A stretch of 64,000 nucleotides of DNA from Amoebophrya sp. A120 (Eukaryota; Protista; Dinoflagellata), in contig CAJINV010000005.1 of NCBI GenBank assembly GCA_905178155.1, positions 4,567,556 to 4,631,555 on the forward strand, read 5' to 3'. The notes beneath the pieces were generated by a model. That model ran no database searches. It saw nothing but the letters and a program-made list of their open reading frames with translations, and was not told where the DNA came from. The position numbers and the translations under genes were made by a program. Shown here one piece after another: positions 1 through 64,000 of the stretch. Position 1 is the first letter of the stretch, and each line of letters starts with the position of its first letter.

Positions 1-68
1 CTTGGTCGCTTGAACGGTTCTCCCTCGGCACTATCCCGTCGGCAGACGCGCGGCTTCTGGCGCCTTTC

Positions 69-2201
69 ATGCACTGGCGCCCAGCGATCCACGAGGAAGA
101 GTTTCGCGGGGAGACGCGGTTCGGCGTTGTCTTGGAATTGCAGACGCTTCGGGAGTTCGTCCAGTTCTTAGAGGAACACCGGAAGGAAATTCGCGGCAAC
201 ACGGCGGGCGCGCTCGAGAAAGCCAGGCGCATCCTCGCAAAACGCGACCCCTTTCGGGAGATCGCCCACATCCGCGGCAAAAATTTCGGGGACACCTATC
301 TGCTGTGGCTTTGTGGGCTGCATCTTGTTGAAAGGGCTGACGTGGAGGAGTATTTTGACGACCCCGCAGCGAGCATGCGGCGCTGGAATTACCCCGCCCA
401 CCTTGCGGGGTTTGTTTTTCAAAACTTTTTGGATGAACTCACCCAATTGCGGCCGCAGACCGGCCCGCTGACGCTTTTCGTGAAGTACTTCACAAACTTC
501 CAGGCGGAGGCCCGGCAGATTGCATGGCAGTGGCTTGAGGACGAACATGGAATCCCGGCGAAGGTCATCGCGCAGCGGCTCGAGCGCGAAGGCATCGACC
601 GCCACACGATTCGCCAGACCCGCCCGGACGCGGCCACCCACCTGATGACCTTCGGATCCGACCGCGAGCGACGGCAGTACTATGTCGACGCATACCACGC
701 CCGCATCCGCGCAAACCGCCAGGCACACGCGCGGGAGTTCGCAAACCTTCTCCATGGTGCCGACCCGAACGCGATCGAGATGACACCCGGACAGAAAGCA
801 GCCTTCTATGAGTTCATGGACGGCGGCACCGAGACCCCTAACGCGGTCGCCGACGTTGTTGCATGCGACGAAGCTGCCGGGGCCGGCAAGGCCATTCTGA
901 TTCGTGCAATCGAGCTCGCCTCCTACCTTCGGGGCCTTGTCATTATTCTGCTCGCCTCCACCGGGCAGGCCGCCACAATCATCGGCGGCAAGACAATGCA
1001 CGACGGCCTCGGGATGACGATCGAGCTCGAGGACAGCAAGGCTTGGGGGGAGGAGGCGCAAGCACTTGCCGGCGCGGCCGACATTGTTCTGATCGATGAG
1101 GACGCCATGGGTAACGCTGAGTGGTTCGAGACTGGGGAGAAAAAGGTCGGCGATCAGACGCTTCTTTGGATGCAGGCCCTTGGCAAGGCGTCGGGCCGGG
1201 CACGCGCGAAGCCCTGGGGCGCGAAGAAGGTCGGGCTCCTCGGCGACACCCACCAGCTTCCCAGCGTGTTGCGACTCACAAAAGCCACGGACGCCCTTCT
1301 TGCTGGATCGCCGACGCCGTTCGCCCGGTATGTGGAGACCCTCCCACGCGTGCGCTACATCTACACCGACAACGGGAAACACAACCCGCGCTACGACACA
1401 CAGGAATGGAGTGAAGAGCTGGACCCTATTCGAACGGGCGAGACGAAGGAGATCGACCTCACCACCTTCGGGCGGGTCGGCGCTGCGGACGCGGAATACT
1501 CCTACCAATGGCTTGGGGAGCGTGTTCGCATTGGTGGCGGCGTCGATGCCCTGAACAAAGTGGAGATCGTTGTCGGCACCCATCGCGAACGCCGCCGGGT
1601 TCTCGGGGTGCGCGCGCGGGCTTTGCGTTCCCTGCGGGTCGCGTGCCGCACATACAAACCCCTGATGCTCAACATGCAGAATCCATTGCTTGAAGGCTTC
1701 GAGACCGAAGAATCGACACGGTCGGAGGCTCTGGAGCTCTTCATCGGTGAGCGCGTCGCCCTTACGGGCCCACTCAGATTATTGCAACGCACATACGCGA
1801 CCAACTCCCGCGGCATCCTTCGCGGGTTCGGCGACACTTTCGTCCTTGTGCGATTTGACGACACAGGGATGGAGGAAGAAGTGCCGCTCAACAGTACCTG
1901 GGAAGAAGACGTGGACGCGGATCCGGGCGCGCGCTGGTTGGTTTTGGCGATCGGGGTCCGTGCCAGCGTGGTCAGCACGATCCACAGCTTCCAGGGGCGC
2001 ACGGTTGCCCTCGGTATCCTTTACGTGATTTCCGTCGCAACCATCTGGGTACTCCATGGGATCGCCTTCACCATGCTCAGCCGGCCGCGAAGTCGCAGCC
2101 AGGTCGCGCTTTATCGCGAGGACGGGGTCACGACGTTAGAGAACTACGTCGACCTTGCGACGTTTGGACTACCGCGTCCGCGCGTTAGATGGTTCCCGTA
2201 A
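69..2201 (+). CDS. Pif1/SF1B-type DNA helicase, probably the C-terminal part of a Helitron RepHel protein (frame open upstream to the window edge)
   Basis: Motifs AAGAGKA (Walker A-like), LASTGQAA..GGKTMH, VLIDE, LLGDTHQLPSV, STIHSFQG, HGIAFTMLSR. Intronless, GC-rich, opposite strand to all host genes; no stop codon in frame from position 3. Confidence 0.85.
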   Translation: MHWRPAIHEEEFRGETRFGVVLELQTLREFVQFLEEHRKEIRGNTAGALEKARRILAKRDPFREIAHIRGKNFGDTYLLWLCGLHLVERADVEEYFDDPAASMRRWNYPAHLAGFVFQNFLDELTQLRPQTGPLTLFVKYFTNFQAEARQIAWQWLEDEHGIPAKVIAQRLEREGIDRHTIRQTRPDAATHLMTFGSDRERRQYYVDAYHARIRANRQAHAREFANLLHGADPNAIEMTPGQKAAFYEFMDGGTETPNAVADVVACDEAAGAGKAILIRAIELASYLRGLVIILLASTGQAATIIGGKTMHDGLGMTIELEDSKAWGEEAQALAGAADIVLIDEDAMGNAEWFETGEKKVGDQTLLWMQALGKASGRARAKPWGAKKVGLLGDTHQLPSVLRLTKATDALLAGSPTPFARYVETLPRVRYIYTDNGKHNPRYDTQEWSEELDPIRTGETKEIDLTTFGRVGAADAEYSYQWLGERVRIGGGVDALNKVEIVVGTHRERRRVLGVRARALRSLRVACRTYKPLMLNMQNPLLEGFETEESTRSEALELFIGERVALTGPLRLLQRTYATNSRGILRGFGDTFVLVRFDDTGMEEEVPLNSTWEEDVDADPGARWLVLAIGVRASVVSTIHSFQGRTVALGILYVISVATIWVLHGIAFTMLSRPRSRSQVALYREDGVTTLENYVDLATFGLPRPRVRWFP

Positions 2202-2497
2202 GTTCCCTACCCCTCTGCGCCCTTATGAGTATGCCGATCAATTTACTATTTTATTTCTTTTTTAGTGCTTCACTGCTAGCCCTTTCCTGGTATTTTGCCC
2301 CCGGGCCAGGCGCATGCTTTTCATTCCCACCCCTTGAAGGAAGTACTCCCAAAGCCCCCCCCGTTGATCGAGTTCGCCGCTAAGCCTTCGCCTTTATTTT
2401 ATTTGTCTGATACCCCCCCCGGTCTTTTGTCTTGCTTCTCTTGATGTATTTGCTTGGTGCTGCACCAGGTCCCTAACACAATAGGCCGAACCACACA

Positions 2498-2603
2498 AAC
2501 AAAGAAACCAAAAGAAACCACTGACCCGCTCTGTTTGCCCTTTTGTTGTGAACAAAGAAACCAAAAGAAACCACTGACCCGCTCTGTTTGCCCTTTTGTT
2601 GTG
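2498..2603. repeat. 53-bp tandem duplication
   Basis: AACAAAGAAACCAAAAGAAACCACTGACCCGCTCTGTTTGCCCTTTTGTTGTG at 2498 and 2551. Confidence 0.9.
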
Positions 2604-2709
2604 CGCCATCCGAAGAACACGCGCCGAGAAAGAATCTGCCACCCTGGTCACAGGCTGGCCAGCAGGTCGTGGCTGGCAATCTGGCCCCGGTGTGTTTTCG
2701 CTTTTCTTT

Positions 2710-3300
2710 GAGGTCTGAGATGTAAGACCTGAGCTCTGAAGTCCGAGGGGTGGCGTTTGCGACGTGATGCCTGAGATCTGGGAGTCGGGCTCCGAGGTTG
2801 GTTCGAGAGGCTCGAGGGCTGAGATTCGTGGTCTGAGATTCGAGGTCTGGGATTCGAGATCTGAGACCCGAGCGATGAGACTCGAGATCTGAGACTCGAG
2901 ATCTGAGACTGGGCTCGAGATCTGAGACTCGAGATCTGAGCCTCAAGATCTGGGATGCGAGATCTGATCTCTGAGATTTCAGATCTGAAGACTGAGACAT
3001 GAGGCGTGAGATCTGAGATCTGATCGCAAGTCTGCAGATTTCAAATATGAAAGTTTGAAACTTGAAAACTTGAAAGTTGAAAACCTGAAACTCCAAATTT
3101 TGAAACTTGAAAATTTGAAATTTGAAAACGTGAAACTTGAAAAATTGAAAACTTGCAATCTGAAAACTTGAAATCTGAAAACTTGAAATCTGAAAACTTG
3201 AAATCTGAAAACTTGAAATCTGAAAACTTGAAATTTGAAAATGTGAAATTGAAATGTTTGAAAGTGTGAAATTGAAATGTGCAAATGTGAAATTTGAAAT
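2710..3300. repeat. Two adjacent degenerate microsatellites: (GAGATCT)n then (TGAAAACT/TGAAATC)n
   Basis: 7-bp GAGATCT-like units ~2710-3030; 7-8-bp units (15-bp GAAATCTGAAAACTT) ~3040-3300. Confidence 0.9.
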
Positions 3301-3582
3301 GTCATATTTGCATTTGACGGATCCGGTTTGTCAAATCTGTTTTTGACGGATCCGGTTCTCGCTTCTCGGATATTCGACTCGAACTCTCCTCAGCTCGCAA
3401 CTAGAACTATAGGGTCGGCCGAGCACCCAACATGCAGATGATTCGTTTTCTACTTATCGCTTACTGGGCCCCAGCGCTGTGATCAGTCTTCTCCTGTCCA
3501 GTTTATTCTCCTTCGTGGTAAGTATTTTCGTACGCCCAGCAACGCACAAGTGGTTTTCACCAACTACTTTTACATTCTTATG

Positions 3583-6500
3583 TCACGCCAGCGCCTCCCC
3601 CACGGTTCGACTCACGACGACCTGCCTCACCTCCAGACTATGAAAAAAGTAGTGGAGGAGCCTGTCGGGGAGAAATCTGGGGTGAAGATTAAAGTAAAAC
3701 TCAGTGAAGTCGTGGAATTTCGATTTATTTGCATCACTTGTTCTCGGGTAGTCTTTATTGTCCTTTGCGCTTCCAAAGTCGTGCTCTTCTTGCTGGAGTT
3801 GTTCATCAGCCTCTTCCTCCAATATCTGGTGGTCGAAAATCCGAAAAAAACCACTATTCCTGTTGATTTGCTCCCTACTCGTCCGGTGCTGTTTCCTCCT
3901 CTTGATTTTCATTTTGCACGACGATGTTCTTGCCGCACTGGCGGTCCTCTGGTGTTCTTGCCTGCCCGTCTGATCCTGGTCCTCGCGGGATGATGCAGCG
4001 TTTTTCGGTGCTGGAACTGCTGGTGCATCTGCTTCTACTTGCGTTTTATTTCCGATAAAAATTCCACCGAATTGCTCCCGTTCTAATTTCTTCTCCGCAG
4101 CAAGAAACGCATCCAACATCCGGATCTCTTTATTGTCATCTCTTACTCTTTCATCCACATGATCTCTAGCTTGCGGCTTCGCACCATTTATTTCAGCTAT
4201 TTGCTCCACTTCTACTGCATCCGATGGATGATATGTTGCCCTGCCGCTGTCAGCACGGGTCTTGCTCATGATCGTAGCCACCCGTCTTTCCAAAAATTTT
4301 CGCAACGTCATGTAATAGAGTCTCCGGATATGCAACGTAAATTTCCCGTTGATGTAAAAAATGCATGATAAACTTCACCAATTTGGAGTGTAACACTTGT
4401 CATGCTAAACTAGGACTGATGCTCAGTTTTGTCATGCAGAAGCCACATTTGAATTTGTACGTCGTGTACAGGAAATTTATTGTGGATATCGAAGTTCGTG
4501 AAATTCTGGGAACGTCAACCCCTTTATGCATTGCAAAAGTATCGTACTCGTATAAATGCATTACAAATTTCCCCAGCATGAGAAATAAAATTTGTAATGC
4601 GGATTTACCTTAAGAACAAGATTTGTAATGCAAGTCTTGCATATATACGAATACGATACTTTTGCACAGGATACCCTTCAGCAGCAGTTGAAACACCTGA
4701 AAGCCCGCGCCGGTTATGGCGTTCTCAAACGTTACACTCTCAGCTGTTACATGAATTTTTAATGCAAGACTAGCACAGGTGAGAGGGAGACCTCCCTTGC
4801 GCGTCTTGCATGACAGGTTTGGTGCGGATTACAGTGCTATTTAGCCCTCCGGGAATTTGTCATGCGAAGCAGCTTGATAGTCTGGCGGGTCATGGTCATT
4901 TTGCATGACAAATCATGTAACAGTTGAGAATGTAACGTTTGAGAGCCCCATACCGGTGGTAGATTCCTTGTGTTCTTCTGGAAATGTGGCCGCGGCACTT
5001 CTTCTGGGCAGGTGCAGATCGGTTGTCGCATGAAGAAGATGACCTTCGTGAAGATGTTCGTCACCGTCCGCAAGAAATCGCACCGCGTTTTTCAACACAT
5101 GCGGGTAGTCAATGTGCAAAATGACTTATGAGAGTGCACAAGGACTCCCCCGTCCCTTCATTTGTGACGCAAAAACCCAAATCCAAGTGCTTCCCTGTGG
5201 CACTGCTTGCACGACAGATTCCGGACGAAGCCAAAACAGTACTACACGAGGCGCATGAATTTGTCATGCACAGGGTCCACGTCTGGTGGTGTTTGTATTG
5301 GTGTTCATGCAAAAGTACAAATGAGGGGGAGGCGGTGTGCACTCTCATATGACCTGTCGCACGGTGGAAGTCGGGCCAAACAAGTACTCTTTCGCGCCGT
5401 ACAAAATCCGGTGCTCCAGCTTCCCCACAACGTGGATTTTCAGGATGGTGTGCTTGTTGTGTTTGTCGTCACTGTAGTCTTCTTGTTGTTCTTCACGGCG
5501 CTTGATGTTCAGTGTGGGAGTTCTTCGTGTACTTGTTCCTGTGCTAGGCTTGCCTGGTGCTGGTGTCCTTTTGTTACTTGTGCGGGGTCCGCTACCACCA
5601 CTACGTGGTGGTCCCAACAACAACTGGTCCAGAGTCTTGACGTACCAAGAAGGCGCAGCGTCTCGTCGCTCTTGTCCTGTAGTATCTGATGAACCATGAC
5701 CACCTGGCCCATAGTCCTCACCCGCCGTGGCGTAGTTTGTATTCTTGTCCATCATGCCTAAATGCAATCCGCTGACCCCATCGGTAATCGCCGCCAGCCG
5801 CACCCCGCTATCATGCTGCAAAAGTATCGTACTCGTAGTAGAAATCGCGATTATGCATAAATGCAAATCGACGTCGCAACCGCAAGGCAAATCAGCATGA
5901 CACATTCCATTGATTTGGAATTTGTCATTCTGAGAAAGTTAAGTTTGTAAATTCGCAATTTCTACTAGCAGTCCCAGCACGAAGATATGATCTTGCAAGT
6001 CGTACCCGACTTTGTCCGCGAACTTGTCGTTCAGAAAGATGCTTTTTCTGATCCCGTCGACGATCTTTTGGTCGATGTCAAAACCGAAGGAAGTAGCGGT
6101 GACTTTATTTTTGGTCAAAGACAATTTCGTTTTTTTATCTTTTTATGAACTGCAAAAGTATCGTACTCGTATAAATGCATTACAAGTTTCCTCACCATGA
6201 GAAAAAAAATTTGCAATGCGGATTTGACTCAACAAAAAGATTTGTAATGCATGATTGCAATACGAATACGATGCTTTTGCACAGGATACTTTTCGACGCA
6301 CAGCAATCTTTTCCAAACTGTCCACAAAGGCCACGGCCCAAAGCATGCAATCTCCGTAGTGCGGCCCCACTTCGATCAACTCTAACTGCTTTATTTGATG
6401 CGGGAGGTGGTCGACTTCGTCCACGAGGCCTTTTCCTTTTCGTTCGTGCTGCTGAAGTTGTCTTCCATTCTCTTGTTCAGATTCCAGAGATGGTAGTCCA

Positions 6501-9500
6501 TCCAGCGGCGATGTTGAGTACTCACCTGCAGTTCGAGTCGACGAAGTGATCTTCACCTCGTCGTCCCTCGCCGCCATCCCACTTGTTTTCAGCCGCAAGT
6601 ACATTTGCAAGACCGCATCTTGGCATTCCCGCGGGCAATACGGTGTGTTTTTGGCACGGAGCGCGGAGGCGACGACGCCGTGGAAGGTGAGGTAGTATCA
6701 AATGCAAAAATGTCTGGGTCTGGAAGAATCCAACTTGTCATGCTGATTTTGGATTCTAAAAAAATCTGTATTGCATGAGCAGCAAAGAGAGTCCAAGTTT
6801 TGCTGTACGGAAAGAGCATTTGTCATGCGGTATAGCCATCAGGAAGCCCTCGCAAAATCTGTGATGCTAGGGCATGCATCACAGAGATCAGGAGTCATGA
6901 AAAATGTGCATGACAAACCTGGCAATCTTCCAGACCCAGACATTTTTACATCTGATAGGTAACGGGGGAAGACGACTTGAAAGTAGGTATGTTTCTTGTG
7001 GTATCAAATGCAAAAATGTCTGGGTCTGGAAATTTGTGATGCTGGGTGGCGTATCACGATGAGGCCACAAGTGCTGGCCCAGCATGACAAGTTTCGGAGC
7101 CGCTAGGTGTTGCCTATTCTGCATGACAAACTGCGTTTCTGCATGACAGAAAAATGGGGCTCTTGGGCAACGTGCATGACAGATTCAAGAGCCATGCCAG
7201 ACAAGCATGACAGACATGCATTCTTCCAGACCCAGACATTTTTACATTTGATATGTGGGCTGCGGCAGTGTTCATCTTGGACGGTAGTTGTATCTTATCG
7301 CCGTGATGTTCTTCTTCTTCATCCACCCCAACTACCTGATTGTGATTGTCATCTACTTTCCCTTCTAGTTCTGTTGTGGCCAGAAAAATCCTTCTCCACC
7401 ACGTTTCCAACCTCTGGCTCCAATGCTGCCGGCCCTCGAACTTCCGGTTTTTTTGCAAGACCTCGTTCTTGATTGGTTTGGGAATGGTGTATTTGAAACT
7501 GTTTTTGCTGTGCATCATCTCCTCTTCCTGGTGTTTCATCATCCCGGATGTTGCTGCAGTTGCGCTTTTCGCTTCACCTGTTTCTACTGCGTCCTCAGGA
7601 GTTTTTATGGCAGTTGTCGCAGCAGTCGTCAAGCTGCTCCTGTTACCCGAATGCGAATCTACTTCGCCATCTTCACCACTGTCACATATTGATGATGAAA
7701 GAGTGTCAGCATGATCTTCTTCCGGAGTAGACGCGTCTTCGGTTGTTTCCGTGCCACTAGCTTGATGTTCAATCACAGCAGAAGATCCGGTCGTGTCGCT
7801 GGCCAACAACGCCTGCGCCCGGTGAAAATCCGGACTCAGCTGAGGCACTGCCTGGATTTCCACCACTTGGTGTAATTGGAACTGCGCCAGGATTTCCCAA
7901 AAGAACCACTTGTCGACCAGCAAATGCGGGCTTTCCTGGAATTTTTGCTGAATAAAAGTGAGCACGTCCTGCACGTCCGGCAGCCACAAATGCCGCAGGT
8001 TTCGCATTGCAAGGGAAAATCCCCCCACCTCCCCATAGTGAACGCATTTTGTCCTTCCGAAAATTTGTGATGCAGATTTGTGGCCACAAATCCTGTCTGT
8101 CTTGCCAGAAGGCAAACCCAGGGAGTCCGCCACGATATGCAGGCAGCTTGTAATGCTGCAAGGCCAACAAGAAAGACACCTGCCACGCTAAGCCCCTAAT
8201 CAACCAAAAGCCCCCCCTCAGGCTTGCGATCTGGGCGCAGTGCTTTCCTGCAAGACAAATGTGATTTGTGTACACAAATCCCGCATCACAGGTTTCCGTT
8301 TCGATATGGGGAGGGAGGATTTTTCATTTTGATATTTCGCGCCGCAAACACAACCTCGTTTGCCTGCTTCACCCGTAAACTGAGATTCGCCAAGTGGCTC
8401 AATGCGTACGGAAGACAGAGGTCGAAATCTTTCTTCGTCAGAAATATGGGGCGCTCAAACGTTACATTCTCAAATGTTACATGATTTGTCATGCAAAAAC
8501 GCTATCACTTTTCACAATTTCAAACCTTCTCCGCATGACAAGTTCTCGACACGCTAGATAGCATTGTAATCTGCTCCAAACCTGTAATGCAAAAGGAGCA
8601 ACCTCGTCCTCGTCCCTTTCACTTTTGCCATTCCTGCATTACAAATCTCATGTAACAGTTGAGAATGTAACGTTTGAGAGCCCCATAAGAAACTCGCCGA
8701 AGCCCTGGCCTTCCGACGTGATCCGGGAGAGCGTGAGGTCCAGCTCCCTGAAGCGGTAGCGATGGTTGCAGTAACTGGCTGGACCTGGTGGACGAGGAGC
8801 GCCTGTAGTTGCCGGGAGAACTTCATTATGAAGAAGTAGTGAATTTGCGGGCAGGTGAAGGTCTTCGTACATCCAGCTCTGAATGTCGTGCTGATAGAAG
8901 TCTTTGGCGACGGCTATTGCTCTACTACTTGCCGCAGAAGAATCATTTGTTCCATTGTCATTGCCAAGCTGGTTGTTCGCCATCTCCTCGTCATCGTGGG
9001 CCAGCTCTTTCGTTTGAAGATTTTTAGATGATGGGCCGGCATTTCCGCCGCGGCGGCCATTATTTTCGATTTCGCCGTGCGTAGAAGTGCTGCTATCGAC
9101 ATTGTGTCCGTAGCGACCCACGCTAATATCTTCAGAAGTTTTTATTCCATGACCCTGCCGGAGCCCACGGTCGTGGTCTGCTTGTTCTCCACCCGCAACA
9201 TCCTGCTCAAATTCCCGCACAATGCCGTCGTGCAACTCCGTCCAGGTTGGCCAGAAATCCACCTTCTCACTGACACTCCGATCGTTTGCTGTTCCCTGCT
9301 GGTCGCGGTTGCCTTGCCCAGCAAGCGACGACGACGGCGCACCAGAAGAAGTCGTCGCGCCCATCTTATTTGTGAAGTGAAGATCTGACGAGGTGCTGCT
9401 GTCACTGTCGCTGTCCAAAGAATTCTCGCTGCTACCACCGTCCTCGTCTCCGGGAGTAGTTTTTGCATGGTGGTGAAATCTATCAAATGCAAATATGTTG

Positions 9501-10990
9501 TGTGGGTCTGGAAGGATGCAAACTTGTGACGCAGCGGCCTTTCGATCCTACAAAAATCTGTATTGCATGAGCAGCCAGCCAATCCAGTTCTTGCCCCGCG
9601 CAGAGGGCATTTGTCATGCGGTATAGGCATCAGGAAGCCCTCACAAAATCTGTGATGGAGGGGCATGCATTACAGACATCCTGGGTCAAGGTCATGCAGA
9701 ATGTGCATGAGCAACCGTGCATCGTTCCAGACCCAGACATATTTGCAATGCATAAAATCCGTACGTGTTCCAGGTCAGATGCGTCAGCGGGTACTGAAAA
9801 GCGACGCCGGCCTTCCTGTCGAGGCTCTTCGCCGGCTCTTCTTGCAGCGAACTGACGGCCAAGGCCGTCTTCAAATTTGTGTGCAGCATCACTGTATCCT
9901 GTGCAAAAGTATCCCATTCGTATAAATGCAAGTCTTGCATATACAATTTTTTTTCTTATAAAGTAAATCAGCATGACACATTTTATTTCTCTTTCTCATG
10001 CTGAGAAGATAATTTCAATTTGTCATGCGATATATACGAGTACGATACATTTGCAGTTCGTACACTGTCGCGGTCGACGCGTATCGTGCCATAATGGCGG
10101 ATAACAACCCGAACACCGGCCAGGAAGGTGAGTCCTGTCGGTGGTCGTGCAACCGGTGAGGGGAGTCTGAGTCATAATGTGTAGCCGTGTCTTGTTCTAC
10201 AGCGACGTCCTCTTCACCTGGACCCGCAAGCCGTCCTATCGCGAGCTGTGCCCAAGTTGTGGAGGGGGCAGCAATTCCAGCGCTGGACGACGAGTCCCCA
10301 ATCCTCGTCGCCTTGTTCATCTTCAGGAGCCCATGATGTCGTCCATAGTCCATCACGTGTCGCACCACCTCGATGAACACATTCGCATTGTGGCTCAGGG
10401 CAGACCTCGTAGTTCCATGGTCTACAACTTCTGCGTGGACTTCCTGCTTCCGCCGCCGACGAAAAAAATCGGCCGAGAACAGAAGTGAAAGTGAATCTTC
10501 ATGCGCTTCCTGGTACTGTTCATCACGAAGAGCAAGTATATTCTCATCCTCGTTCCCGCGTTCAGTTATTTCCTCAAAAAACGTCCGTGTTTGGTTCACC
10601 ACCATACGAAGTTCCTGTCTCGGGAGGAACAGAAAGCTGGACAAGAGCAACGAAATCTCACCCAGGAAGCAGGAGCTGGTGCTGTCGTGCAGCTGGGACG
10701 TAGTCTGCAAATGGTGTGCAGAGGTCGGCGAGAAATAACTGGTGGCCTTGCCTCCAGATGTGGTTCTCGTTGTGCCAGCACCGTGGTCGGAGATCTTCTC
10801 GTTTAGGCCACTGGAGGTAGTTTTGTTCGGACCGGTATTTTTAAACTTCTGCCCTTGTTCAGGTAAAGCTCCGTCTTGGCCGCCGGCGGCTCTCGCGTCG
10901 CCTCGCGCCCGTAGCAGCTCCTTCGGTTTTCTGTCTAGCAGGCGGCGGCTCTGCCTGGCTGTTTTGTTACATCGCCATGGTAAAAAAAAG
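3583..10990 (-). CDS. Multi-exon gene of unknown function with 12 introner introns; may extend upstream through GT-AG introns
   Basis: ORF blocks 10015-10710, 8648-9418, 7114-8133, 5345-5905, 3583-4335 alternate with elements; tested junction VRQV|ILHIDYPH across 5127-5349 is in frame. Confidence 0.65.
4329..4488. mobile_element. Introner family E (degenerate)
   Basis: TATGCAACGTAAATTTCCC...GGAAATTTATTGTGGATA; reverse-complement relative of 29175-29325; TSD decayed. Confidence 0.7.
4525..4673. mobile_element. Introner family B
   Basis: TATGCATTGCAAAAGTATCG...CGATACTTTTGCACAGGATA; TSD CCCTT. Confidence 0.9.
4715..4952. mobile_element. Introner family C
   Basis: TATGGCGTTCTCAAACGTTACA...TGTAACGTTTGAGAGCCCCATA; TSD CCGGT. 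Confidence 0.9.
5127..5349. mobile_element. Introner family D
   Basis: TATGAGAGTGCACA...TGTGCACTCTCATA; TSD TGACT/TGACC. Confidence 0.9.
5809..6004. mobile_element. Introner family B (degenerate)
   Basis: Left TIR TATCATGCTGCAAAAGTATCG; TSD CCCGC/CCCGA. Confidence 0.7.
6144..6288. mobile_element. Introner family B
   Basis: TATGAACTGCAAAAG...CTTTTGCACAGGATA; TSD CTTTT. Confidence 0.9.
6696..6957. mobile_element. Introner family A (262 bp)
   Basis: TATCAAATGCAAAAATGTCTGGGTCTGGAA...TTCCAGACCCAGACATTTTTACATCTGATA; TSD GGTAG/GGTAA. Confidence 0.92.
7002..7253. mobile_element. Introner family A (252 bp)
   Basis: Same ~30-bp TIR; TSD TGTGG. Confidence 0.92.
8005..8334. mobile_element. Introner, single-copy family F
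   Basis: Imperfect IR GAAAATCCCCCCACCTCCCCATA / TATGGGGAGGGAGGATTTTTC; TSD TTTCG. Confidence 0.7.
8445..8687. mobile_element. Introner family C
   Basis: TATGGGGCGCTCAAACGTTACA TIR; TSD AGAAA. Confidence 0.9.
9481..9754. mobile_element. Introner family A
   Basis: A-type TIR; TSD AAATC. Confidence 0.88.
9895..10062. mobile_element. Introner family B (reverse orientation)
   Basis: TATCCTGTGCAAAAG...TTTGCAGTTCGTA; TSD CACTG. Confidence 0.88.
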
Positions 10991-11389
10991 CTGTGGGCTT
11001 TGTTTTAATTACGCAAGAAGTAGTCGGTCGTGTTTTCGTTTTCAAGGTACTATCCTTTTTTCAGTCTGCATCAAAAGAACTCACACATGTTGCATCAGAT
11101 CAAAACTTGTTCTTTTTTTATTTCTTTCTTGGAAGGCCAACAGAATTGAAATTTCTTACCCTATCCGCACCTCCTGCCACAGCTTTCCCAGGGTAACCAG
11201 CTCCCGTTATCCAAGTGAAAAATCTACCCCGTCACCCTAACTATAATTTCGAAGGAGTTGAGTTGATGCGACATTCACTACCTGTGCGTACTTCATGTTC
11301 ATACACAAAAAAAAATAGGTACTACGTTGTGGTAGTATTACGTCCAGCAGGGTTTCCTCGGCAAGACAAGAGAAAACAAGGTCTGAAAA

Positions 11390-12540
11390 TTACTTACGTG
11401 CCCCATACGCTTTATTCTCCTGCCTTTGCCAAATAACGCGGGCGCGTCGATGGTCAAGAAGATGCACCACGACGCGTACGTGCGGCCGCACTAGACGCAA
11501 CAAGTGCAGCTTACCATCAAAAGATAGGGGGTACGGATGTTGACTACCACAGTCGGTTTTATTTTCTTCCATACTCGCGCTTCGTTGTTTACCGCGTACA
11601 AGTGCGAAAAATCCACCCCCTGGAACTGAATCAAGATATCGGTCAGCAAACCGAGCCAAATCATACTTACGTTCGCGACATTTTTGCGTCAACACTCAGC
11701 ACCGGAAAACAAGAAAAACACGTACTTACGTTCACACGGTGGCATCATGTTGTTGAGCATGACAGATATTGGTATCCCATGCGCATGCTGGCATCGGTGC
11801 CTGACCAGAAGTTGTTTTGCCCATCATACAAGAACTTCCGGAAATCCGCCCAGGTTTTCAGAGTGGTTTGCTCCCACGCAAGAAATTCTTGCAAGGAAAT
11901 CGTCAATGGATCGATTTCCGTCTCGTGTGCCTTATCTGCCCGTGTCGCTCCTGGTACTTCGTACTGCTCGTGCTGCTCGAAAGTCCTCCTCGAGGCGACC
12001 GTCTTCTGGCTCGTCTCAAAAATGGAGCCCTGGCAAGAGGAACGACCCATAATACCGAGAGAACCTGTGACCAAACCAGCTGACGCGACCACTACCGCCG
12101 GGAGAAGATGAAACTCAGGAGTAGCGCTAGCCCGTCGTCGCCCAAGAACGCGGCTAAGGACGAAAAGAACAACCCAACAAGGGGCAGAAAGATTGACGAG
12201 CGCTATTCTCCCGACGTTTACCATGATTTGTAGTTGCAGTGGTCAACGCGATAGCATTGGAAAACTTTTAGTACACAAACAAAAAGCGCGGACGCTAGAA
12301 AGGCTTCGCAGAAAGTCAACGTGCATAAACAAAGTAAGAGACAGGAGCACACTATCAAAAAGAGAGCCTGCGAAATATAAAAAAATAAAAAAACGAAGGT
12401 TGTGCGACGGTCCAATGCTGAAGCGCCATTTTGGTAAAGGAGCACTCGCTTGTGTCCGCTGGTGCCCGTACTTGTAGAATTCTTCCTTGATCGTGTTCTC
12501 TGAAGATATTTTCGGCTGGTGTTCTAGATTGATGATCCTT
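11390..12540 (-). CDS. Probable exons of an unknown gene with canonical GT-AG introns and no introners
   Basis: ORF 11745-12224 plus short coding-like blocks; minus-strand GTAAG donor-like sites near 11397, 11514, 11729. Structure not resolved. Confidence 0.35.
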
Positions 12541-14255
12541 CAAACGCCCCGCTCCACCACACGCAGCATGAAACAACTTACTAAATAATCGAAGCGAACC
12601 TCACGCATAAGCATCTTCAGATCTTGAAGGCTTATATAAAACTCGATAAAGCTTATTATTGTTTTGATACATCAGAGTAGACCAAGGTTCTGCAGCCAGC
12701 ATGTGATTTCAAATATTGATAATCCTATTTTCACGAATGGGAACAACAAAAAGATGTCAACAATATCAATCTGAATCTCAACGGTTGTCAAAAGCCTGAC
12801 AACGTCTGCTGGTGCGCAACATGATTGATTCCGGTGAAACAAACATCTGCATATTTTTCGGCTCCGTTCCGTCTTCGTCAATTCATGAAGCTAGTAATAC
12901 ACTTCTACTTCATACCGATACACACATTTCGTTTTTATGAACATGAAGTTTTAGTTACGCGTGGATCCTAAATTCCATATACGGTCAATTGTATGTTGTA
13001 GGCTACTTGAAAAAATGTGAGTGCATGTTCTGTCAAACTTGATCTGAAAGTGAAAGTTAAAGCCAATGCGGTTACGTGATGTAGAAAATACTGCAGCAAA
13101 CAAAGTTTCGATTGTGTGCTTCGCAAAAGCAAAACCAAAATTTGATTTTGAATGAAGAAATGTCCGACCTGAAGAAAATATGAAAAAGTATAACTACCAG
13201 AAGAAATTTCGATATAGAATTCGTGTTGCTGTTCTACTCAAAGTTAAGTACTTCTACATTTGTTCGTAAGTAGAAACGCTGGTCGCACGTAATTTGTTCT
13301 TGTGGGGAAAAAGAATAAGAGAAATTATATTATTCGTCTGTAAGGAGAAGGATTTAATAATGTGCATGCGGCTGACAGATTGGATTCGGTTTCTCCGGGA
13401 AAAATTATGCTAGTGGCGCACGATGGCTCCGCAAGAACCGCTTGTTTTTCACTACTCAGGCTCGTGTGCGTACATTTGCGCGCAGTGGGATGTCACAGAG
13501 ACGCTGCAACACCAATCGTAGAAGACAAACTTGAACTTCGTGAAGATTAATCTAGAAGCAGAAGAACTCTGTGGGAACGATTTTTCACAAAAGGATTTCG
13601 GGTGCCGTGGTGTAGCTCGTCACGACGAGGACCTCTACGGGACAAGCGACTTCAACTCATCGCTGCTACCACCGTTTTCACGCGGTGCGGGGACCATTGC
13701 TTCAGCTTCCGTGCGTCCGTTCAAGGGAGCAGCCCCAGCAACCCCCGCACCGTCACTGTTGTCGGGTTGTCCCGTAGCGGAGCTGGCTCCATCGAACCAC
13801 TCCCGGCGCTTCCGTTTCAGAAAGTGACTCGCGTCGTGCCATGTGTCCGCGAGTGTTTTCTTCAAGATATCAGGTGGAAAAGCTCGAAGATCTCTCCATG
13901 ACAAATCAGTGCCGAGAATGCAACAAGTCAGAAATTCACAATCTTCTAGAGAACGCGACTTCTGCGGGTCATGCTGATATCGTCCGTAACTGTAACATCT
14001 TCACTTGAGGCGGCGCGCCGGCCTGATATAGCCACTGGAAGCTTGAGGCTCTGCGTTTGAGTCCCCTTTTATGCGTATTAAGTCATGCATGTCGGAAATG
14101 TTTTTGCAGGGGAAAAATCTATTTTCTCCTTCAGGTACGTTGGTAGCAGTATTTGAGTGCGATGAAAGGAAAAGTTGTTGACAAACATGCAAAAACTCTA
14201 TTCTCGTGTTCCTTCATGTAGTCCTCCCACAGCCACAGACTCGCACACTAATAAA

Positions 14256-17200
14256 TCACTTCGGCGCGATTGTATACAAGGCAGGTACAAGTAGCGTGGT
14301 CGTGGCGAGATCCTTGCTTCTTCCACCATACAGTTTCCCGAAAACCCCGGCTTGATGATTCACAACTTCCTGTTCGCTGAGCGGCTGACCTCGACCATTT
14401 TTCTTCGTGCCCACTGTCCTTGAGGTCTTCGGCCGATTCGGTTTGCTCGAATTGGTTTCGGAAGAGCCCCTGCTGGTGAACCAGGAAAAAAGCCGTGTGA
14501 AGAAGCCCGGCTTTTGTTCTTCTTCATCCGATCCCTCACCGCCATCATCATCATCATCATCATCATCATCAGGAGAAGCGGTAGCGGGAGCTTCATCACC
14601 GTTACCCTCGTTCTTTGTGATCAGACCTTTGACCACCTCCTTCACCGCAGCCGCCATTTTCGCGTGCCCCTTCTCGTTGGGGTAGAGCTGGTACTTCGCC
14701 ATGAGGCCCATGTCTTGCTGGAACCGCAATGGTATGCAATGCAAAAGCATCGCACTAGTATAAACCAGCCATGCTCCGGCTGCCGCCGGAGCGCAAGGCT
14801 GTTGGGTCGGGGCAAGACTGTTTGCCGATAGGACCACAACCCCGCGGGCCTATGCACAACGAAACACATTGCGCCGCGCCAACCCGCAGGACCACTTGCG
14901 CGCTTCCCGCGCCTGTGGGCGCTCTGCGCAGGGAGCAGCTGCAAAGACCACCGGGGGCGAACAGAAACCGCCCGGCGGGGGAGGGTAGCGCGAGAGGGTG
15001 GCGCGAGAGGGTGCGCGAGAGGGTGGCGCGAGAGGGTGGCGCGGAAAGGCGCCGAACAAAACAGCTCCGCGAATGGCCTGCAGTGCCAAATATGGGTAGT
15101 GCCATGCGGATTCGCGCCCGCTTCTTTGTGTTTTACCCTCTCGCAGACCTCTCGCAGACCCTCTTTTTGGCCTCTTTTGGGGGTCCCCGCTAATAATCCG
15201 GCTATACTCGCGGGTAGAGGTCGACAGAGGTGGCCGAGAGGTGGCCAAGAGGGTCCGCGAGAGGTCGCCCCTTATTCGCGCCACCTCTCGCCACCTCTGT
15301 CGAACTCTCGCGCCCCCTCTTTTTGACCTCTCTGCACCCTCTGAGGCACTTAGGCGCCGCCTTAGGGTGGGTCCTTCGGCGGGCTATACTCGCGCACCCT
15401 CTCGCCGGCCCTCTCGAAAGGGGTCCCGCGCCACCTCTCCACCTCTGTCGACCTCTTTTTTACCTCTTTTGACCTCTTTTTGACCTCTCGGCCACCTCTT
15501 GTTTACCCTCTGTCTACCTCTTTTTTCGCATGAATATAATATATAGTAATTGCAATACAAATTGGCCCAGCATTACAAGTTGAATTTATAATGCTGATTT
15601 GCCTTGAGAAAGAGATTTGTAATGCATAAATGCAATTAGTACGAGTACGATACTTTTGCACAGGATAAATGGCGATTCGTGCACTTTTTCCCAAAGCCGG
15701 ATTTCTTTCGGCAAGTAGGATGTCACAAAATCGGTTGTGTCAAGCTTCTGTGTTTCGTCCTGCAGTCCCTCCATGTCCGTGATTGCAACTCGAGGTCCCA
15801 GGCCCTTTTCCAGCAGCACCCCTTTGAAATAGTCCCACGCGGGCTGAGTCGTCGTGGTACTCGCGGCGCTGCCCGAGTCGGTTGTTTTGGTGGTGATTTT
15901 CCCCTCCCCGCGGAAGGGGTGAAACGACAGGTCGGGCAGGACGACCACCACATAGCGGCTGTAGTGCGTAAGCAGCGTGTTCACGAGGTCCTGGACCTCT
16001 TTGACGTAGTTCTTAATTTTTTCAGCGTCGCCGGTGTACGGCGGGTACCCACACAGGTCCAGTTCGGTCTGGGCATAAGAAGATACGTAGGAACTCAAGG
16101 CCCGCTCGAAGAACACCCCCGACAGCAGCTCGTAGGAGCCGAAGCTGATGGTCGTGAGAAAAATCTTGTCCTCGTCGGGCATCGGCTTCCCGTCCGACGA
16201 GGCCCACTTCGCCGGCTCCGCCCCCGTCCAGTCGGAGAAGTCGAACAGCCCCGCCGGCAAATTCTTCGTGATCGGCGGAAAGAAGGTCGTGGCGTGCGTC
16301 CAGTGTATCGGACCCTGCGTCCACCGCTGTCCTTCGTCTTCGTCCCCACCACTTCCAGCTGCGGCCTTCGCGACCACTTCCAAGCGCCGCGCATGCACCG
16401 GCGGGTGCTGGGGTGGGCCAACACCTTCACTGCCGCCCAGGTAGCCGCCCCGGCCGAGGAGCTGCTGCTGCGTAAAGCCGACATTGCCCGCGTTGATCAC
16501 CGTCAGCTTGCGCACGTTTTCATCTTTTGTCGTCCCTGGAAACAGTTTCTTTTTCGGCTCCGAGCCTTTCGCTTTTGCAGGACGAACTTCGAGGTGCAGC
16601 AACTCCTGCGCAACTTGGTTGACCCACAGGGCTGGCGATTGCGGGCTCACGTCCGGCCCGCTCGAAGAATCCAGCTTGCCCGCAGTGCTCGAGTCGCCGA
16701 GAAACAACACGGTCGGGTTGTTGTGGTACACACCTTCGGCGCCCTTGGCAAATTCCTCACCTTCATCGTCACTGTCGCTGAGATCGTCCTCGTCCTCGTC
16801 CGCCTCGTCAACATCCCCGGACGACTTGAACAGTTCCTCCAATTTGTCCTTCAGCAAGGTGGTGGCTTCTTCGAACATCTTTTGCGCTTCTTGTCCAGCT
16901 TGCTCGAGGACCAGGCCCAGTTCCACGCCCGCCTCGTTTAGCCGCTTCGAGACCTCGGTGTGGAAGAAATCCGCCCAGTAGGACAGCGTGCCCTCCCACT
17001 GCGACTGCAGCCGGGCCAGCTGCTGCCCTGACGATTCTTCAGTGAGTTTTGCCCCTTTCGGAGGCTTCTGCATGTTCGTCGCTACCTTGCGCAGCGGCTT
17101 AAACGAGCTGCTGAGTGGGATGGCCTGAAAAGCAGCTTGTTTGTTGCGATCCTGTGCGGGCACGGCGTACTGATGGATCTGCTTTTCGCCACACGATATC

Positions 17201-20200
17201 CAGTGCAAATCATTTTTTTATCCGGGTCTGAAAGGTGGATCACTTTCAATGCTCATTGATTTATAATCGCGAAAAAAATCTGCCTTGCTGGAGAAGCAAG
17301 AAACGTGCACTTCTCGCTAGCTGAAGAATGTCATTCGGCAATGCTCAAAACCATCTTTGTACCTCTACCGCTGCATTACAGACCGTCTCCTGGGTGCACT
17401 GAGAGTCGTGCGACCGACGGCTGCTTCACAAACAATTACTTTAGACTTTCACTTTTCCTCCAGCTCCAGATCCCAAAAATATAATTTCCACTTCATATCC
17501 ATGTAGAGCACAAAGCTGCTCCAGGGCATCCACATCAACGCGGCCTTTTGGTCATCCCAATTCTGCTATACATTGCAAAAGTATCGCAGCCGTGCAAAAG
17601 AGTGTTTTTGAAAAGGTAATGCTGAACAAGATGCGCCATACTTACTAGGCTATACATGATCTGTCGCGCTAAATTGCAATTCGTTCGAGCGCGATACTTT
17701 TCCCGAGGATATCTGCTGCCGGGAATACGGCTTCATGCAGGTTGTCGGCCCGTCTGCGTTCGGCGGCAGCTGCAGTGTCCGCAGATAGGGGTCTGCGGAG
17801 GCGCCCCGGCCCCCCGCGCCGGTCCACGAAGCTGGAACAAGAAAAGGAAGCCCACCCCCCGGGAGACTGGAAAGAAAGGCTCCATTCGCACCCGCGGCTG
17901 CGGGAGCTGCTCGCCCTTCGTCTGGCTTTTTCAGCTTAGAGTTCAAGTCTTTCCCCTCCACGCAACCGGGTTCCAGGATGTAAAACGGGGTGAGCGGAGC
18001 CTTGGCGACACTGCCTGTGCCTGCATCTTTGGCATACCCTTTTAGCTTGTTGTACTCTTCCAAAACGGCGTCGGCAATCACTTTGTGTCCCTCTCCATCG
18101 GGGTGAAGTTCATCCATGATTTTCCGGATTGCCGGGTCGGTGCCGGGCAAAGTCAACTTGTAGTATTTTTTGTTTGACGCGCATACTATCCAGGCCAAAA
18201 ACGACGATGCGAGTGCGTCGCATCTATCCGTCATCAAAGCACAACGCAAAATAAGAGGACGCACTTTAAGACAATGTGACACAACAGCACAGCCTCGCGG
18301 GTGGGCTTCATAATCAGGAGGACGAGGATTTGCTGGAGAAAACCTAAATTTATTTCTCTATACATTCGTTGCACCCGATGATTTCATGATCACCATCATA
18401 GCATACTGTGCAGAAAAAGTAAATGCAGAAAAGAAAAAGATGATGACGGACACTTGCGTTCGTTATCTTTACGCATCAAGTCTCTAATGTCATATCTCGA
18501 TCGTCTGCGCCGTCGAAACTTGGCAAGTAGTCGAGGTCGACCACTCCGACCGCCGTGTACTCCGCCGAGGAACCGTCCGCGTTCCTGATCTTGCCAATGA
18601 TGTCGGACTTCAAGTTTACGATTCCCTGCTTGTAAATGTCCCTGTAGTAATGCAGATTTTCCGTGTTCAACTTCCAATGGTTCTCGACGAGAGGTAGAAT
18701 CACAATTACGAACCTCGAAAATTTCAACGCCTCCGTCAAAATTTGCTTCATGTTTTTGACGAGATTCTCGGCCGTGTTTTTGTCGCTGAACTTGCCCTGA
18801 TTGACCTCGTTGGTGCCGAAGAAAACCGTGGTCAGTTCGACCTTCTGGTCCTCCGCTACGCCCACGTTGCCGACAATACTTGCTCTCACGTGCTGCAACA
18901 GGCCGCCGTCACCCGCCTGCGCTCGCAATGCCGGCTCGCCCGAGTTCGTGATCTGAAAAGAACCTCCGGTCGGGCCATGGGAAACCAGCACGCGCCCCGC
19001 ATGGGCATGTTGGCCCGGCTGGGACTGGATCGACAGAGGCTCCGCGCCCGTCAGAACCGTCGCAAACGCGCCGCTGTTTCCCCCATTGAGGATCTGCAGC
19101 CCGGACTTCATCGCCCCGTTTGTTCCACTCCCGTCCTTCTCTTCCTTCAACTTCAGCATCTCAATTCCCAATTTGTTGACCCACAAGTCCGAGCTGGAAG
19201 TACCCCCTTTCAAGTTGAAGCCCTCCGTGAGGCTGTCCTATGAACTGCAAAAGTATCGCACTCGTAGAAATGCATTACAAATTTCCTCAGCATTAGCGAG
19301 AAAATTTGTAATGCGGATCGACCTTGAGATAAAGATTTGTAATGCATGTTTGCAGTACGAGTACGATACTTTTGCACAGGATATGTCCCCCAGCGCCACC
19401 AAATCCGGCGGCGTCGGGCGTTTCGCGTAGTTCCAGAGCAGTTCCCGCTGCTTCTTCGCATCCGTGCCGAACCCCGCCTCGTTGGGCAAAACGTCCTGCG
19501 GCACGATATGCAATACAAATTTCCCACACGCGTAAGGCATCACAAATCATTCTGCCAACTTTCTTGTGGAGCACATTACTACTTGTCATGCTAAAAGTAA
19601 AAAAAGAATAGGATTGCAAGGTTAAAGCTTTCTGCACTTGTACGTGTACGGGAGGATTACTGTGGATACACATTCAACAGATGCACCAGCGTTTCGGTCA
19701 GTCGCGGCTTCTTCAGGTCCAGCTGCTCGTACTGCCCGTTGGCCAGGAACCGCAGGTCCTGAGAACCCCCGCTGAGCTGCTATAACCCGCTCAGGTGTTA
19801 CAATCTCAAGCGTTACAATAGAATTTGGAAATCTGTGATGCAAGAGTGCATGATCTAGCCAACTCTCATAGGATTGCGCATGACAAGTTCGGGAGCTCCA
19901 AACCCGACTACAATCTGGGAAAATTTGTATTGCAAAAGGTGGAACGCTGTGCGAGTCTGTCATGCTCATTATGCAAGACAAATCCCGGATTCTATTGTAA
20001 CGTTTGAGATTGTAACGTTTGAGCAAGTCATACCTGCCCGTTGGCATTTTTGAACGGGTTCCAGGCAGAGTCGCGGCGCCCGTGGTATCCTGAGTAAAAA
20101 CGTACCCACTACACCAGAGTTGTAATGCAGATTTGCAAAGACAGGAAGACTTGTAATGCGCATCCCCATGAGAGCCATTTCCAATCGTGTTTTGGAATTT

Positions 20201-23200
20201 GTGATGCTGTGAACAGGATGAGCAGATGAATCTGTGACGCGGCTGCACTTGCTAGCCTGCACTACACTGCATAGTGCAACTTGTCATGCGTGACTCACAA
20301 AACTCCTAGGTTTGTGTTGCAAAATCCTCATCCTAACTCTGGTGTGGGTACGTTTTTACTCAGGATACGTGGGGGTTCCGAATCAAGGCGGCGTAAATGA
20401 GGAGGTACTCATTCGGGTTGACGCTCATGGTGGGAATGGCCAAGACGTGGAGCGCTTCAAAGGTGTACGCATGCCCCTGGTACAACCCCTGGGCGAATGG
20501 GTATGCAGTGCAACTACTGCCTGGGTCTGGAAAGTTGATGTGATGCTACTAGTGTGCGAAACGGAGAAGCACCCTACGAAAAAGAAAATGGAAAAGGAAA
20601 TGCGGGGCCGTGCATGACACGTCTCGGAGCGACCACGTCTTGCGTAAATGATAATACCTGCACGAAGACAGACATAAACTCCTTTTGCATGACAAAAAAA
20701 TGACGCTGCAGGGCAAGTGCTACCCGGTCCCGGTCATGCGGACCGCATGACACATTTTTTTCTTCTGGCAGCCAAGCGTAACAAGTCGTGCACACCTCTA
20801 CTTTCCGAGCCAGACATATTTGCAAAAATGCATAGTGTGTGTTTGCTGTCAATATTGAAGCTGAGGACGTGCGTCTTCCGCAACTTCGACGGATCGTTGG
20901 GGTCTGCCACCGCACCGCGCAGGATGTGTTCCTGCAAATCAAAGAACAAGCAGCGCACCGCCTTGTGCCTGTCCTGCTGGGGATATCAAACTGAAAAGCG
21001 CATCGCCACCAGAAGTCTCAAATCCAAATTATTCTTTATGTGATTGCAGACACTTTGTTTTGCATGCTTGAGCACAGACTGTTCCTGCTTCAGATTCTAA
21101 GTGCAAAGAAGCCCCCACATGCCCAGTGGTCTCACCTGTATTGGGCCCTTTTGCAACTTTGATTGTCGCTATTCTGGGGCGAAAATCTGTCATGCTGTTA
21201 CCTACATGCAAGTGTTCCCAGTGATAGGACCACGACGACATATGATCAGCTTTTACGAATACAAACGCTGTCAAGCATTTTTGGGGCTGGTGCGCTTTTC
21301 GTTATGTTGATAGGGGCAGCTCCTTGAGGTTGGGTGGGTGCCGCACGTCGAAGTTGCCTCCCAAAACGTCCCGAAACAGAAAGGTCATGGCCTTCTCGTA
21401 TTGAAAAAGTGCGCTGCGTTCCGTCGCCACAGCGTACTCGGTAAACACCTCTTGGAGAGCGGCGGCGTCCAGTGGCCCTTGTGCTGCGCTTCCAGGAGCC
21501 GAAGTCGGCGGGGTGGTCATCAATTGCTTGACCGCGAGAGACTGCGGTGGCAGTAGGGAAAACGCTTGGGCCTTCCCGTTCGCGAGAAAAGGAGTGCTGT
21601 TCAAAATCTCTGCCAGGTTCGCCGCCACGTCGGTTGCAAAGTCAAAGTGCGACACAAAGAACCACAGGCCCCGACTGCCGAAGGTGAGTTCTCGGATCTG
21701 GTCCATTTGCGTATTTTTCAGCGGCGATTGCAGAGAGAGAGGGGGCGTCTGCTGCTATCAGAAAGAAATTACGCGCCGAACAAGCATTATTCAGCGTACG
21801 TGTTGGTATTATGCTACTTCCAGAGTAGGTGGTGTGTTCTGCTCCTTGCTTCTTGAAAACATTCACTTTCGTTTCTAGCGTTCACGAATACGCAGGTCGA
21901 TGCAAAATGGTTCTGCTTGGAGAGAAGAAACCTTCAGAGAGATAAAAGCATAATTAAATCTTATGGCGGACAGCAAAAAAAATACCACGACCTCTCAAAC
22001 AAACGTCTTGAAGTCGCTTCTCGAGCAGGCGCCGTTTCTTTCGGTAGCTGTGTGAGGCTTGCAAGGCAGCCCCGGACGAATTCCTTGTACACCTTCTCGC
22101 CGAAATTTTCCTTCCAATCAGAAAATCCCGCAAGAAATTGATACACCGAAAAACCCCCCGAGTCAGCAGGAACCAAACTTGCGTCAGGGTGGGAGTGAGA
22201 CACGGCACATCAACTCATAGTCATAGTCATAGGCAAGTACAACAAACCAGTTGTAGCCGAACAGGCGCCACGGGCCTACACACAATATGAATTAGTAACA
22301 GCTGCAAGGATTGGAAAATTTACTGGACCTGCACATTAAAGGACAGCCAAGCCGACAACTGCCGCGCCTGATCAATGTCATCTTGCAGTGTTACGCTGGC
22401 GGCGATTGTGTTGGATCGTGACCGTGAGAGCACTTCTACAGGCGAATAAACACAACTTTAGTCCTTGCTAACCCGTAGACAACAAGCCATTTCCAGCGAT
22501 ATGGACTGCGTTCGGCTACCACTTTTGCAAGCAGCGCCTCGTTCCCCCTTGGAATACTGGCCTTGTCCTTCGAACTGAACGCCAAACACACATTCGTCCG
22601 CCCGAGGGCGCTGGGCTGACCCAACCGTGCGAACAAGTAGTCCGTACAGGAATCCTTGGCGTAGCACAGCTTCTCGCACATAGAGGCGGACTCGGGCTCA
22701 TCGTGGCCTTTCACCTCCTGCTCCTGGCCGGCGCAGTCCGATGGCAATGGCAGTGGTTCCGTGAGAAAAGATTCCGCTTCCTCGTCCTCACCGGTTTGCT
22801 TCCTGCCGGACGTGACGACCAATTTGAAGCTGGCGTCGCCGGAAAACCGTTTCCACTCCTTCAGGGCCTTCATGCCCTGCCACTTCGAAACGTCCGCCTT
22901 CGGATCGTAAAACAGCTCGCACTGGTGTGTATGCACTACAAATAAGTATCGAAGAGCCAGCACGCGACGATTTTCTTCTTACTTAGCGAGAAAGAACTTC
23001 TCAAATTCCCGGCCCGACTAAAGTTAAAGTTCTTCCCGAAGCTGCATGCAAATTGGAAGCCGTGAGCTATTGCTATCATCCTACAAATTACAACTCGTCA
23101 GAAGATGTGAAAGATGGCTAGAGGAAAATTAGAAGACCTTTGCTTTCCATTTTCTCAGCAAGCTGAAAACTTTTTTCATAACAGAGTGTTCACCATTGCA

Positions 23201-26200
23201 AAAACCCTTTCGAGCGTGCAGATCCGATACGTTATTTCCACTGGATAATTTGGGTCCGGTGACAACACCTTCACACTGTCGGTGTTCTTCTGGTACTCGG
23301 GCACATAAGTGACCGCGCTCTGCAGCGAAACCTGGCCATTCGCGCCCATCTTGTGCGTGGGGAGCCCCGTGAGACTCTCCTCGCTCATCAGAAAGAGTGC
23401 TTTGGACACCTCCGGGGTGGCCACCCCACGCCCATTGTACTTGGCCGGGCAACTAGCGGAGTTATGCAAGAGACAAAATGTTGTGTGTGTTCTTTTGTCT
23501 ACTCTATCGTTCTACCTGGAGTGCCAGCATTCAAGTAGTAGGACGCAAATCTTAATCTGGCTCCTGCAATTATGTCGGAAAGGGCGTCTGGCTCTAAGCA
23601 TATGGTGCGCGAGACCGAGAGTGAAGTACGTGTACGTGATACTTAAATCAATAAAACACGTCGCTATAATGCACTAAGGACGAGGCTAGACTGCAAGTCA
23701 AAGTCTCAGTCCAAGGAAAAAATACCTGTCAGTTTTTGTTTCGCTACTTGTCATGCATGTTGCAGAGTTGTCACAGAGAGAAGAACAAACGAAGTTCTAA
23801 AAATATTTCGTTTTCCTGCGATAGGAGTTATCCAAGAAAAAAACTGTGCTAGTGTATGCTATCTTTGGCTGACAGCATCACAAATTTGCTCTACATGACA
23901 GAGAAAACCTGTCATGGGTGGCTGGTAAGGGAAAACACACCTGAACAGAGGACTTCATGGCTGCCTGGCATGACAGGTCGAACTCGGTTGCATGTTCTGC
24001 ATCACAGATTTACACTCACATAGTTTTTTTCTCGCATACGAGTTGGCGCTCGTGCACTGGATGGTCCAGTACTTGAAAAAGGACTGTCCCCCCGCCACCG
24101 CTATCCACTGCAAATATGTCTGGGTCTCCTGGAAGAAACTTGTCATGCTGCCTTCGGATGCTAAAAAAATCTGTATTGCATGAACAGCAGGGCGGGCAGT
24201 CCAGTTTTTGCTGCGCGGCGACGGCATTCGCATTTCTGCTCATGCAGGATAACATTACAAGGCGACGACGGCATTAAGATGAAGGCCGCACAAATTATGA
24301 ACCTGTGATGCTAGAGCATGCATCACACGCATCGTCGGCTATTCAAAATATGCATGACAAAACTTCCATTCTTCCAGACCCACACATCTTTGCATTTGAT
24401 AACCGCGCGCACCGCAAAGGGCGTGATCCCGGCCTCCAACGCAAAGTAGCCGCCCTATCAAGTGTAAAAGTGTCTGGGTCTGGAAGATTCTGAGACTGAG
24501 ACTTGTCATGCACAGTTTGCATGAGCCATGATGTCTGTGATGCATGCCCTAGCATCACAGGTTCTTTGAGGGATTCTTGATGCCTATTCCGCATGACAAA
24601 TGCCCTCCCCGCGTAGCAAAAATCAGAATCCTCTTGCTTCTTATGCAATACAAATTTTTTAGCCATCCAAATGCAGCATCACAAGTTGCATTCTTGCAGA
24701 CCCTGACACTTTTGCATTTGATACACCCATCACCTTGGCAACGGCCTTGATGATGAGCTCGACCGTGATCGAGATCTGCATCGTAGTGCCCTGCTGCGCA
24801 GGTTGATCATGGGATCGTCCTTTCGTCATCAAATCGGTTGAACCGCCGCCGGCCACAGGTTCTTCTTGTGCCACTTCCTTCTTGATCCCAAACACCTGGT
24901 CGGCGCCCCCGGAACTGTATGCATTGCAAATATGTCTGGGTCTGGAGGAATGCAGATTTTTGTCATGCTGTTTTTGCGTGACACACAATTTCTGTCATGG
25001 AAGCCCTAGCATCACGGATTTTGAGAAGCTCAAGTTTCCGCGTTGCCTAATCCGCATGACAAATCCCCCATTTTGGTGACAGAAAGTGAGCGTCTCTTGC
25101 TGCCTCTGCTTGAGAGATTTGTGTGTGTTGTGAAATGCGCATCACAAGTTCGCTTCCTTCCAGACCCAGACATATTTGCATTTGATAAGCTGATGGACGA
25201 CGCCGCCCGGGACCCGTCCTCAGGGTCCAGGAAGGTGAAGTAGGGTCGGTAGCCGCAATAGCACACGTCGTCCGGGGTATCGACGCCGCTGACCTGGCCG
25301 CCAACGGTGGGCAGGTGGTCATCCACGAGGATGAACTCCCACTTCGACCGGATGTAGAGGGGCACGAGCCACAGGCCCGAGGGGGACACCTTCTCCGGCT
25401 CCAGGAGCAGCCCCTGGTTCGCCAGGTTCTGCAGCGCCGCCATGAAGTAGCAGTGGCCCAGCGGGCCCTGCAGGATGCTCTCGGGCGGAACCGGCGTCCC
25501 GCCTGGCACAAAATTCTGCTGGTTCGACTTCCACATATCCCGGATGCGGACGATTTTCGAGCTTTGCACTGCGTTTCGCACGCCCGCGTTACTCTGCTTC
25601 GCAGGGTCGTCGTCCAGCAAAAACATGTTCGGAAAGGCCAGGTCCCGGGCACGCTTGCGCTTGCCTTTCGCTTTTTCAACAGAAACATAATCCCCCGCGC
25701 TGTCAATAGTGTTTGCCCGAGGCACTTGCGGCAGGGATGTTGCTGCAGTTGCGTCTTCCCGAACAAGTTCCACGAACTCCACCAGTTTTTCCTGCTCCTT
25801 GAGCGGATCCGCTTCGTCCAGCGCTTGCAGCCGTACGTCCCAGATCTTTTTGTCTGCACTGCTTTTCTATGAATTGCAAATATGTCTGGAGGGTCTGGAC
25901 GAATGCAAGTTTGTCATGCTTGTCTGGCATGACTCGAGAAACTGTGTTGCAGAGGCACGAAACGGGGGCCCTCTTCCCTGTCATGCAAAAACGCAGCTTG
26001 CCATGGGGCATACGTAACACATGGAACAAGCCAAAAAAATTGACATGCATAGCTGCGTATTCCAGTGCGTGTACCATTCACTTTTAGCAATACAAGTTTC
26101 CAGACCCAGACATGTTTGCAATCCATATTTGCTTCGGAGTGCCCGTTGTGCCATCCGTGCTGCGGTAAATGGTGACCTCTTTCTCGGCCTGACCCGTCCC

Positions 26201-27437
26201 TGCCATGGGCTTTTTGAGCTGTGTAGTCTTCGCAGAATTTCTCCGCGCACGGGATGTTCCTTGTCGCGCCCACCCCTCGAACTGCTCCTTTCGAGCGGCC
26301 CCGCACGGTGTTGGAACCTCGCAGGTCCGCGGGGGAATTTTGCTCAGCTGGCCTTGCAGCACCGTGGCGTCGATGGGGGGACGCGCGGTCACCTTCTTCT
26401 TTTCCAGGAAATTCTGGCCCGTTTTTGTTTCCATCGACGTGGTCCCGTGATGAAGAAAATGATCATCTTCAGTCGTGACGGCTGCGGCTCGTGCACCAGT
26501 AGCAACAGCATCATCTGGGCGAACGTTGTTGTAATCCAACATGTGGCCGTCCTCTTCTCCGGCTTGCCCCTCCTGCTGGATGTTGTCTTCAGTGGTTCCC
26601 GCACTTCGTAGTTCTTGTGAAGAGGTTTCTTTTTGCAAGAACCCTACCATCTCCATCCGGGATGTTGACGAAGACGACGACGCGATCATGTTCATGACCC
26701 CTGCACCATCGGCTGCCTGCGCGCGCGCCGCCAAGAAACCAGCGGATTTTTGTGGGTGAAGCAATCGGGAGGACGAAGCAGAGGAAGAAGAAGAGCCGGA
26801 TCCGGATTCAACATCCACTTCATCTTCGACGCGGCGCGGTTGATCAACATCTTCATCTTCCTGCGAAATTTTTCCCGGCTGTACTTCCAAAAACTCCGCG
26901 TTCGTGTCCAATTCCAGGAAATTCAGTTTCTTTCCGTAGTTTTCGTTTGTTTTCACGGCACCTCCAGGGGAAGTGCTCGTCGCTGCATTGTTGACCTCGA
27001 CGCCGTCCACCTCGCCAGCAACAGCTTCACCAGTCATGCCGGCGTCATGATCTCCCGCTTCGCCTCCAGTTTTCAACTCCACAAACCGTGCCTCGACGAA
27101 GAACCACAAAGTGAGCGGGAGTTGATATGGCGTTCTCAAACGTTACATTCCCAACTGTTACATGAATTTGTCATGCAGAACTACCATCAAGATCCACACG
27201 AGGAAGCTGCTTCGCATGACAAATTTGCGAAGAGCTAAACAGCACCTAAATCTGTGCAGAACTTGTAATGCTAGAGGTGCAACCTCCCCCCTTTCACTTT
27301 TGCAGTTCTTGCATCACAAATTCATGTAACAGTTGAGAATGTAACAATTGAGAACGCCATAATTGATGAAAAATGCTTGTGAACATCCACCAGCCGTTCA
27401 GCAAGAACAGCAGCATGTTCATCTTTGAAGGTTTCAT
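14256..27437 (-). CDS. Signal-peptide-bearing calpain-like cysteine protease fused to two SGNH/GDSL hydrolase domains
   Basis: Reconstructed: MKPSKMNMLLFLLNGWW...; QGPLGHCYFMAAL, WEFILVDDHLP, IKAVAKVMG|GYFALEAG, GLYQGHAY, LIRNPH|G; then in frame VALGD|SLTEG, NGGNSG, FGTNE, DELHPDGEGH; second domain LFLGDSS, INAG, LYPNEKGH. Two junctions (~22150-22290, ~18185-18490) unresolved. Confidence 0.75.
14733..15667. mobile_element. Introner family B carrying a nested Helitron-like insert
   Basis: TATGCAATGCAAAAG...CTTTTGCACAGGATA; TSD AATGG; removal gives in-frame HESP|LRFQQD. Confidence 0.88.
14765..15549 (-). mobile_element. Non-autonomous Helitron-like element (785 bp)
   Basis: Minus strand 5'-TTACTA...GC-rich hairpin (CTCCGGC-loop-GCCGGAG)...CTGG-3'; between host A and T, no TSD; internal GCGAGAGGGTG / CACCTCTCGC repeats. 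Confidence 0.75.
17197..17497. mobile_element. Introner family A (highly degenerate)
   Basis: Remnant TIRs; TSD lost, but element+5 removal gives LYMD|GEKQ in frame. Confidence 0.65.
17567..17711. mobile_element. Introner family B (degenerate)
   Basis: TATACATTGCAAAAGTATCG...CGATACTTTTCCCGAGGATA; TSD TCTGC. Confidence 0.8.
19239..19383. mobile_element. Introner family B splitting the GDSL catalytic motif
   Basis: TSD TGTCC; removal restores GTG GCG CTG GGG GAC AGC CTC (VALGDSL). Confidence 0.93.
19507..19668. mobile_element. Introner family E
   Basis: TATGCAATACAAATTTCCC...GGGAGGATTACTGTGGATA; TSD CACGA/CACAT. Confidence 0.8.
19781..20032. mobile_element. Introner family G
   Basis: TATAACCCGCTCAGGTGTTACAATCTCAA; TSD GCTGC/CCTGC; homologous to 31361-31622. 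Confidence 0.85.
20086..20367. mobile_element. Introner family H
   Basis: Perfect 24-bp TIR TATCCTGAGTAAAAACGTACCCAC; TSD CGTGG. Confidence 0.92.
20502..20834. mobile_element. Introner family A (degenerate)
   Basis: Remnant CTGGGTCTGGAA / CCAGACATATTTGCA; element+5 removal in frame (KHT|LAQGLYQGHAY). Confidence 0.75.
20984..21312. mobile_element. Introner, single-copy family
   Basis: TATCAAACTGAAAAGCGCA...TGCGCTTTTCGTTATGTTGATA; TSD GGGGA/GGGGC; in-frame join. Confidence 0.8.
21756..22046. mobile_element. Introner, single-copy degenerate family
   Basis: TATCAGAAAGAAA...TTTCTTTCGGTA; TSD GCTGC/GCTGT; in-frame join LTQ|QTPP. Confidence 0.72.
22930..23229. mobile_element. Probable decayed introner
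   Basis: TAT...ATA ends, B-like left end; TSD lost; element+5 removal in frame (EIT|QCELFY). Confidence 0.5.
23463..23823. mobile_element. Degenerate introner, first of a tandem pair
   Basis: TATGCAAGAGACAAAATG...ATTTCGTTTTCCTGCGATA; GGAGT on both sides. Confidence 0.72.
23829..24038. mobile_element. Introner family I, second of a tandem pair
   Basis: TATCCAAGAAAAAAACT...AGTTTTTTTCTCGCATA; TSD GGAGT/CGAGT. Confidence 0.8.
24102..24401. mobile_element. Introner family A
   Basis: A-type TIR; TSD ACCGC. Confidence 0.88.
24456..24723. mobile_element. Introner family A
   Basis: A-type TIR; TSD CGCCC/CACCC. Confidence 0.88.
24918..25187. mobile_element. Introner family A
   Basis: A-type TIR; TSD AACTG/AGCTG. 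Confidence 0.88.
25868..26127. mobile_element. Introner family A
   Basis: A-type TIR; TSD TTTTC/TTTGC. Confidence 0.85.
27126..27361. mobile_element. Introner family C within the signal-peptide region
   Basis: TATGGCGTTCTCAA...TTGAGAACGCCATA; TSD GTTGA/ATTGA. Confidence 0.9.
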
Positions 27438-28503
27438 TGACAAGGACTACCTGCTCCCGGGTGGAGTAGTAAAGCGCTCTAGTTTTTTCTTGCCCGCCCC
27501 CTGTGGGATCTTCGAGGAGGACGAGGTAGAACTAGTTCGACGTGCACCCGTGGTCGTGGTGATGCTGCAATTTTTCCTTAGTTTGCTTCAATTTCGCTTC
27601 AGGGACACGGGCGGGGGTAGTACAATAATTTTACAACTTGGGTTCGATTTCGTTTCAGATAAAGAGAATAAAGTACTTTCGAAAATCAGTAAAAAGTCGT
27701 GAAGTAGGGAAGAGGGGAAGGGATTTTTTTAGAATCCTTCACTTCCGCACTGCAGTTTTTATTCCGAAAACGGGGCGAATCACAAACATCTCTTGTAAGA
27801 ACTATTCTATGCATTTCCATTTTGCTATCAATGCCGCACACTACGTAACGGTAATTAATAATTCTACTTCTAATTATACGAGAATAAACAATTAGGCACA
27901 ACGAGAACGACGCAGAACCAGTAAGTATGGTGCTACCGAAGCGGAGACAATGTCCACGGGAAAAGACCGATCCTTTTTATCAAGTACGAGTACACTGAAG
28001 TACCGATCAACAACAAAACGTTTCGCACAGCATCAACAGAGGACGACTGACCGAAAGAAATGTCAGCTTTCGACGTATGTAAAACCGAATGATCAAAGAT
28101 AGTACGACAACACGCGCAGCTAAGTCCGGACCGAAATGGATGAAGCTGCCACCGAGGTGTAATACACGATATCAACGCATCTCATCGTCTGTCAACCGAA
28201 GCCGAAGGCGCTATTTTCCTCACACCACGTGAAAACGAATCATCAAATTAAAACCGATCTATGATTTTTTCCCACGAATCGAAGGTAAAGGGGTGCCGAA
28301 CGTCTTCCAAGATGAACTTCTACAACCGAGTACATATTGCAATCAGAATCAACGAAAGCGCTTGCGCTAAAGAGCGCATAAAGAACGCAAGGCGACGAGG
28401 GGAACCGACTTGTTGGAGCATGTCAACACTTCTTGTTACCCAGGGACAGCAAGAAGTTGATTTCCAGGTCGACCACCTCTATACTAAACCGTGTTCGTAA
28501 AAG

Positions 28504-31500
28504 TTAGTTTGTGATGTTCTTGTTCTTCTTCCTCTTCGTTCTTCTACACGACCAGGCCATATCAACTGTAAAAATGTCTGGGTCTGGAAAAATGCAAGTT
28601 TGTCATGCTTGTCTGGCATGACTCTTAAATCTGTCATGCACGTTACTCAAGAGCCCCACTTTTCTGTCATGCAAAAACGCAGTTTGTCATGCAGAATAGG
28701 CATCATATAGAAGCTCAGAAACTTGTCATGCTGAGCCAGCACTTGTGGCCTCCTCATGATACTCCACCCAGCATCACAAGTTTCCAGACCCAGACATTTT
28801 TACAGTTGATAGGCCACATTCACAGACTATTCGCGCGAAAAATTCAGCTGAAATTTCACTACGACGAGATGAAAACCTCCTCGCTGTAGAAATAGAAGCA
28901 GGATCATCACCATCACCTCCACTCCAAGCCTCTTCGTCAATATCCACCAAATCCAAGATTTTCCTCAAATCCGGGGTGAAGTATCCTGTGCAAAAGTATC
29001 GCACTCGTACTAATTGCGTTTATGCATTACAAATCTCTTTACTAAGGCAAAGCCGCATTACAAATTTGATTTGTAGTAATGCTAAGTGAATTTGTGATGC
29101 AATTTATACTAGTACGATACTTTTGCAGTTCATATGAAATTCACCTTCACCAAGACCCACTTCTTCCGTACCTGTATCCACAGTAAATCTCCCGTACACG
29201 TACAAATGCAATCTCTGCATGACAAAACTTGCCTTCAGTCCCAGTCTAGCATGACAAGTTGGACACTCCAAGTTAATGAAATTTGTCATGCATTTTGTAC
29301 ATGTACGGGAAATTTACATTGCATAACCTGCACATCATTACCATTACTGTCGTTCACAACAGCGTCCGCGTCTACCGCATTCTCATGGTCGTATATCCCG
29401 CCGCGGCGCGGAAGAGCCGGGGGTGCTTTGTTCACGCCGTAGTCTTCGTATTCACCTTGATTGGTGGTTGTCTGCCGCTGCCAGTGGTGGTCCCGCAGAA
29501 AATCGGCGGTCCAGATCAGGGGGAAGGCGGCGTTTGTTATTGATGTTGTATTTCTGTTTTTGCAGTTGCTGCTTGACATTTTATGCATGACAGACGCGGG
29601 ATGTTATGTATGTTTTGCATGACAAATTGGATGTGGATGGGTGTTTTCCTGGATAGTGGGTGACAGACTGGTTTCAATCTCCTCCACAAAGACCTGGTCG
29701 ACTAAGTTGTTACTAATCGTGTTGGCCAGCATATGGAAAGAAAAAAGTTTGTCACAGTCACTAACTTGCAGGTTTTGCATTACAAATTTTTTTAGCATCA
29801 CAAGTTTTCCTTGTATTGCAGAAACACTAGGGAAATCCCCTATGAAGCTTGGCTGTCATGCATTTTTACGCATGACAGCCAATTTTGTACTTATTGCAAA
29901 AATGCGCATGAGTGATCGACGTGACGAACTTTTTTTGTTTGATACAGCAACTCGGCTGCGATGCCCACGATGTCGCGACGAAAGGTTTCATGGATAGAGG
30001 TTATGAACTGCAAAAATGTCTGGGTCTGGAAGGTTGGAACTTGTATTGCTGGTCTTACATCATTCCTATGAAATCTGTGTTGCATGACTAACAAGAGTAG
30101 TCGCACCCTCTCTTTTCATCTCAGAAAATCGGCGGTCCAGATCAGGGGGAAGGCGGCGTTTGTTATTGATGTTGTATTTCTGTTTTTGCAGTTGCTGCAT
30201 TCCTCTGCTCCCTGCTTTGGTGTAGTTCTCCTCTGGTGCACTTCTTGTACTACAGCAGAGTCCTCTACTTGAAGTAGACCTCCATCTAGTACTTCTTATC
30301 AAATGTAAAAGTGTCTGTGTCTGGTGGAAACTTGTGATGCTAAAAGTGAACGAGAGTTCCACTGCAATACGGAGCCAAGCATGACAAATTTTTTGGGCTC
30401 CTATGTGTTGCGTGCTCCGCATTGCAAACTGCGTGTTTGCATGACAGAAAAGAGGGCCGCTTCGTGCCCATGCATCACAGATTCTTGAGTCATGACAGAC
30501 AAGCATGACAAATCTCAAAATCTTCCAGACCCAGACATTTTTGCATTTGATACTTCTCTACTTTGGTCGTTGATGTCATAGTTGTACTCCTCCTCGCGAG
30601 CAGGACTAGCACTTGTCGTTCCTCCCGACCGCAGTCGGACCCTTCCTGTCTTGCAATCCAGCACGAAAGCTTGTCGTAGTTCCTGCAATTCTCGCTGCAG
30701 TTTCCAGTTGTAATGCTGCTGCAGATTTTCTGTCATGTAGGACGAGGATGTGTCATCTAGCCGTTTTATTTCTGTGGCAACTGTAGTTTTCACTGCGGCT
30801 CCTTGCGTGTATTGATGTTGTTGACCACGCCCAGAACCGTGAAGATCCAGATTTACTTCCTGCTCGTGCTGCGAAAACAAACGCCACACGATTTCCCAAT
30901 CTTTCTCCCTGTATGCACTGCAAAAGTATTGTATCGTACTCGTATCAATGCATTACAAATTTTCTCAGAATGAGAAATCAAATTTGTAATGCGGATTTAC
31001 CTTAGTGAGAGGATTTGTAATGCATGATTGCAATACGAGTACGATGCTTTTGCAGTTCATACCCCCTCTTCGGTCTTCAATTCTCGAAGCAACACGTTCC
31101 TATCAAGTGCAAAAGTATCGTACTCGTACAAATGCTAATGCAAGTCTTGCATTACAAATCTTGTTTCCAAGGCAAATCTGCATTACAAATTTTATTTCTC
31201 ACGCTGAGGAAATTTGTATTAATGCATTTATACGAGTACGATACTTTTGCACAGGATAGTTCCGCCGCCGCAACAATACCAGCCCGCAGAAACTTTTCCC
31301 GACCATCACCAGTCGGACGGAGCCCTCGGAGACGCGGGGGTAAAAAGCCGTCTCCAGGATTATAACGCGCTCAGCTGTTACAATCTCAAACGTTACGAAT
31401 AGAATATGGAAATCTGTGATGCAAGAGTGCATGATCTAGCCAACTCTCATAGGGTTGCGCATGACAAGCTCCGCAGCCCCAAACCCCACTACAATCATCT

Positions 31501-34500
31501 GGCGCAATTTGTATTGCAGGAAGTGGAACGCTCTGCGAGTGTGTCATGCTCATCATGCAAGATCACAACTCTCAGATTCTATTGTAGCGTTTGAGATTGT
31601 AAAAACACCTGAGCGGGTTATAAGGATCTTGAATGGGGTCTTCATCAAGCTGTTGTTCTTTTGAGTGGTTTATCAAATGTAAAAATGTCTGGGTCTGGAA
31701 GGGTTGGGACTTGTGATGCAAACTCTGGAACCCACAAAAATTTGTGTTGCATGAGCGCCAAAAGCTGTCCATTTCTTGGCACGCAAGTAGCGAGTTTCTC
31801 ATGCGGGAAAGGCATCACGAGGCGTGCTCAAAACCTGTGATGCTTTTACCTGCATCAGAGGCTATTTGCGTGATCCGAAATATGCATGACAAATCTCGCA
31901 ATCTTCCAGACCCAGACATTTTTACATTTGATATGGTTCTGGTTGTGGTTCTCGTTTTTGCAGGTTCGCCTTCGCGTTTACTTTTACTGTTTGATCGACC
32001 AGCATCTTGTTCATCTCCCGAATCCGACAACTCATCCTCTATGCCAAAACCGGAGTCAACTGCCACTGCAGTGTCAAAATCGTAATTCTCATCAATCCCC
32101 GAAATCGCCCCCTGCACCATCGGGAAGGGCCGTTGCTCGTAGTTCTTCTCAAAAAACTTCTTCAAGTCTTCCGTGGTTTCTGTATCCCCAGAAAAAACTC
32201 ATAACTCCCATCAATTTTTTGCATGACAGACTGGTTTTGATTTTGAATGTGATGCATGTCTTGGATGACAAAGTGAATGCTGCGGATGGGTCGTGTTTTT
32301 TCCTAGATATTCTGTGTCCGATTTCTTCCCAACGACGGGAGACTGGCTCCGCTTATTCGCAGCAGTCGCTTTCATCTCCGAAGCGGTGGGCAGAATTTTC
32401 AACGGCGCAGCTTCATCGCCCGGCTGTAGCTCCTTCCAGGTCCCCACCCGGGAATCGGAGCGGTAAAAATTTCCCTTCGTCTTGTCGAGTTGCTTCTTGC
32501 ACAGAACGGTCTGGAAAATCTCGGTGATGCGGTCGTCGGTCGTCAAATGGGTCTTTTTCGGGGTGTATCAAATGCAAAAATGTCTGGGTCTTGAAGGTTG
32601 GAACTTGTGATGCTAACTTCGGACTCCAAAAAAATCTGTATTGCATGACCAGCAAGAGGAGCCCAGTTTGTGCTACGCATGGAGGACATTTGCCATGCGG
32701 ATTAGGCATCAGGAAGCTCTCTAAAAATCTGCGATGCTAGGTCATGCATTACAGACATCCTGGGTCTTGCAAAATATGCATGACAAACCCGGCAACATTC
32801 CAGACCCAGACATTTTTACATTTGATAGGGTGTAGGAAGGAGAAGCAGGTGGAGGAGGTGATGATCTTCTTGATTCTTGCGGCTCCTGCGCCGTTAGTTT
32901 ATTTTTCCCCGACGTTTCGAGTTCCCTTTTTGCCGCTGCGCCGACCGATGAAATTTTTCCCGCATGATCACGAAGAATTCTTTGGCGTTGCGGGTCTTCT
33001 GTAATTTCGTGCACTGCTTGTTCGTCACGACGACCACCGGCTGTTACTGCGACTCCGATTTCATCTTCGGTGCCCGCTCCTGCGATAGACACATTTGATG
33101 TGCTAGCCATATTATTGAACAAATGCTGATCCTCGTGGTCCACACCAGCGGTGGTAAGAGTACTAGATCTCTTCATCGGATTGTGTCCCGACGTACTACT
33201 TCCTGATGTCAGTTTATTCTTCTTATCTGCTCCTTCCAACACCAATTCCAACCCCAATTTGTCCAGCAGCTTTTTTTTCTGCTTCAAAAACTTCGCCCTT
33301 TTCTCGTTTTCCAGCTCAAAGTATCAAAAGGAAAAATGTCTGGGTCTGGAAACTTGTGATGCCGGGTGGCGTCTCATGATGAGGCTACAAATGCTGGCTC
33401 AGCATGACAGGTTTCTGAGCTCCTAGGTGTTGCCTATTCTGCATGACAAACTGCGCTTCTGCATCACAGAAAAGCGCCGCTCTTGGGTAACGTGCATGAC
33501 AGATTTGAGAGTCATGCCAGACAAGCATGACAAACATGAATTCTTCCAGACCCAGACATTTTTACATTTGATACAAAGTCCGACTTTATCTTCGCCAGCT
33601 CCTTCGCCTTCTTCCTAAACACGGGAATCACGTCTTTCCGCGGCTTCAGCTCGACCTTTTTCCTCTGGTAATCTTGCGGAAACGCCTCGTGCACCAGCAG
33701 CATGCCCGGCTCGCGCGCCTTTCTGGTTCTTGTAGGAGATGTTGATCCGGTTCCGGGTGGGGGTGGGGGTGAGAATGAATTATGGTAAGTAGACCCTGCT
33801 CTCGTCTTCGAAGCGTTGGTACTTGTTCCACCCCGACCGGTAGATGAAGAGATCGCACTACCTGCAATGGACGGGAAAGCACCTTTGTTATCAGGCGATG
33901 AAAGAACCTCCTCCTCGTCCGGAGGAGGTTTAGTTCCAGTTAGCTCGTAGACCCAGCTCGGCACGGTTTTTTTCAACGGTTCTTCCACGATTCCCTTCAT
34001 TTCCTTCTGCTTCCAGTATCCTGCAGAAAGGAGCTAGCATACCATATTTCGTTTGCAATGCAATAAAGAGGAAAAGCGGAGCAAGAGACAACTTGTTCTG
34101 TCGAGAAAACACTTTAAACTCGGGAAAAATAGGAATCCCCATGCTATGGCCAAGGAAAAGGTGTCCATTTGTAAGCCATTTGCATCCATTTGCAAGACGG
34201 AGAAAAACCCAAAACACCATGATTGTCTGTGCTTTACATGAGACAAATGCTGCTTTTACAAAATTGCAACAGATTTGCAGAAAAAAATTACTTCTGCACG
34301 CTATGGCGCTGTTTGGGCGCCATGCAAATGGACGCAAATGGCTTGCAAATGGACCTGTGTTTGCAGCTAATCACCATGAGGATCTGGAAAAAACCCAAAG
34401 CAAACTTTTTTTGTCAAAAAAACGTCCCAGATTCCGACTAAATAGTAATCCCCATGCTATGACCAAGGAAAAGGTGTCCATTTGTAAGCCATTTGCATCC

Positions 34501-35806
34501 ATTTGTAAGACGCAGAAAAACCCAAAACACCACGGGAGTCTGTGTTTTAGAGAGAAAACTGCAGACTTTGCAAAATTGCAACAGATTTGCAGAAAAAAAT
34601 ACTTCTGCATGCTAGGGCACCATTTGCACGACATGCAAATGGACGCAAATGGCTTGCAAGTGGACCTGTGTTTGCAGCTAATCCCCATGAGAATCTGGAA
34701 AAAACCCAAAGCAAACTTTTTTTGGCAAAAAGACCTCCCAGATTCCGGCTAAATAGCAATCCCCATGCTATGACCAAGGAAAAGGTGTCCATTTGTAAGC
34801 CATTTGCATCCATTTGTAAGACGGAGAAAAACCCAAAACACCGCGAGAGTCTGTGTTTTACAGAGAAAACTGCTGATTTTGCAAAATTGCAACAGATTTG
34901 CAGAAAAAAATACTTCTCCATGCTATGACACCATTTGCGCGACATGCAAATGGACGCAAATGGCTTGCAAATGGGCCTGCGTTTGCAGCTAATCCCCATG
35001 AGAATCTGGAAAAAACCCAAAGCAAACTTTTTTTTTCAAAAAGACGTTCCAGATTCCGGCTAAATAGCAATCCCCATGCTAGGACCAAGGAAAAGGTGTC
35101 CATTTGTAAGCCATTTGCATCCATTTGCAAGACGCAGAAAAACCCAAAACACCGCGGGAGTCTGTGTTTTAGAAAGAAAACTGCTGACTTTGCAAAATTG
35201 CAACAGATTTGCAGAAAAAAATACTTCTGCATGCTATGGCACCATTTGCACGACATGCAAATGGACGCAACTGGCTTGCAAATGGGCCTGCGTTTGCAGC
35301 TAATCCCCATGAGAATCTGGAAAAAACCCCAAGCAAACTTTTTTTTTCAAAAAGACGTTCCAGATTCCGGCTAAATAGCAATCCCCATGCTAGGACCATT
35401 TGCATCCATTTGCAAGACGGAGAAAAACCCAAAGCACAATGATAGTTTACGTTTTACAGCGAAAGCCGTTTTTTTTGTAAAATTGAAACAAATTTGCAGA
35501 AAAAAATACTTCCGCATGGTATGGCGCCATTTGGGCTAAATGCAAATGGACGCAAATGGCTTGCAAATGGACCTGTGCTTGCAGCTAATCACGGTAAATG
35601 CCAAACAAATATGATATGCTATGCGATTTTGTCTGACATATCCGTTCGTACTCCCTCATCGCCCAACCATGATTTGCGGGAGGCTTCTGCGGGGGGAACG
35701 CGCCCGAGCTAACTCGTTCGTTCATCAGCAACTCGTTCTTTTCAAAATTGTAGAAATCCTTAGGCGCAGCGACGACGGCTTGGAGCGATTGGTCTTGCTG
35801 ATGCAT
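28504..35806 (-). CDS. Multi-exon gene of unknown function (low complexity) with ~13 introners
   Basis: ORF blocks 35585-35806, 33512-34000, 32742-33287, 30515-30889 alternate with elements; join MREYER|KQKEMKG is in frame; 3' end approximate. Confidence 0.55.
28560..28811. mobile_element. Introner family A (252 bp, reversed relative to 7002)
   Basis: A-type TIR; TSD GGCCA. Confidence 0.92.
28982..29134. mobile_element. Introner family B (reverse orientation)
   Basis: TATCCTGTGCAAAAG...CTTTTGCAGTTCATA; TSD TGAAG/TGAAA. Confidence 0.9.
29175..29325. mobile_element. Introner family E
   Basis: TATCCACAGTAAATCTCCCGTACA...TGTACGGGAAATTTACATTGCATA; TSD ACCTG. Confidence 0.88.
30297..30552. mobile_element. 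Introner family A
   Basis: A-type TIR; TSD CTTCT. Confidence 0.9.
30912..31061. mobile_element. Introner family B
   Basis: B-type TIR; TSD CCCTG/CCCCC. Confidence 0.85.
31101..31258. mobile_element. Introner family B
   Basis: B-type TIR; TSD GTTCC. Confidence 0.9.
31361..31622. mobile_element. Introner family G
   Basis: TATAACGCGCTCAG...CTGAGCGGGTTATA; TSD AGGAT. Confidence 0.9.
31671..31933. mobile_element. Introner family A
   Basis: A-type TIR; TSD TGGTT. Confidence 0.92.
32183..32309. mobile_element. Short introner (I-like)
   Basis: TATCCCCAGAAAAAAC...GTTTTTTCCTAGATA; TSD TTCTG. Confidence 0.78.
32566..32827. mobile_element. Introner family A (262 bp)
   Basis: A-type TIR; TSD GGGTG. 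Confidence 0.92.
33322..33573. mobile_element. Introner family A (252 bp)
   Basis: A-type TIR; TSD CAAAG; close copy of 7002-7253. Confidence 0.92.
34017..35640. mobile_element. 1.6-kb introner containing a tandem array
   Basis: TAT...ATA ends with subterminal IR TAGCATACCATATTTCGTTTG / CAAACAAATATGATATGCTA; TSD TCCAG/TCCGT; in-frame join. Confidence 0.75.
34110..35592. repeat. ~311-bp tandem repeat, ~4.7 copies
   Basis: CCCCATGCTA anchor at 34137, 34450, 34761, 35072, 35383. Confidence 0.95.
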
Positions 35807-35807
35807 G

Positions 35808-35991
35808 TATCGGATGGAAAAACTGTAGTTTCAATCTCAACAAATCTAAGTTGCAGACTTCTCTGCAATACAAACTCATACTCGCTCAGCATGGCATACA
35901 AAATCTGTCATGCTTCGAAAAGCAAGAGGAAGAGAAAACACGCACCATTTTTTGCCTGCTGTAGTGATCACTCATCAACGAGCTGGTCGTA
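35808..35991. mobile_element. Degenerate introner at a putative start codon
   Basis: TAT...GTA ends, internal TGTCATGC; TSD GCATG/GCATT containing the minus-strand ATG. Confidence 0.55.
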
Positions 35992-36181
35992 GCATTCCAA
36001 GAAGTTGAGACTGAGACAGCTTCTTCCCGCGATAGCCCAAGGGGAAACACGTGGAGGAGGTGAGTGTTCGTGGAAGTTGTGCCTGCTGCGGAGGAAAAAA
36101 TCCGGAAAATGCGCGGCGAGGTAATGAGCCTTGATGTTTTATTTTTTTCACGATGAATTTCTATTTTTCACGCTTAATGCT

Positions 36182-37574
36182 TCAGATAGCTCCCCAGATG
36201 AACATGAAACAAATGCTGATGAGAGTTGGTTCTTGCAAAAATTCTCCCAACACGATCAACATCTCATGCTCATGCACTACCGCGAGAAAAAACAAGCCAA
36301 AGTATCCAGGAAAAAAGCTGTGTAAGTGTAACTTTGTAGGAAGAGCAGCATCACAAATTCGTTTTGCATTACAGGGAAAACCTGTCATGCGCAGCAAGTA
36401 AGTGAAAACACGTATGATGGTAGTCTATGACGCACTTCCAGCATGACAAGTGTGACTGTTTTGCATTTTCTGCATCACAGATTTACACTAACTATACACA
36501 GTTTTTTTCTGGAGATACGAAGCCAGACAAATTCAATACGAACTTGAGGCTCCGCTCGAGGCTGCCAAGAGATTGGTGGACGACGGTGTCTCCCGGGCGT
36601 GCGAAAGAATCTGTCATGCTGCAGCTCTTCCATAATCTTGCAGTAGGACTACCAGCAGCGGTGGCGTCATCTCCGTCCAAAACCACTGCGTCCCTGTTGG
36701 CGGCAAAGAAATCTTCGGTGAGATATCGGACTGCACCGTAGTCCATGGCGGGAGCGTAATCGACGTTTTTATCTGGTGCACGGCAAGGCTGGATCAAGAA
36801 CGCCGTCTTGCTGAAAAAAGCAGGCTCTTGTAGAGCTCCATCACAACCTGTCGCGGCTGTCGTCCGCGCTGCGAGCGCCCGGGGGAGTTCTTCTTTCAAA
36901 AACTTGATGAAGTTCCAAAAGTTGATTTCCTCGTTTTCCGCTACACCGCTACTTTCCGTATCGGTAGCACAACTTTGGTTGCGTAGTTGCGATCTTCCAG
37001 TGGCCCCGCCCGCGTCCGACTCGGTGTTAGGACCACCTTCGCCTCTTTTCTGTAATTCCGCAAAAAGATTCCTGCTCTCGTCTCCTGTCGTACTAGCTCC
37101 CACGGATTGCAGATCGTGGATGTGATTCAGGATGGGCAACACTCGAATGTCACCTTCGATCTTGGGTTCAGGTTCTACGTCTTCTTCACCTCCAACTACG
37201 TAGTCCTCTTTCTGTCCTATCGGCAGAAAGTGTTGAAAAGCGATGTTCTGCGCGTACCGTCGCCATTTCGCGTCCGTGGATTCTGTCCAGGGCGAAATCA
37301 CCACGACGCGGACTTTCTCCTGCGATGATTTCTTGTAGTGCTTTTCCTCGATAGAAGCGATCACTCTGTCACGCCAGGAGGTCAGACTGGTATTCTTGGT
37401 ATGCTGCGACGTGCTGGGCCGTCCCGCCTCGGTGGGGGTGGTAGTAGTTCTGCCGATTTGATGCTGTCGTTCAGGATCTGCATGCGAAAACTGCACGGGC
37501 CCCTCCACCCAGAAGAGCAGGTCGCGACGGGCAGAAGAGGGCCGAGAAAATGAGGGTAGTTTTACTAGCGACAT
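36182..37574 (-). CDS. Two-exon gene of unknown function with hydrophobic C-terminus
   Basis: ORF 36492-37574 joins in frame (SGF|GLFFLAVV) to 36182-36297 after removing 36303-36517 plus 5 nt. Confidence 0.65.
36303..36517. mobile_element. Introner family I
   Basis: TATCCAGGAAAAAAGCTGTGTA...TACACAGTTTTTTTCTGGAGATA; TSD CAAAG/CGAAG. Confidence 0.82.
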
Positions 37575-38115
37575 CTTTTCTTTATCGCGAGCCTACATCA
37601 TCACTTGTCATTCTGCCCACTCTCTAAGTCTACCGAAGCTGCGCAGCTCTCGCTCACGTTCAGTTTTGTGTACTTACTTAACCCAAGGTTGTTCCCAAGA
37701 GCCACTCTTTCAACATCACATCTTCGCTCCAAACCGCCCACACAGAGGTAAGAAGTAGTCACTTCTTCACGACTGCACTCTTTGCATTCATCCTATTGAC
37801 GTAGCGACCTCGGTCTTACTCATACTTGTCCCCACAGAAAAGAAAAATTTCCAGAACTACACGTTGGGGGTGAAGAATCGCGAGGACATTTTGTCCTTCC
37901 GAGAGGAGCAAGAAGAAGCTGCTCACCATGCTTGTCACCAAGAGATGCTCTTCATGATTAGATAGACTTCTAGCAAAATGAACTTCAAATTCAAAGCCTG
38001 GTCGGGTACGACGACAGGGAAGAAACTGATTCACTTCTACCTGCCGTCGTGTGCGTGTCATGTTGTTCGACTCCACACAAAAATCGTCTTCTAGCACTAG
38101 CAGCGTCCAACATCT

Positions 38116-41100
38116 TTATCGTGTATTCCACAGCGTGAGCATACACTGCTTCACCTCCTCATCCCGCAGGATGTTTTCCGAATCCAAAAAGCAGGTCGCG
38201 AATTTCGCCAGGGTCTCCACTACTCTTTCGTCGTTCTGGATAGTAGCAGTTTTCAAAAATATCCTGTGCAAAAGTATCGCGCTCGTAGTTGTAATCACTG
38301 TCATGCATTACAAACAAGGTCCGAGCACGGGGGCTGGGGCCCCCGTGCAGAGACCTTGCATCTTTGGAGGGCATTGGGCGGTCGGAGCAGTTTCCGAGGC
38401 CGGGCGGGCTTGCTCCTCGCGACATTCGAACGCAACCGCAACGGGGACGCGCGTCGCGAAGTAGAGGAATGGCCAGTGCCGCGCCATCCCCAGCGGGCTA
38501 CCACATAGGGCGCCCCGATGGGCGCCCGAGGGGTGGCGCGTTCGCTTCCACTTGCAGGACTCCGGCACCGGCCTGCAAGCTGATGGCAAGCGTTTGGAAG
38601 TCGGCGCCGGGCCATTGGGCGCCGCTGCCTGGCGGCCCTACTTCAACGAACTTCAGGAGAGAAGCGCTTGGCGGGCGGCCTAACTTCTAAAAGCCGGCGG
38701 CACACCTGCGGAAGGAAGCGGCCCCCAGCCTTGCGGAAGTCGCCGCCCGGCTTTTCTTTGGCCAGTGCGGCCGGGCTTTTGGGTGTCTGCGCCGGCCGGA
38801 ATCCCGCAAGCCGCCGACCAACGCCACGAGGCCCGTCCCGGACTTCTGGAAGCGCGGGCGGACTTTTGAAAGCTAGCCGGCGGCAGACGTTGGCAGCCTG
38901 CTCGTCCGTGTCCCCCTGCCAGTCTGTCTCCGCGGGAAACCGGGCACCCGGCAGGCAGCGCCTTCGGCCGCTCGACTCTTTCTCTGCAAAGCTTCGGGCC
39001 GCGGTTTTGGTCCGTGTCCCCGTGCCAGTTCGCGCGAGAAGCCGGGCACCGCCCTCGCCCTACTCTGGGGAGCCTCTGGCCATGGTTTTGCTCCGTGTGC
39101 CCACGCCAGTTGGCGCGAGAAACCCAACCGGGCACCACCTGCGCCCAAGTCTGGGAAACTAAGCGCAGGCCGCGGCCTTGCCCCGTGTCCCCAAGCCAGT
39201 CTGCGCGAGAAAGTGGGCAGGCACCGCCTTCGCCCGGCTGATTCTGCGAAGCTTCGGGCCGCACTTTTGCGCCGTGCACCCCCATGCCAGTTTCCGGGAG
39301 AAACCAGGCACCGCCCTCGCCCAATTCTGGGGGGGGGAGCGGTTTTGCTCCGTGTGCCGGCGCGGCGGAAGCGGCTCTGGCCGCGGCTTTGCTCCGTGTC
39401 CCCGTGCCAGTTTGCGCGAGAAACCGGGCACCGCCCTCGCCCAATTCTGGGGAGGGAGCGGCTTTGCTCCCTCCGTGTGCCAGTGTGGCGGAAACTACCG
39501 CCCTGGCCGCGGCTTTGCTCCGTGTCCCCGTGCCAGTTTGCGCGAGAAACCGGGCACCGCCCTCGCCCAATTCTGGGGAGGGAGCGGCTTTGCTCCGTGT
39601 GCCAGTGCGGCGGAAACTACGGCTCTGGCCGCGGCTTTGCTCCGTGTCCCCGTGCCAGTTTGCGCGAGAAACCGGGCACCGCCCTCGCCCAATTCTGGGG
39701 AGGGAGCGGCTTTGCTCCGTGTGCCAGTGCGGCGGAAACTACGGCTCTGGCCGCGGCTTTGCTCCGTGTCCCCGTGCCAGTTTGCGCGAGAAACCGGGCA
39801 CCGCCCTCGCCCAATTCTGGGGAGGGAGCGGCTTTGCTCCGTGTGCCAGTGCGGCGGAAACTACGGCTCTGGCCGCGGCTTTGCTCCGTGTCCCCGTGCC
39901 AGTTTGCGCGAGAAACCGGGCACCGCCCTCGCCCAATTCTGGGGAGGGAGCGGCTTTGCTCCGTGTGCCAGTGCGGCGGAAACTACGGCTCTGGCCGCGG
40001 CTTTGCTCCGTGTCCCCGTGCCAGTTTGCGCGAGAAACCGGGCACCGCCCTCGCCCAATTCTGGGGAGGGAGCGGCTTTGCTCCGTGTGCCAGTGCGGCG
40101 GAAACTACGGCTCTGGCCGCGGCTTTGCTCCGTGTCCCCGTGCCAGTTTGCGCGAGAAACCGGGCACCGCCCTCGCCCAATTCTGGGGAGGGAGCGGCTT
40201 TGCTCCGTGTGCCAGTGCGGCGGAAACTACGGCTCTGGCCGCGGCTTTGCTCCGTGTCCCCGTGCCAGTTTGCGCGAGAAACCGGGCACCGCCCTCGCCC
40301 AATTCTGGGGAGGGAGCGGCTTTGCTCCGTGTGCCAGTGCGGCGGAAACTACGGCTCTGGCCGCGGCTTTGCTCCGTGTCCCCGTGCCAGTTTGCGCGAG
40401 AAACCGGGCACCGCCCTCGCCCAATTCTGGGGAGGGAGCGGCTTTGCTCCGTGTGCCAGTGCGGCGGAAACTACGGCTCTGGCCGCGGCTTTGCTCCGTG
40501 TCCCCGTGCCAGTTTGCGCGAGAAACCGGGCACCGCCCTCGCCCAATTCTGGGGAGGGAGCGGCTTTGCTCCGTGTGCCAGTGCGGCGGAAACTACGGCT
40601 CTGGCCGCGGCTTTGCTCCGTGTCCCCGTGCCAGTTTGCGCGAGAAACCGGGCACCGCCCTCGCCCAATTCTGGGGAGGGAGCGGCTTTGCTCCGTGTGC
40701 CAGTGCGGCGGAAACTACGGCTCTGGCCGCGGCTTTGCTCCGTGTCCCCGTGCCAGTTTGCGCGAGAAACCGGGCACCGCCCTCGCCCAATTCTGGGGAG
40801 GGAGCGGCTTTGCTCCGTGTGCCAGTGCGGCGGAAACTACGGCTCTGGCCGCGGCTTTGCTCCGTGTCCCCGTGCCAGTTTGCGCGAGAAACCGGGCACC
40901 GCCCTCGCCCAATTCTGGGGAGGGAGCGGCTTTGCTCCGTGTGCCAGTGCGGCGGAAACTACGGCTCTGGCCGCGGCTTTGCTCCGTGTCCCCGTGCCAG
41001 TTTGCGCGAGAAACCGGGCACCGCCCTCGCCCAATTCTGGGGAGGGAGCGGCTTTGCTCCGTGTGCCAGTGCGGCGGAAACTACGGCTCTGGCCGCGGCT

Positions 41101-44100
41101 TTGCTCCGTGTCCCCGTGCCAGTTTGCGCGAGAAACCGGGCACCGCCCTCGCCCAATTCTGGGGAGGGAGCGGCTTTGCTCCGTGTGCCAGTGCGGCGGA
41201 AACTACGGCTCTGGCCGCGGCTTTGCTCCGTGTCCCCGTGCCAGTTTGCGCGAGAAACCGGGCACCGCCCTCGCCCAATTCTGGGGGGGGAGCGGCTTTG
41301 CTCCGTGTGCCAGTGCGGCGGAAACTACGGCTCTGGCCGCGGCTTTGCTCCGTGTCCCCGTGCCAGTTTGCGCGAGAAACCGGGCACCGCCCTCGCCCAA
41401 TTCGGGGGGGGAGCGGCTTTGCTCCGTGTGCCAGTCAGTGCGGCGGAAACTACGGCTCTGGCCGCGGTTTTGCTCCGTGTCCCCGTGCCAGTTTGCGCGG
41501 CAAACCGGGCACCGCCCTCGCCCAATTCTGGGGAGGGGGCGGCTTTGCTCCGTGTGCCAATGCGGCGGAAACTACGGCTCTGGCCGCGGCTTTGCTCCGT
41601 GTCCCCGTGCCAGTTTGCGCGAGAAACCGGGCGCCACCCCCGCCCAATTCTGGGGGGGGAGCGGTTTTGCTCCGTGTGCCAGTGCGGCGGAAGCGGGGGC
41701 TCTGGCCGCGGCTCTGCTCCGTGAGTGTCCCCGTGCCAGTTTGCGCGAGAAACCGGGCACCGCCTTCGCCCAGTTGATTCCGCGACGCTTCGGGCCACGA
41801 TTTTGGTCCGTGTCTCCGTGCCCGTTTCCGCGCGAGACCCCACCGACCGGGCAACGCCTTGCGCCGCCCGGTTGACTCGGGGAAGCTTCTGGCCGCGGCT
41901 TTGCTCCGTGTCCACGTGCCAGCTTGCGCGAGAAACCGGGCACCGCCTTCGCCCTTTTGTAAGTATGTATTCCGGGAAGCTTCTGGCCCTTGTTTTGCTC
42001 CGTGGCCCCATGCCAGTCTGCGCGAGAAACAAATCCGGCACGCGGCGGCCCGTGGCGCCGCCCGCCGAGCCTTGCCTTGGAAGCTAGCAGATGGCGCGCA
42101 GACCTTTGCAAGCCTGCGCCAGCCGGAATCCTGCAACCAAGCCGCCGACCTTTTGGAAGCCGGTGGCGGAGTTTTGGGGGCCATTGCTGGGCGTTTCATT
42201 CTTTGGAAGCCGCTGGCGGACTTTTGGTCGAAAGTCGCTGGCGGGCCTTTTGCGCTTAACTCTGCACCAGCCGGACTCCTGCAAGCTTCGCGCCAGCGTT
42301 TGGAAGCCGGTGGCGGGGTTCTGGAAGTCGGCGGCGGGCGTTTGGAAGTCTGTGCCGGCCGATACCTATCCGACCGCCCCCGGCCCGCAAGCTTCGCGCC
42401 AGCTTTTGGAAGCCGCTGGCGGACTTTTGGAAGCCGGTGGCGGGCCTCTGAAAGTCGCGGGCCGGTGGGCTCGCTCACTCTTGGAAGCCGGCGGCGGGCT
42501 TTTATTTGGAAGTCTGCAGCGGCCGGAATCTAGCAGGCTTGGCGCCAGCCTTTGGAAGTCGCTGGCGGACTTTTGGAAGCCGGTGGCACACCTGTGGAAG
42601 CTGCCCCCGCCCTTGCAGAAGTCGCCGCGCCTCCCGCTTTTGGTCATTGCGCCCGGGCCTTTCGCGTGCAGTCTGCTCAGCCTGCACCGCCCGGAACCCC
42701 GCAAGCTGATGGCCAGCCTGTGGAGAGCGATGCCGGGCAGTTCCAAGGCGCCCCCAGCAAGCCTGCCAGCCAGCCGCGGCGGCCAGGCTGCTGCCTGGCT
42801 TTTGGGCAGTCAGTGAAGGGCCGCGGACTTTTGAGAGCCGGCGCCGGCAACAATCCAGCGGGCCCGATGGCTTTTGAAAGTCGGCGCCAGCAGGACTCCG
42901 GCGGGGTGTGTGGCTTTGTGTTGCCGCGCTGCGAAGCTTCGGCGCTCTGCTTCTGATCGTCCAGAGCAGACGCATTGGCAAACTATGTCGCATCTGCTGG
43001 ACGAGTCGGGTNNNNNNNNNNNNNNNNNNNNNNNNNNNNNNNNNNNNNNNNNNNNNNNNNNNNNNNNNNNNNNNNNNNNNNNNNNNNNNNNNNNNNNNNN
43101 NNNNNNNNNNNNNNNNNNNNNNNNNNNNNNNNNNNNNNNNNNNNNNNNNNNNNNNNNNNNNNNNNNNNNNNNNNNNNNNNNNNNNNNNNNNNNNNNNNNN
43201 NNNNNNNNNNNNNNNNNNNNNNNNNNNNNNGAACCCCGCAAGCTGATGGCCAGCCTGTGGAGAGCGATGCCGGGCAGTTCCAAGGCGCCCCCAGCAAGCC
43301 TGCCAGCCAGCCGCGGCGGCCAGGCTGCTGCCTGGCTTTTGGGCAGTCAGTGAAGGGCCGCGGACTTTTGAGAGCCGGCGCCGGCAACAATCCAGCGGGC
43401 CCGATGGCTTTTGAAAGTCGGCGCCAGCAGGACTCCGGCGGGGTGTGTGGCTTTGTGTTGCCGCGTTGCGAAGCTTCGGCGCTCTGCTTCTGATCGTCCA
43501 GAGCAGACGCATTGGCAAACTATGTCGCATCTGCTGGACGGGTCGGGTTGAGTCGGGTAGAGTCGGGTAAGGTCGCTTTCCCTTTCCCGAGCTATGTGCC
43601 CGACTTTACCCGACTCAAAACCTACCCTGGACCCGACTTTTACCCGACTCTTCACCCGACTCCACAGCTCGTGTTTGTTTCTTTACCCGAGCTGTATCGG
43701 TCGGCTGAGGAGTCGGGTTGAGTCGGTTCCTGGGTCGGTTCCTGGGTAGGCTGTACCCCCCCCCTCTTAAATCCACTGTCCCCTCGTGTTACCTACCCCA
43801 GAACCTACCCTGGAACCTACCCTGGATCCGGGGTAGAAAACTCAGATTTGGGTAGTTGCTGCAGTTTCAATAGTAATCTCCTTCTCAACCTATATCCGCA
43901 TTACAAATTCCATTTTTCGTACTGAGGGAATTTGTCATGCGATTTCTACTAGTACGATGCTTTTGCATTTCATAAAAACAGTCGTCGTTTTTTCCTGCTG
44001 GTCCTGCAGCTTCCGATATCAAGTGTAAAAATGTCTGGGTCTGGAAGGATACAACTTGTGATGCTACTTTTGGAATTTACATAAAAACTGTGTTGCATGA

Positions 44101-47100
44101 ACAGCAAAAGTGGCGTAATCTATGCTACGTGGACAGCGCATTTCTCATGCGGTGTGAGCATCAGAAAGCCCTCGCGAACTGTCTGATGCTAGGGCATGCA
44201 TCACAGACCTCATGGGTCATGCAAATTTCGCATGACAAACTCCTGCATTCTTCCAGACCCAGACACTTTTACACTCCATATCCGAATAACTTCGACGAAG
44301 AAGTCTCGGTTGATTCTTTCGATACTGAGTTTATTGTTCAGCTTCTTGTTGGTGTGGAAGTCGTGGTCATCGTCCGGTTGCAATGCCGCAGGTGGAGCAG
44401 GACGGCCGAAGGGAGAACGAGGATCGGAGGATGAAAAAACACCGCCCTCTTCCTGCAGAAAAAGCAAAACATCGAGCACGTGCTGCAAACCAGTGTCGAA
44501 ATGTCGGATTAGAGATAGAGACCGAGTCATGTTGATCAGATGTTCCTCTGCATGACCACAGCGGCTTGCTGGATCCGGACAGTTCTCAGCCTGTTCATCT
44601 GCACGACAACCCGAGTCGGAATCAGCCTTCCTGTAGTCGAAGATTCGCAGCTTGTTTGTCATGCTGCAGTTGTTCTCACCACCTGCAACACCCCTCCTCG
44701 GTTGCTGAGCTGGAAGCAGGCTCTTTCTTCGACTTGCCGTTGCCCCTGAAGATGAGGATGACGTCGCTGTAGTTTTTTCCACCGCTTCTTGTAACACGGC
44801 CACTCCCTTCTCGGTGATCAGCCGCTGGAGTTCCGAAAGCCAGAGGGCGCTCCTGCGGGGACTGCAGACATCGTGATGATCTCCGTACTTTGCTGCTTCA
44901 CGACGACGGTCCCGATTCTTACAGCTTTTTGAAACGACGTGCGAACCTGTGCCTCTTGGTGAGGAGATTAGGTTCGTACCATGTTGCAGATGCCGGAAAA
45001 GACTCTTTGCTTTCACCAGAATTTCGAGCAACACGCTCCACGAAGTGGCACTGATGCTCGACAAAGTAGAACCAGCAGCACTAAAACTTCCGGCTGCGCG
45101 GGCGACCATATCCAGATGCAGAAGCCCAACAACCCGGCTTAGAAATTCTTGCACTTGATTGGCAACGCAGAATAACTCGCCGGTGCTGGTAGTTGGATCA
45201 TGGTTTGCGTCTCCTAGATGTGGTGCTGGTCCTCCTTCTCTGACCGCTGCTGTTTGAATATCATCAGCACGTGTGTGATGGTGGTCTCCTCCTCTCTGAC
45301 GTGATCTGATATCCTCGTGTTTGTTTGTCTGAAGCTGATGACTCAAGACGACCTTCGAATGGGTCGGGTAGCTGTGGCTAGTACTACTCAACCCCAAATT
45401 TTGACCGCCAAGAGATGAAGCTGCAGCAACCTTCCGCCTCTTACTGCCCCTGCTCGTCCCGCCTGGTGATAGAAGTCCTCTCGGCCTTTCCTCTTCTAAC
45501 CGCATATTAATCTCGAATTCGTGCAACTGAATTTCGATCAACCCGACCACCGTTTCGTAGCAAACAGATGAAAACACACTAAATTTCTCCAGTCTCGGGA
45601 TTAGCATATGCACTGCAAAAGTATCGCACGACTCGTATAAAGGCATTACAAACTTCCTCAGCATGAGAGATAAAGTTTGTAATGCGGATTTACCTTAAAA
45701 TAAAGATTTGCAATGCAGGACTGCAATACGACTACGACTACGATACTTTTGCACAGGATATAGCAGCTCCAATCCCAACATCCGGACCGCAGTTTTCTTT
45801 TGCTTCAAAAACGCACGGCAGATGTGCGCGATCTGCATCTGGCTCTGGGGTAGAATTTGAATTTCATCGCGATCATTCCGAGTTCTTCCTCTCACTCCGT
45901 CTGTTCCGCTTGTTCTGTCAGGGAGGATAGGGTGGTCCGCGTGAGGATGCTGCTCATAATCATCCCCATCCTCATGGCCCTCGTCGTGTCTCCTCAGCAG
46001 GCGCAGCTGTTCTAGTCCCTCTTGGTAGTAGTCGTCGAGAAGTTTTTCGAAAAATTCCCGTAGCGGAAACTTCATTTCTGTGAGGAGAAAATCATAGAAG
46101 TCGACTTCGAGAATATTAGAGCCAGACAGGGCCGCCGCCGCAGCCTCGCCGTTTTCGTTCATTCCGGTCGTCGTGTAGAAGTTGTTCTTGCCAGTTCTTC
46201 CCATTTTTACCTGGAACTTAAAGCCCAGCATCCCCAGGATGAGCTCCAGCTGAAACTGGGAAATCTTAGTCGCCCCTGTAGAAGGTGTGCTGTTTTTCGC
46301 TTGGTGTAGAAGTGCGGGATGTTCTTGAACATGATCATGATGATCTTGATGCTCCTGGTGTTGATCCACTTCTCCTTGTTGGGCAATATGTGGATTCTGG
46401 TCCCGTATTGCGAGAATGTTCGAACAAGCTGGGTCCCGCCCAGAAAGGACAGCTGCCTTGGTATTTGTATTTCCCGTACCAGCAGCGATACAGCATGCTC
46501 TTGCTCCCCCTCCTCCTGCTTCAAATTCCTCCTTACCGAAAAGAACTCGCAGGACCTCTTTCAGCCTTTCCAAGTCAGCTATACCGACTACCTTGGAAGC
46601 CGAACTCGAAGATGAAGACCTTTCTTCACTTCCGCAACAAAACTCCCTGATGTAATACTCCAAACAGGTCAACACGTGCTCCGGTCGTGCAGTTGCCGCT
46701 TTGGAGCGCGACAGCGCGGCTTTTGTGGTCGTCCCTCTTTCATTGTCGCCGCGTGAAGATCCGCACTGTGCAGGAGCTCCCCGTTGAAATTTTTGCTGTT
46801 GGTCTTTATTTCTTTGGTTTGAAGACTGAGAATCCTGTTGGGTGGTGCGGGAGGAAGAACTGGAACTCTCGCTGAGTTCTTCCTGCTCATCTTCTGATGC
46901 GAGGTGCTGCACGGGGTTTATCGAGTTCATGTTGCCATTGCCATTGGGAAGATGTAAACTTTTGCTGTTCTGGTTCTGTCGTCCCCGCCGGGCAGGGAGA
47001 TTGGAGGAGCAAATACGCGGCGCACGACCAGCACCACCGGAAGCACCACAACTCGAACTCTGCCTCATTTGACCACTGGTAGCAGCATGCTCGATCTCCT

Positions 47101-50100
47101 TTTCCAAGGCGAGGAGAAAGAGAGGAGCTGTGTTTATTTTCGTCACAGAGTTCTTGCTTTTCATCGCTGCGCTACTTCTGTCCTTCTCCTTCGAGTCGAT
47201 TTCCATGGCAATTATGTCACCGTCTGGCATCATCTCTTCCTCGCGTTCTGCTTCTTGACGGAGAGAAGTGCTCTGAAAGTCATCATGAAGAAACAACTCC
47301 CGCAAGGTTTCTCGCACGGACGGTAGACTGCTTGTCTTTGTACTTCTGTGCGCCTTACTACTTGCTGACTTCGTTTGATTTTCTTGAAAATCCTCCTTCG
47401 CCAGCGCTTTCACCACTTTTGCCAAGACCTCCCAGTTCCATAGAAAGTTCAGCGAGAAGGACGCAGCTGGTTCATCTGTGACGAGACCTGGTACTACTTT
47501 CGGGTGGTCATGGCCGTGCCGCTGGTGCCCATCGTTTCGTTGCTTTTCATCGCCACGGTGAAGTTGTTCAGGTGCTTCCTTTCCGCCCCGGCCCCGGCCA
47601 GCAGAAATGTAAGAATCCTTGTTCTGCGCAGATCGGCTAGCGTTCGCTGCTTCACGTCGCTGCTCACGTGTCGTCAGTGTGGGCCTCACCGAGGTGTAAA
47701 ACACCAGGCACAGAATTTTGAAAACAAAACCGTCCACTAGCTCCCCCTCTTCCTCCGTGTCTGCGCCTGTTTCTGGAACTACGAGTTCTCCGTGAAAATC
47801 ATAATTTTCGCCATTATTATTCGAGGATCTCCTCCTTCCCAGAATCTCATCCTCCAAAGCCCGGCAGATCGAAATTGTTTTCTCCTGCGGCAGAGACTGC
47901 AAGTAGAACTCCATCTTATCCTTACTCACCGCAGTGATGACACCCGTAGAAGTACTAGCGCTAGATGTCGCACAGGAGCTGCCACGAAGTAGATTGTGAC
48001 CACTGTGCTCGCTCGCCGCCAGACTCTTGCACAGCATCTTCGCCGCCGTTCTGGGTTCTTCCAAAAGCGCCTCGAACAGCCTTTGAATCCCAACGTCGGT
48101 GGAGGTGAAAAGCTTGGATTTTTTGGTCATTTGCGAGCACGGAGGTGGTGCTGGTCCTCCCGGAGGTCCTTGAGCGGCGGCTGATGCAGGCCCTGCTCCA
48201 GGTTCCTCTCGTCCTGCTCGTCCGAACGCAGTTTGATTGTAGCCCCTGAAACTACTACCTGCTGCACCAACTTTTTGTGCAGCTGCCCCTGTGTTCATCT
48301 TACAAGTGGAAGTCGAGGACGTAGTTGTCGTGCCGATAAAATTATCAAGTGTAAAAATGTCTGGGTCTGGAAGAGAGCAACTTGTGATGCTGAATTTGGA
48401 TTCCAAAACAATCTGTATTGCATGAGCAGCCAAGGGAATGCAATTTTTGCTACGCGGAGAGGGCATTTGTAATGCGGAATAGGCATCGCGAAGCCCTCAA
48501 AAAAGCTGTGATGCTAGGGCATGCATCACAGGCATCATGGCCAATGCAAAACATGCATGACAAGTCTCAGAATCTTCCAGACCCAGACATTTTTACACTT
48601 GATAAAAATCCAGGTCCAGTTTTTCCAAAACTTTCAAATACTTCGCAAAGGTCGAGCTCAAGTTGGAACTGCTACTGCTGCTGTATGAACTGCAAAAGTA
48701 TCGTACTACACTAGTAGTATATTGCAATACAAATATAGCTCAGCATGACAAATCGAATCTGTCATGCTGTTTTGCCTTGGGATGGAGATTTGTAATGCAT
48801 GACTGCGATTACTTTTGTAATGCATGACTACGAGTACGATACTTTTGCACGGGATATGCTGTTGCTGTTTCCAATTCCACCCGCAGAAGTTCCCGTGCTT
48901 TTGTTGTTGATGTGGGAGTAAGAAGTCGCAGGCGCGGCTCTTCTCACGGGAACCAAGGCGAATGCATTGGAGCTTGCATGATGTTCTAGTTGCTGTTCGT
49001 GCGCGACACCACGAGACGCTGTCGAATTATGATTATCTTCACCTCCGTGCCGAGAAGGAACAAATAAACCGTCACCCGAGTTATTCGCTTTCTGATGAGA
49101 ACCCGCCCCCCGCGCCGCCGTACTACTGTTGGCTAGGTTGACAAAATTGCTCGAAGAACCTAATGCACCGGTAGTGCAACCTTGAATGTTCAAGACCCGT
49201 CGTCGCTTTGCAGCTGGATCACCGTGATTTTGCAGCTCTTGTTGACCGTGAAGATTATCCAGACGAATTTGTTTTTGGTGCTCTTGTTCCTGCCGGCGAC
49301 GATTTTCATTTCTCGCGGGTAGTTCTTCCTCGCGACGCAAATTTTCACCCTCGGTCGTACCATTTCCTCTTTGATTTTTGTGCGCTAGACCGCCGCGAGA
49401 TGCAGCTGTAGTCGGTCGGTCGTGCTGCTCGACGTTGTTTGTGTTTTTCTTGACGAACTTTCCGCTCTCCTGGTGTTCGCCGATCCTGCTCAAGTGGCCC
49501 ACCTCGCGCCTCCTCGCCTTATTCATCGTGGACGAGCAACTCATCTGCTGTGGCGCCGAACGTCTTTCTCGTTGTTCAGATAATTGAGGAGCCATTTCAT
49601 CTTGCCTCTTCTTGGAAGAACCTGCTTGATCATCCAGAACTACATCCAAATCGACGACATCGTTTTCGTTTTGCCCATTTGTAGTAGTTCCCCTCCGGTT
49701 ATTTTGGTGGACTACTTTCCCCTCCGCAACCTGTGGAAAGAACTCTCTCCTGCCACAGTTCTTATTTCGATGATCGGCTTGGTCCTCGTGCTGACCAGCA
49801 GCTGCTACGTCCTGAGCACGAAGAAGATGCACTCTGGACGAGGACACAGAAAAAGCTCCTGCTGCGCCAGGAGCAGCAGCAGCACCAGCAGCAGGAAGCT
49901 CTCCTCCGACATATGAGCGATTTATTTTCAGAGAATTTTTGCCGATAAGATCATCACGATTCGCGCGTTCTTGTCGTTGAATTTCTTCTTGTTCAACGCC
50001 CCGTCGCTCCCCGCTAGCGACTGGTGAAACGCGAATTTGTTCACCAAACAATCGCTCCGCATCTTCGTCTTTGTCCTGTTCATAAATCGGCGACAGCAAC

Positions 50101-53100
50101 AAATTCAATTTCGATTCAAAAATCAGCTTTTGCATTTTGAAAGAGGCCAGTATAGCCTCAAAAAGGTGATGCAAAAACGACGCCCATTCCAGCACTGCGA
50201 CGCGGCGGCACAGGTTGCCTCTTTTTGGGATGTGTTTTGGTGATCTAAAATAGGCTCCAATGTGAACTAGCTAGATAAGGAGTAGGGTACTTAGGAAGGC
50301 GGCTGGAGACCGCTACGATGGTGGCGCTTTGCCATCGCAGAACCACGGCTGGAAGCGGCATTTCGCGACCCCTTCTGGCTGACGTAATGCTGCCCTCAAA
50401 AAGGTGACGCAGAAACGACGCCCGTTCCAGCACTGCGACGCAGCGATACAGGTTGCCTCTTTTTGGAATGTGTTTCCTTCGGTGCTCTAAAATAGACTCC
50501 AATGTGAACCAGCTAGATAAGGAGTGAGGTAGGAAATTAGCGTAATGCTGCCGGGGCCCCGTCCGGGGCTCCGGCAGCATTACGCCAGCCAGAAGGGGTG
50601 GCCCAATGCCGCTTCCAGCCGTGGCCCTACGATGGGATGAAAGCGCCACCATCATAGCGGTCTAAAGCCACCTTCCTACCATACTCCTTATCTAGCTAGT
50701 TCACATTGGAGCCTATCTTGGTTCACATTCATTGGATCCACGACGGTATTCTCAATCTTCCACGGTACCATGCGGATTAGCAATCTGCGACCCCCCCCGA
50801 GAGGGGTCTCCAGAAGGGGCCCCCTGATTTGCTTTCGCCGATGCTATGCTGTAGAAAAGAGGGGGGGGTTTTTTTGGCGTCTTCCTGGAGAGGTTTCGGC
50901 CACCTCTTGAATCGTTAATCTGAGTTTCTCAATAGAGCTCCATGCGACTGCATGCTATGATGGACTTTCCATCACAAAAAAAGGCGACTTTACTTCAGAG
51001 CTCCGTCAACACGCCACCAAGATGTCAGGGCCCCGCCCGGGGCCCCGGCAGCATTGATGCCATTACGTCAGCCATAAGGCACCAAATGCGGGCAGTTTAA
51101 CGGCGGCAGCAGTGGGCAGGCCTGGCTCTCTTCCGCGGAGCCTTCAGGAGCCTCATTGAAGCATCGCCTGAACTAGTTCAGATTGGCGCCTGAGCTAGTT
51201 CTCCACTTCCGACATCACATCTTATCAGATTCCCCGGATCTTCATCTGCGACGGCGAAGCAACATTGAAAAAAGAATGCGAATCGAAATGAAAAGCAGGC
51301 TTACGTCAGCCACAAGGCACCAAATGCGGGCAGTACAACGGCGGTAGCAGTGAGCAGGATGGCAGTCTTCCGCGGAGCCTCTTAAGGAGTCTCATTAAAG
51401 CACTACCTTAGCTAGTTCACATTGGGGCCCTAACTGGTTCATCACTTTCAACATCAAATCTTACCAGGCGGCCCGGACCTTCAGCTGCGGCGACGAAACA
51501 ACATTGAAAAAAGAACGCAAATCTGAATGAAAAGCAGGCCATTTGAAAATTGCAAAGCTGATTTTTGAATCGTTTTTGAATTAATCAAGTAATTTGTCTC
51601 ATAATCGTCTTTTTCCTGTTCATAAATCGGTGACAGCAACCGGTGACAACTGGACGCTCTTTCGATGGAGGAAAGTTTTGACAACGGATCTAATGGGGAC
51701 GCGTTCGGCCGCAGGGACGAGTTTTGGTTAGGATTACCGTGATTTTTATCTGTGCCCACCTTGGCGCCGGGAGTGACCAACATGTTCTGGCCGAGGAGAT
51801 GCGATTGGTTCCTGTTTAGGAACAACTCCTGGGAGGATTTTGAGATGATGTTCGTACCGGCCGCCCCTGCCCCTTCATTCGACGGGGGAGCTGCAGGATC
51901 AACAACACTCGGTAGTAGTTGTTGACCACATGCTGATTGTACTCGCTCATCTTCAGTAGTTCTCCCGCCACGCGGCACCGGTCGTTGACCTCGACTCGTC
52001 CCTTCCGAGACATCATAGTGCCGCCGCCCTGGTTCTTGGATGTACTCCTGCAGCTGGTCTTCTTCTTGTTGTTCTTCAGCCTCGGCGCCTAAACGCTCCT
52101 CTTCCTGAAAATTGTTACCCTCTCGTCGACGCTGCAGCACAGCTGAATTGTCAACCTCTCGCTCCTCTGGACTATCTGCCCAATACTGCCTTTCCTGTTC
52201 TTCAGTCGCTAAGGCTCGCAACCGTTCTTCCTCTAGGTCTATGCATTGGAAAACAAGTATCGCACAGCACGACGCACTAGCGGCACCATGGCGGACATGG
52301 ACAAATTTTTGCAGAAGGAAAAATTTGCAAATTTCGCATGCAGTTTTGTGCAAGCAAGAAAATCTGTCATGCAAATGTCCATCCACTTCGCACGAGTACG
52401 GTACCTTCGTATATTATGCGTAAGATCGCGCATTTGCTCCTCCTCTTCTTCCCTGTCCCGCCTCTGCAACTCTTCCCGCTCGCCGGAATATCAAGTACAA
52501 ATATGTCTGGCTCTGGGTCTGCAAATTTGTGATGCTAAAATGTGCATGATGAAAACACTTCCTCATGCAGGACAGCATAGCAAGTCTGCACAACGCTTTA
52601 TCATACGAACTCCGCATGAGAAACTGCGTTTTTGTAGGACGTGAGAGGCTCCTGCCACTTTTGTTGGTCATGCAGCACAGATTTCACAGGAATGCAAGAC
52701 CAGCATGACAAGTTCCAACTGTCCAGACCCACACATGATATTTGCATTTGATACGGAACACACGCTTACCACTTCCTCTTGCAACATGTCATTCGCCATA
52801 ATATCATCTCCCAACAACTGCTCGACGTCCACGCGCTCGTCCGCCCTGTGTCTCCTCTCATCTTCTAGCTCCTGCAAAGCCAGCTGTTCTTGTGCCTCCT
52901 CTTCCCGTTGTTGCTGGTGCGCCACCTTCTCTAAAAGCAATTCTTCCCAAGATGAGTAAATTTGATTAAGTGAGTATTTTTTTTCTGAAACGAAAAATCA
53001 ACGGCCCCAATGGATGGCGCAGAAAGTTGGGCGTCGCAGTTCCTGTTGCGGCGACGGAGCGTCTCCCGATTTGCCAACGGCGTTACCCGACGCGCTGCAG

Positions 53101-56100
53101 AGTCAGCTCGACACCCGATGTGGTGACGCAGGTCCGTGTAGCAAAATCCATCACGAGACTTTGATCGCGCCTCAATAGCCTGGCCAAGAAGGCGGAACAG
53201 GACTGCTGCCTCGTCGTCCACCTGCATCCCTCGCCCGAGTTCTATTCCGAGCTAGTCCATATGAAAATACTCAGCCAATAGTTCCTTGATGCGAGTTGAG
53301 TACTACCATGCAGATTGGTAGCAAGACGTTTGGTAAGAGGAATACAGTCATTCTATGTAGCTAGTTCAAATGAATTTACGACGTCCTTCGATTTGCAGCC
53401 GACTCTCATCGTGCGAGCAGCGATATAATTTGCGAGGCCGTTTTGATTAGCGATTTGGCATGATTCCCTCTGCGAGGTCGAGTAGAGGCTCTAAGCACTT
53501 TAAGCTACACACGAAGACGACAATGCTAGCGAGCAAACCCCTCGGCAGAACCAACACTATGTCGATCATTAGCTACTTGAATAGAAACGACTTACCTGTT
53601 TGTGCCCTTCTCTTCCTGTTCCGAGAATCCGTCTGCCTTCCTGCCCTGGTTCCCGAATTCGTCAAGCGTTTTCGTTTTTTTTTTTCTCAATTAAATGAAT
53701 TTACTCATCTTGGGAATTGCACCACATAACCGTTGTTGCTGGTGCGCCACCTTCTCTAAAAGCAATTCTTCGCTGTGGAGCGCCCGATGAAATAAGGGCG
53801 TTGGATTTTTTCAGATTTTCACTTTTTCAAATTTTTAGAACAGGCGCCCTTCTCTTGCTATCAACATCGACCAGCAGAGGAGTACTTCTCCAGCCACCAA
53901 ACAAGCTAGTGGGCATAAGAGGAAGAAAAAACTGTAGCACCGGCGAGCGCTACACCCTGTCAGGCGTTGACTTTGGAACGCAGCCAACCGGCCAAACAGA
54001 CGCAACACAAATTTCGAAACAAAGCGCAACATTTACCACCTGACCCCCAGGCCCACCCTTCAACCTCGACTGAGCAGCTTCATCCACATTTGGCAGAATG
54101 CTCTGGCTCTAGGCAAAATGGAATGCCTGTGGAGAAGAGCTGGAACAATCTGGCCGGAAATGGAATAATTTTCATGCATCAGCTACCAATCGGGAGGAGC
54201 AAAGTTCCAGATTTTTCCAAGTTCTTCCAAAACCAATTCCACAACCTCCTCCAAAAGCGCCAAACTGACAGGCGCGGGGGTGTGGCGGGGGGTGTGGTGG
54301 GGGGTGTGGCGGGGGGTGTGGTCAGGTGTGTACCATTTTTCCACCTGTGTTTATGTCGTCGCTTTTGCGCACAGAGAGGCGCTAGTCGGAGATTTTTCTA
54401 TATGGGGCCCCGTATTAGGTCGGTTGATCTACTCCAATATCCTGAAGATGACACGGACCCACTGAGAAGTCTTGCACTAATCGCCAAGTGCTCCCACCGG
54501 CGAGTTCCCTCCGCCGGACATTTCGTTTTTCAAAAGTTCTTTTTTTGAAAAATAGCAAAAAAATCCAAGCAAGTTCCATCACCGGTATAAGTTCCATCCT
54601 CTTCCCGTTGTTGCTGGTTCGCCTTATGAATTGCAAAAGTATCGTACTCGTACTAATTGCAGCAACTATGCATGACATTGTCCTTAAAGTAAAACAGCAT
54701 GACAAAATCCAGCTCTCATGCTGAGGAAATTTGTATTGCAATTACTACGAGTGCGATACTCTTGCACAGGATACGCCTTCTCTAAAAGCAATTCCTTCGC
54801 GTGTTCGTCCAAAGAAGATTCTTCTTTTTCATTTCCCCCCTCGTCGCTTTCAACTTCATCATTATTCACCTCGTCGTCCTGCTGCTGCGGTGGATTTATT
54901 TCCACGACCTGCTCATGTTGTGCTGGTTCTTTCTCGTCCTGCCCGTTTTCGAGATGATGTCGTGGATCCTCGTTGACATGGAGATCAGCATCATCATCAT
55001 CATCCGGTGGTTGCTGCGGTCCTCGTCCTTGCTTGTACTGCTGCTCAGAGGAACCACGCCCATGAAAACTACACTCACCCCGAGCAGCAGCTGCTGCGCT
55101 GTTGACGCGTCCTAACTGCGGCTCGTGTCGTGGACCAGCATGATCTGGGCGCAGCTCCGCCTCTTTCTCCTCTTCATCTCCGCGAGTACTTCTACCCCCG
55201 GAAAGACAACTACCGGGTAGTAGTTCCTGTTTCACACGCTGCTGGGGCAACAGCACGACCCCTTGATCCTCGTCGACGTCGCCTTGTTGCGCTGGCACGG
55301 CGATCTCGTCCATACCACCACTCGCGGCTCCCACGCCTCCAGCAGAAGCTGCAGGCACTGCGGAAGAAAGGGAACAAAGAGCTCCTTCCGCTGGTCGTGA
55401 AGATGTGTCTAGAAATAAATCATCGTTGATCCTTGTAATGCGAAAGACCTTCTCCAGAATAAGCTTATCTGGCGGCAACCCGGAGGGCTGTGCTGGCTGT
55501 GCTCTCTCAGCGGCCTCCATCTCTCCCGCCCTTCGCGCCGCGTCGGTCTTCTGGAAATCGATTTTGAAGGACAGTTTTTCTCCGTCGGTCAGAATTTGCT
55601 TCTCCCCACGCATCAGCCTCTTTCGGGTCAGAGCAGTGGTGGGAGTTGTTTTATTCATACTGGTCCGCTGCTCACCTCCTGCCGTACGATTTTTCCCGGC
55701 TTGTTCACTCACTAAGACATACGCGGGGTTGCGGCCAAGGTTGTGCAATTCCAGGTGGTAGTCATTTTTGTCCTGTCGTTCACCTCGCACGAGCTTCAGG
55801 ACGGATTGGACGCCACTCAAATATGCGCAGTTGGAAACACTGTAGTCGCAAGTTGCGTCGCGACCGAAGGTTAGTTCGGGCAGCTTCTCGTCTACAGGAG
55901 CAGACGCCTGGTTGTGGTCATTCTTATTTTCTTTTTTGTCGTCGACCGACGTCACAAACAGCTCCTTTTTCCAATTCAGAATCGCCTCCGGGCTCGCTTG
56001 CTTGATCTTAGCGATGTTGCACGGTTTCTCAGGCTCCAAAGTGATCACGAACCCGACTTTTCTAGTGCCTGGTTTGTGTCTATTAGTGAGGAGGACCTCG

Positions 56101-56417
56101 TGGTCCGCAGGAGGGTTTTGAAGATGTGAGGAAGAAAAAGAACTCTTCTGGTGCTGTGCAGCGCCTCCGGTTCTTGTTGATGACACACCTGCGGGGGGAT
56201 GCTGCTGGTGTTGCTGCTTCTGGTAAACCCTGTTCGCATGATTCATGTTGTTTACGACCCTTTTCTTGTTTGCTCCCGAAGTAGATGATCCGCCCGCACA
56301 ACTACTACTGCTTCCGCCGGCGCCCTGTCTTGAAGACTTTGGTCCGTTCCCTCCTGCTCTCGGTACAGCGGAGGACCGCATGTGGTCATGATCCAACGAA
56401 CCGCCAAAACCAAACAT
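38116..56417 (-). CDS. Very large low-complexity protein with N-terminal FHA domain (continuity across 50100-54590 uncertain)
   Basis: FHA-like ELTFGRDATCD..LSGVQ..LGRNPAYV..LTDGEKLSF in 54684-56417; in-frame joins checked from 50100 down to the stop at 38116, including across the 5.7-kb intron. Confidence 0.6.
39270..41780. repeat. 122-bp GC-rich tandem satellite, ~20 copies, homogeneous core and diverged edges
   Basis: Identical 65-aa spurious ORFs recur every 122 bp. Confidence 0.97.
43012..43230. other. Assembly gap (N run) flanked by a ~320-bp near-identical overlap
   Basis: 42694-43011 is repeated at 43231-43548. Confidence 0.95.
44017..44280. mobile_element. Introner family A
   Basis: A-type TIR; TSD TCCGA. 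Confidence 0.9.
45607..45760. mobile_element. Introner family B
   Basis: B-type TIR; TSD TAGCA; in-frame join ELL|IPRL. Confidence 0.9.
48343..48604. mobile_element. Introner family A (262 bp)
   Basis: A-type TIR; TSD AAAAT; in-frame join LDF|IGT. Confidence 0.92.
48684..48856. mobile_element. Introner family B
   Basis: B-type TIR; TSD TGCTG. Confidence 0.88.
50101..51585. mobile_element. Foldback-like TIR element built from ~240-bp units
   Basis: Terminal IR CGATTCAAAAATCAGCTTT / AAAGCTGATTTTTGAATCG; direct repeats ~50155/50395 and ~51062/51301; ~140-bp inverted pair 50250-50395 vs 50573-50716. Confidence 0.65.
52240..52422. mobile_element. Introner family B (degenerate)
   Basis: Remnant TIRs; TSD AGGTC/AGATC. 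Confidence 0.7.
52489..52753. mobile_element. Introner family A (degenerate)
   Basis: A-like TIR; TSD CGGAA. Confidence 0.85.
52946..53714. mobile_element. MITE-like element with CCC...GGG termini
   Basis: 17-bp TIR CCCAAGATGAGTAAATT / AATTTACTCATCTTGGG. Confidence 0.7.
54625..54773. mobile_element. Introner family B
   Basis: B-type TIR; TSD CGCCT. Confidence 0.9.
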
Positions 56418-57108
56418 CTTTTCACACTGCTTTTAGTCGTTTCTTGCTGTAGTTGCCCCGGATTTCTTCTCAAAAATAAATGCGAGAGGACACCCGATCA
56501 AAGAGGACACTAAGGACTTTTTGTTTTTGCCCTAGATCAAGCAGCTGGAAGAACTCCTAAAAAACGCTGAGAAGATGAAGCTACGAAACATTTACTTGTT
56601 TTAAAAGTCATGCAACGAAGTCACGGAGCTAGTATTCCAATGAATGAGATGATGAATTTCTCAAGCTCGCCCTGTTGTCAAAAAATTTCTGCCGTGCTGG
56701 AAAGCTACTTCTTCGCGCACAGAGCAAAGCATGCGACCTTTTTGCCTTGTCGTTTTCTCTCGGAAAGATTTTTTTTTTTTGTGAATTAAGGTGCAGATGT
56801 AATAGTAGGTCGCGCAGGCACATCCCTACTACAGAGATGTAGATCTCTTTTTTTGGAACCGGAATCGAACAGAAAAAACACCAAAAGAGACGTCTCAAGA
56901 AGCGCCATGAGGTCCAACAAGACTGGAGAACTCCTGGGATAGCAGTGCGTGAAAAACGCACGAGCTACGGTGCTGCAGCAAAATTTTCATGTTGCTTGGA
57001 TATGGTGCCATGGTCGCTTGTACTAGGTGTTGATAGAAATTCAAGAATTTGGCGCTTTAGAGGTCAACAAGTAGAGCACGAGTGTTTTGATGTTCAAGAT
57101 CTTTACTT

Positions 57109-58985
57109 TCACAAACTATCCTCCTCCTCATCCGTCGTATCTGGGCTCGGCTGCGTCGGAAAGATCAGGCTTATCCTCCGTCCCGTGCTCCTTGGCTGCC
57201 CGACAGGATCGCCGGGGAGGTGCTGATCTTCCGGCGACATCGAATAATTTGTATCCTGTTTACTCACGGTCTCCGCATCATGATCGGTCTTACCTTGGCT
57301 AATTTTCGTCCCCACGACGACAGCTGTTCTCTCGCGCCCGCCGCTCCACAGGCTATCGTACTCATACACTTCCAAGATTTCTCGCATCACTTTCGTTAGA
57401 AGCAGCTCTTCCTCGCTGCCAGGCTGAATCTATCCAGTGCAAAAGTATCGCACTCGTACAAATGCAAGTCTTGCATTACAAATCAGAATCTTGTCTCCAA
57501 GCTACAAATTCTATTTGTCATGGTGCTGGGGAAAATTGCAATGCATTTGTACGAGTACGATTACTTTTGCAATGCATAGAACCGCTAGAAAAACCTTTTT
57601 CTCCTTCAGATCCCGCCTGGCGAGCTCCAAGCACGCCTTCGCAACCACTTCCGCGGAGTAGAGACACCGAAGATCGGTCCGGAGGGAGTCGTTCGCGTAG
57701 GCGATGGCTTTCGTGAGGAGGGCCTGGTTACGTGTGGAGGAAGCAGAAGATCCCGAAGATAATCCTACATTTCTTCGTGGGCTTCGATTGCGAAGATTTG
57801 TTCTTTCATCATTGGCGGCCCCTGCCCTGGGTGATGCTGCGGAAGCAGCTGCACCCACAGTTGTTGTGTTAAACAACTCGTAAAGGACGGATTGCGTGTG
57901 TGCGTGAGACAGACTTAGGACAGCTGAGGAATTCTTTCCTTCATCTTCTTGCATCGTCATTCCATCGGGAAGTCGTGCTGAACCTACTTCTCCTGCCGGC
58001 TTGTTTTCATCATCTTCTCCTTCCCCCACAAGTTGTACTACAGGTTCTCGATTGTAGGAGCAGAATTGGACCAAATCGAACCCTAAAACCCGCAAGACCC
58101 GTTTCTCCATCTGCACGAGTTTTTTCGCTTGCAACTGCAAATCGAATTTCTCCGCTTCGTCGGGTGATCCGGCGTTCAACTGGGAAGAAAGTAAAGCGGT
58201 AGAAAACTTTATCCTATGTAAAAACGTCCCCACCCCATTGTCAAGAAGGAGAATCGGCTAGACAAGTCCGCAAGTTTTGGCTGTTTCGCATGACAAATTT
58301 GGACTCGTAGTGTAGTGCTGATGTTTGAGGTAGTTCAGCAGCATCGCAGATCTAGGTTATCATGCTGATTTCAGCATTACAAATTCCAAAACACGACTAG
58401 AAAATGCTTCTCATGGAGGGCTCCGCATGACAAACACTTTGACTTTCAGCATGCAGGTTTGCATTACAACTACGGGGTGGGGACGTTTTTGAATACGATA
58501 AACTTCCCCATCAGGAGCTTCAACGAAATCCGGCACTCCTCCGTTTTACACGCGAGAGACAAGGCTGCGATTGCCGTGTACCGGACGTCATGGTCTTGGA
58601 ACTCGCAGTAGTATATCCTTCGCAAGAGCATCGCACACGTATTGCAGTCACGCATTACAAATTGTTTTCTTAAGGTAAACCCGCATTACAAATTTTCTTT
58701 CTCATGCTGAGGAAATTTGTAATGCATTTATACGAGAACGAGTGCGATACTTTTGCAATGCATATAGCAGTAGAAGACCTGAAAAATGTGGCACGCCGTC
58801 ACCATCACGCGTTGGGGGAAGGATGCTGGGGTTTGCTGGCAGCATTTCTGAATCAGGAAAGCGCCGTAGGAACGGTGCGCCTTGGCGGTCGTCGTCTGGA
58901 GAGCAGCTTTTGGGAGGTCTTTGCTGTTGTCGTGGGGTGGACCACTCGGGTCTTTTAGCACAACTTGGGGTGTAGTGGTGGTCAT
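57109..58985 (-). CDS. Cyclin L-like (transcriptional cyclin), four exons
   Basis: Cyclin box: VMVTACHIFQVFY, AIAALSLACKTEE, MEKRVLRVLGFDL, AIAYANDSLRTDL..AEVVAKACLELARR. Confidence 0.82.
57431..57578. mobile_element. Introner family B
   Basis: B-type TIR; TSD GAATC/GAACC. Confidence 0.88.
58210..58500. mobile_element. Introner family H
   Basis: TATCCTATGTAAAAACGTCCCCACCCC...GGGGTGGGGACGTTTTTGAATACGATA; TSD AACTT. Confidence 0.88.
58614..58764. mobile_element. Introner family B
   Basis: B-type TIR; TSD TAGTA/TAGCA. Confidence 0.88.
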
Positions 58986-60451
58986 GGCGGGCGAGATAAA
59001 ATCTCGTTAGTCGGAAAAGCTCTCCACTGAACAGAAGTTGCGCCGACCAGAGCAAGTTGCGCGCTATCGAAAGTTGATGTTTTTGGGTGAGCCGCGCCGC
59101 GCAACCACACGGAATTCAATGGTATCCACAATTGCGCCGCTGTTGTCAATGGGCCATGGTGATTGCTTCTCTACTTGAACTTCGACAGGGGGTACATTGA
59201 CATGATATTCGTATCGAGCACAAAATTGCTGTTGCTCAAACGGTCCTTGAGATCGATGTCTATACGTGCTAAAAAAGGCGAAACGTGTCTTGCTCAATTG
59301 AAACTGTCTCTTCGTGGTTCTCTTTACCTTTCGCTGTTAGAATCTGACGCAAAGAAGAATGATCATGATTACACACAGGTCTCTCAAAAAGCAAAAACCA
59401 GCTGCTGCACGTGGGTAAAAAAGTTGGCCTCCCTGCATTCTTGTTCGCTCGGTGATTTTCTCAGAAGCAAGATCCACCAAAACAACGGATGGTCATCAAC
59501 AAGGAACTTGCATTGGCGCGCTTTTAATTTGCGAACTGAAACTGCTGAGGACTCGTCCACCTGAAAGAAAATGGAAGAGGGCTCTGAACAAAGGGCTAGA
59601 AAGTATTAACTCACGGACATTTAAGATTTGATCGTCATTCCAGAACCTAGAACATCTTGAGCGCCGTGTCCGTCTTTATCTTTAATTCACAAACCGATGA
59701 TTGCCACTAAACCCGCGTGACGAGATGCGGGAGCTGCAGGTTGCAACACTTGCGCTGGTGATTCGCAACCATGCGACTACATCGTGAACACCACAATATC
59801 GTTCTCGAACCGAAATCAGCGAAACCAGACTCCTGGTCCACGAGGCAACCACAGCCAGAGCCATCACACGCGACGATGAGAATCGTTGCGCGCGAGTGGT
59901 TCTCTTTCTTTTTTTTTTTAGAAGGTAACAGCCGGCATAAAAGGAAAAAGCAAAGTCTTCAATCTTGGGTGTCAATGTGTGCTTTGAATACGTGCATCAC
60001 AAGTCACAATTTTCTCTCCTATCATCAGCAATTCTTCGGCTAAGAAAGTCTAAAACCGAATGGTCTTATTCGTGCGGCAGAGAATGTCATAAAAGCGTTC
60101 AGAATCTCGGCTTGACAGCAAGTGTCATTTCATCGTTCCAGATCTAAATTCGAAAACTTCAACTTGTGACTTAGATGCTAGTGATTCAAAAAAACGCGTG
60201 AGGGTGATATCAAAAACCATACTTCTTCCTCTCTCTCTCTTGTTTCGAATTCCGAATTCAGTCAAAACCAAGCACATGTTGCTGCAAGATGATGCTTGCA
60301 ACAGCACACGTCGGCTTACGACTATACTTGTTCAGATGAATATTCTCACATCGTAAGTAGTTTTCTCTCCGAAAAATTTTAGAAAAGTTGTCACGAGATC
60401 ACAAAGTGAAGCTCGTGTTTTTCTAAATCATCTCAGTACCACCTACCCAAA

Positions 60452-61417
60452 TTACTCGTCGGACCGGGACTTGCGCTCTAACAGGGCCTTGCGATCCTTG
60501 TCGAGCTTGTATGAGATTGCACAACTCCCCCTCCCCCTCATTTGTATGGTACGAGCAGCAATACAGACACCAGCTCAAATGGAGCCTGCGCACGACAAAT
60601 ATACACACGAATTGTAGTGCTGTTCGTGGTTCCAAAATTTGTCATGCTCGCTGTTCTTGCAGACAAGATGTGGATTTGGGCTTTCGCATCACAAATGAGG
60701 GGGAGGGAGAATTGTGCACTCTCATAGCTTGATCTTGGTGATCATCACCTTGGATGGCTGCACCGGGACGTTGGTGGACTGTCCGTTAACCTTGTCACGG
60801 GGACTATGCATGGTAAAAATCTTTTGCTTGTGACATCGGCTTGTTGTTGTGCTGTCGAGGACAATTCGATACTAGTCTGTATCGCATACCCATATACTCT
60901 CGGCATACAAAGCAACGGCCTTCTTCTCGTGCCAAGACTTTATTTCATCCCTCTTTGGACCTAAAACTCACGCTTTGAAATGTGGTTCTGTTAAAAAAAT
61001 CTTCAAAAAAAGCCATTCTTGGCATGAGAGATGACCACCACACCGACGCTGAAGGTGAAACGTATGCAAAAATCCACCTTGACTCTCGAATTATGACAAA
61101 AAGTTATCCTCGACATCAACAGCATGACAAAGAAGAACAAAAGCAGAAGATTTTCCTTTTTCGTAAGACACCCGCTCGACGTGGATCATCCACTTCTTGC
61201 GGAAGACGCCGGTCACCTTGCCCTCACGCTTCTCGGCGCGGCCACGCTTGATGATCACCTCGTCATCCTTGCGGATAGGGAGGGAGCGGACCTTGTACTT
61301 CTGCTGCAGCTCCTTGGACAGCGGAGCGGACATCATCACACGGCGCTTGTGGGACGGGGCGTTGAAGTGGGCCTTGCGGCACTTGCGGCGGGAAGAAGTC
61401 ACGTTGGAGAATTTCAT
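60452..61417 (-). CDS. RPL26: 60S ribosomal protein L26 (uL24), three exons
   Basis: [23 protein letters not shown]...[13 protein letters not shown]...IHVERVS|[23 protein letters not shown]|[18 protein letters not shown]. Confidence 0.96.
60510..60726. mobile_element. Introner family D in RPL26
   Basis: TATGAGATTGCACAA...TTGTGCACTCTCATA; TSD GCTTG. Confidence 0.93.
60805..61165. mobile_element. Degenerate introner in RPL26
   Basis: AAAATCTTTTGCTT / AAGCAGAAGATTTT IR; TSD decayed; element+5 removal restores ERVS|RDK. Confidence 0.8.
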
Positions 61418-63012
61418 CTTTTGATTTCTGGTTTTTTTCGAGAAAGCCGGCTAAAGCTTTTCAAATGAAAGAACTTCTATGTTACCCAGAAAGGTCCCTG
61501 TTTTCGTTGTGGAGTTGTGTCAGAAGAATTTTGTCGTGTGGGATTGGAACAGAACTGTAAGGTGGCAAGAAAATCTGATGCGTCGATCTTTAAATTTAAA
61601 GATCTGATGATGATGTGTCGAGATCATAAAACAGGACGAGGATCCATGTTTCTCGAAATAACTCTGATCCAATTAGCGATTTTCGCAAGTTTTTAGAAGC
61701 TTACTCAGGATCACATGTATTGTTCCGCTTCTTGTAGATCTGCTTGTTTTTGTCAAGGCGAATTCCGATTTTTTTTTTCCGTATGCGTATCTGCTTTCCT
61801 TTGTGCGAAATCAGTTGGATAAGAGGATCAATTGCTCCATGGTTGCCAATAATCCGGACTCGTGAATTTAAAGAGCTTTTTTCCTACCCGGTGGACGAGG
61901 TACTATTCGGACCACGAAAATTTTCACAATGTTTTTCAGAGCCGAGTGTAGCCTTCGCAAAGTCCACCTCAACTTACAACAGATCATTCGTTTTCGTAGT
62001 CTGTCATCGATATGGAGACAACAGAACTTTTTGATCCGCATTTTCTAGCGAGGTTCGAACCACTGGGATCAGGAAGATTCTCGATTTTGAGAGGCACTGA
62101 AGGATCCGTAAAACGACCTGCGAAAAGCATTTCAATTTAGATGGAAGAGCAGCGAATCGCGCATTTGCCTTTATTGGCACTCTAATTTCCAGAAAGAACT
62201 ACTACTCGACCATCTGCACAGCCAGAACACTTGGCATCGCTTCTTCGCCCCATCGCCGCTTCAACAACAAATCCGCTACTCAGTCGTGATATTTTGAAGA
62301 ATCATGATATAGGCTTTTATTCCCACCTGCTGTAGTGACTCTAGACGCCTAAAAAATTTTACATCTGGTCCTCGTGGGCCGTCATGTATAATAAGGAGGC
62401 AATCTTTTGCCTACCAGGCACTAAGTTGCACTGATTGTTGCAATACCTTGTTCCAAAACTTGTCTTATCTTGGTCGCCGTGATGGGCCGCTCTCACGTGT
62501 CACGTCGTTTAAGTAGTACAGGATTTACCTAGAGCTTTACGAGCCTCAGGACACACATTGACATTGCTTCCAAGAAAGATTGTTTCTGCACTTTTTGACA
62601 CTACTTCATCAATTTGTTTTGATTGTACACGTAGGAAGCATAATCTTCGAGTTAAAGAATGAAAACAGTACCATCGCATCATATGGGTTCTCGTCAAGTG
62701 CTGTAAAAAGAAGAAGCAACTGCATCTACGACTAGTCACCAGCACCATGAAGACATCGCTTTCACTACTCAAGAGAGTGCAACTTTAAGCTTACCAGCAC
62801 GACCAAGTTGTAGTCGACGTGCTGCCTCCGCTCCAACCAGCTCCAGCTGACGCAATTTTACACTATCTAACCGTCGCACACCTCCTTCACCTCGCTCTCC
62901 GCATTGGCAAAAATCAAAAGACCCTTCCTTGGCCCCCGACCGTCCGGTGCGGCGTGGTAATGCTGTCTTACTCCCACGGCCTGTGGCGGAAAAATACACA
63001 AAGTTTCCGGTG

Positions 63013-63286
63013 TATCAAATGTAAAAGTGTCTGGGTCTGGAGAAATGCAACTTGTCATGCTAAATCTGAAACTGAAGCATGCAAAAATCTGTGCTGCGTG
63101 ATTCCCACAAGTTGTCCAGTTTCGACCAAGTCGGGGGGGAGTTTCTCATTCTCACGAAGGATAGGTATGAGAGAGATCGCACAGAATCTGTCGCGCTAGG
63201 TCCTGCATTCCAGACCTCATGGGTCACGGAAAAGCTGCATGACAAGTCGCGCACTCTTCCAGACCCAGACATTTTTGCATGTGATA
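63013..63286. mobile_element. Introner family A
   Basis: A-type TIR; TSD CGGTG. Confidence 0.9.
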
Positions 63287-63333
63287 CGGTGGGCAGGGCT
63301 TTAAATTCGTTTCCTCCATCAATTTAGAAAAGG

Positions 63334-63861
63334 CTATGCATTCTCTTTGTCGGACTCCGGGATAATAGCATTGGCCCCTTTAGATGGTGGTTGTGGTTCT
63401 TTCTTTCCATCTCGCTGTGTGGCCTTCGTCCCTCGCTTCCCGAACAGGCTTTGGTCTAAAGTCAGTTGCGAGGCAGCCTCGTCCACGCCGGCTTCGTCTT
63501 CATTCCCCGCTGCATAGGACCCTCGCTGACTTTGCTGCTTTCCACGCTTCCATTCGTCGAACTGGTTACTCACTCTACGTAGCTCCTGGTACTGGCGATC
63601 GAACGAAGCTCCTGCTTCACGTTCATCATGATCCTCTCCAAATCTGACAAGCGGCCCAGACAGTGTCGTGTGCGGAATACTGCCACAAGAAAGTTCCGGA
63701 GCTTCTAGAGATACAACCGCTACCAAAGTATCGGCTGCACAGTAGTCGTTTCCCAGCGGTGGCTGAGCGGCAGTGCAAACTTTGTAGCCGTGTACCGAGG
63801 CCGGCGGGTAAAGAGAGCCCGGTGGCGGTGGGGGGCTAAACTGATCTCCTATCTCGTCCAC
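63334..63861 (-). CDS. Exon of an unknown gene continuing beyond the window
   Basis: 175-aa ORF on the common coding strand; no recognisable domain. Confidence 0.4.
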   Translation of the reverse strand: MDEIGDQFSPPPPPGSLYPPASVHGYKVCTAAQPPLGNDYCAADTLVAVVSLEAPELSCGSIPHTTLSGPLVRFGEDHDEREAGASFDRQYQELRRVSNQFDEWKRGKQQSQRGSYAAGNEDEAGVDEAASQLTLDQSLFGKRGTKATQRDGKKEPQPPSKGANAIIPESDKENA

Positions 63862-64000
63862 CGTATGGAAGCGTCAGGTTTGAAATAATCGCCAAAGTTG
63901 AAATAATTTGCAATGCATAAAATGCATGCCCCGAGGTGCGTGTGTTGCAGATCAGGCAAGTGAGGCCGATCGTAAGCCTGTTTGGGGTTACAGCTCGAGC

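Follow-up and report, generated by a model that had tools for sequence, protein, structure and literature searches.

Transposon-derived introns of Amoebophrya sp. A120: evidence for excision as the element plus five nucleotides

Non-canonical introns of many families, with terminal inverted repeats, direct repeats of 3–5 nt and a mean length of ~240 nt, have been described in Amoebophrya sp. A120 by Farhat et al. (2021; PMC7789003), in whose account they are supported by RNA-seq. In the sections of that paper and supplement drawn on here, the A120 inverted-repeat motifs are given as TAT, seven looser bases and AAA (section 11), the direct repeats as 5 bp (legend of Fig. S19), and T as the second base of 9/9 'predominant' A120 motifs and of 9/9 A25 motifs (TT-NN; Table S4); U2, U4, U5, U6 and 83/89 spliceosomal proteins are reported for A120, with U1 not detected (section 10), and general mobilisation by a transposase is argued against. 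The position of the splice sites with respect to the hairpin is described there as 'variable' and their border as 'unknown', whereas a single register (1 + 4) and a uniform 5-bp duplication are found here. Furthermore, the A120 families of Gozashti et al. (2025; PMC12130899) are DNA introners with TIRs, like the elements here, and several were assigned a TSD of 5, although the automated TSD calls in the 58 A120 rows range from 2 to 11 bp under four splice-site mechanisms and no single rule is drawn. In Dataset S2 of that study, family 38 is entered as 'Ginger, 5-bp TSD, TA/TA termini' with integrase-related homology, and the annotated 5′ ends read NT in 6681/9716 (family 2), 892/1322 (family 1), and 383/540 (family 18).

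The nonconventional introns of Euglena, in the part of PMC12501133 considered, share with the present elements short motifs at fixed spacers inside the ends (their pairing in A120 being a prediction), free terminal bases, a 3′ spacer longer than the 5′ spacer, and a suspected MITE origin. Their code, N3-CDG…CH′G-N5-6|R, works like N1-TAT…ATA-N4 of A120, which is nevertheless not a member of that class; the lineage is unrelated, and the purine preference at the 3′ exon start of Euglena is not seen here. Introns of Fritillaria borealis are likewise reported to be MITE-derived, with inverted repeats, a duplication and non-GT/AG ends, and to be removed by an adapted U2 spliceosome (Henriet et al. 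2019); their ends are mostly fixed dinucleotides (AG-AC, AG-AT), whereas in A120 neither position +1 nor any of the final four bases is constrained.

The present analysis concerns a window, that is, the whole stretch of 64,000 nucleotides from contig CAJINV010000005.1 of A120, to which all positions refer. An earlier note on this DNA had pointed, rightly, to the introner introns of Amoebophrya: an RPL26 exon and a second gene are 100% identical to A120 proteins, and the elements are the published introner elements of A120, from the same genome and of the same class as in PMC7789003; as a discovery, its transposon-derived introns are overstated, since that class had already been described. The system is known, and the splicing code is what is new and testable: a fixed cut rule (1 + 4) was not found in print, although Fig. 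S23 of PMC7789003, on repeat position versus splice site, may show part of it.

Elements, ends and duplications

Sixty TAT…ATA elements were catalogued between 4329 and 63286 (Table 1), close to the 55–58 counted earlier. Their 5′ ends in transcript sense are TAT (55) or TAC (5), the latter being the plus-strand GTA of the earlier description, and their 3′ ends are ATA (58), ATG (1) or ATC (1). They fall into eight multi-copy clusters and 16 singletons; 'unrelated', as the families (at least nine) were called earlier, is too strong, because one terminal consensus, TAT-S-N3-TG-N-AAA, is common to all. In the end profiles, the inverted repeats start with TAT, followed by seven looser bases and at least three A. 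Like MITEs, the elements are short, non-coding and multi-copy, with inverted repeats and a fixed-length duplication. The element at 38260-43974 is a family 2 copy split by an insert of ~5.5 kb.

The flanking duplication matches at five of five positions in 33 of the 60 elements, at four in 17 and at three in five, and has decayed to 2/5 in one, 1/5 in three and 0/5 in one. Among 31 window elements defined blind to the duplication, the sole criteria being TAT..ATA and an inverted repeat matching at 16 or more of 20 positions, an exact 5-bp duplication flanks 21/31, and an exact duplication of 3, 4 or 6–10 bp flanks 0/31; no such element appeared in 20/20 dinucleotide shuffles. A second assembly (JACKZZ01; 158 loci, 267 elements for this count) gave an exact 5-bp duplication in 207/267, one of 4 bp in 2/267 and one of 6–10 bp in 0/267, in agreement with the duplication length first noted.

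Descent from one transposon group is plausible, because the ends are common to all elements and the duplication has one length. The earlier proposal of one DNA-transposon group with a 5-bp stagger fits these two features, whereas visual inspection of the long elements, in the window and in 523 kb of the second assembly, revealed no recognisable transposase frame. A search for an empty orthologous site gave none. Ginger and TDD-4 and TDD-5 are cut-and-paste elements with TIRs (PMC2836005), and the duplications of TDD-4 and TDD-5 are 5 bp, as here. By contrast, Ginger has TGTNR termini and mostly 4-bp duplications, whereas the present elements start with TAT and, as far as inspected, are without a recognisable transposase, and their 5 bp fits the TDD members only.

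Excision rule and cut register

The skipped length equals the element plus 5 nt at 18/18 readable junctions in transcript contigs, as the earlier note had anticipated; these contigs belong to runs whose RNA nature is a guess, almost entirely to a single run (X5) and a single gene, and all lie on the minus strand. Register 1, in which the intron is N·TAT…ATA·NNNN, is the only one compatible with all 18 junctions, and three of these, whose joins contain no repeated base (both=0; 17197, 18187, 22140), pin it exactly. Whereas one whole 5-bp copy had been thought to be deleted, only the total of 5 nt holds: 1 nt is lost from the upstream copy and 4 nt from the downstream one. When random independent registers were simulated in 200,000 trials, a common register arose by chance in 96/200,000 for the 18 junctions, and in 602/200,000 with post hoc and possibly paralogous junctions left out. 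Because the X5 sequence ends loosely at 29656 and 30011, the transcript over 29732..29944 may stem from another locus.

The reading frame, said earlier to be rejoined by this removal, is bridged at 53/58 elements with long minus-strand ORFs, the junctions KIKL/DKDR and LGD/SL were checked, and the longest resulting ORF has 2391 aa across 21 elements. By the same lenient measure, removal of +2 bridges 51/58, +8 bridges 52/58 and the remaining values 33–39, so that the frame alone fixes the rule modulo 3 only; it is fixed at 5 by the 18/18 transcript junctions. Twelve further junctions, ten in the P0115 gene and two in RPL26, agree with the rule. The element-plus-5 model of 4329..8687, whose exons lie outside X5 coverage and whose basis is the annotated protein, is identical to annotated A120 protein P0115 over 1050/1050 aa, whereas the +2 and +8 models are not, and the RPL26 model is identical to annotated A120 protein P0001 (125 aa) and colinear with a relative at 83% identity. 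Transcript runs and public annotation are not independent, because the annotation may have been built on these very runs. The view of the elements as non-canonical introns of transposon origin, each taken out of the RNA together with exactly 5 extra nt, is supported. Since 1 and 4 add up to the length of the duplication, excision restores in the mRNA the sequence that preceded the insertion, and any insertion is silent at once.

Table 1. Elements of the window, with strand and basis of each assignment (skip, length missing at the joint)
Position	Strand	Feature	Basis
4329-4488, 4525-4673, 4715-4952, 5127-5349, 5809-6004, 6144-6288, 6696-6957, 7002-7253, 8005-8334, 8445-8687	-	ten elements, one gene	annotated protein P0115
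9481-9754, 9895-10062, 11051-11317	-	predicted introns upstream of annotated start	sequence; first two in stop-free frame
13868..14330	-	463 bp; intron 13864-14331	X5 joint 13862>14331, skip 468; registers 0-2 fit; right end assigned after joint was seen
14733..15667	-	935 bp, family 2 with nested insert	X5 joint, skip 940
17197..17497	-	301 bp, duplication 1/5; intron 17193-17498	X5 joint, skip 306, both=0; compatible with register 1 alone; ends found before joint was seen
17567..17711	-	145 bp	X5 joint, skip 150
18187..18494	-	old, 308 bp, weak inverted repeat, duplication 1/5; intron 18183-18495	X5 joint, skip 313, both=0; compatible with register 1 alone; right end assigned after joint was seen
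19239..19383	-	145 bp, splits LGD/SL	X5 joint, skip 150
19507..19668	-	162 bp	X5 joint, skip 167; registers 0-3
19781..20032	-	252 bp, only GT-AG intron of 60 (register 1)	X5 joint, skip 257; registers 1-5
20086..20367	-	282 bp	X5 joint, skip 287
20502..20834	-	333 bp	X5 joint, skip 338; registers 1-3
20984..21312	-	329 bp	X5 joint, skip 334; registers 0-4
21756..22046	-	291 bp, TAC start in transcript sense	X5 joint, skip 296; ends assigned after joint
22140..22501	-	old, 362 bp, 3′ end ATC, duplication 0/5; intron 22136-22502, starts N-TAT	X5 joint, skip 367, both=0; both ends assigned after joint was seen
22930..23247	-	318 bp	X5 joint, skip 323; registers 1-2
23463..24038	-	tandem pair 23463-23823 and 23829-24038, one 5-bp copy in common, removed together	X5 joint, skip 581 = 576+5
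24102-24401, 24456-24723, 24918-25187	-	predicted introns of 2391-aa ORF	sequence/ORF; X5 piece begins at 25188
25868..26127	-	260 bp	consecutive X5 pieces 25862>26128, skip 265
27126..27361	-	236 bp	consecutive X5 pieces 27121>27363, skip 241; registers 1 and up
28560-28811, 28982-29134, 29175-29325, 30297-30552, 30912-31061, 31101-31258, 31361-31622, 31671-31933, 32566-32827, 33322-33573	-	predicted introns	sequence/ORF
29580-29655, 30002-30112, 35610-36034		decayed or half elements, outside firm catalogue
29732..29944	.	213 bp, in apparent captured gene fragment	joint in X3 and X5, skip 218; not listed for X1
36303..36517	-	predicted intron, 215 bp	sequence/ORF
38260-43974, 44017-44280, 45607-45760, 48343-48604, 48684-48856	-	predicted introns of 1853-aa ORF	sequence/ORF
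52240-52422, 52489-52753, 54625-54773, 57431-57578, 58210-58500, 58614-58764	-	predicted introns	sequence/ORF
60510-60726, 60805-61165 (old)	-	two elements in RPL26	annotated protein P0001
63013..63286	.	family 1, perfect duplication, outside long ORFs	sequence

Candidate machinery

At the fixed register, GT-AG is found in 1/60 window elements, with 5′ dinucleotides GT (19), AT (16), TT (14) and CT (11) and 3′ AG in 4/60, and in 6/199 elements of the second assembly, where ~7 are expected. G at +1 and 3′ AG are no more frequent than chance, and the introns are not of the U2-type GT/GC…AG form. A GT/GC-AG pair in any register at element plus 5 is offered by only 4/58 elements, as the earlier note had observed for many of them, and by none of the registers at 17/18 transcript junctions. 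T occupies +2 at 18/18 transcript junctions in register 1 and in 199/199 oriented elements of the second assembly, in which its pairing partner, the mirror A at −5, varies in 7/199 (P ~0.016, for one of three positions compared, with strand assigned by ORF scoring that was correct for 26/27 on the window); the T/A pair at +4/−7 varies 4 versus 4 (of 199). The sequences are suggestive of a U at +2 conserved beyond the need for pairing, which hints at spliceosome-like 5′ recognition. The published A120 and A25 motifs and the annotated 5′ ends of families 2, 1 and 18, given above, show the same signal at the second base. Among the terminal positions, no A close to the 3′ end is constant, as a fixed branch point would be (A−5 varies in 7/199, A−7 in 4/199).

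Folding predicts at least 14 end-to-end pairs in 14/20 introns and 3–9 in the other six. The terminal TAT/ATA is without predicted pairing in verified introns 18187, 19507, 21756 and 22140, and the stem is shifted in 13868. Structure-guided excision, as proposed earlier, holds only in part: end pairing is predicted in most verified introns, whereas several old ones have little predicted pairing at their extreme ends or an indel-shifted stem, and both kinds are nevertheless cut at the same distance from TAT and ATA.

The reading preferred here, at about even confidence, is that a remodelled spliceosome of U2 type recognises the element ends in place of GT-AG and removes the introns. A cut-and-paste transposase would bind the TAT-S-N3-TG-N-AAA end and, with a 5-bp stagger, insert non-autonomous copies at sites for which it has little preference, a candidate being the integrase-related family of PMC12130899. 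The copies remain in the DNA; in the pre-mRNA, the inverted repeats are predicted to pair, drawing the ends close to each other and substituting for the missing U1 and AG recognition. Irrespective of the bases at the flanks, the transcript is cut 1 nt upstream of TAT on the 5′ side and 4 nt downstream of ATA on the 3′ side, and N-U-A would place U at +2 and A at +3, like a spliceosomal GUA site; a U+2 conserved more than pairing needs would point to the spliceosomal catalytic core. The U2, U4, U5 and U6 RNAs and the 83/89 spliceosomal proteins reported for A120 also favour this reading, and a precedent is the removal of inverted-repeat-derived non-GT/AG introns by the U2 spliceosome in Fritillaria. 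Against a spliceosome, both terminal contacts (G+1 and 3′ AG) would have to be lost, and the introns of Euglena, the closest in architecture, are given in a review, as excerpted, as circles rather than lariats.

A separate non-spliceosomal endonuclease and ligase, reading the paired TAT/ATA hairpin base and cutting at 1 nt upstream and 4 nt downstream of this base, is possible, if short of probable; canonical introns would still use the ordinary spliceosome, and the pathway would be as proposed for Euglena nonconventional introns. Complete indifference to terminal dinucleotides, the lack of a constant branch A among the terminal positions, the predicted end-to-end pairing of most verified introns, and a layout like that of the genetically tested Euglena code, whose machinery is suggested to be non-spliceosomal in the part of PMC12501133 considered, all fit such enzymes. 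However, U+2 is more conserved than its pairing partner, the N-T-A register is also found in A25, although the element ends there are different, and the verified introns named above lack predicted terminal pairing or have a shifted stem. We know of no enzyme of this kind.

It is improbable that a recruited protein adaptor, for example from a transposase end-binding domain, reads short end motifs and places both cuts at measured distances from them; the hairpin would then be dispensable, and catalysis could be by either machine. Old introns with weak predicted end pairing do keep TAY and ATH at exact distances, and an AAA/TTT block at element positions 11–13 is conserved across families; that conservation, however, is symmetric and explained by transposase binding in DNA, and motifs of so few bases could not delimit introns unless the fold contributed. 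A hairpin between direct repeats is the classic template-switch substrate, and the evidence comes from cDNA-derived contigs across hairpins flanked by direct repeats. An artefact of reverse transcription, with template switching across the hairpin between short direct repeats, is nonetheless very unlikely: three joins without any repeated base have the same register, RPL26 and the 2391-aa ORF are intact only after element removal, and 14 segments are removed in succession in a single X5 contig. Ciliate internal eliminated sequences likewise have TA-type ends and a transposon origin. Although X5 is only guessed to be RNA, comparable excision at the DNA level, from a genome that is somatic or specific to one stage, is scarcely credible, given that contigs of the DNA-like run X1 are unbroken through elements (15642-19264 and 20345-23888, depth ~44), that the joint at 29726 is not listed for X1 (some X1 joints are uncounted), that unique sequence is missing from X5 over entire stretches, as expected of RNA, and that the published introns have RNA-seq support in the sections of PMC7789003 cited above.

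We suggest only tentatively, and regard as rather doubtful, that A120 runs a second, non-spliceosomal mRNA splicing machine, which reads the transposon end as N1-TAT…ATA-N4 and ignores the terminal bases. The spacers of Euglena sum to 8–9, which would match an 8-bp hAT-type duplication. If such a machine exists, A120 and Euglena together would represent a general design, in which two spacers sum to the duplication length of the transposon and every insertion is scarless, and this design would have evolved independently in alveolates and euglenids.

Elements, Duplication and Origin

The first RPL26 exon matches a protein named Amoebophrya sp. A120 at 100% identity, as does one exon from a second gene. 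Non-canonical introns constitute >60% of A120 introns according to PMC7789003, which describes their inverted repeats as TAT, seven looser bases and AAA, gives direct repeats of 3–5 nt, records U1 as undetected, calls splice sites “variable” with respect to the hairpin and the border “unknown,” and poses intron removal as an open question. Other Amoebophrya genomes carry canonical introns (PMC12005148). The element class, its 5-bp repeats and its transposon origin are already published for the A120 genome; the transposon-derived introns proposed in the earlier note are real and removed at the RNA level, but as a discovery the proposal goes too far.

TAT…(A/G)TA pairs bearing terminal inverted repeats were sought across the window, and the set was curated by reading and self-BLAST; it comprises 60 elements of 145–935 bp, except for one of 5715 bp. 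They belong to eight multi-copy families and 16 singletons, occur in both orientations, and share the terminal consensus TAT-S-N3-TG-N-AAA. Among 31 window elements chosen on the inverted repeat alone, with no duplication presumed, an exact 5-bp flanking duplication was found in 21 and one of 3, 4, or 6–10 bp in none, and 20 blockwise dinucleotide shuffles produced no repeat-defined element. No clear signal emerged from where mismatches fall inside the duplication. Scanning metagenome contigs for the motif recovered 158 loci (L001–L158), every one from the single other assembly JACKZZ01, which holds the same families at high density; there, the exact duplication flanks 207 of 267 repeat-defined elements and target-site bias is mild and palindromic. 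The window has no ortholog among these 158 loci. The TAT…ATA architecture with inverted repeats and a 5-bp duplication is confirmed.

Since the duplication has a single length and the ends a single consensus, one transposase class presumably lies behind the elements. The uniform duplication and ends make the idea of one DNA-transposon group with a 5-bp stagger plausible, but an autonomous copy was found neither in the window nor in 523 kb of JACKZZ01. The long TAT…ATA elements (1104 bp in L020, 2618 bp in L071, 935 and 5715 bp in the window) are nested or repeat-filled, and no transposase was seen in these four; an Rfam scan of the window gave 0 matches. In the 58 A120 rows of Dataset S2 of PMC12130899, family 38 is entered as “Ginger, 5-bp TSD, TA/TA termini,” and the other families have TSDs of 2–11 bp under four different mechanisms. 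Ginger membership fails on the termini as described in PMC2836005.

Several elements are nested or otherwise unusual, as listed in the table with other features. The insert of approximately 790 bp is a mobile sequence nesting in introners, and the composite carrying it is still spliced at the element plus 5 nt. The 581-nt removal represents either one intron or two with a zero-length exon, and the segment bracketed by the 77-bp duplication is probably a captured fragment of a gene at another locus, if not a misassembly.

Features of the window (window coordinates)
Feature	Position	Strand	Remark
PIF1-like helicase domain frame, stop-free, 732 aa	3-2198	+	GC-rich; host genes lie on the other strand; resembles the end of a Helitron-type element
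Stop-free frame, 2391 aa, over 21 elements	13638-27446	-	Putative motifs: GDSL-like, and QGPLGHCYF (calpain-like)
Tandem repeat of 311 bp (4 copies); short arrays of 14 and 15 bp	34282-35590 and 2798-3303		
Start of another repeat	63851-63990		74-81% identical to sequence in 8 JACKZZ01 loci
RPL26	60452-61417	-	Hosts two TAT introns (60506-60727 and 60801-61166), one young, one old
Interrupted family-2 element	38260-43974		Insert of ~5.5 kb with 122-bp tandem array and assembly gap; element+5 removal restores a 1853-aa ORF, predicting a 5.7-kb intron (38256-43975)
Composite element, 935 bp	14733-15667		Insert of ~790 bp, 78% identical to the insert in a different-family element (L020 505-1608, JACKZZ01)
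Two elements back to back	23463-24038		One target, single 5-bp copy in common; 581 nt removed
Exact 77-bp duplication	29496-29572 = 30122-30198		Brackets two half elements and an exon–intron–exon piece (29496-30198), whose RNA contig continues into unlike sequence on both sides
Weak TAT…ATA candidates	35610-36034		Overlapping, ends ambiguous

Removal of the Element Plus Five Nucleotides and the Cut Register

Removal of the element plus 2, 5, or 8 nt restores long minus-strand ORFs bridging 51–53 of 58 elements, the longest being the 2391-aa frame; because all three restore the frame, this analysis fixes the rule modulo 3 only. The host ORFs spanning elements (3586–63873) all lie on the minus strand, which matches the unidirectional gene clusters described for the genus. 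Public runs were mapped to 13800–33750 and 4800–24790; none is recorded as RNA, and run X5 is RNA by our guess. Contigs of X1, a DNA-like run, pass unbroken through elements (15642–19264, 20345–23888), and a single X5 contig of 4717 nt skips 14 consecutive segments. Eighteen junctions were read, comprising 15 of the 18 joints from 4800–24790 and, from 13800–33750, a single joint plus two pairs of pieces that follow each other. The skip equals the element plus exactly 5 nt in 18/18 of the junctions listed, beyond which exceptions may lie, and the data are compatible with minor alternative cuts, which contig evidence loses; for four of the 18, the element ends were assigned after the joint was seen. 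The junction of element 29732–29944 is probably from a paralogous locus.

Across 12 further junctions, models with the element plus 5 nt removed reproduce two annotated A120 proteins without a mismatch, those with 2 or 8 nt do not, and the annotation was possibly built on the same RNA data. The RPL26 model lines up colinearly with a relative of 83% identity, and the element with ends 5809–6004 also fits. A second RPL26 call (P0002) is an unspliced read-through of a near-identical gene. The excision rule of the earlier note is upheld by these junctions and proteins. The other runs contributed little: X9 (raw RNA) mapped 12 reads, nearly all partial, and X3 left the unique exons of 13800–33750 without depth except at the 29726 joint, the junction of element 29732–29944. 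X5 leaves the unique exons of 4800–12800 uncovered, which has no bearing on expression. The joints of 13800–33750 comprise 15 listed ones and 1713 others. Fourteen of the 15 were rejected, as they connect repeated elements in X1, at their ends or inside them, and were taken to represent other copies; two such joints (24687>30521, 28692>28770) also occur in X5.

Where the two 5-bp copies differ, a junction reveals which bases stay and thereby the register. The registers allowed by the 18 junctions intersect only at register 1, which, in transcript sense, removes 1 nt ahead of TAT and 4 nt beyond ATA; registers 0, 2, 3, 4, and 5 are compatible with 10, 15, 13, 10, and 8 junctions, respectively. 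When registers were drawn independently at random, the junctions had one in common in 96 of 200,000 trials, and in 602 of 200,000 once 22140 and 29732 were left out. Three joins lacking any repeated base fix the register exactly, including 17197–17497, for which both ends were set before the RNA was seen. At register 1, the 5′ dinucleotides of 60 introns are GT (19), AT (16), TT (14), and CT (11); four end in AG and one is GT–AG, and the sole GT–AG junction of the 18 likewise falls at register 1. The excess of G at +1 is matched by C at position 1 of the duplication and reflects target preference; the idea that this G is selected for was therefore rejected.

In Table S4 of PMC7789003, T is second in every predominant motif of A120 and of strain A25, and approximately 68–71% of annotated 5′ ends in three large A120 families are NT (PMC12130899 Dataset S2). 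These tallies agree with register 1 in hindsight, though aligners slide inside perfect duplications, which is also the reason that the literature regards the splice sites as variable. The nine predominant A25 motifs in Table S4 are all TT-NN and A25 repeats start TTA-R-R; A25 may thus have a fixed register of its own, again with T+2 and A+3.

Recognition of the Ends

The earlier note proposed structure-guided removal. At least 14 end-to-end pairs are predicted in 14 of 20 introns, but in several old introns the terminal TAT/ATA is predicted unpaired or the stem shifted, and yet the cut distance from the motifs is kept; structure would therefore be only one part of the guidance. ORF scoring oriented 199 of 310 JACKZZ01 elements, leaving out 111 (26/27 correct on the window). 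Among the 199, T at +2 never varies and the mirror A at −5 varies in seven (P ~0.016, one of three positions compared), whereas +4 and −7 show four variants each. The invariant T+2 against the varying A−5 favors a sequence-specific reading of U+2, as in spliceosomal GU–A sites, and A25 elements share the N-T-A start despite different ends (TTA-R-R; PMC7789003).

A remodelled spliceosome cutting at the fixed 1+4 register would account for removal, and we give it an even chance. An adapted spliceosome has its precedent in Fritillaria (bioRxiv 2025.08.15.670264). Counting against a spliceosomal reading, no G+1 bias, AG bias, or fixed terminal branch A was found, and the last A of the element as a fixed branch point was ruled out by end-position variation in the 199 elements. 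A separate nuclease–ligase is a tenable but less than probable remover; the closest architecture is that of Euglena, with the code N3-CDG…CH′G-N5-6|R (PMC12501133) versus N-TAT…ATA-NNNN in A120, and Euglena introns are reported, via a review (PMC11282704), to give circles. An adaptor setting the cuts as a motif ruler, with which the kept cut distance of old introns agrees, is unlikely, and artefact or DNA excision, taken jointly, is highly improbable.

The 1+4 register was not found stated in the literature within reach, a body that leaves out the PMC7789003 figures and the majority of subscription papers. What is added to the known system is the uniform element+5 rule with this fixed register, which has good support from a single gene in a single run; two annotated genes are consistent with both, and all tested genes lie on the minus strand. 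The single register merges the apparent variety of splice sites into one code, N-TAT…ATA-NNNN, and explains the silence of insertions at any target. Tens of thousands of annotated intron ends should be corrected by it, it pinpoints the position at which lariat or circle products could be sought, and the code offers a scarless, sequence-independent intron design.

Follow-up and report, generated by a model that had tools for sequence, protein, structure and literature searches.

The window, by which we mean the whole 64,000-nucleotide stretch of Amoebophrya sp. A120 DNA analyzed here, is gene-dense eukaryotic DNA crowded with repeats of 150-300 bp that have inverted ends starting from TAT and flanking duplications of 4-5 bp. 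These repeats fit the introner elements described for Amoebophrya, which in the text of PMC7789003 have inverted repeats of 8-20 nt or longer, direct repeats of 3-5 nt and non-canonical splice ends, and they fit in particular the end motif given there for A120 (TAT, seven bases, at least three A). One family, termed family B, is represented by 15 copies or parts and makes up 4.0% of the window DNA, two inserts excluded. The locus considered first is a minus-strand gene containing a family-B introner that is itself interrupted by a GC-rich insert, element 1. Its features, and the closest uninterrupted introner, are as follows.

15668-17217, minus strand: open frame of the host gene upstream of the intron; this piece has no Pfam match
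14331-14727, minus strand: downstream exon, whose frame continues that of the exon upstream of the intron
14728-14732, plus strand: host target-site duplication AATGG, left copy
15668-15672, plus strand: host target-site duplication AATGG, right copy
14733-14764, unstranded: short part of the family-B introner, with inverted arm 14733-14760; carries the target flank TTTATACTAGT (minus strand)
15550-15667, unstranded: long part of the family-B introner, with inverted arm 15640-15667
14765-15549, minus strand: element 1, a 785-bp non-coding insert of 62% GC
15543-15549, minus strand: 5' terminus TTACTAT, with A before it; these first 7 nt are common to element 2 (below)
14773-14792, minus strand: GC hairpin with a perfect 8-bp stem that stops 8 nt short of the 3' end; an outer stem reaches into the terminal CTGG
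14981-15043, unstranded: 13-bp minisatellite within element 1, longer in the copy on contig L001 (below)
28982-29134, unstranded: uninterrupted family-B introner whose target site is empty; at 86%, the closest relative of the host of element 1

The host introner occupies 14733-15667 (935 nt including the insert), which with a further 5 nt gives an intron of 940 nt. Without the insert it is 150 bp long and aligns end to end with other family-B introners. Its inverted arms of 28 nt are 79% complementary and both are intact, the insertion point lying 4 nt to the inside of one of them. It is repeated, has inverted ends and is flanked by a direct repeat of 5 bp, and is thus like the published Amoebophrya introners; its ends also match the described A120 motif (PMC7789003). 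The earlier note had reported a 785-bp GC-rich insert splitting a family-B introner, starting with TTACTA and ending in a GC hairpin and CTGG, with the inverted repeats and duplication of the host undisturbed and the exons in frame, and both positions and letters were found to be exactly so.

Several other arrangements of introners were seen. At 4326-4674, 19239-19670, and 28982-29328, family-B introners abut a repeated element of another type (about 200-290 bp), which suggests either an introner within an introner or adjacent insertion. A family-A introner at 29997-30200 breaks off near 30112, and a 77-bp duplicate of 29496-29572 comes next. Another family-A introner, at 33321-33573, is 95% identical to one at positions 1120-1372 of contig L002 (below); the two lie at different loci, and judged by sequence this would be a sign of recent introner activity.

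The exons on either side of element 1 read through in frame when the 940 nt are removed (..KVHESP/LRFQQD..), and none of the six possible intron registers has GT..AG ends. Further upstream in the gene, at 18479-19237, there is a weak GDSL-lipase-like Pfam match (E about 0.002, below the cut-off). Four runs were compared against positions 14200-16400. An 8,309-nt contig (depth 100.6) from run X3, which is RNA only by guess, contains 15668-16400 joined to 14331-14727 without differing letters, exactly 940 nt being skipped, although the same joint would arise from DNA with an empty allele. At 14331, where the minus strand reads GT, the contig and the reference part ways, which is what another intron would produce; the next exon is unseen. 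Contigs from run X1 extend from both exons into the introner, and X1 therefore contains the unspliced form. The insert-bearing intron is likely removed from the mRNA in its full 940 nt.

Read on the minus strand, the junctions of element 1 are ...TTGCAA|TTACTAT...hairpin...ATGGCTGG|TTTATACTAGT. Because the element and its right flank both start with TT, the boundary can be moved up to 2 nt; the insertion between A and T without duplication proposed in the earlier note fits, but it is one of three formally equal readings, the others being insertion between T and T and a 2-bp duplication of TT. The interior is composed of short AGAGG/CCTCT-type subrepeats in both orientations, and its open frames are low-complexity and differ between copies. 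The 3' hairpin exceeds chance: the last 71 nt fold with a z of -3.26, none of 200 shuffles being as good, and a comparable hairpin was present in 14 of 3000 random 45-nt windows. The 5' end folds at -0.7 kcal/mol, as did 185 of 200 shuffles or better, and thus has no hairpin. Element 1 has no TIRs, LTRs, or tail, and its longest exact terminal direct repeat is 4 nt. In three sequences the first 45 nt were compared with the last 120 for inverted repeats of 11-18 nt, asymmetric or subterminal, with at most one mismatch allowed, and none was present; the longest exact inverted match between ends was 5-6 nt. Rfam gave 14 matches to hairpin-rich miRNA models, all far below gathering scores, and these were disregarded.

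A second family-B introner in the window is also split.

38315-43876, minus strand: element 2, a 5,562-bp insert (219 N, 122-bp tandem array), running from A|TTACTAT to a compound hairpin and CTTG|TTTGTAATG
38260-38314, unstranded: first part of the family-B introner hosting element 2
43877-43974, unstranded: second part of the same introner; there is a 5-bp duplication, and the exons rejoin in frame

The earlier note had labeled element 1 as copy 1, implying a partner. Element 1 has no second copy within the window, and element 2, probably the partner meant, has no blastn similarity to it and only the type of ends in common. The compound hairpin of element 2 extends to the last base, and a 9-bp stem ends 10 nt before the end. 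Its tandem array (39280-41772) has 20 units, and an 8-nt direct repeat is present but not terminal. Its frames are read-throughs of repeats, and the one scanned with Pfam had zero matches; the host is a predicted non-canonical intron of 5.7 kb. Element 2 is also internally duplicated around its N gap (43012-43230) and carries 12-bp repeats close to the 5' end. Two candidates for further elements were rejected: a TTACTAT start at 34448 belongs to a single unit of a 311-bp satellite, and a match to hairpin-CTTG at 31163 lies in a plain introner. The satellite is an AT-rich tandem array between genes (34127-35592; about 4 units, 93% matches). A string of different minisatellites (53, 14, 15, and 29 bp) at 2243-3360 comes after a TTTACTAT motif and might be another repeat-filled element; no 3' end of the matching type was found for it.

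Element 1 is almost certainly a real, multi-copy mobile element. X1 contigs on the element had depths of 819.6 (14764-14945), 1165.2 (15197-15343), and 674.3 (15314-15449), and the unique flanks had 25.8 and 23.9; very roughly, this corresponds to a family of 25-50 copies, contig depth being no strict copy number. One X1 contig starts at 14764 and could have been taken as proof of flanks that vary after a single T, but we dropped that reading because a variant position lying 31 nt within the element would make the contig break there too. Searching metagenome_contigs with a 27-nt pattern wholly inside the 3' end of element 1 returned two stretches, L001 and L002; exact end patterns of elements 1 and 2 had zero matches in genome_contigs and viral_contigs. 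L001 carries a full 894-bp copy at 2134-3027, 95.3% identical to element 1, in a family-B introner (2015-3059) that has its own 5-bp duplication; the gene is a different one, and removal of the introner restores its reading frame. In L002, the element's 3' end lies at the contig edge, in a family-B introner end. On the same contig (2570-3137), this element-bearing end comes after the beginning of a different repeated element with TAT ends, 74% similar to window 63864-63980, a probable three-level nesting. In X8, an estuary metagenome from which the exons are absent, a depth-6 contig over 14740-14864 has 12 differing letters and runs 25 nt into an introner-like flank; it is consistent with another copy occupying the same site, and may also be the L002 locus. 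The earlier note had named differing boundaries or duplications in other copies, or a single-copy sequence, as grounds for abandoning its interpretation; instead, the ends are conserved in L001 and L002, and X1 depth is high.

The most striking point, absent from the earlier note, is that all three readable copies occupy one identical base of family-B introners, although these are three junctions of perhaps 25-50 copies. The 3' junction is CTGG|TTTATACTAGT within a family-B introner in all three (window, L001, L002), the window copy being the one that led to the discovery, and the 5' junction is A|TTACTATATATT in both copies readable there (window and L001). The element termini are likewise identical, at both ends between the window and L001 and at the 3' end for L002.

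Separate, sequence-directed insertions are the probable cause. A single ancient insertion could also have been spread passively, by copying of a composite introner or by gene conversion, the host halves being later recombined among thousands of family-B copies. Such a history would account for the identical site with its 11-nt 3' flank in all three copies, and the hosts in the window and L001 have in common the less common TTGTATTGC directly upstream. In an alignment and tree of 15 family-B rows (one truncated row of 16 was omitted), the three occupied hosts also fall in one weakly supported group of five rows (85/85, not starred). However, the full elements in the window and L001 are identical at 748 of 785 positions (37 differ), whereas their hosts are identical at only 124 of 148 (24 differ; 80% in the multiple alignment), a difference with a Fisher p of 3.7e-6. 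Element identity of 95% against host identity of 80-84% points to separate insertions rather than composite copying, and the 95% identity of the family-A introners in L002 and the window means that low host identity is not merely a property of introner DNA. Moreover, 34 of the 105 host pairs are closer than these two occupied hosts, the nearest relative of the window host is the empty family-B copy at 28982-29134, and the two hosts already mismatch 2 nt from the 5' junction (GCAA vs. GCGA). Element 2, in turn, shows ends of this type inserting afresh at another site. We consider passive spread unlikely.

The start of the elements themselves and both targets seen have A^TT-W-N-TA in common. In the window, 37 of the 64 ATTT[AG]TA sites lie in family B and 49 in any repeated introner; for ATTTATAC, the six sites are all in family B. 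A 7-nt preference, together with the concentration of the motif in introners, would account for much of the nesting with no need for adaptation to splicing, and this bears on the parasite of a parasite described in the earlier note. What stands is a multi-copy mobile element with conserved ends, nested in an introner; the proposed use of introners as safe havens, on the other hand, competes with a short sequence preference plus selection. The 7-nt preference does not, on a rough and post hoc reckoning, explain the same base being hit three times: the observed flank is present at 2 of about 66 window sites of the 7-nt type, which gives ~1e-3 for two further copies, a rough figure for a motif chosen post hoc. 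The same figure weighs against an ordinary non-autonomous Helitron with a loose AT-rich preference, in which the introner location would reflect the insertions that survive in a gene-dense genome and the recurrence at one site would be small-sample luck. Introners are AT-richer islands here, Helraiser favors AT-rich DNA 3' of its insertions (PMC4778049), and secondary insertion of TEs in introns is common enough, in the account of PMC9860276, to be filtered in introner surveys; nonetheless, 83% of the window is outside repeated introners, and this explanation appears improbable. The best reading of element 1 is a non-autonomous rolling-circle element with a preference for a target sequence found mostly in introners.

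By analogy with the Helraiser model, element 1 would likely be mobilized by a Helitron-type rolling-circle enzyme made elsewhere. An HUH transposase would nick at A^TTACTAT and displace one strand (PMC4778049), pause at the 3' hairpin and nick after CTGG, and the strand would then be joined, with no duplication, into the target A^TTTATAC. A single recognition preference would serve donor and target alike, since both contain A^TT-W-N-TA. With this AT-rich motif concentrated in introners, insertions that spare the host arms would still be removed from the mRNA and would escape selection. We hold a rolling-circle mechanism to be quite probable.

Reviews give the Helitron start as T(C/T), and a 5' TT may be a known variant; a literature search for published 5'-TT Helitrons gave nothing relevant. 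Instead of the 5' TC of HLE1, both window elements and the L001 copy start with TT. The 3' end is CTGG, a CTRR, in all three copies of element 1 and CTTG in element 2, and the stems lie 8 and 10 nt, respectively, from the 3' end, about where an HLE1 hairpin is expected (10-12 nt). Of the Helitron hallmarks invoked in the earlier note, the hairpin and CTRR stand for element 1, and the A|T insertion is inseparable from T|T or a TT duplication; the 5' end is not TC, the note having called TT a variant, and no RepHel partner was found. Pfam scans of 16 of the 147 long frames in the window gave none matching an HUH or helicase family, and Farhat et al. report, in the text of PMC7789003, that no transposase was found in A120, an absence that either weighs against an intact partner or reflects its divergence. 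Element 1 behaves like a non-autonomous HLE1 but is not filed as a member, because it lacks the 5' TC and a candidate partner.

An enzyme other than an HLE1-type RepHel, either an HLE2/Helentron inserting in TT or a strict-target HUH enzyme (IS91-like, IS200/IS605-like, or Replitron), is doubtful, and slightly more so than a loose AT-rich preference. TT on both sides fits the T-rich boundaries of Helentrons (PMC4067079), and strict targets with no duplication are common among HUH elements (PMC10288648), but the asymmetric or subterminal inverted repeats of HLE2/Helentron (11-18 nt), a 5' hairpin and the short terminal direct repeats of Replitrons are all lacking. A double-strand element with ends ACTAT...CTGG and a 2-bp TT duplication is formally equal wherever both ends could be read (elements 1 and 2 of the window and the L001 copy), but TIR (DDE) transposons and MITEs have TIRs with a target duplication, the insert has no TIR, LTR, or tail, and a terminal hairpin is present in two unrelated families, making this very improbable.

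Set against known systems, the elements resemble HLE1/Helraiser in having no TIR, a 3' hairpin about 8-11 nt from the end, internal minisatellites, a CTRR (element 1) or CTTG (element 2) end, and junctions compatible with A|T insertion without duplication (PMC11417382, PMC4778049, PMC4067079); CTTG ends are also known for Helraiser itself and in maize (PMC4778049). Unlike HLE1, they have a 5' TT, an outer stem that takes in the terminal bases and an apparent 11-nt target, with the RepHel partner not found. TT at both boundaries, a T-rich target, a 3' stem-loop, and central repeats are shared with HLE2 (Helitron2, Helentron, DINE-1/HINE; PMC4067079, PMC5148889), whose subterminal or asymmetric inverted repeats and 5' hairpin are missing here. 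Within the alveolates, Paramecium Helitrons have unusual ends and satellites (PMC13085455).

Among target-specific elements, Tx1L targets a DNA transposon. Like Dada, Pokey, CryptonV, and TE-targeting non-LTR elements such as Tx1L, element 1 occupies a single position in a multicopy sequence, so that harm is limited, but those listed in the text of PMC8869645 are DDE, tyrosine-recombinase, or retro-elements, with no rolling-circle element among them, and the target here is a spliced introner. In Micromonas, mobile DNA likewise lies inside introners (PMC3879977), but there it is an introner within an introner, whereas here the passenger is of another class. The words 'Helitron' and 'nested' occur nowhere in the text of Farhat et al. 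2021 (PMC7789003), a scope that does not extend to its repeat-class Fig. S4; the family table of Gozashti et al. 2025 has 18 'Helitron' entries, all of them outside its Amoebophrya rows (PMC12130899, including 12 of 14 supplements), and the text of PMC12005148 has no DNA transposons identified in another Amoebophrya. Our literature search, with most subscription journals outside its scope, turned up no published Helitron-like element that targets introners, nor any eukaryotic rolling-circle transposon that aims a long target sequence at another mobile element. Nested cases would be missed because introner pipelines filter them out. Overall, the element is real and multi-copy, probably rolling-circle, and probably inserted repeatedly at one base of an introner that is likely still spliced.

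Taken as a whole, we lean slightly toward element 1 being a repeated non-coding element, likely of Helitron type, likely inserted separately and by sequence at one base of family-B introners, and likely spliced out with its host intron, so that it would spread among genes and leave them intact. A broader proposal, that at least two unrelated rolling-circle families have evolved long specificity for fixed bases of a MITE-like introner family, as site-specific, Helitron-like hyperparasites whose new copies each land in a gene yet are spliced out, is tentative, and we would not put it at even chances. Removal of the intron appears to remain exact with an interior that is six-fold longer and GC-rich (and with a predicted 5.7 kb at element 2). 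Exact removal would be expected if the paired ends guide splicing, and the locus offers a natural experiment on how the non-GT-AG introns of Amoebophrya are removed. If the site is not shared, element 1 is a non-autonomous Helitron-like repeat of the ordinary kind that sits in an intron. If most copies do share it, this would be a eukaryotic rolling-circle transposon that recognizes a long target sequence and is directed at another mobile element, and its transposase would be interesting for the targeted integration of single strands.
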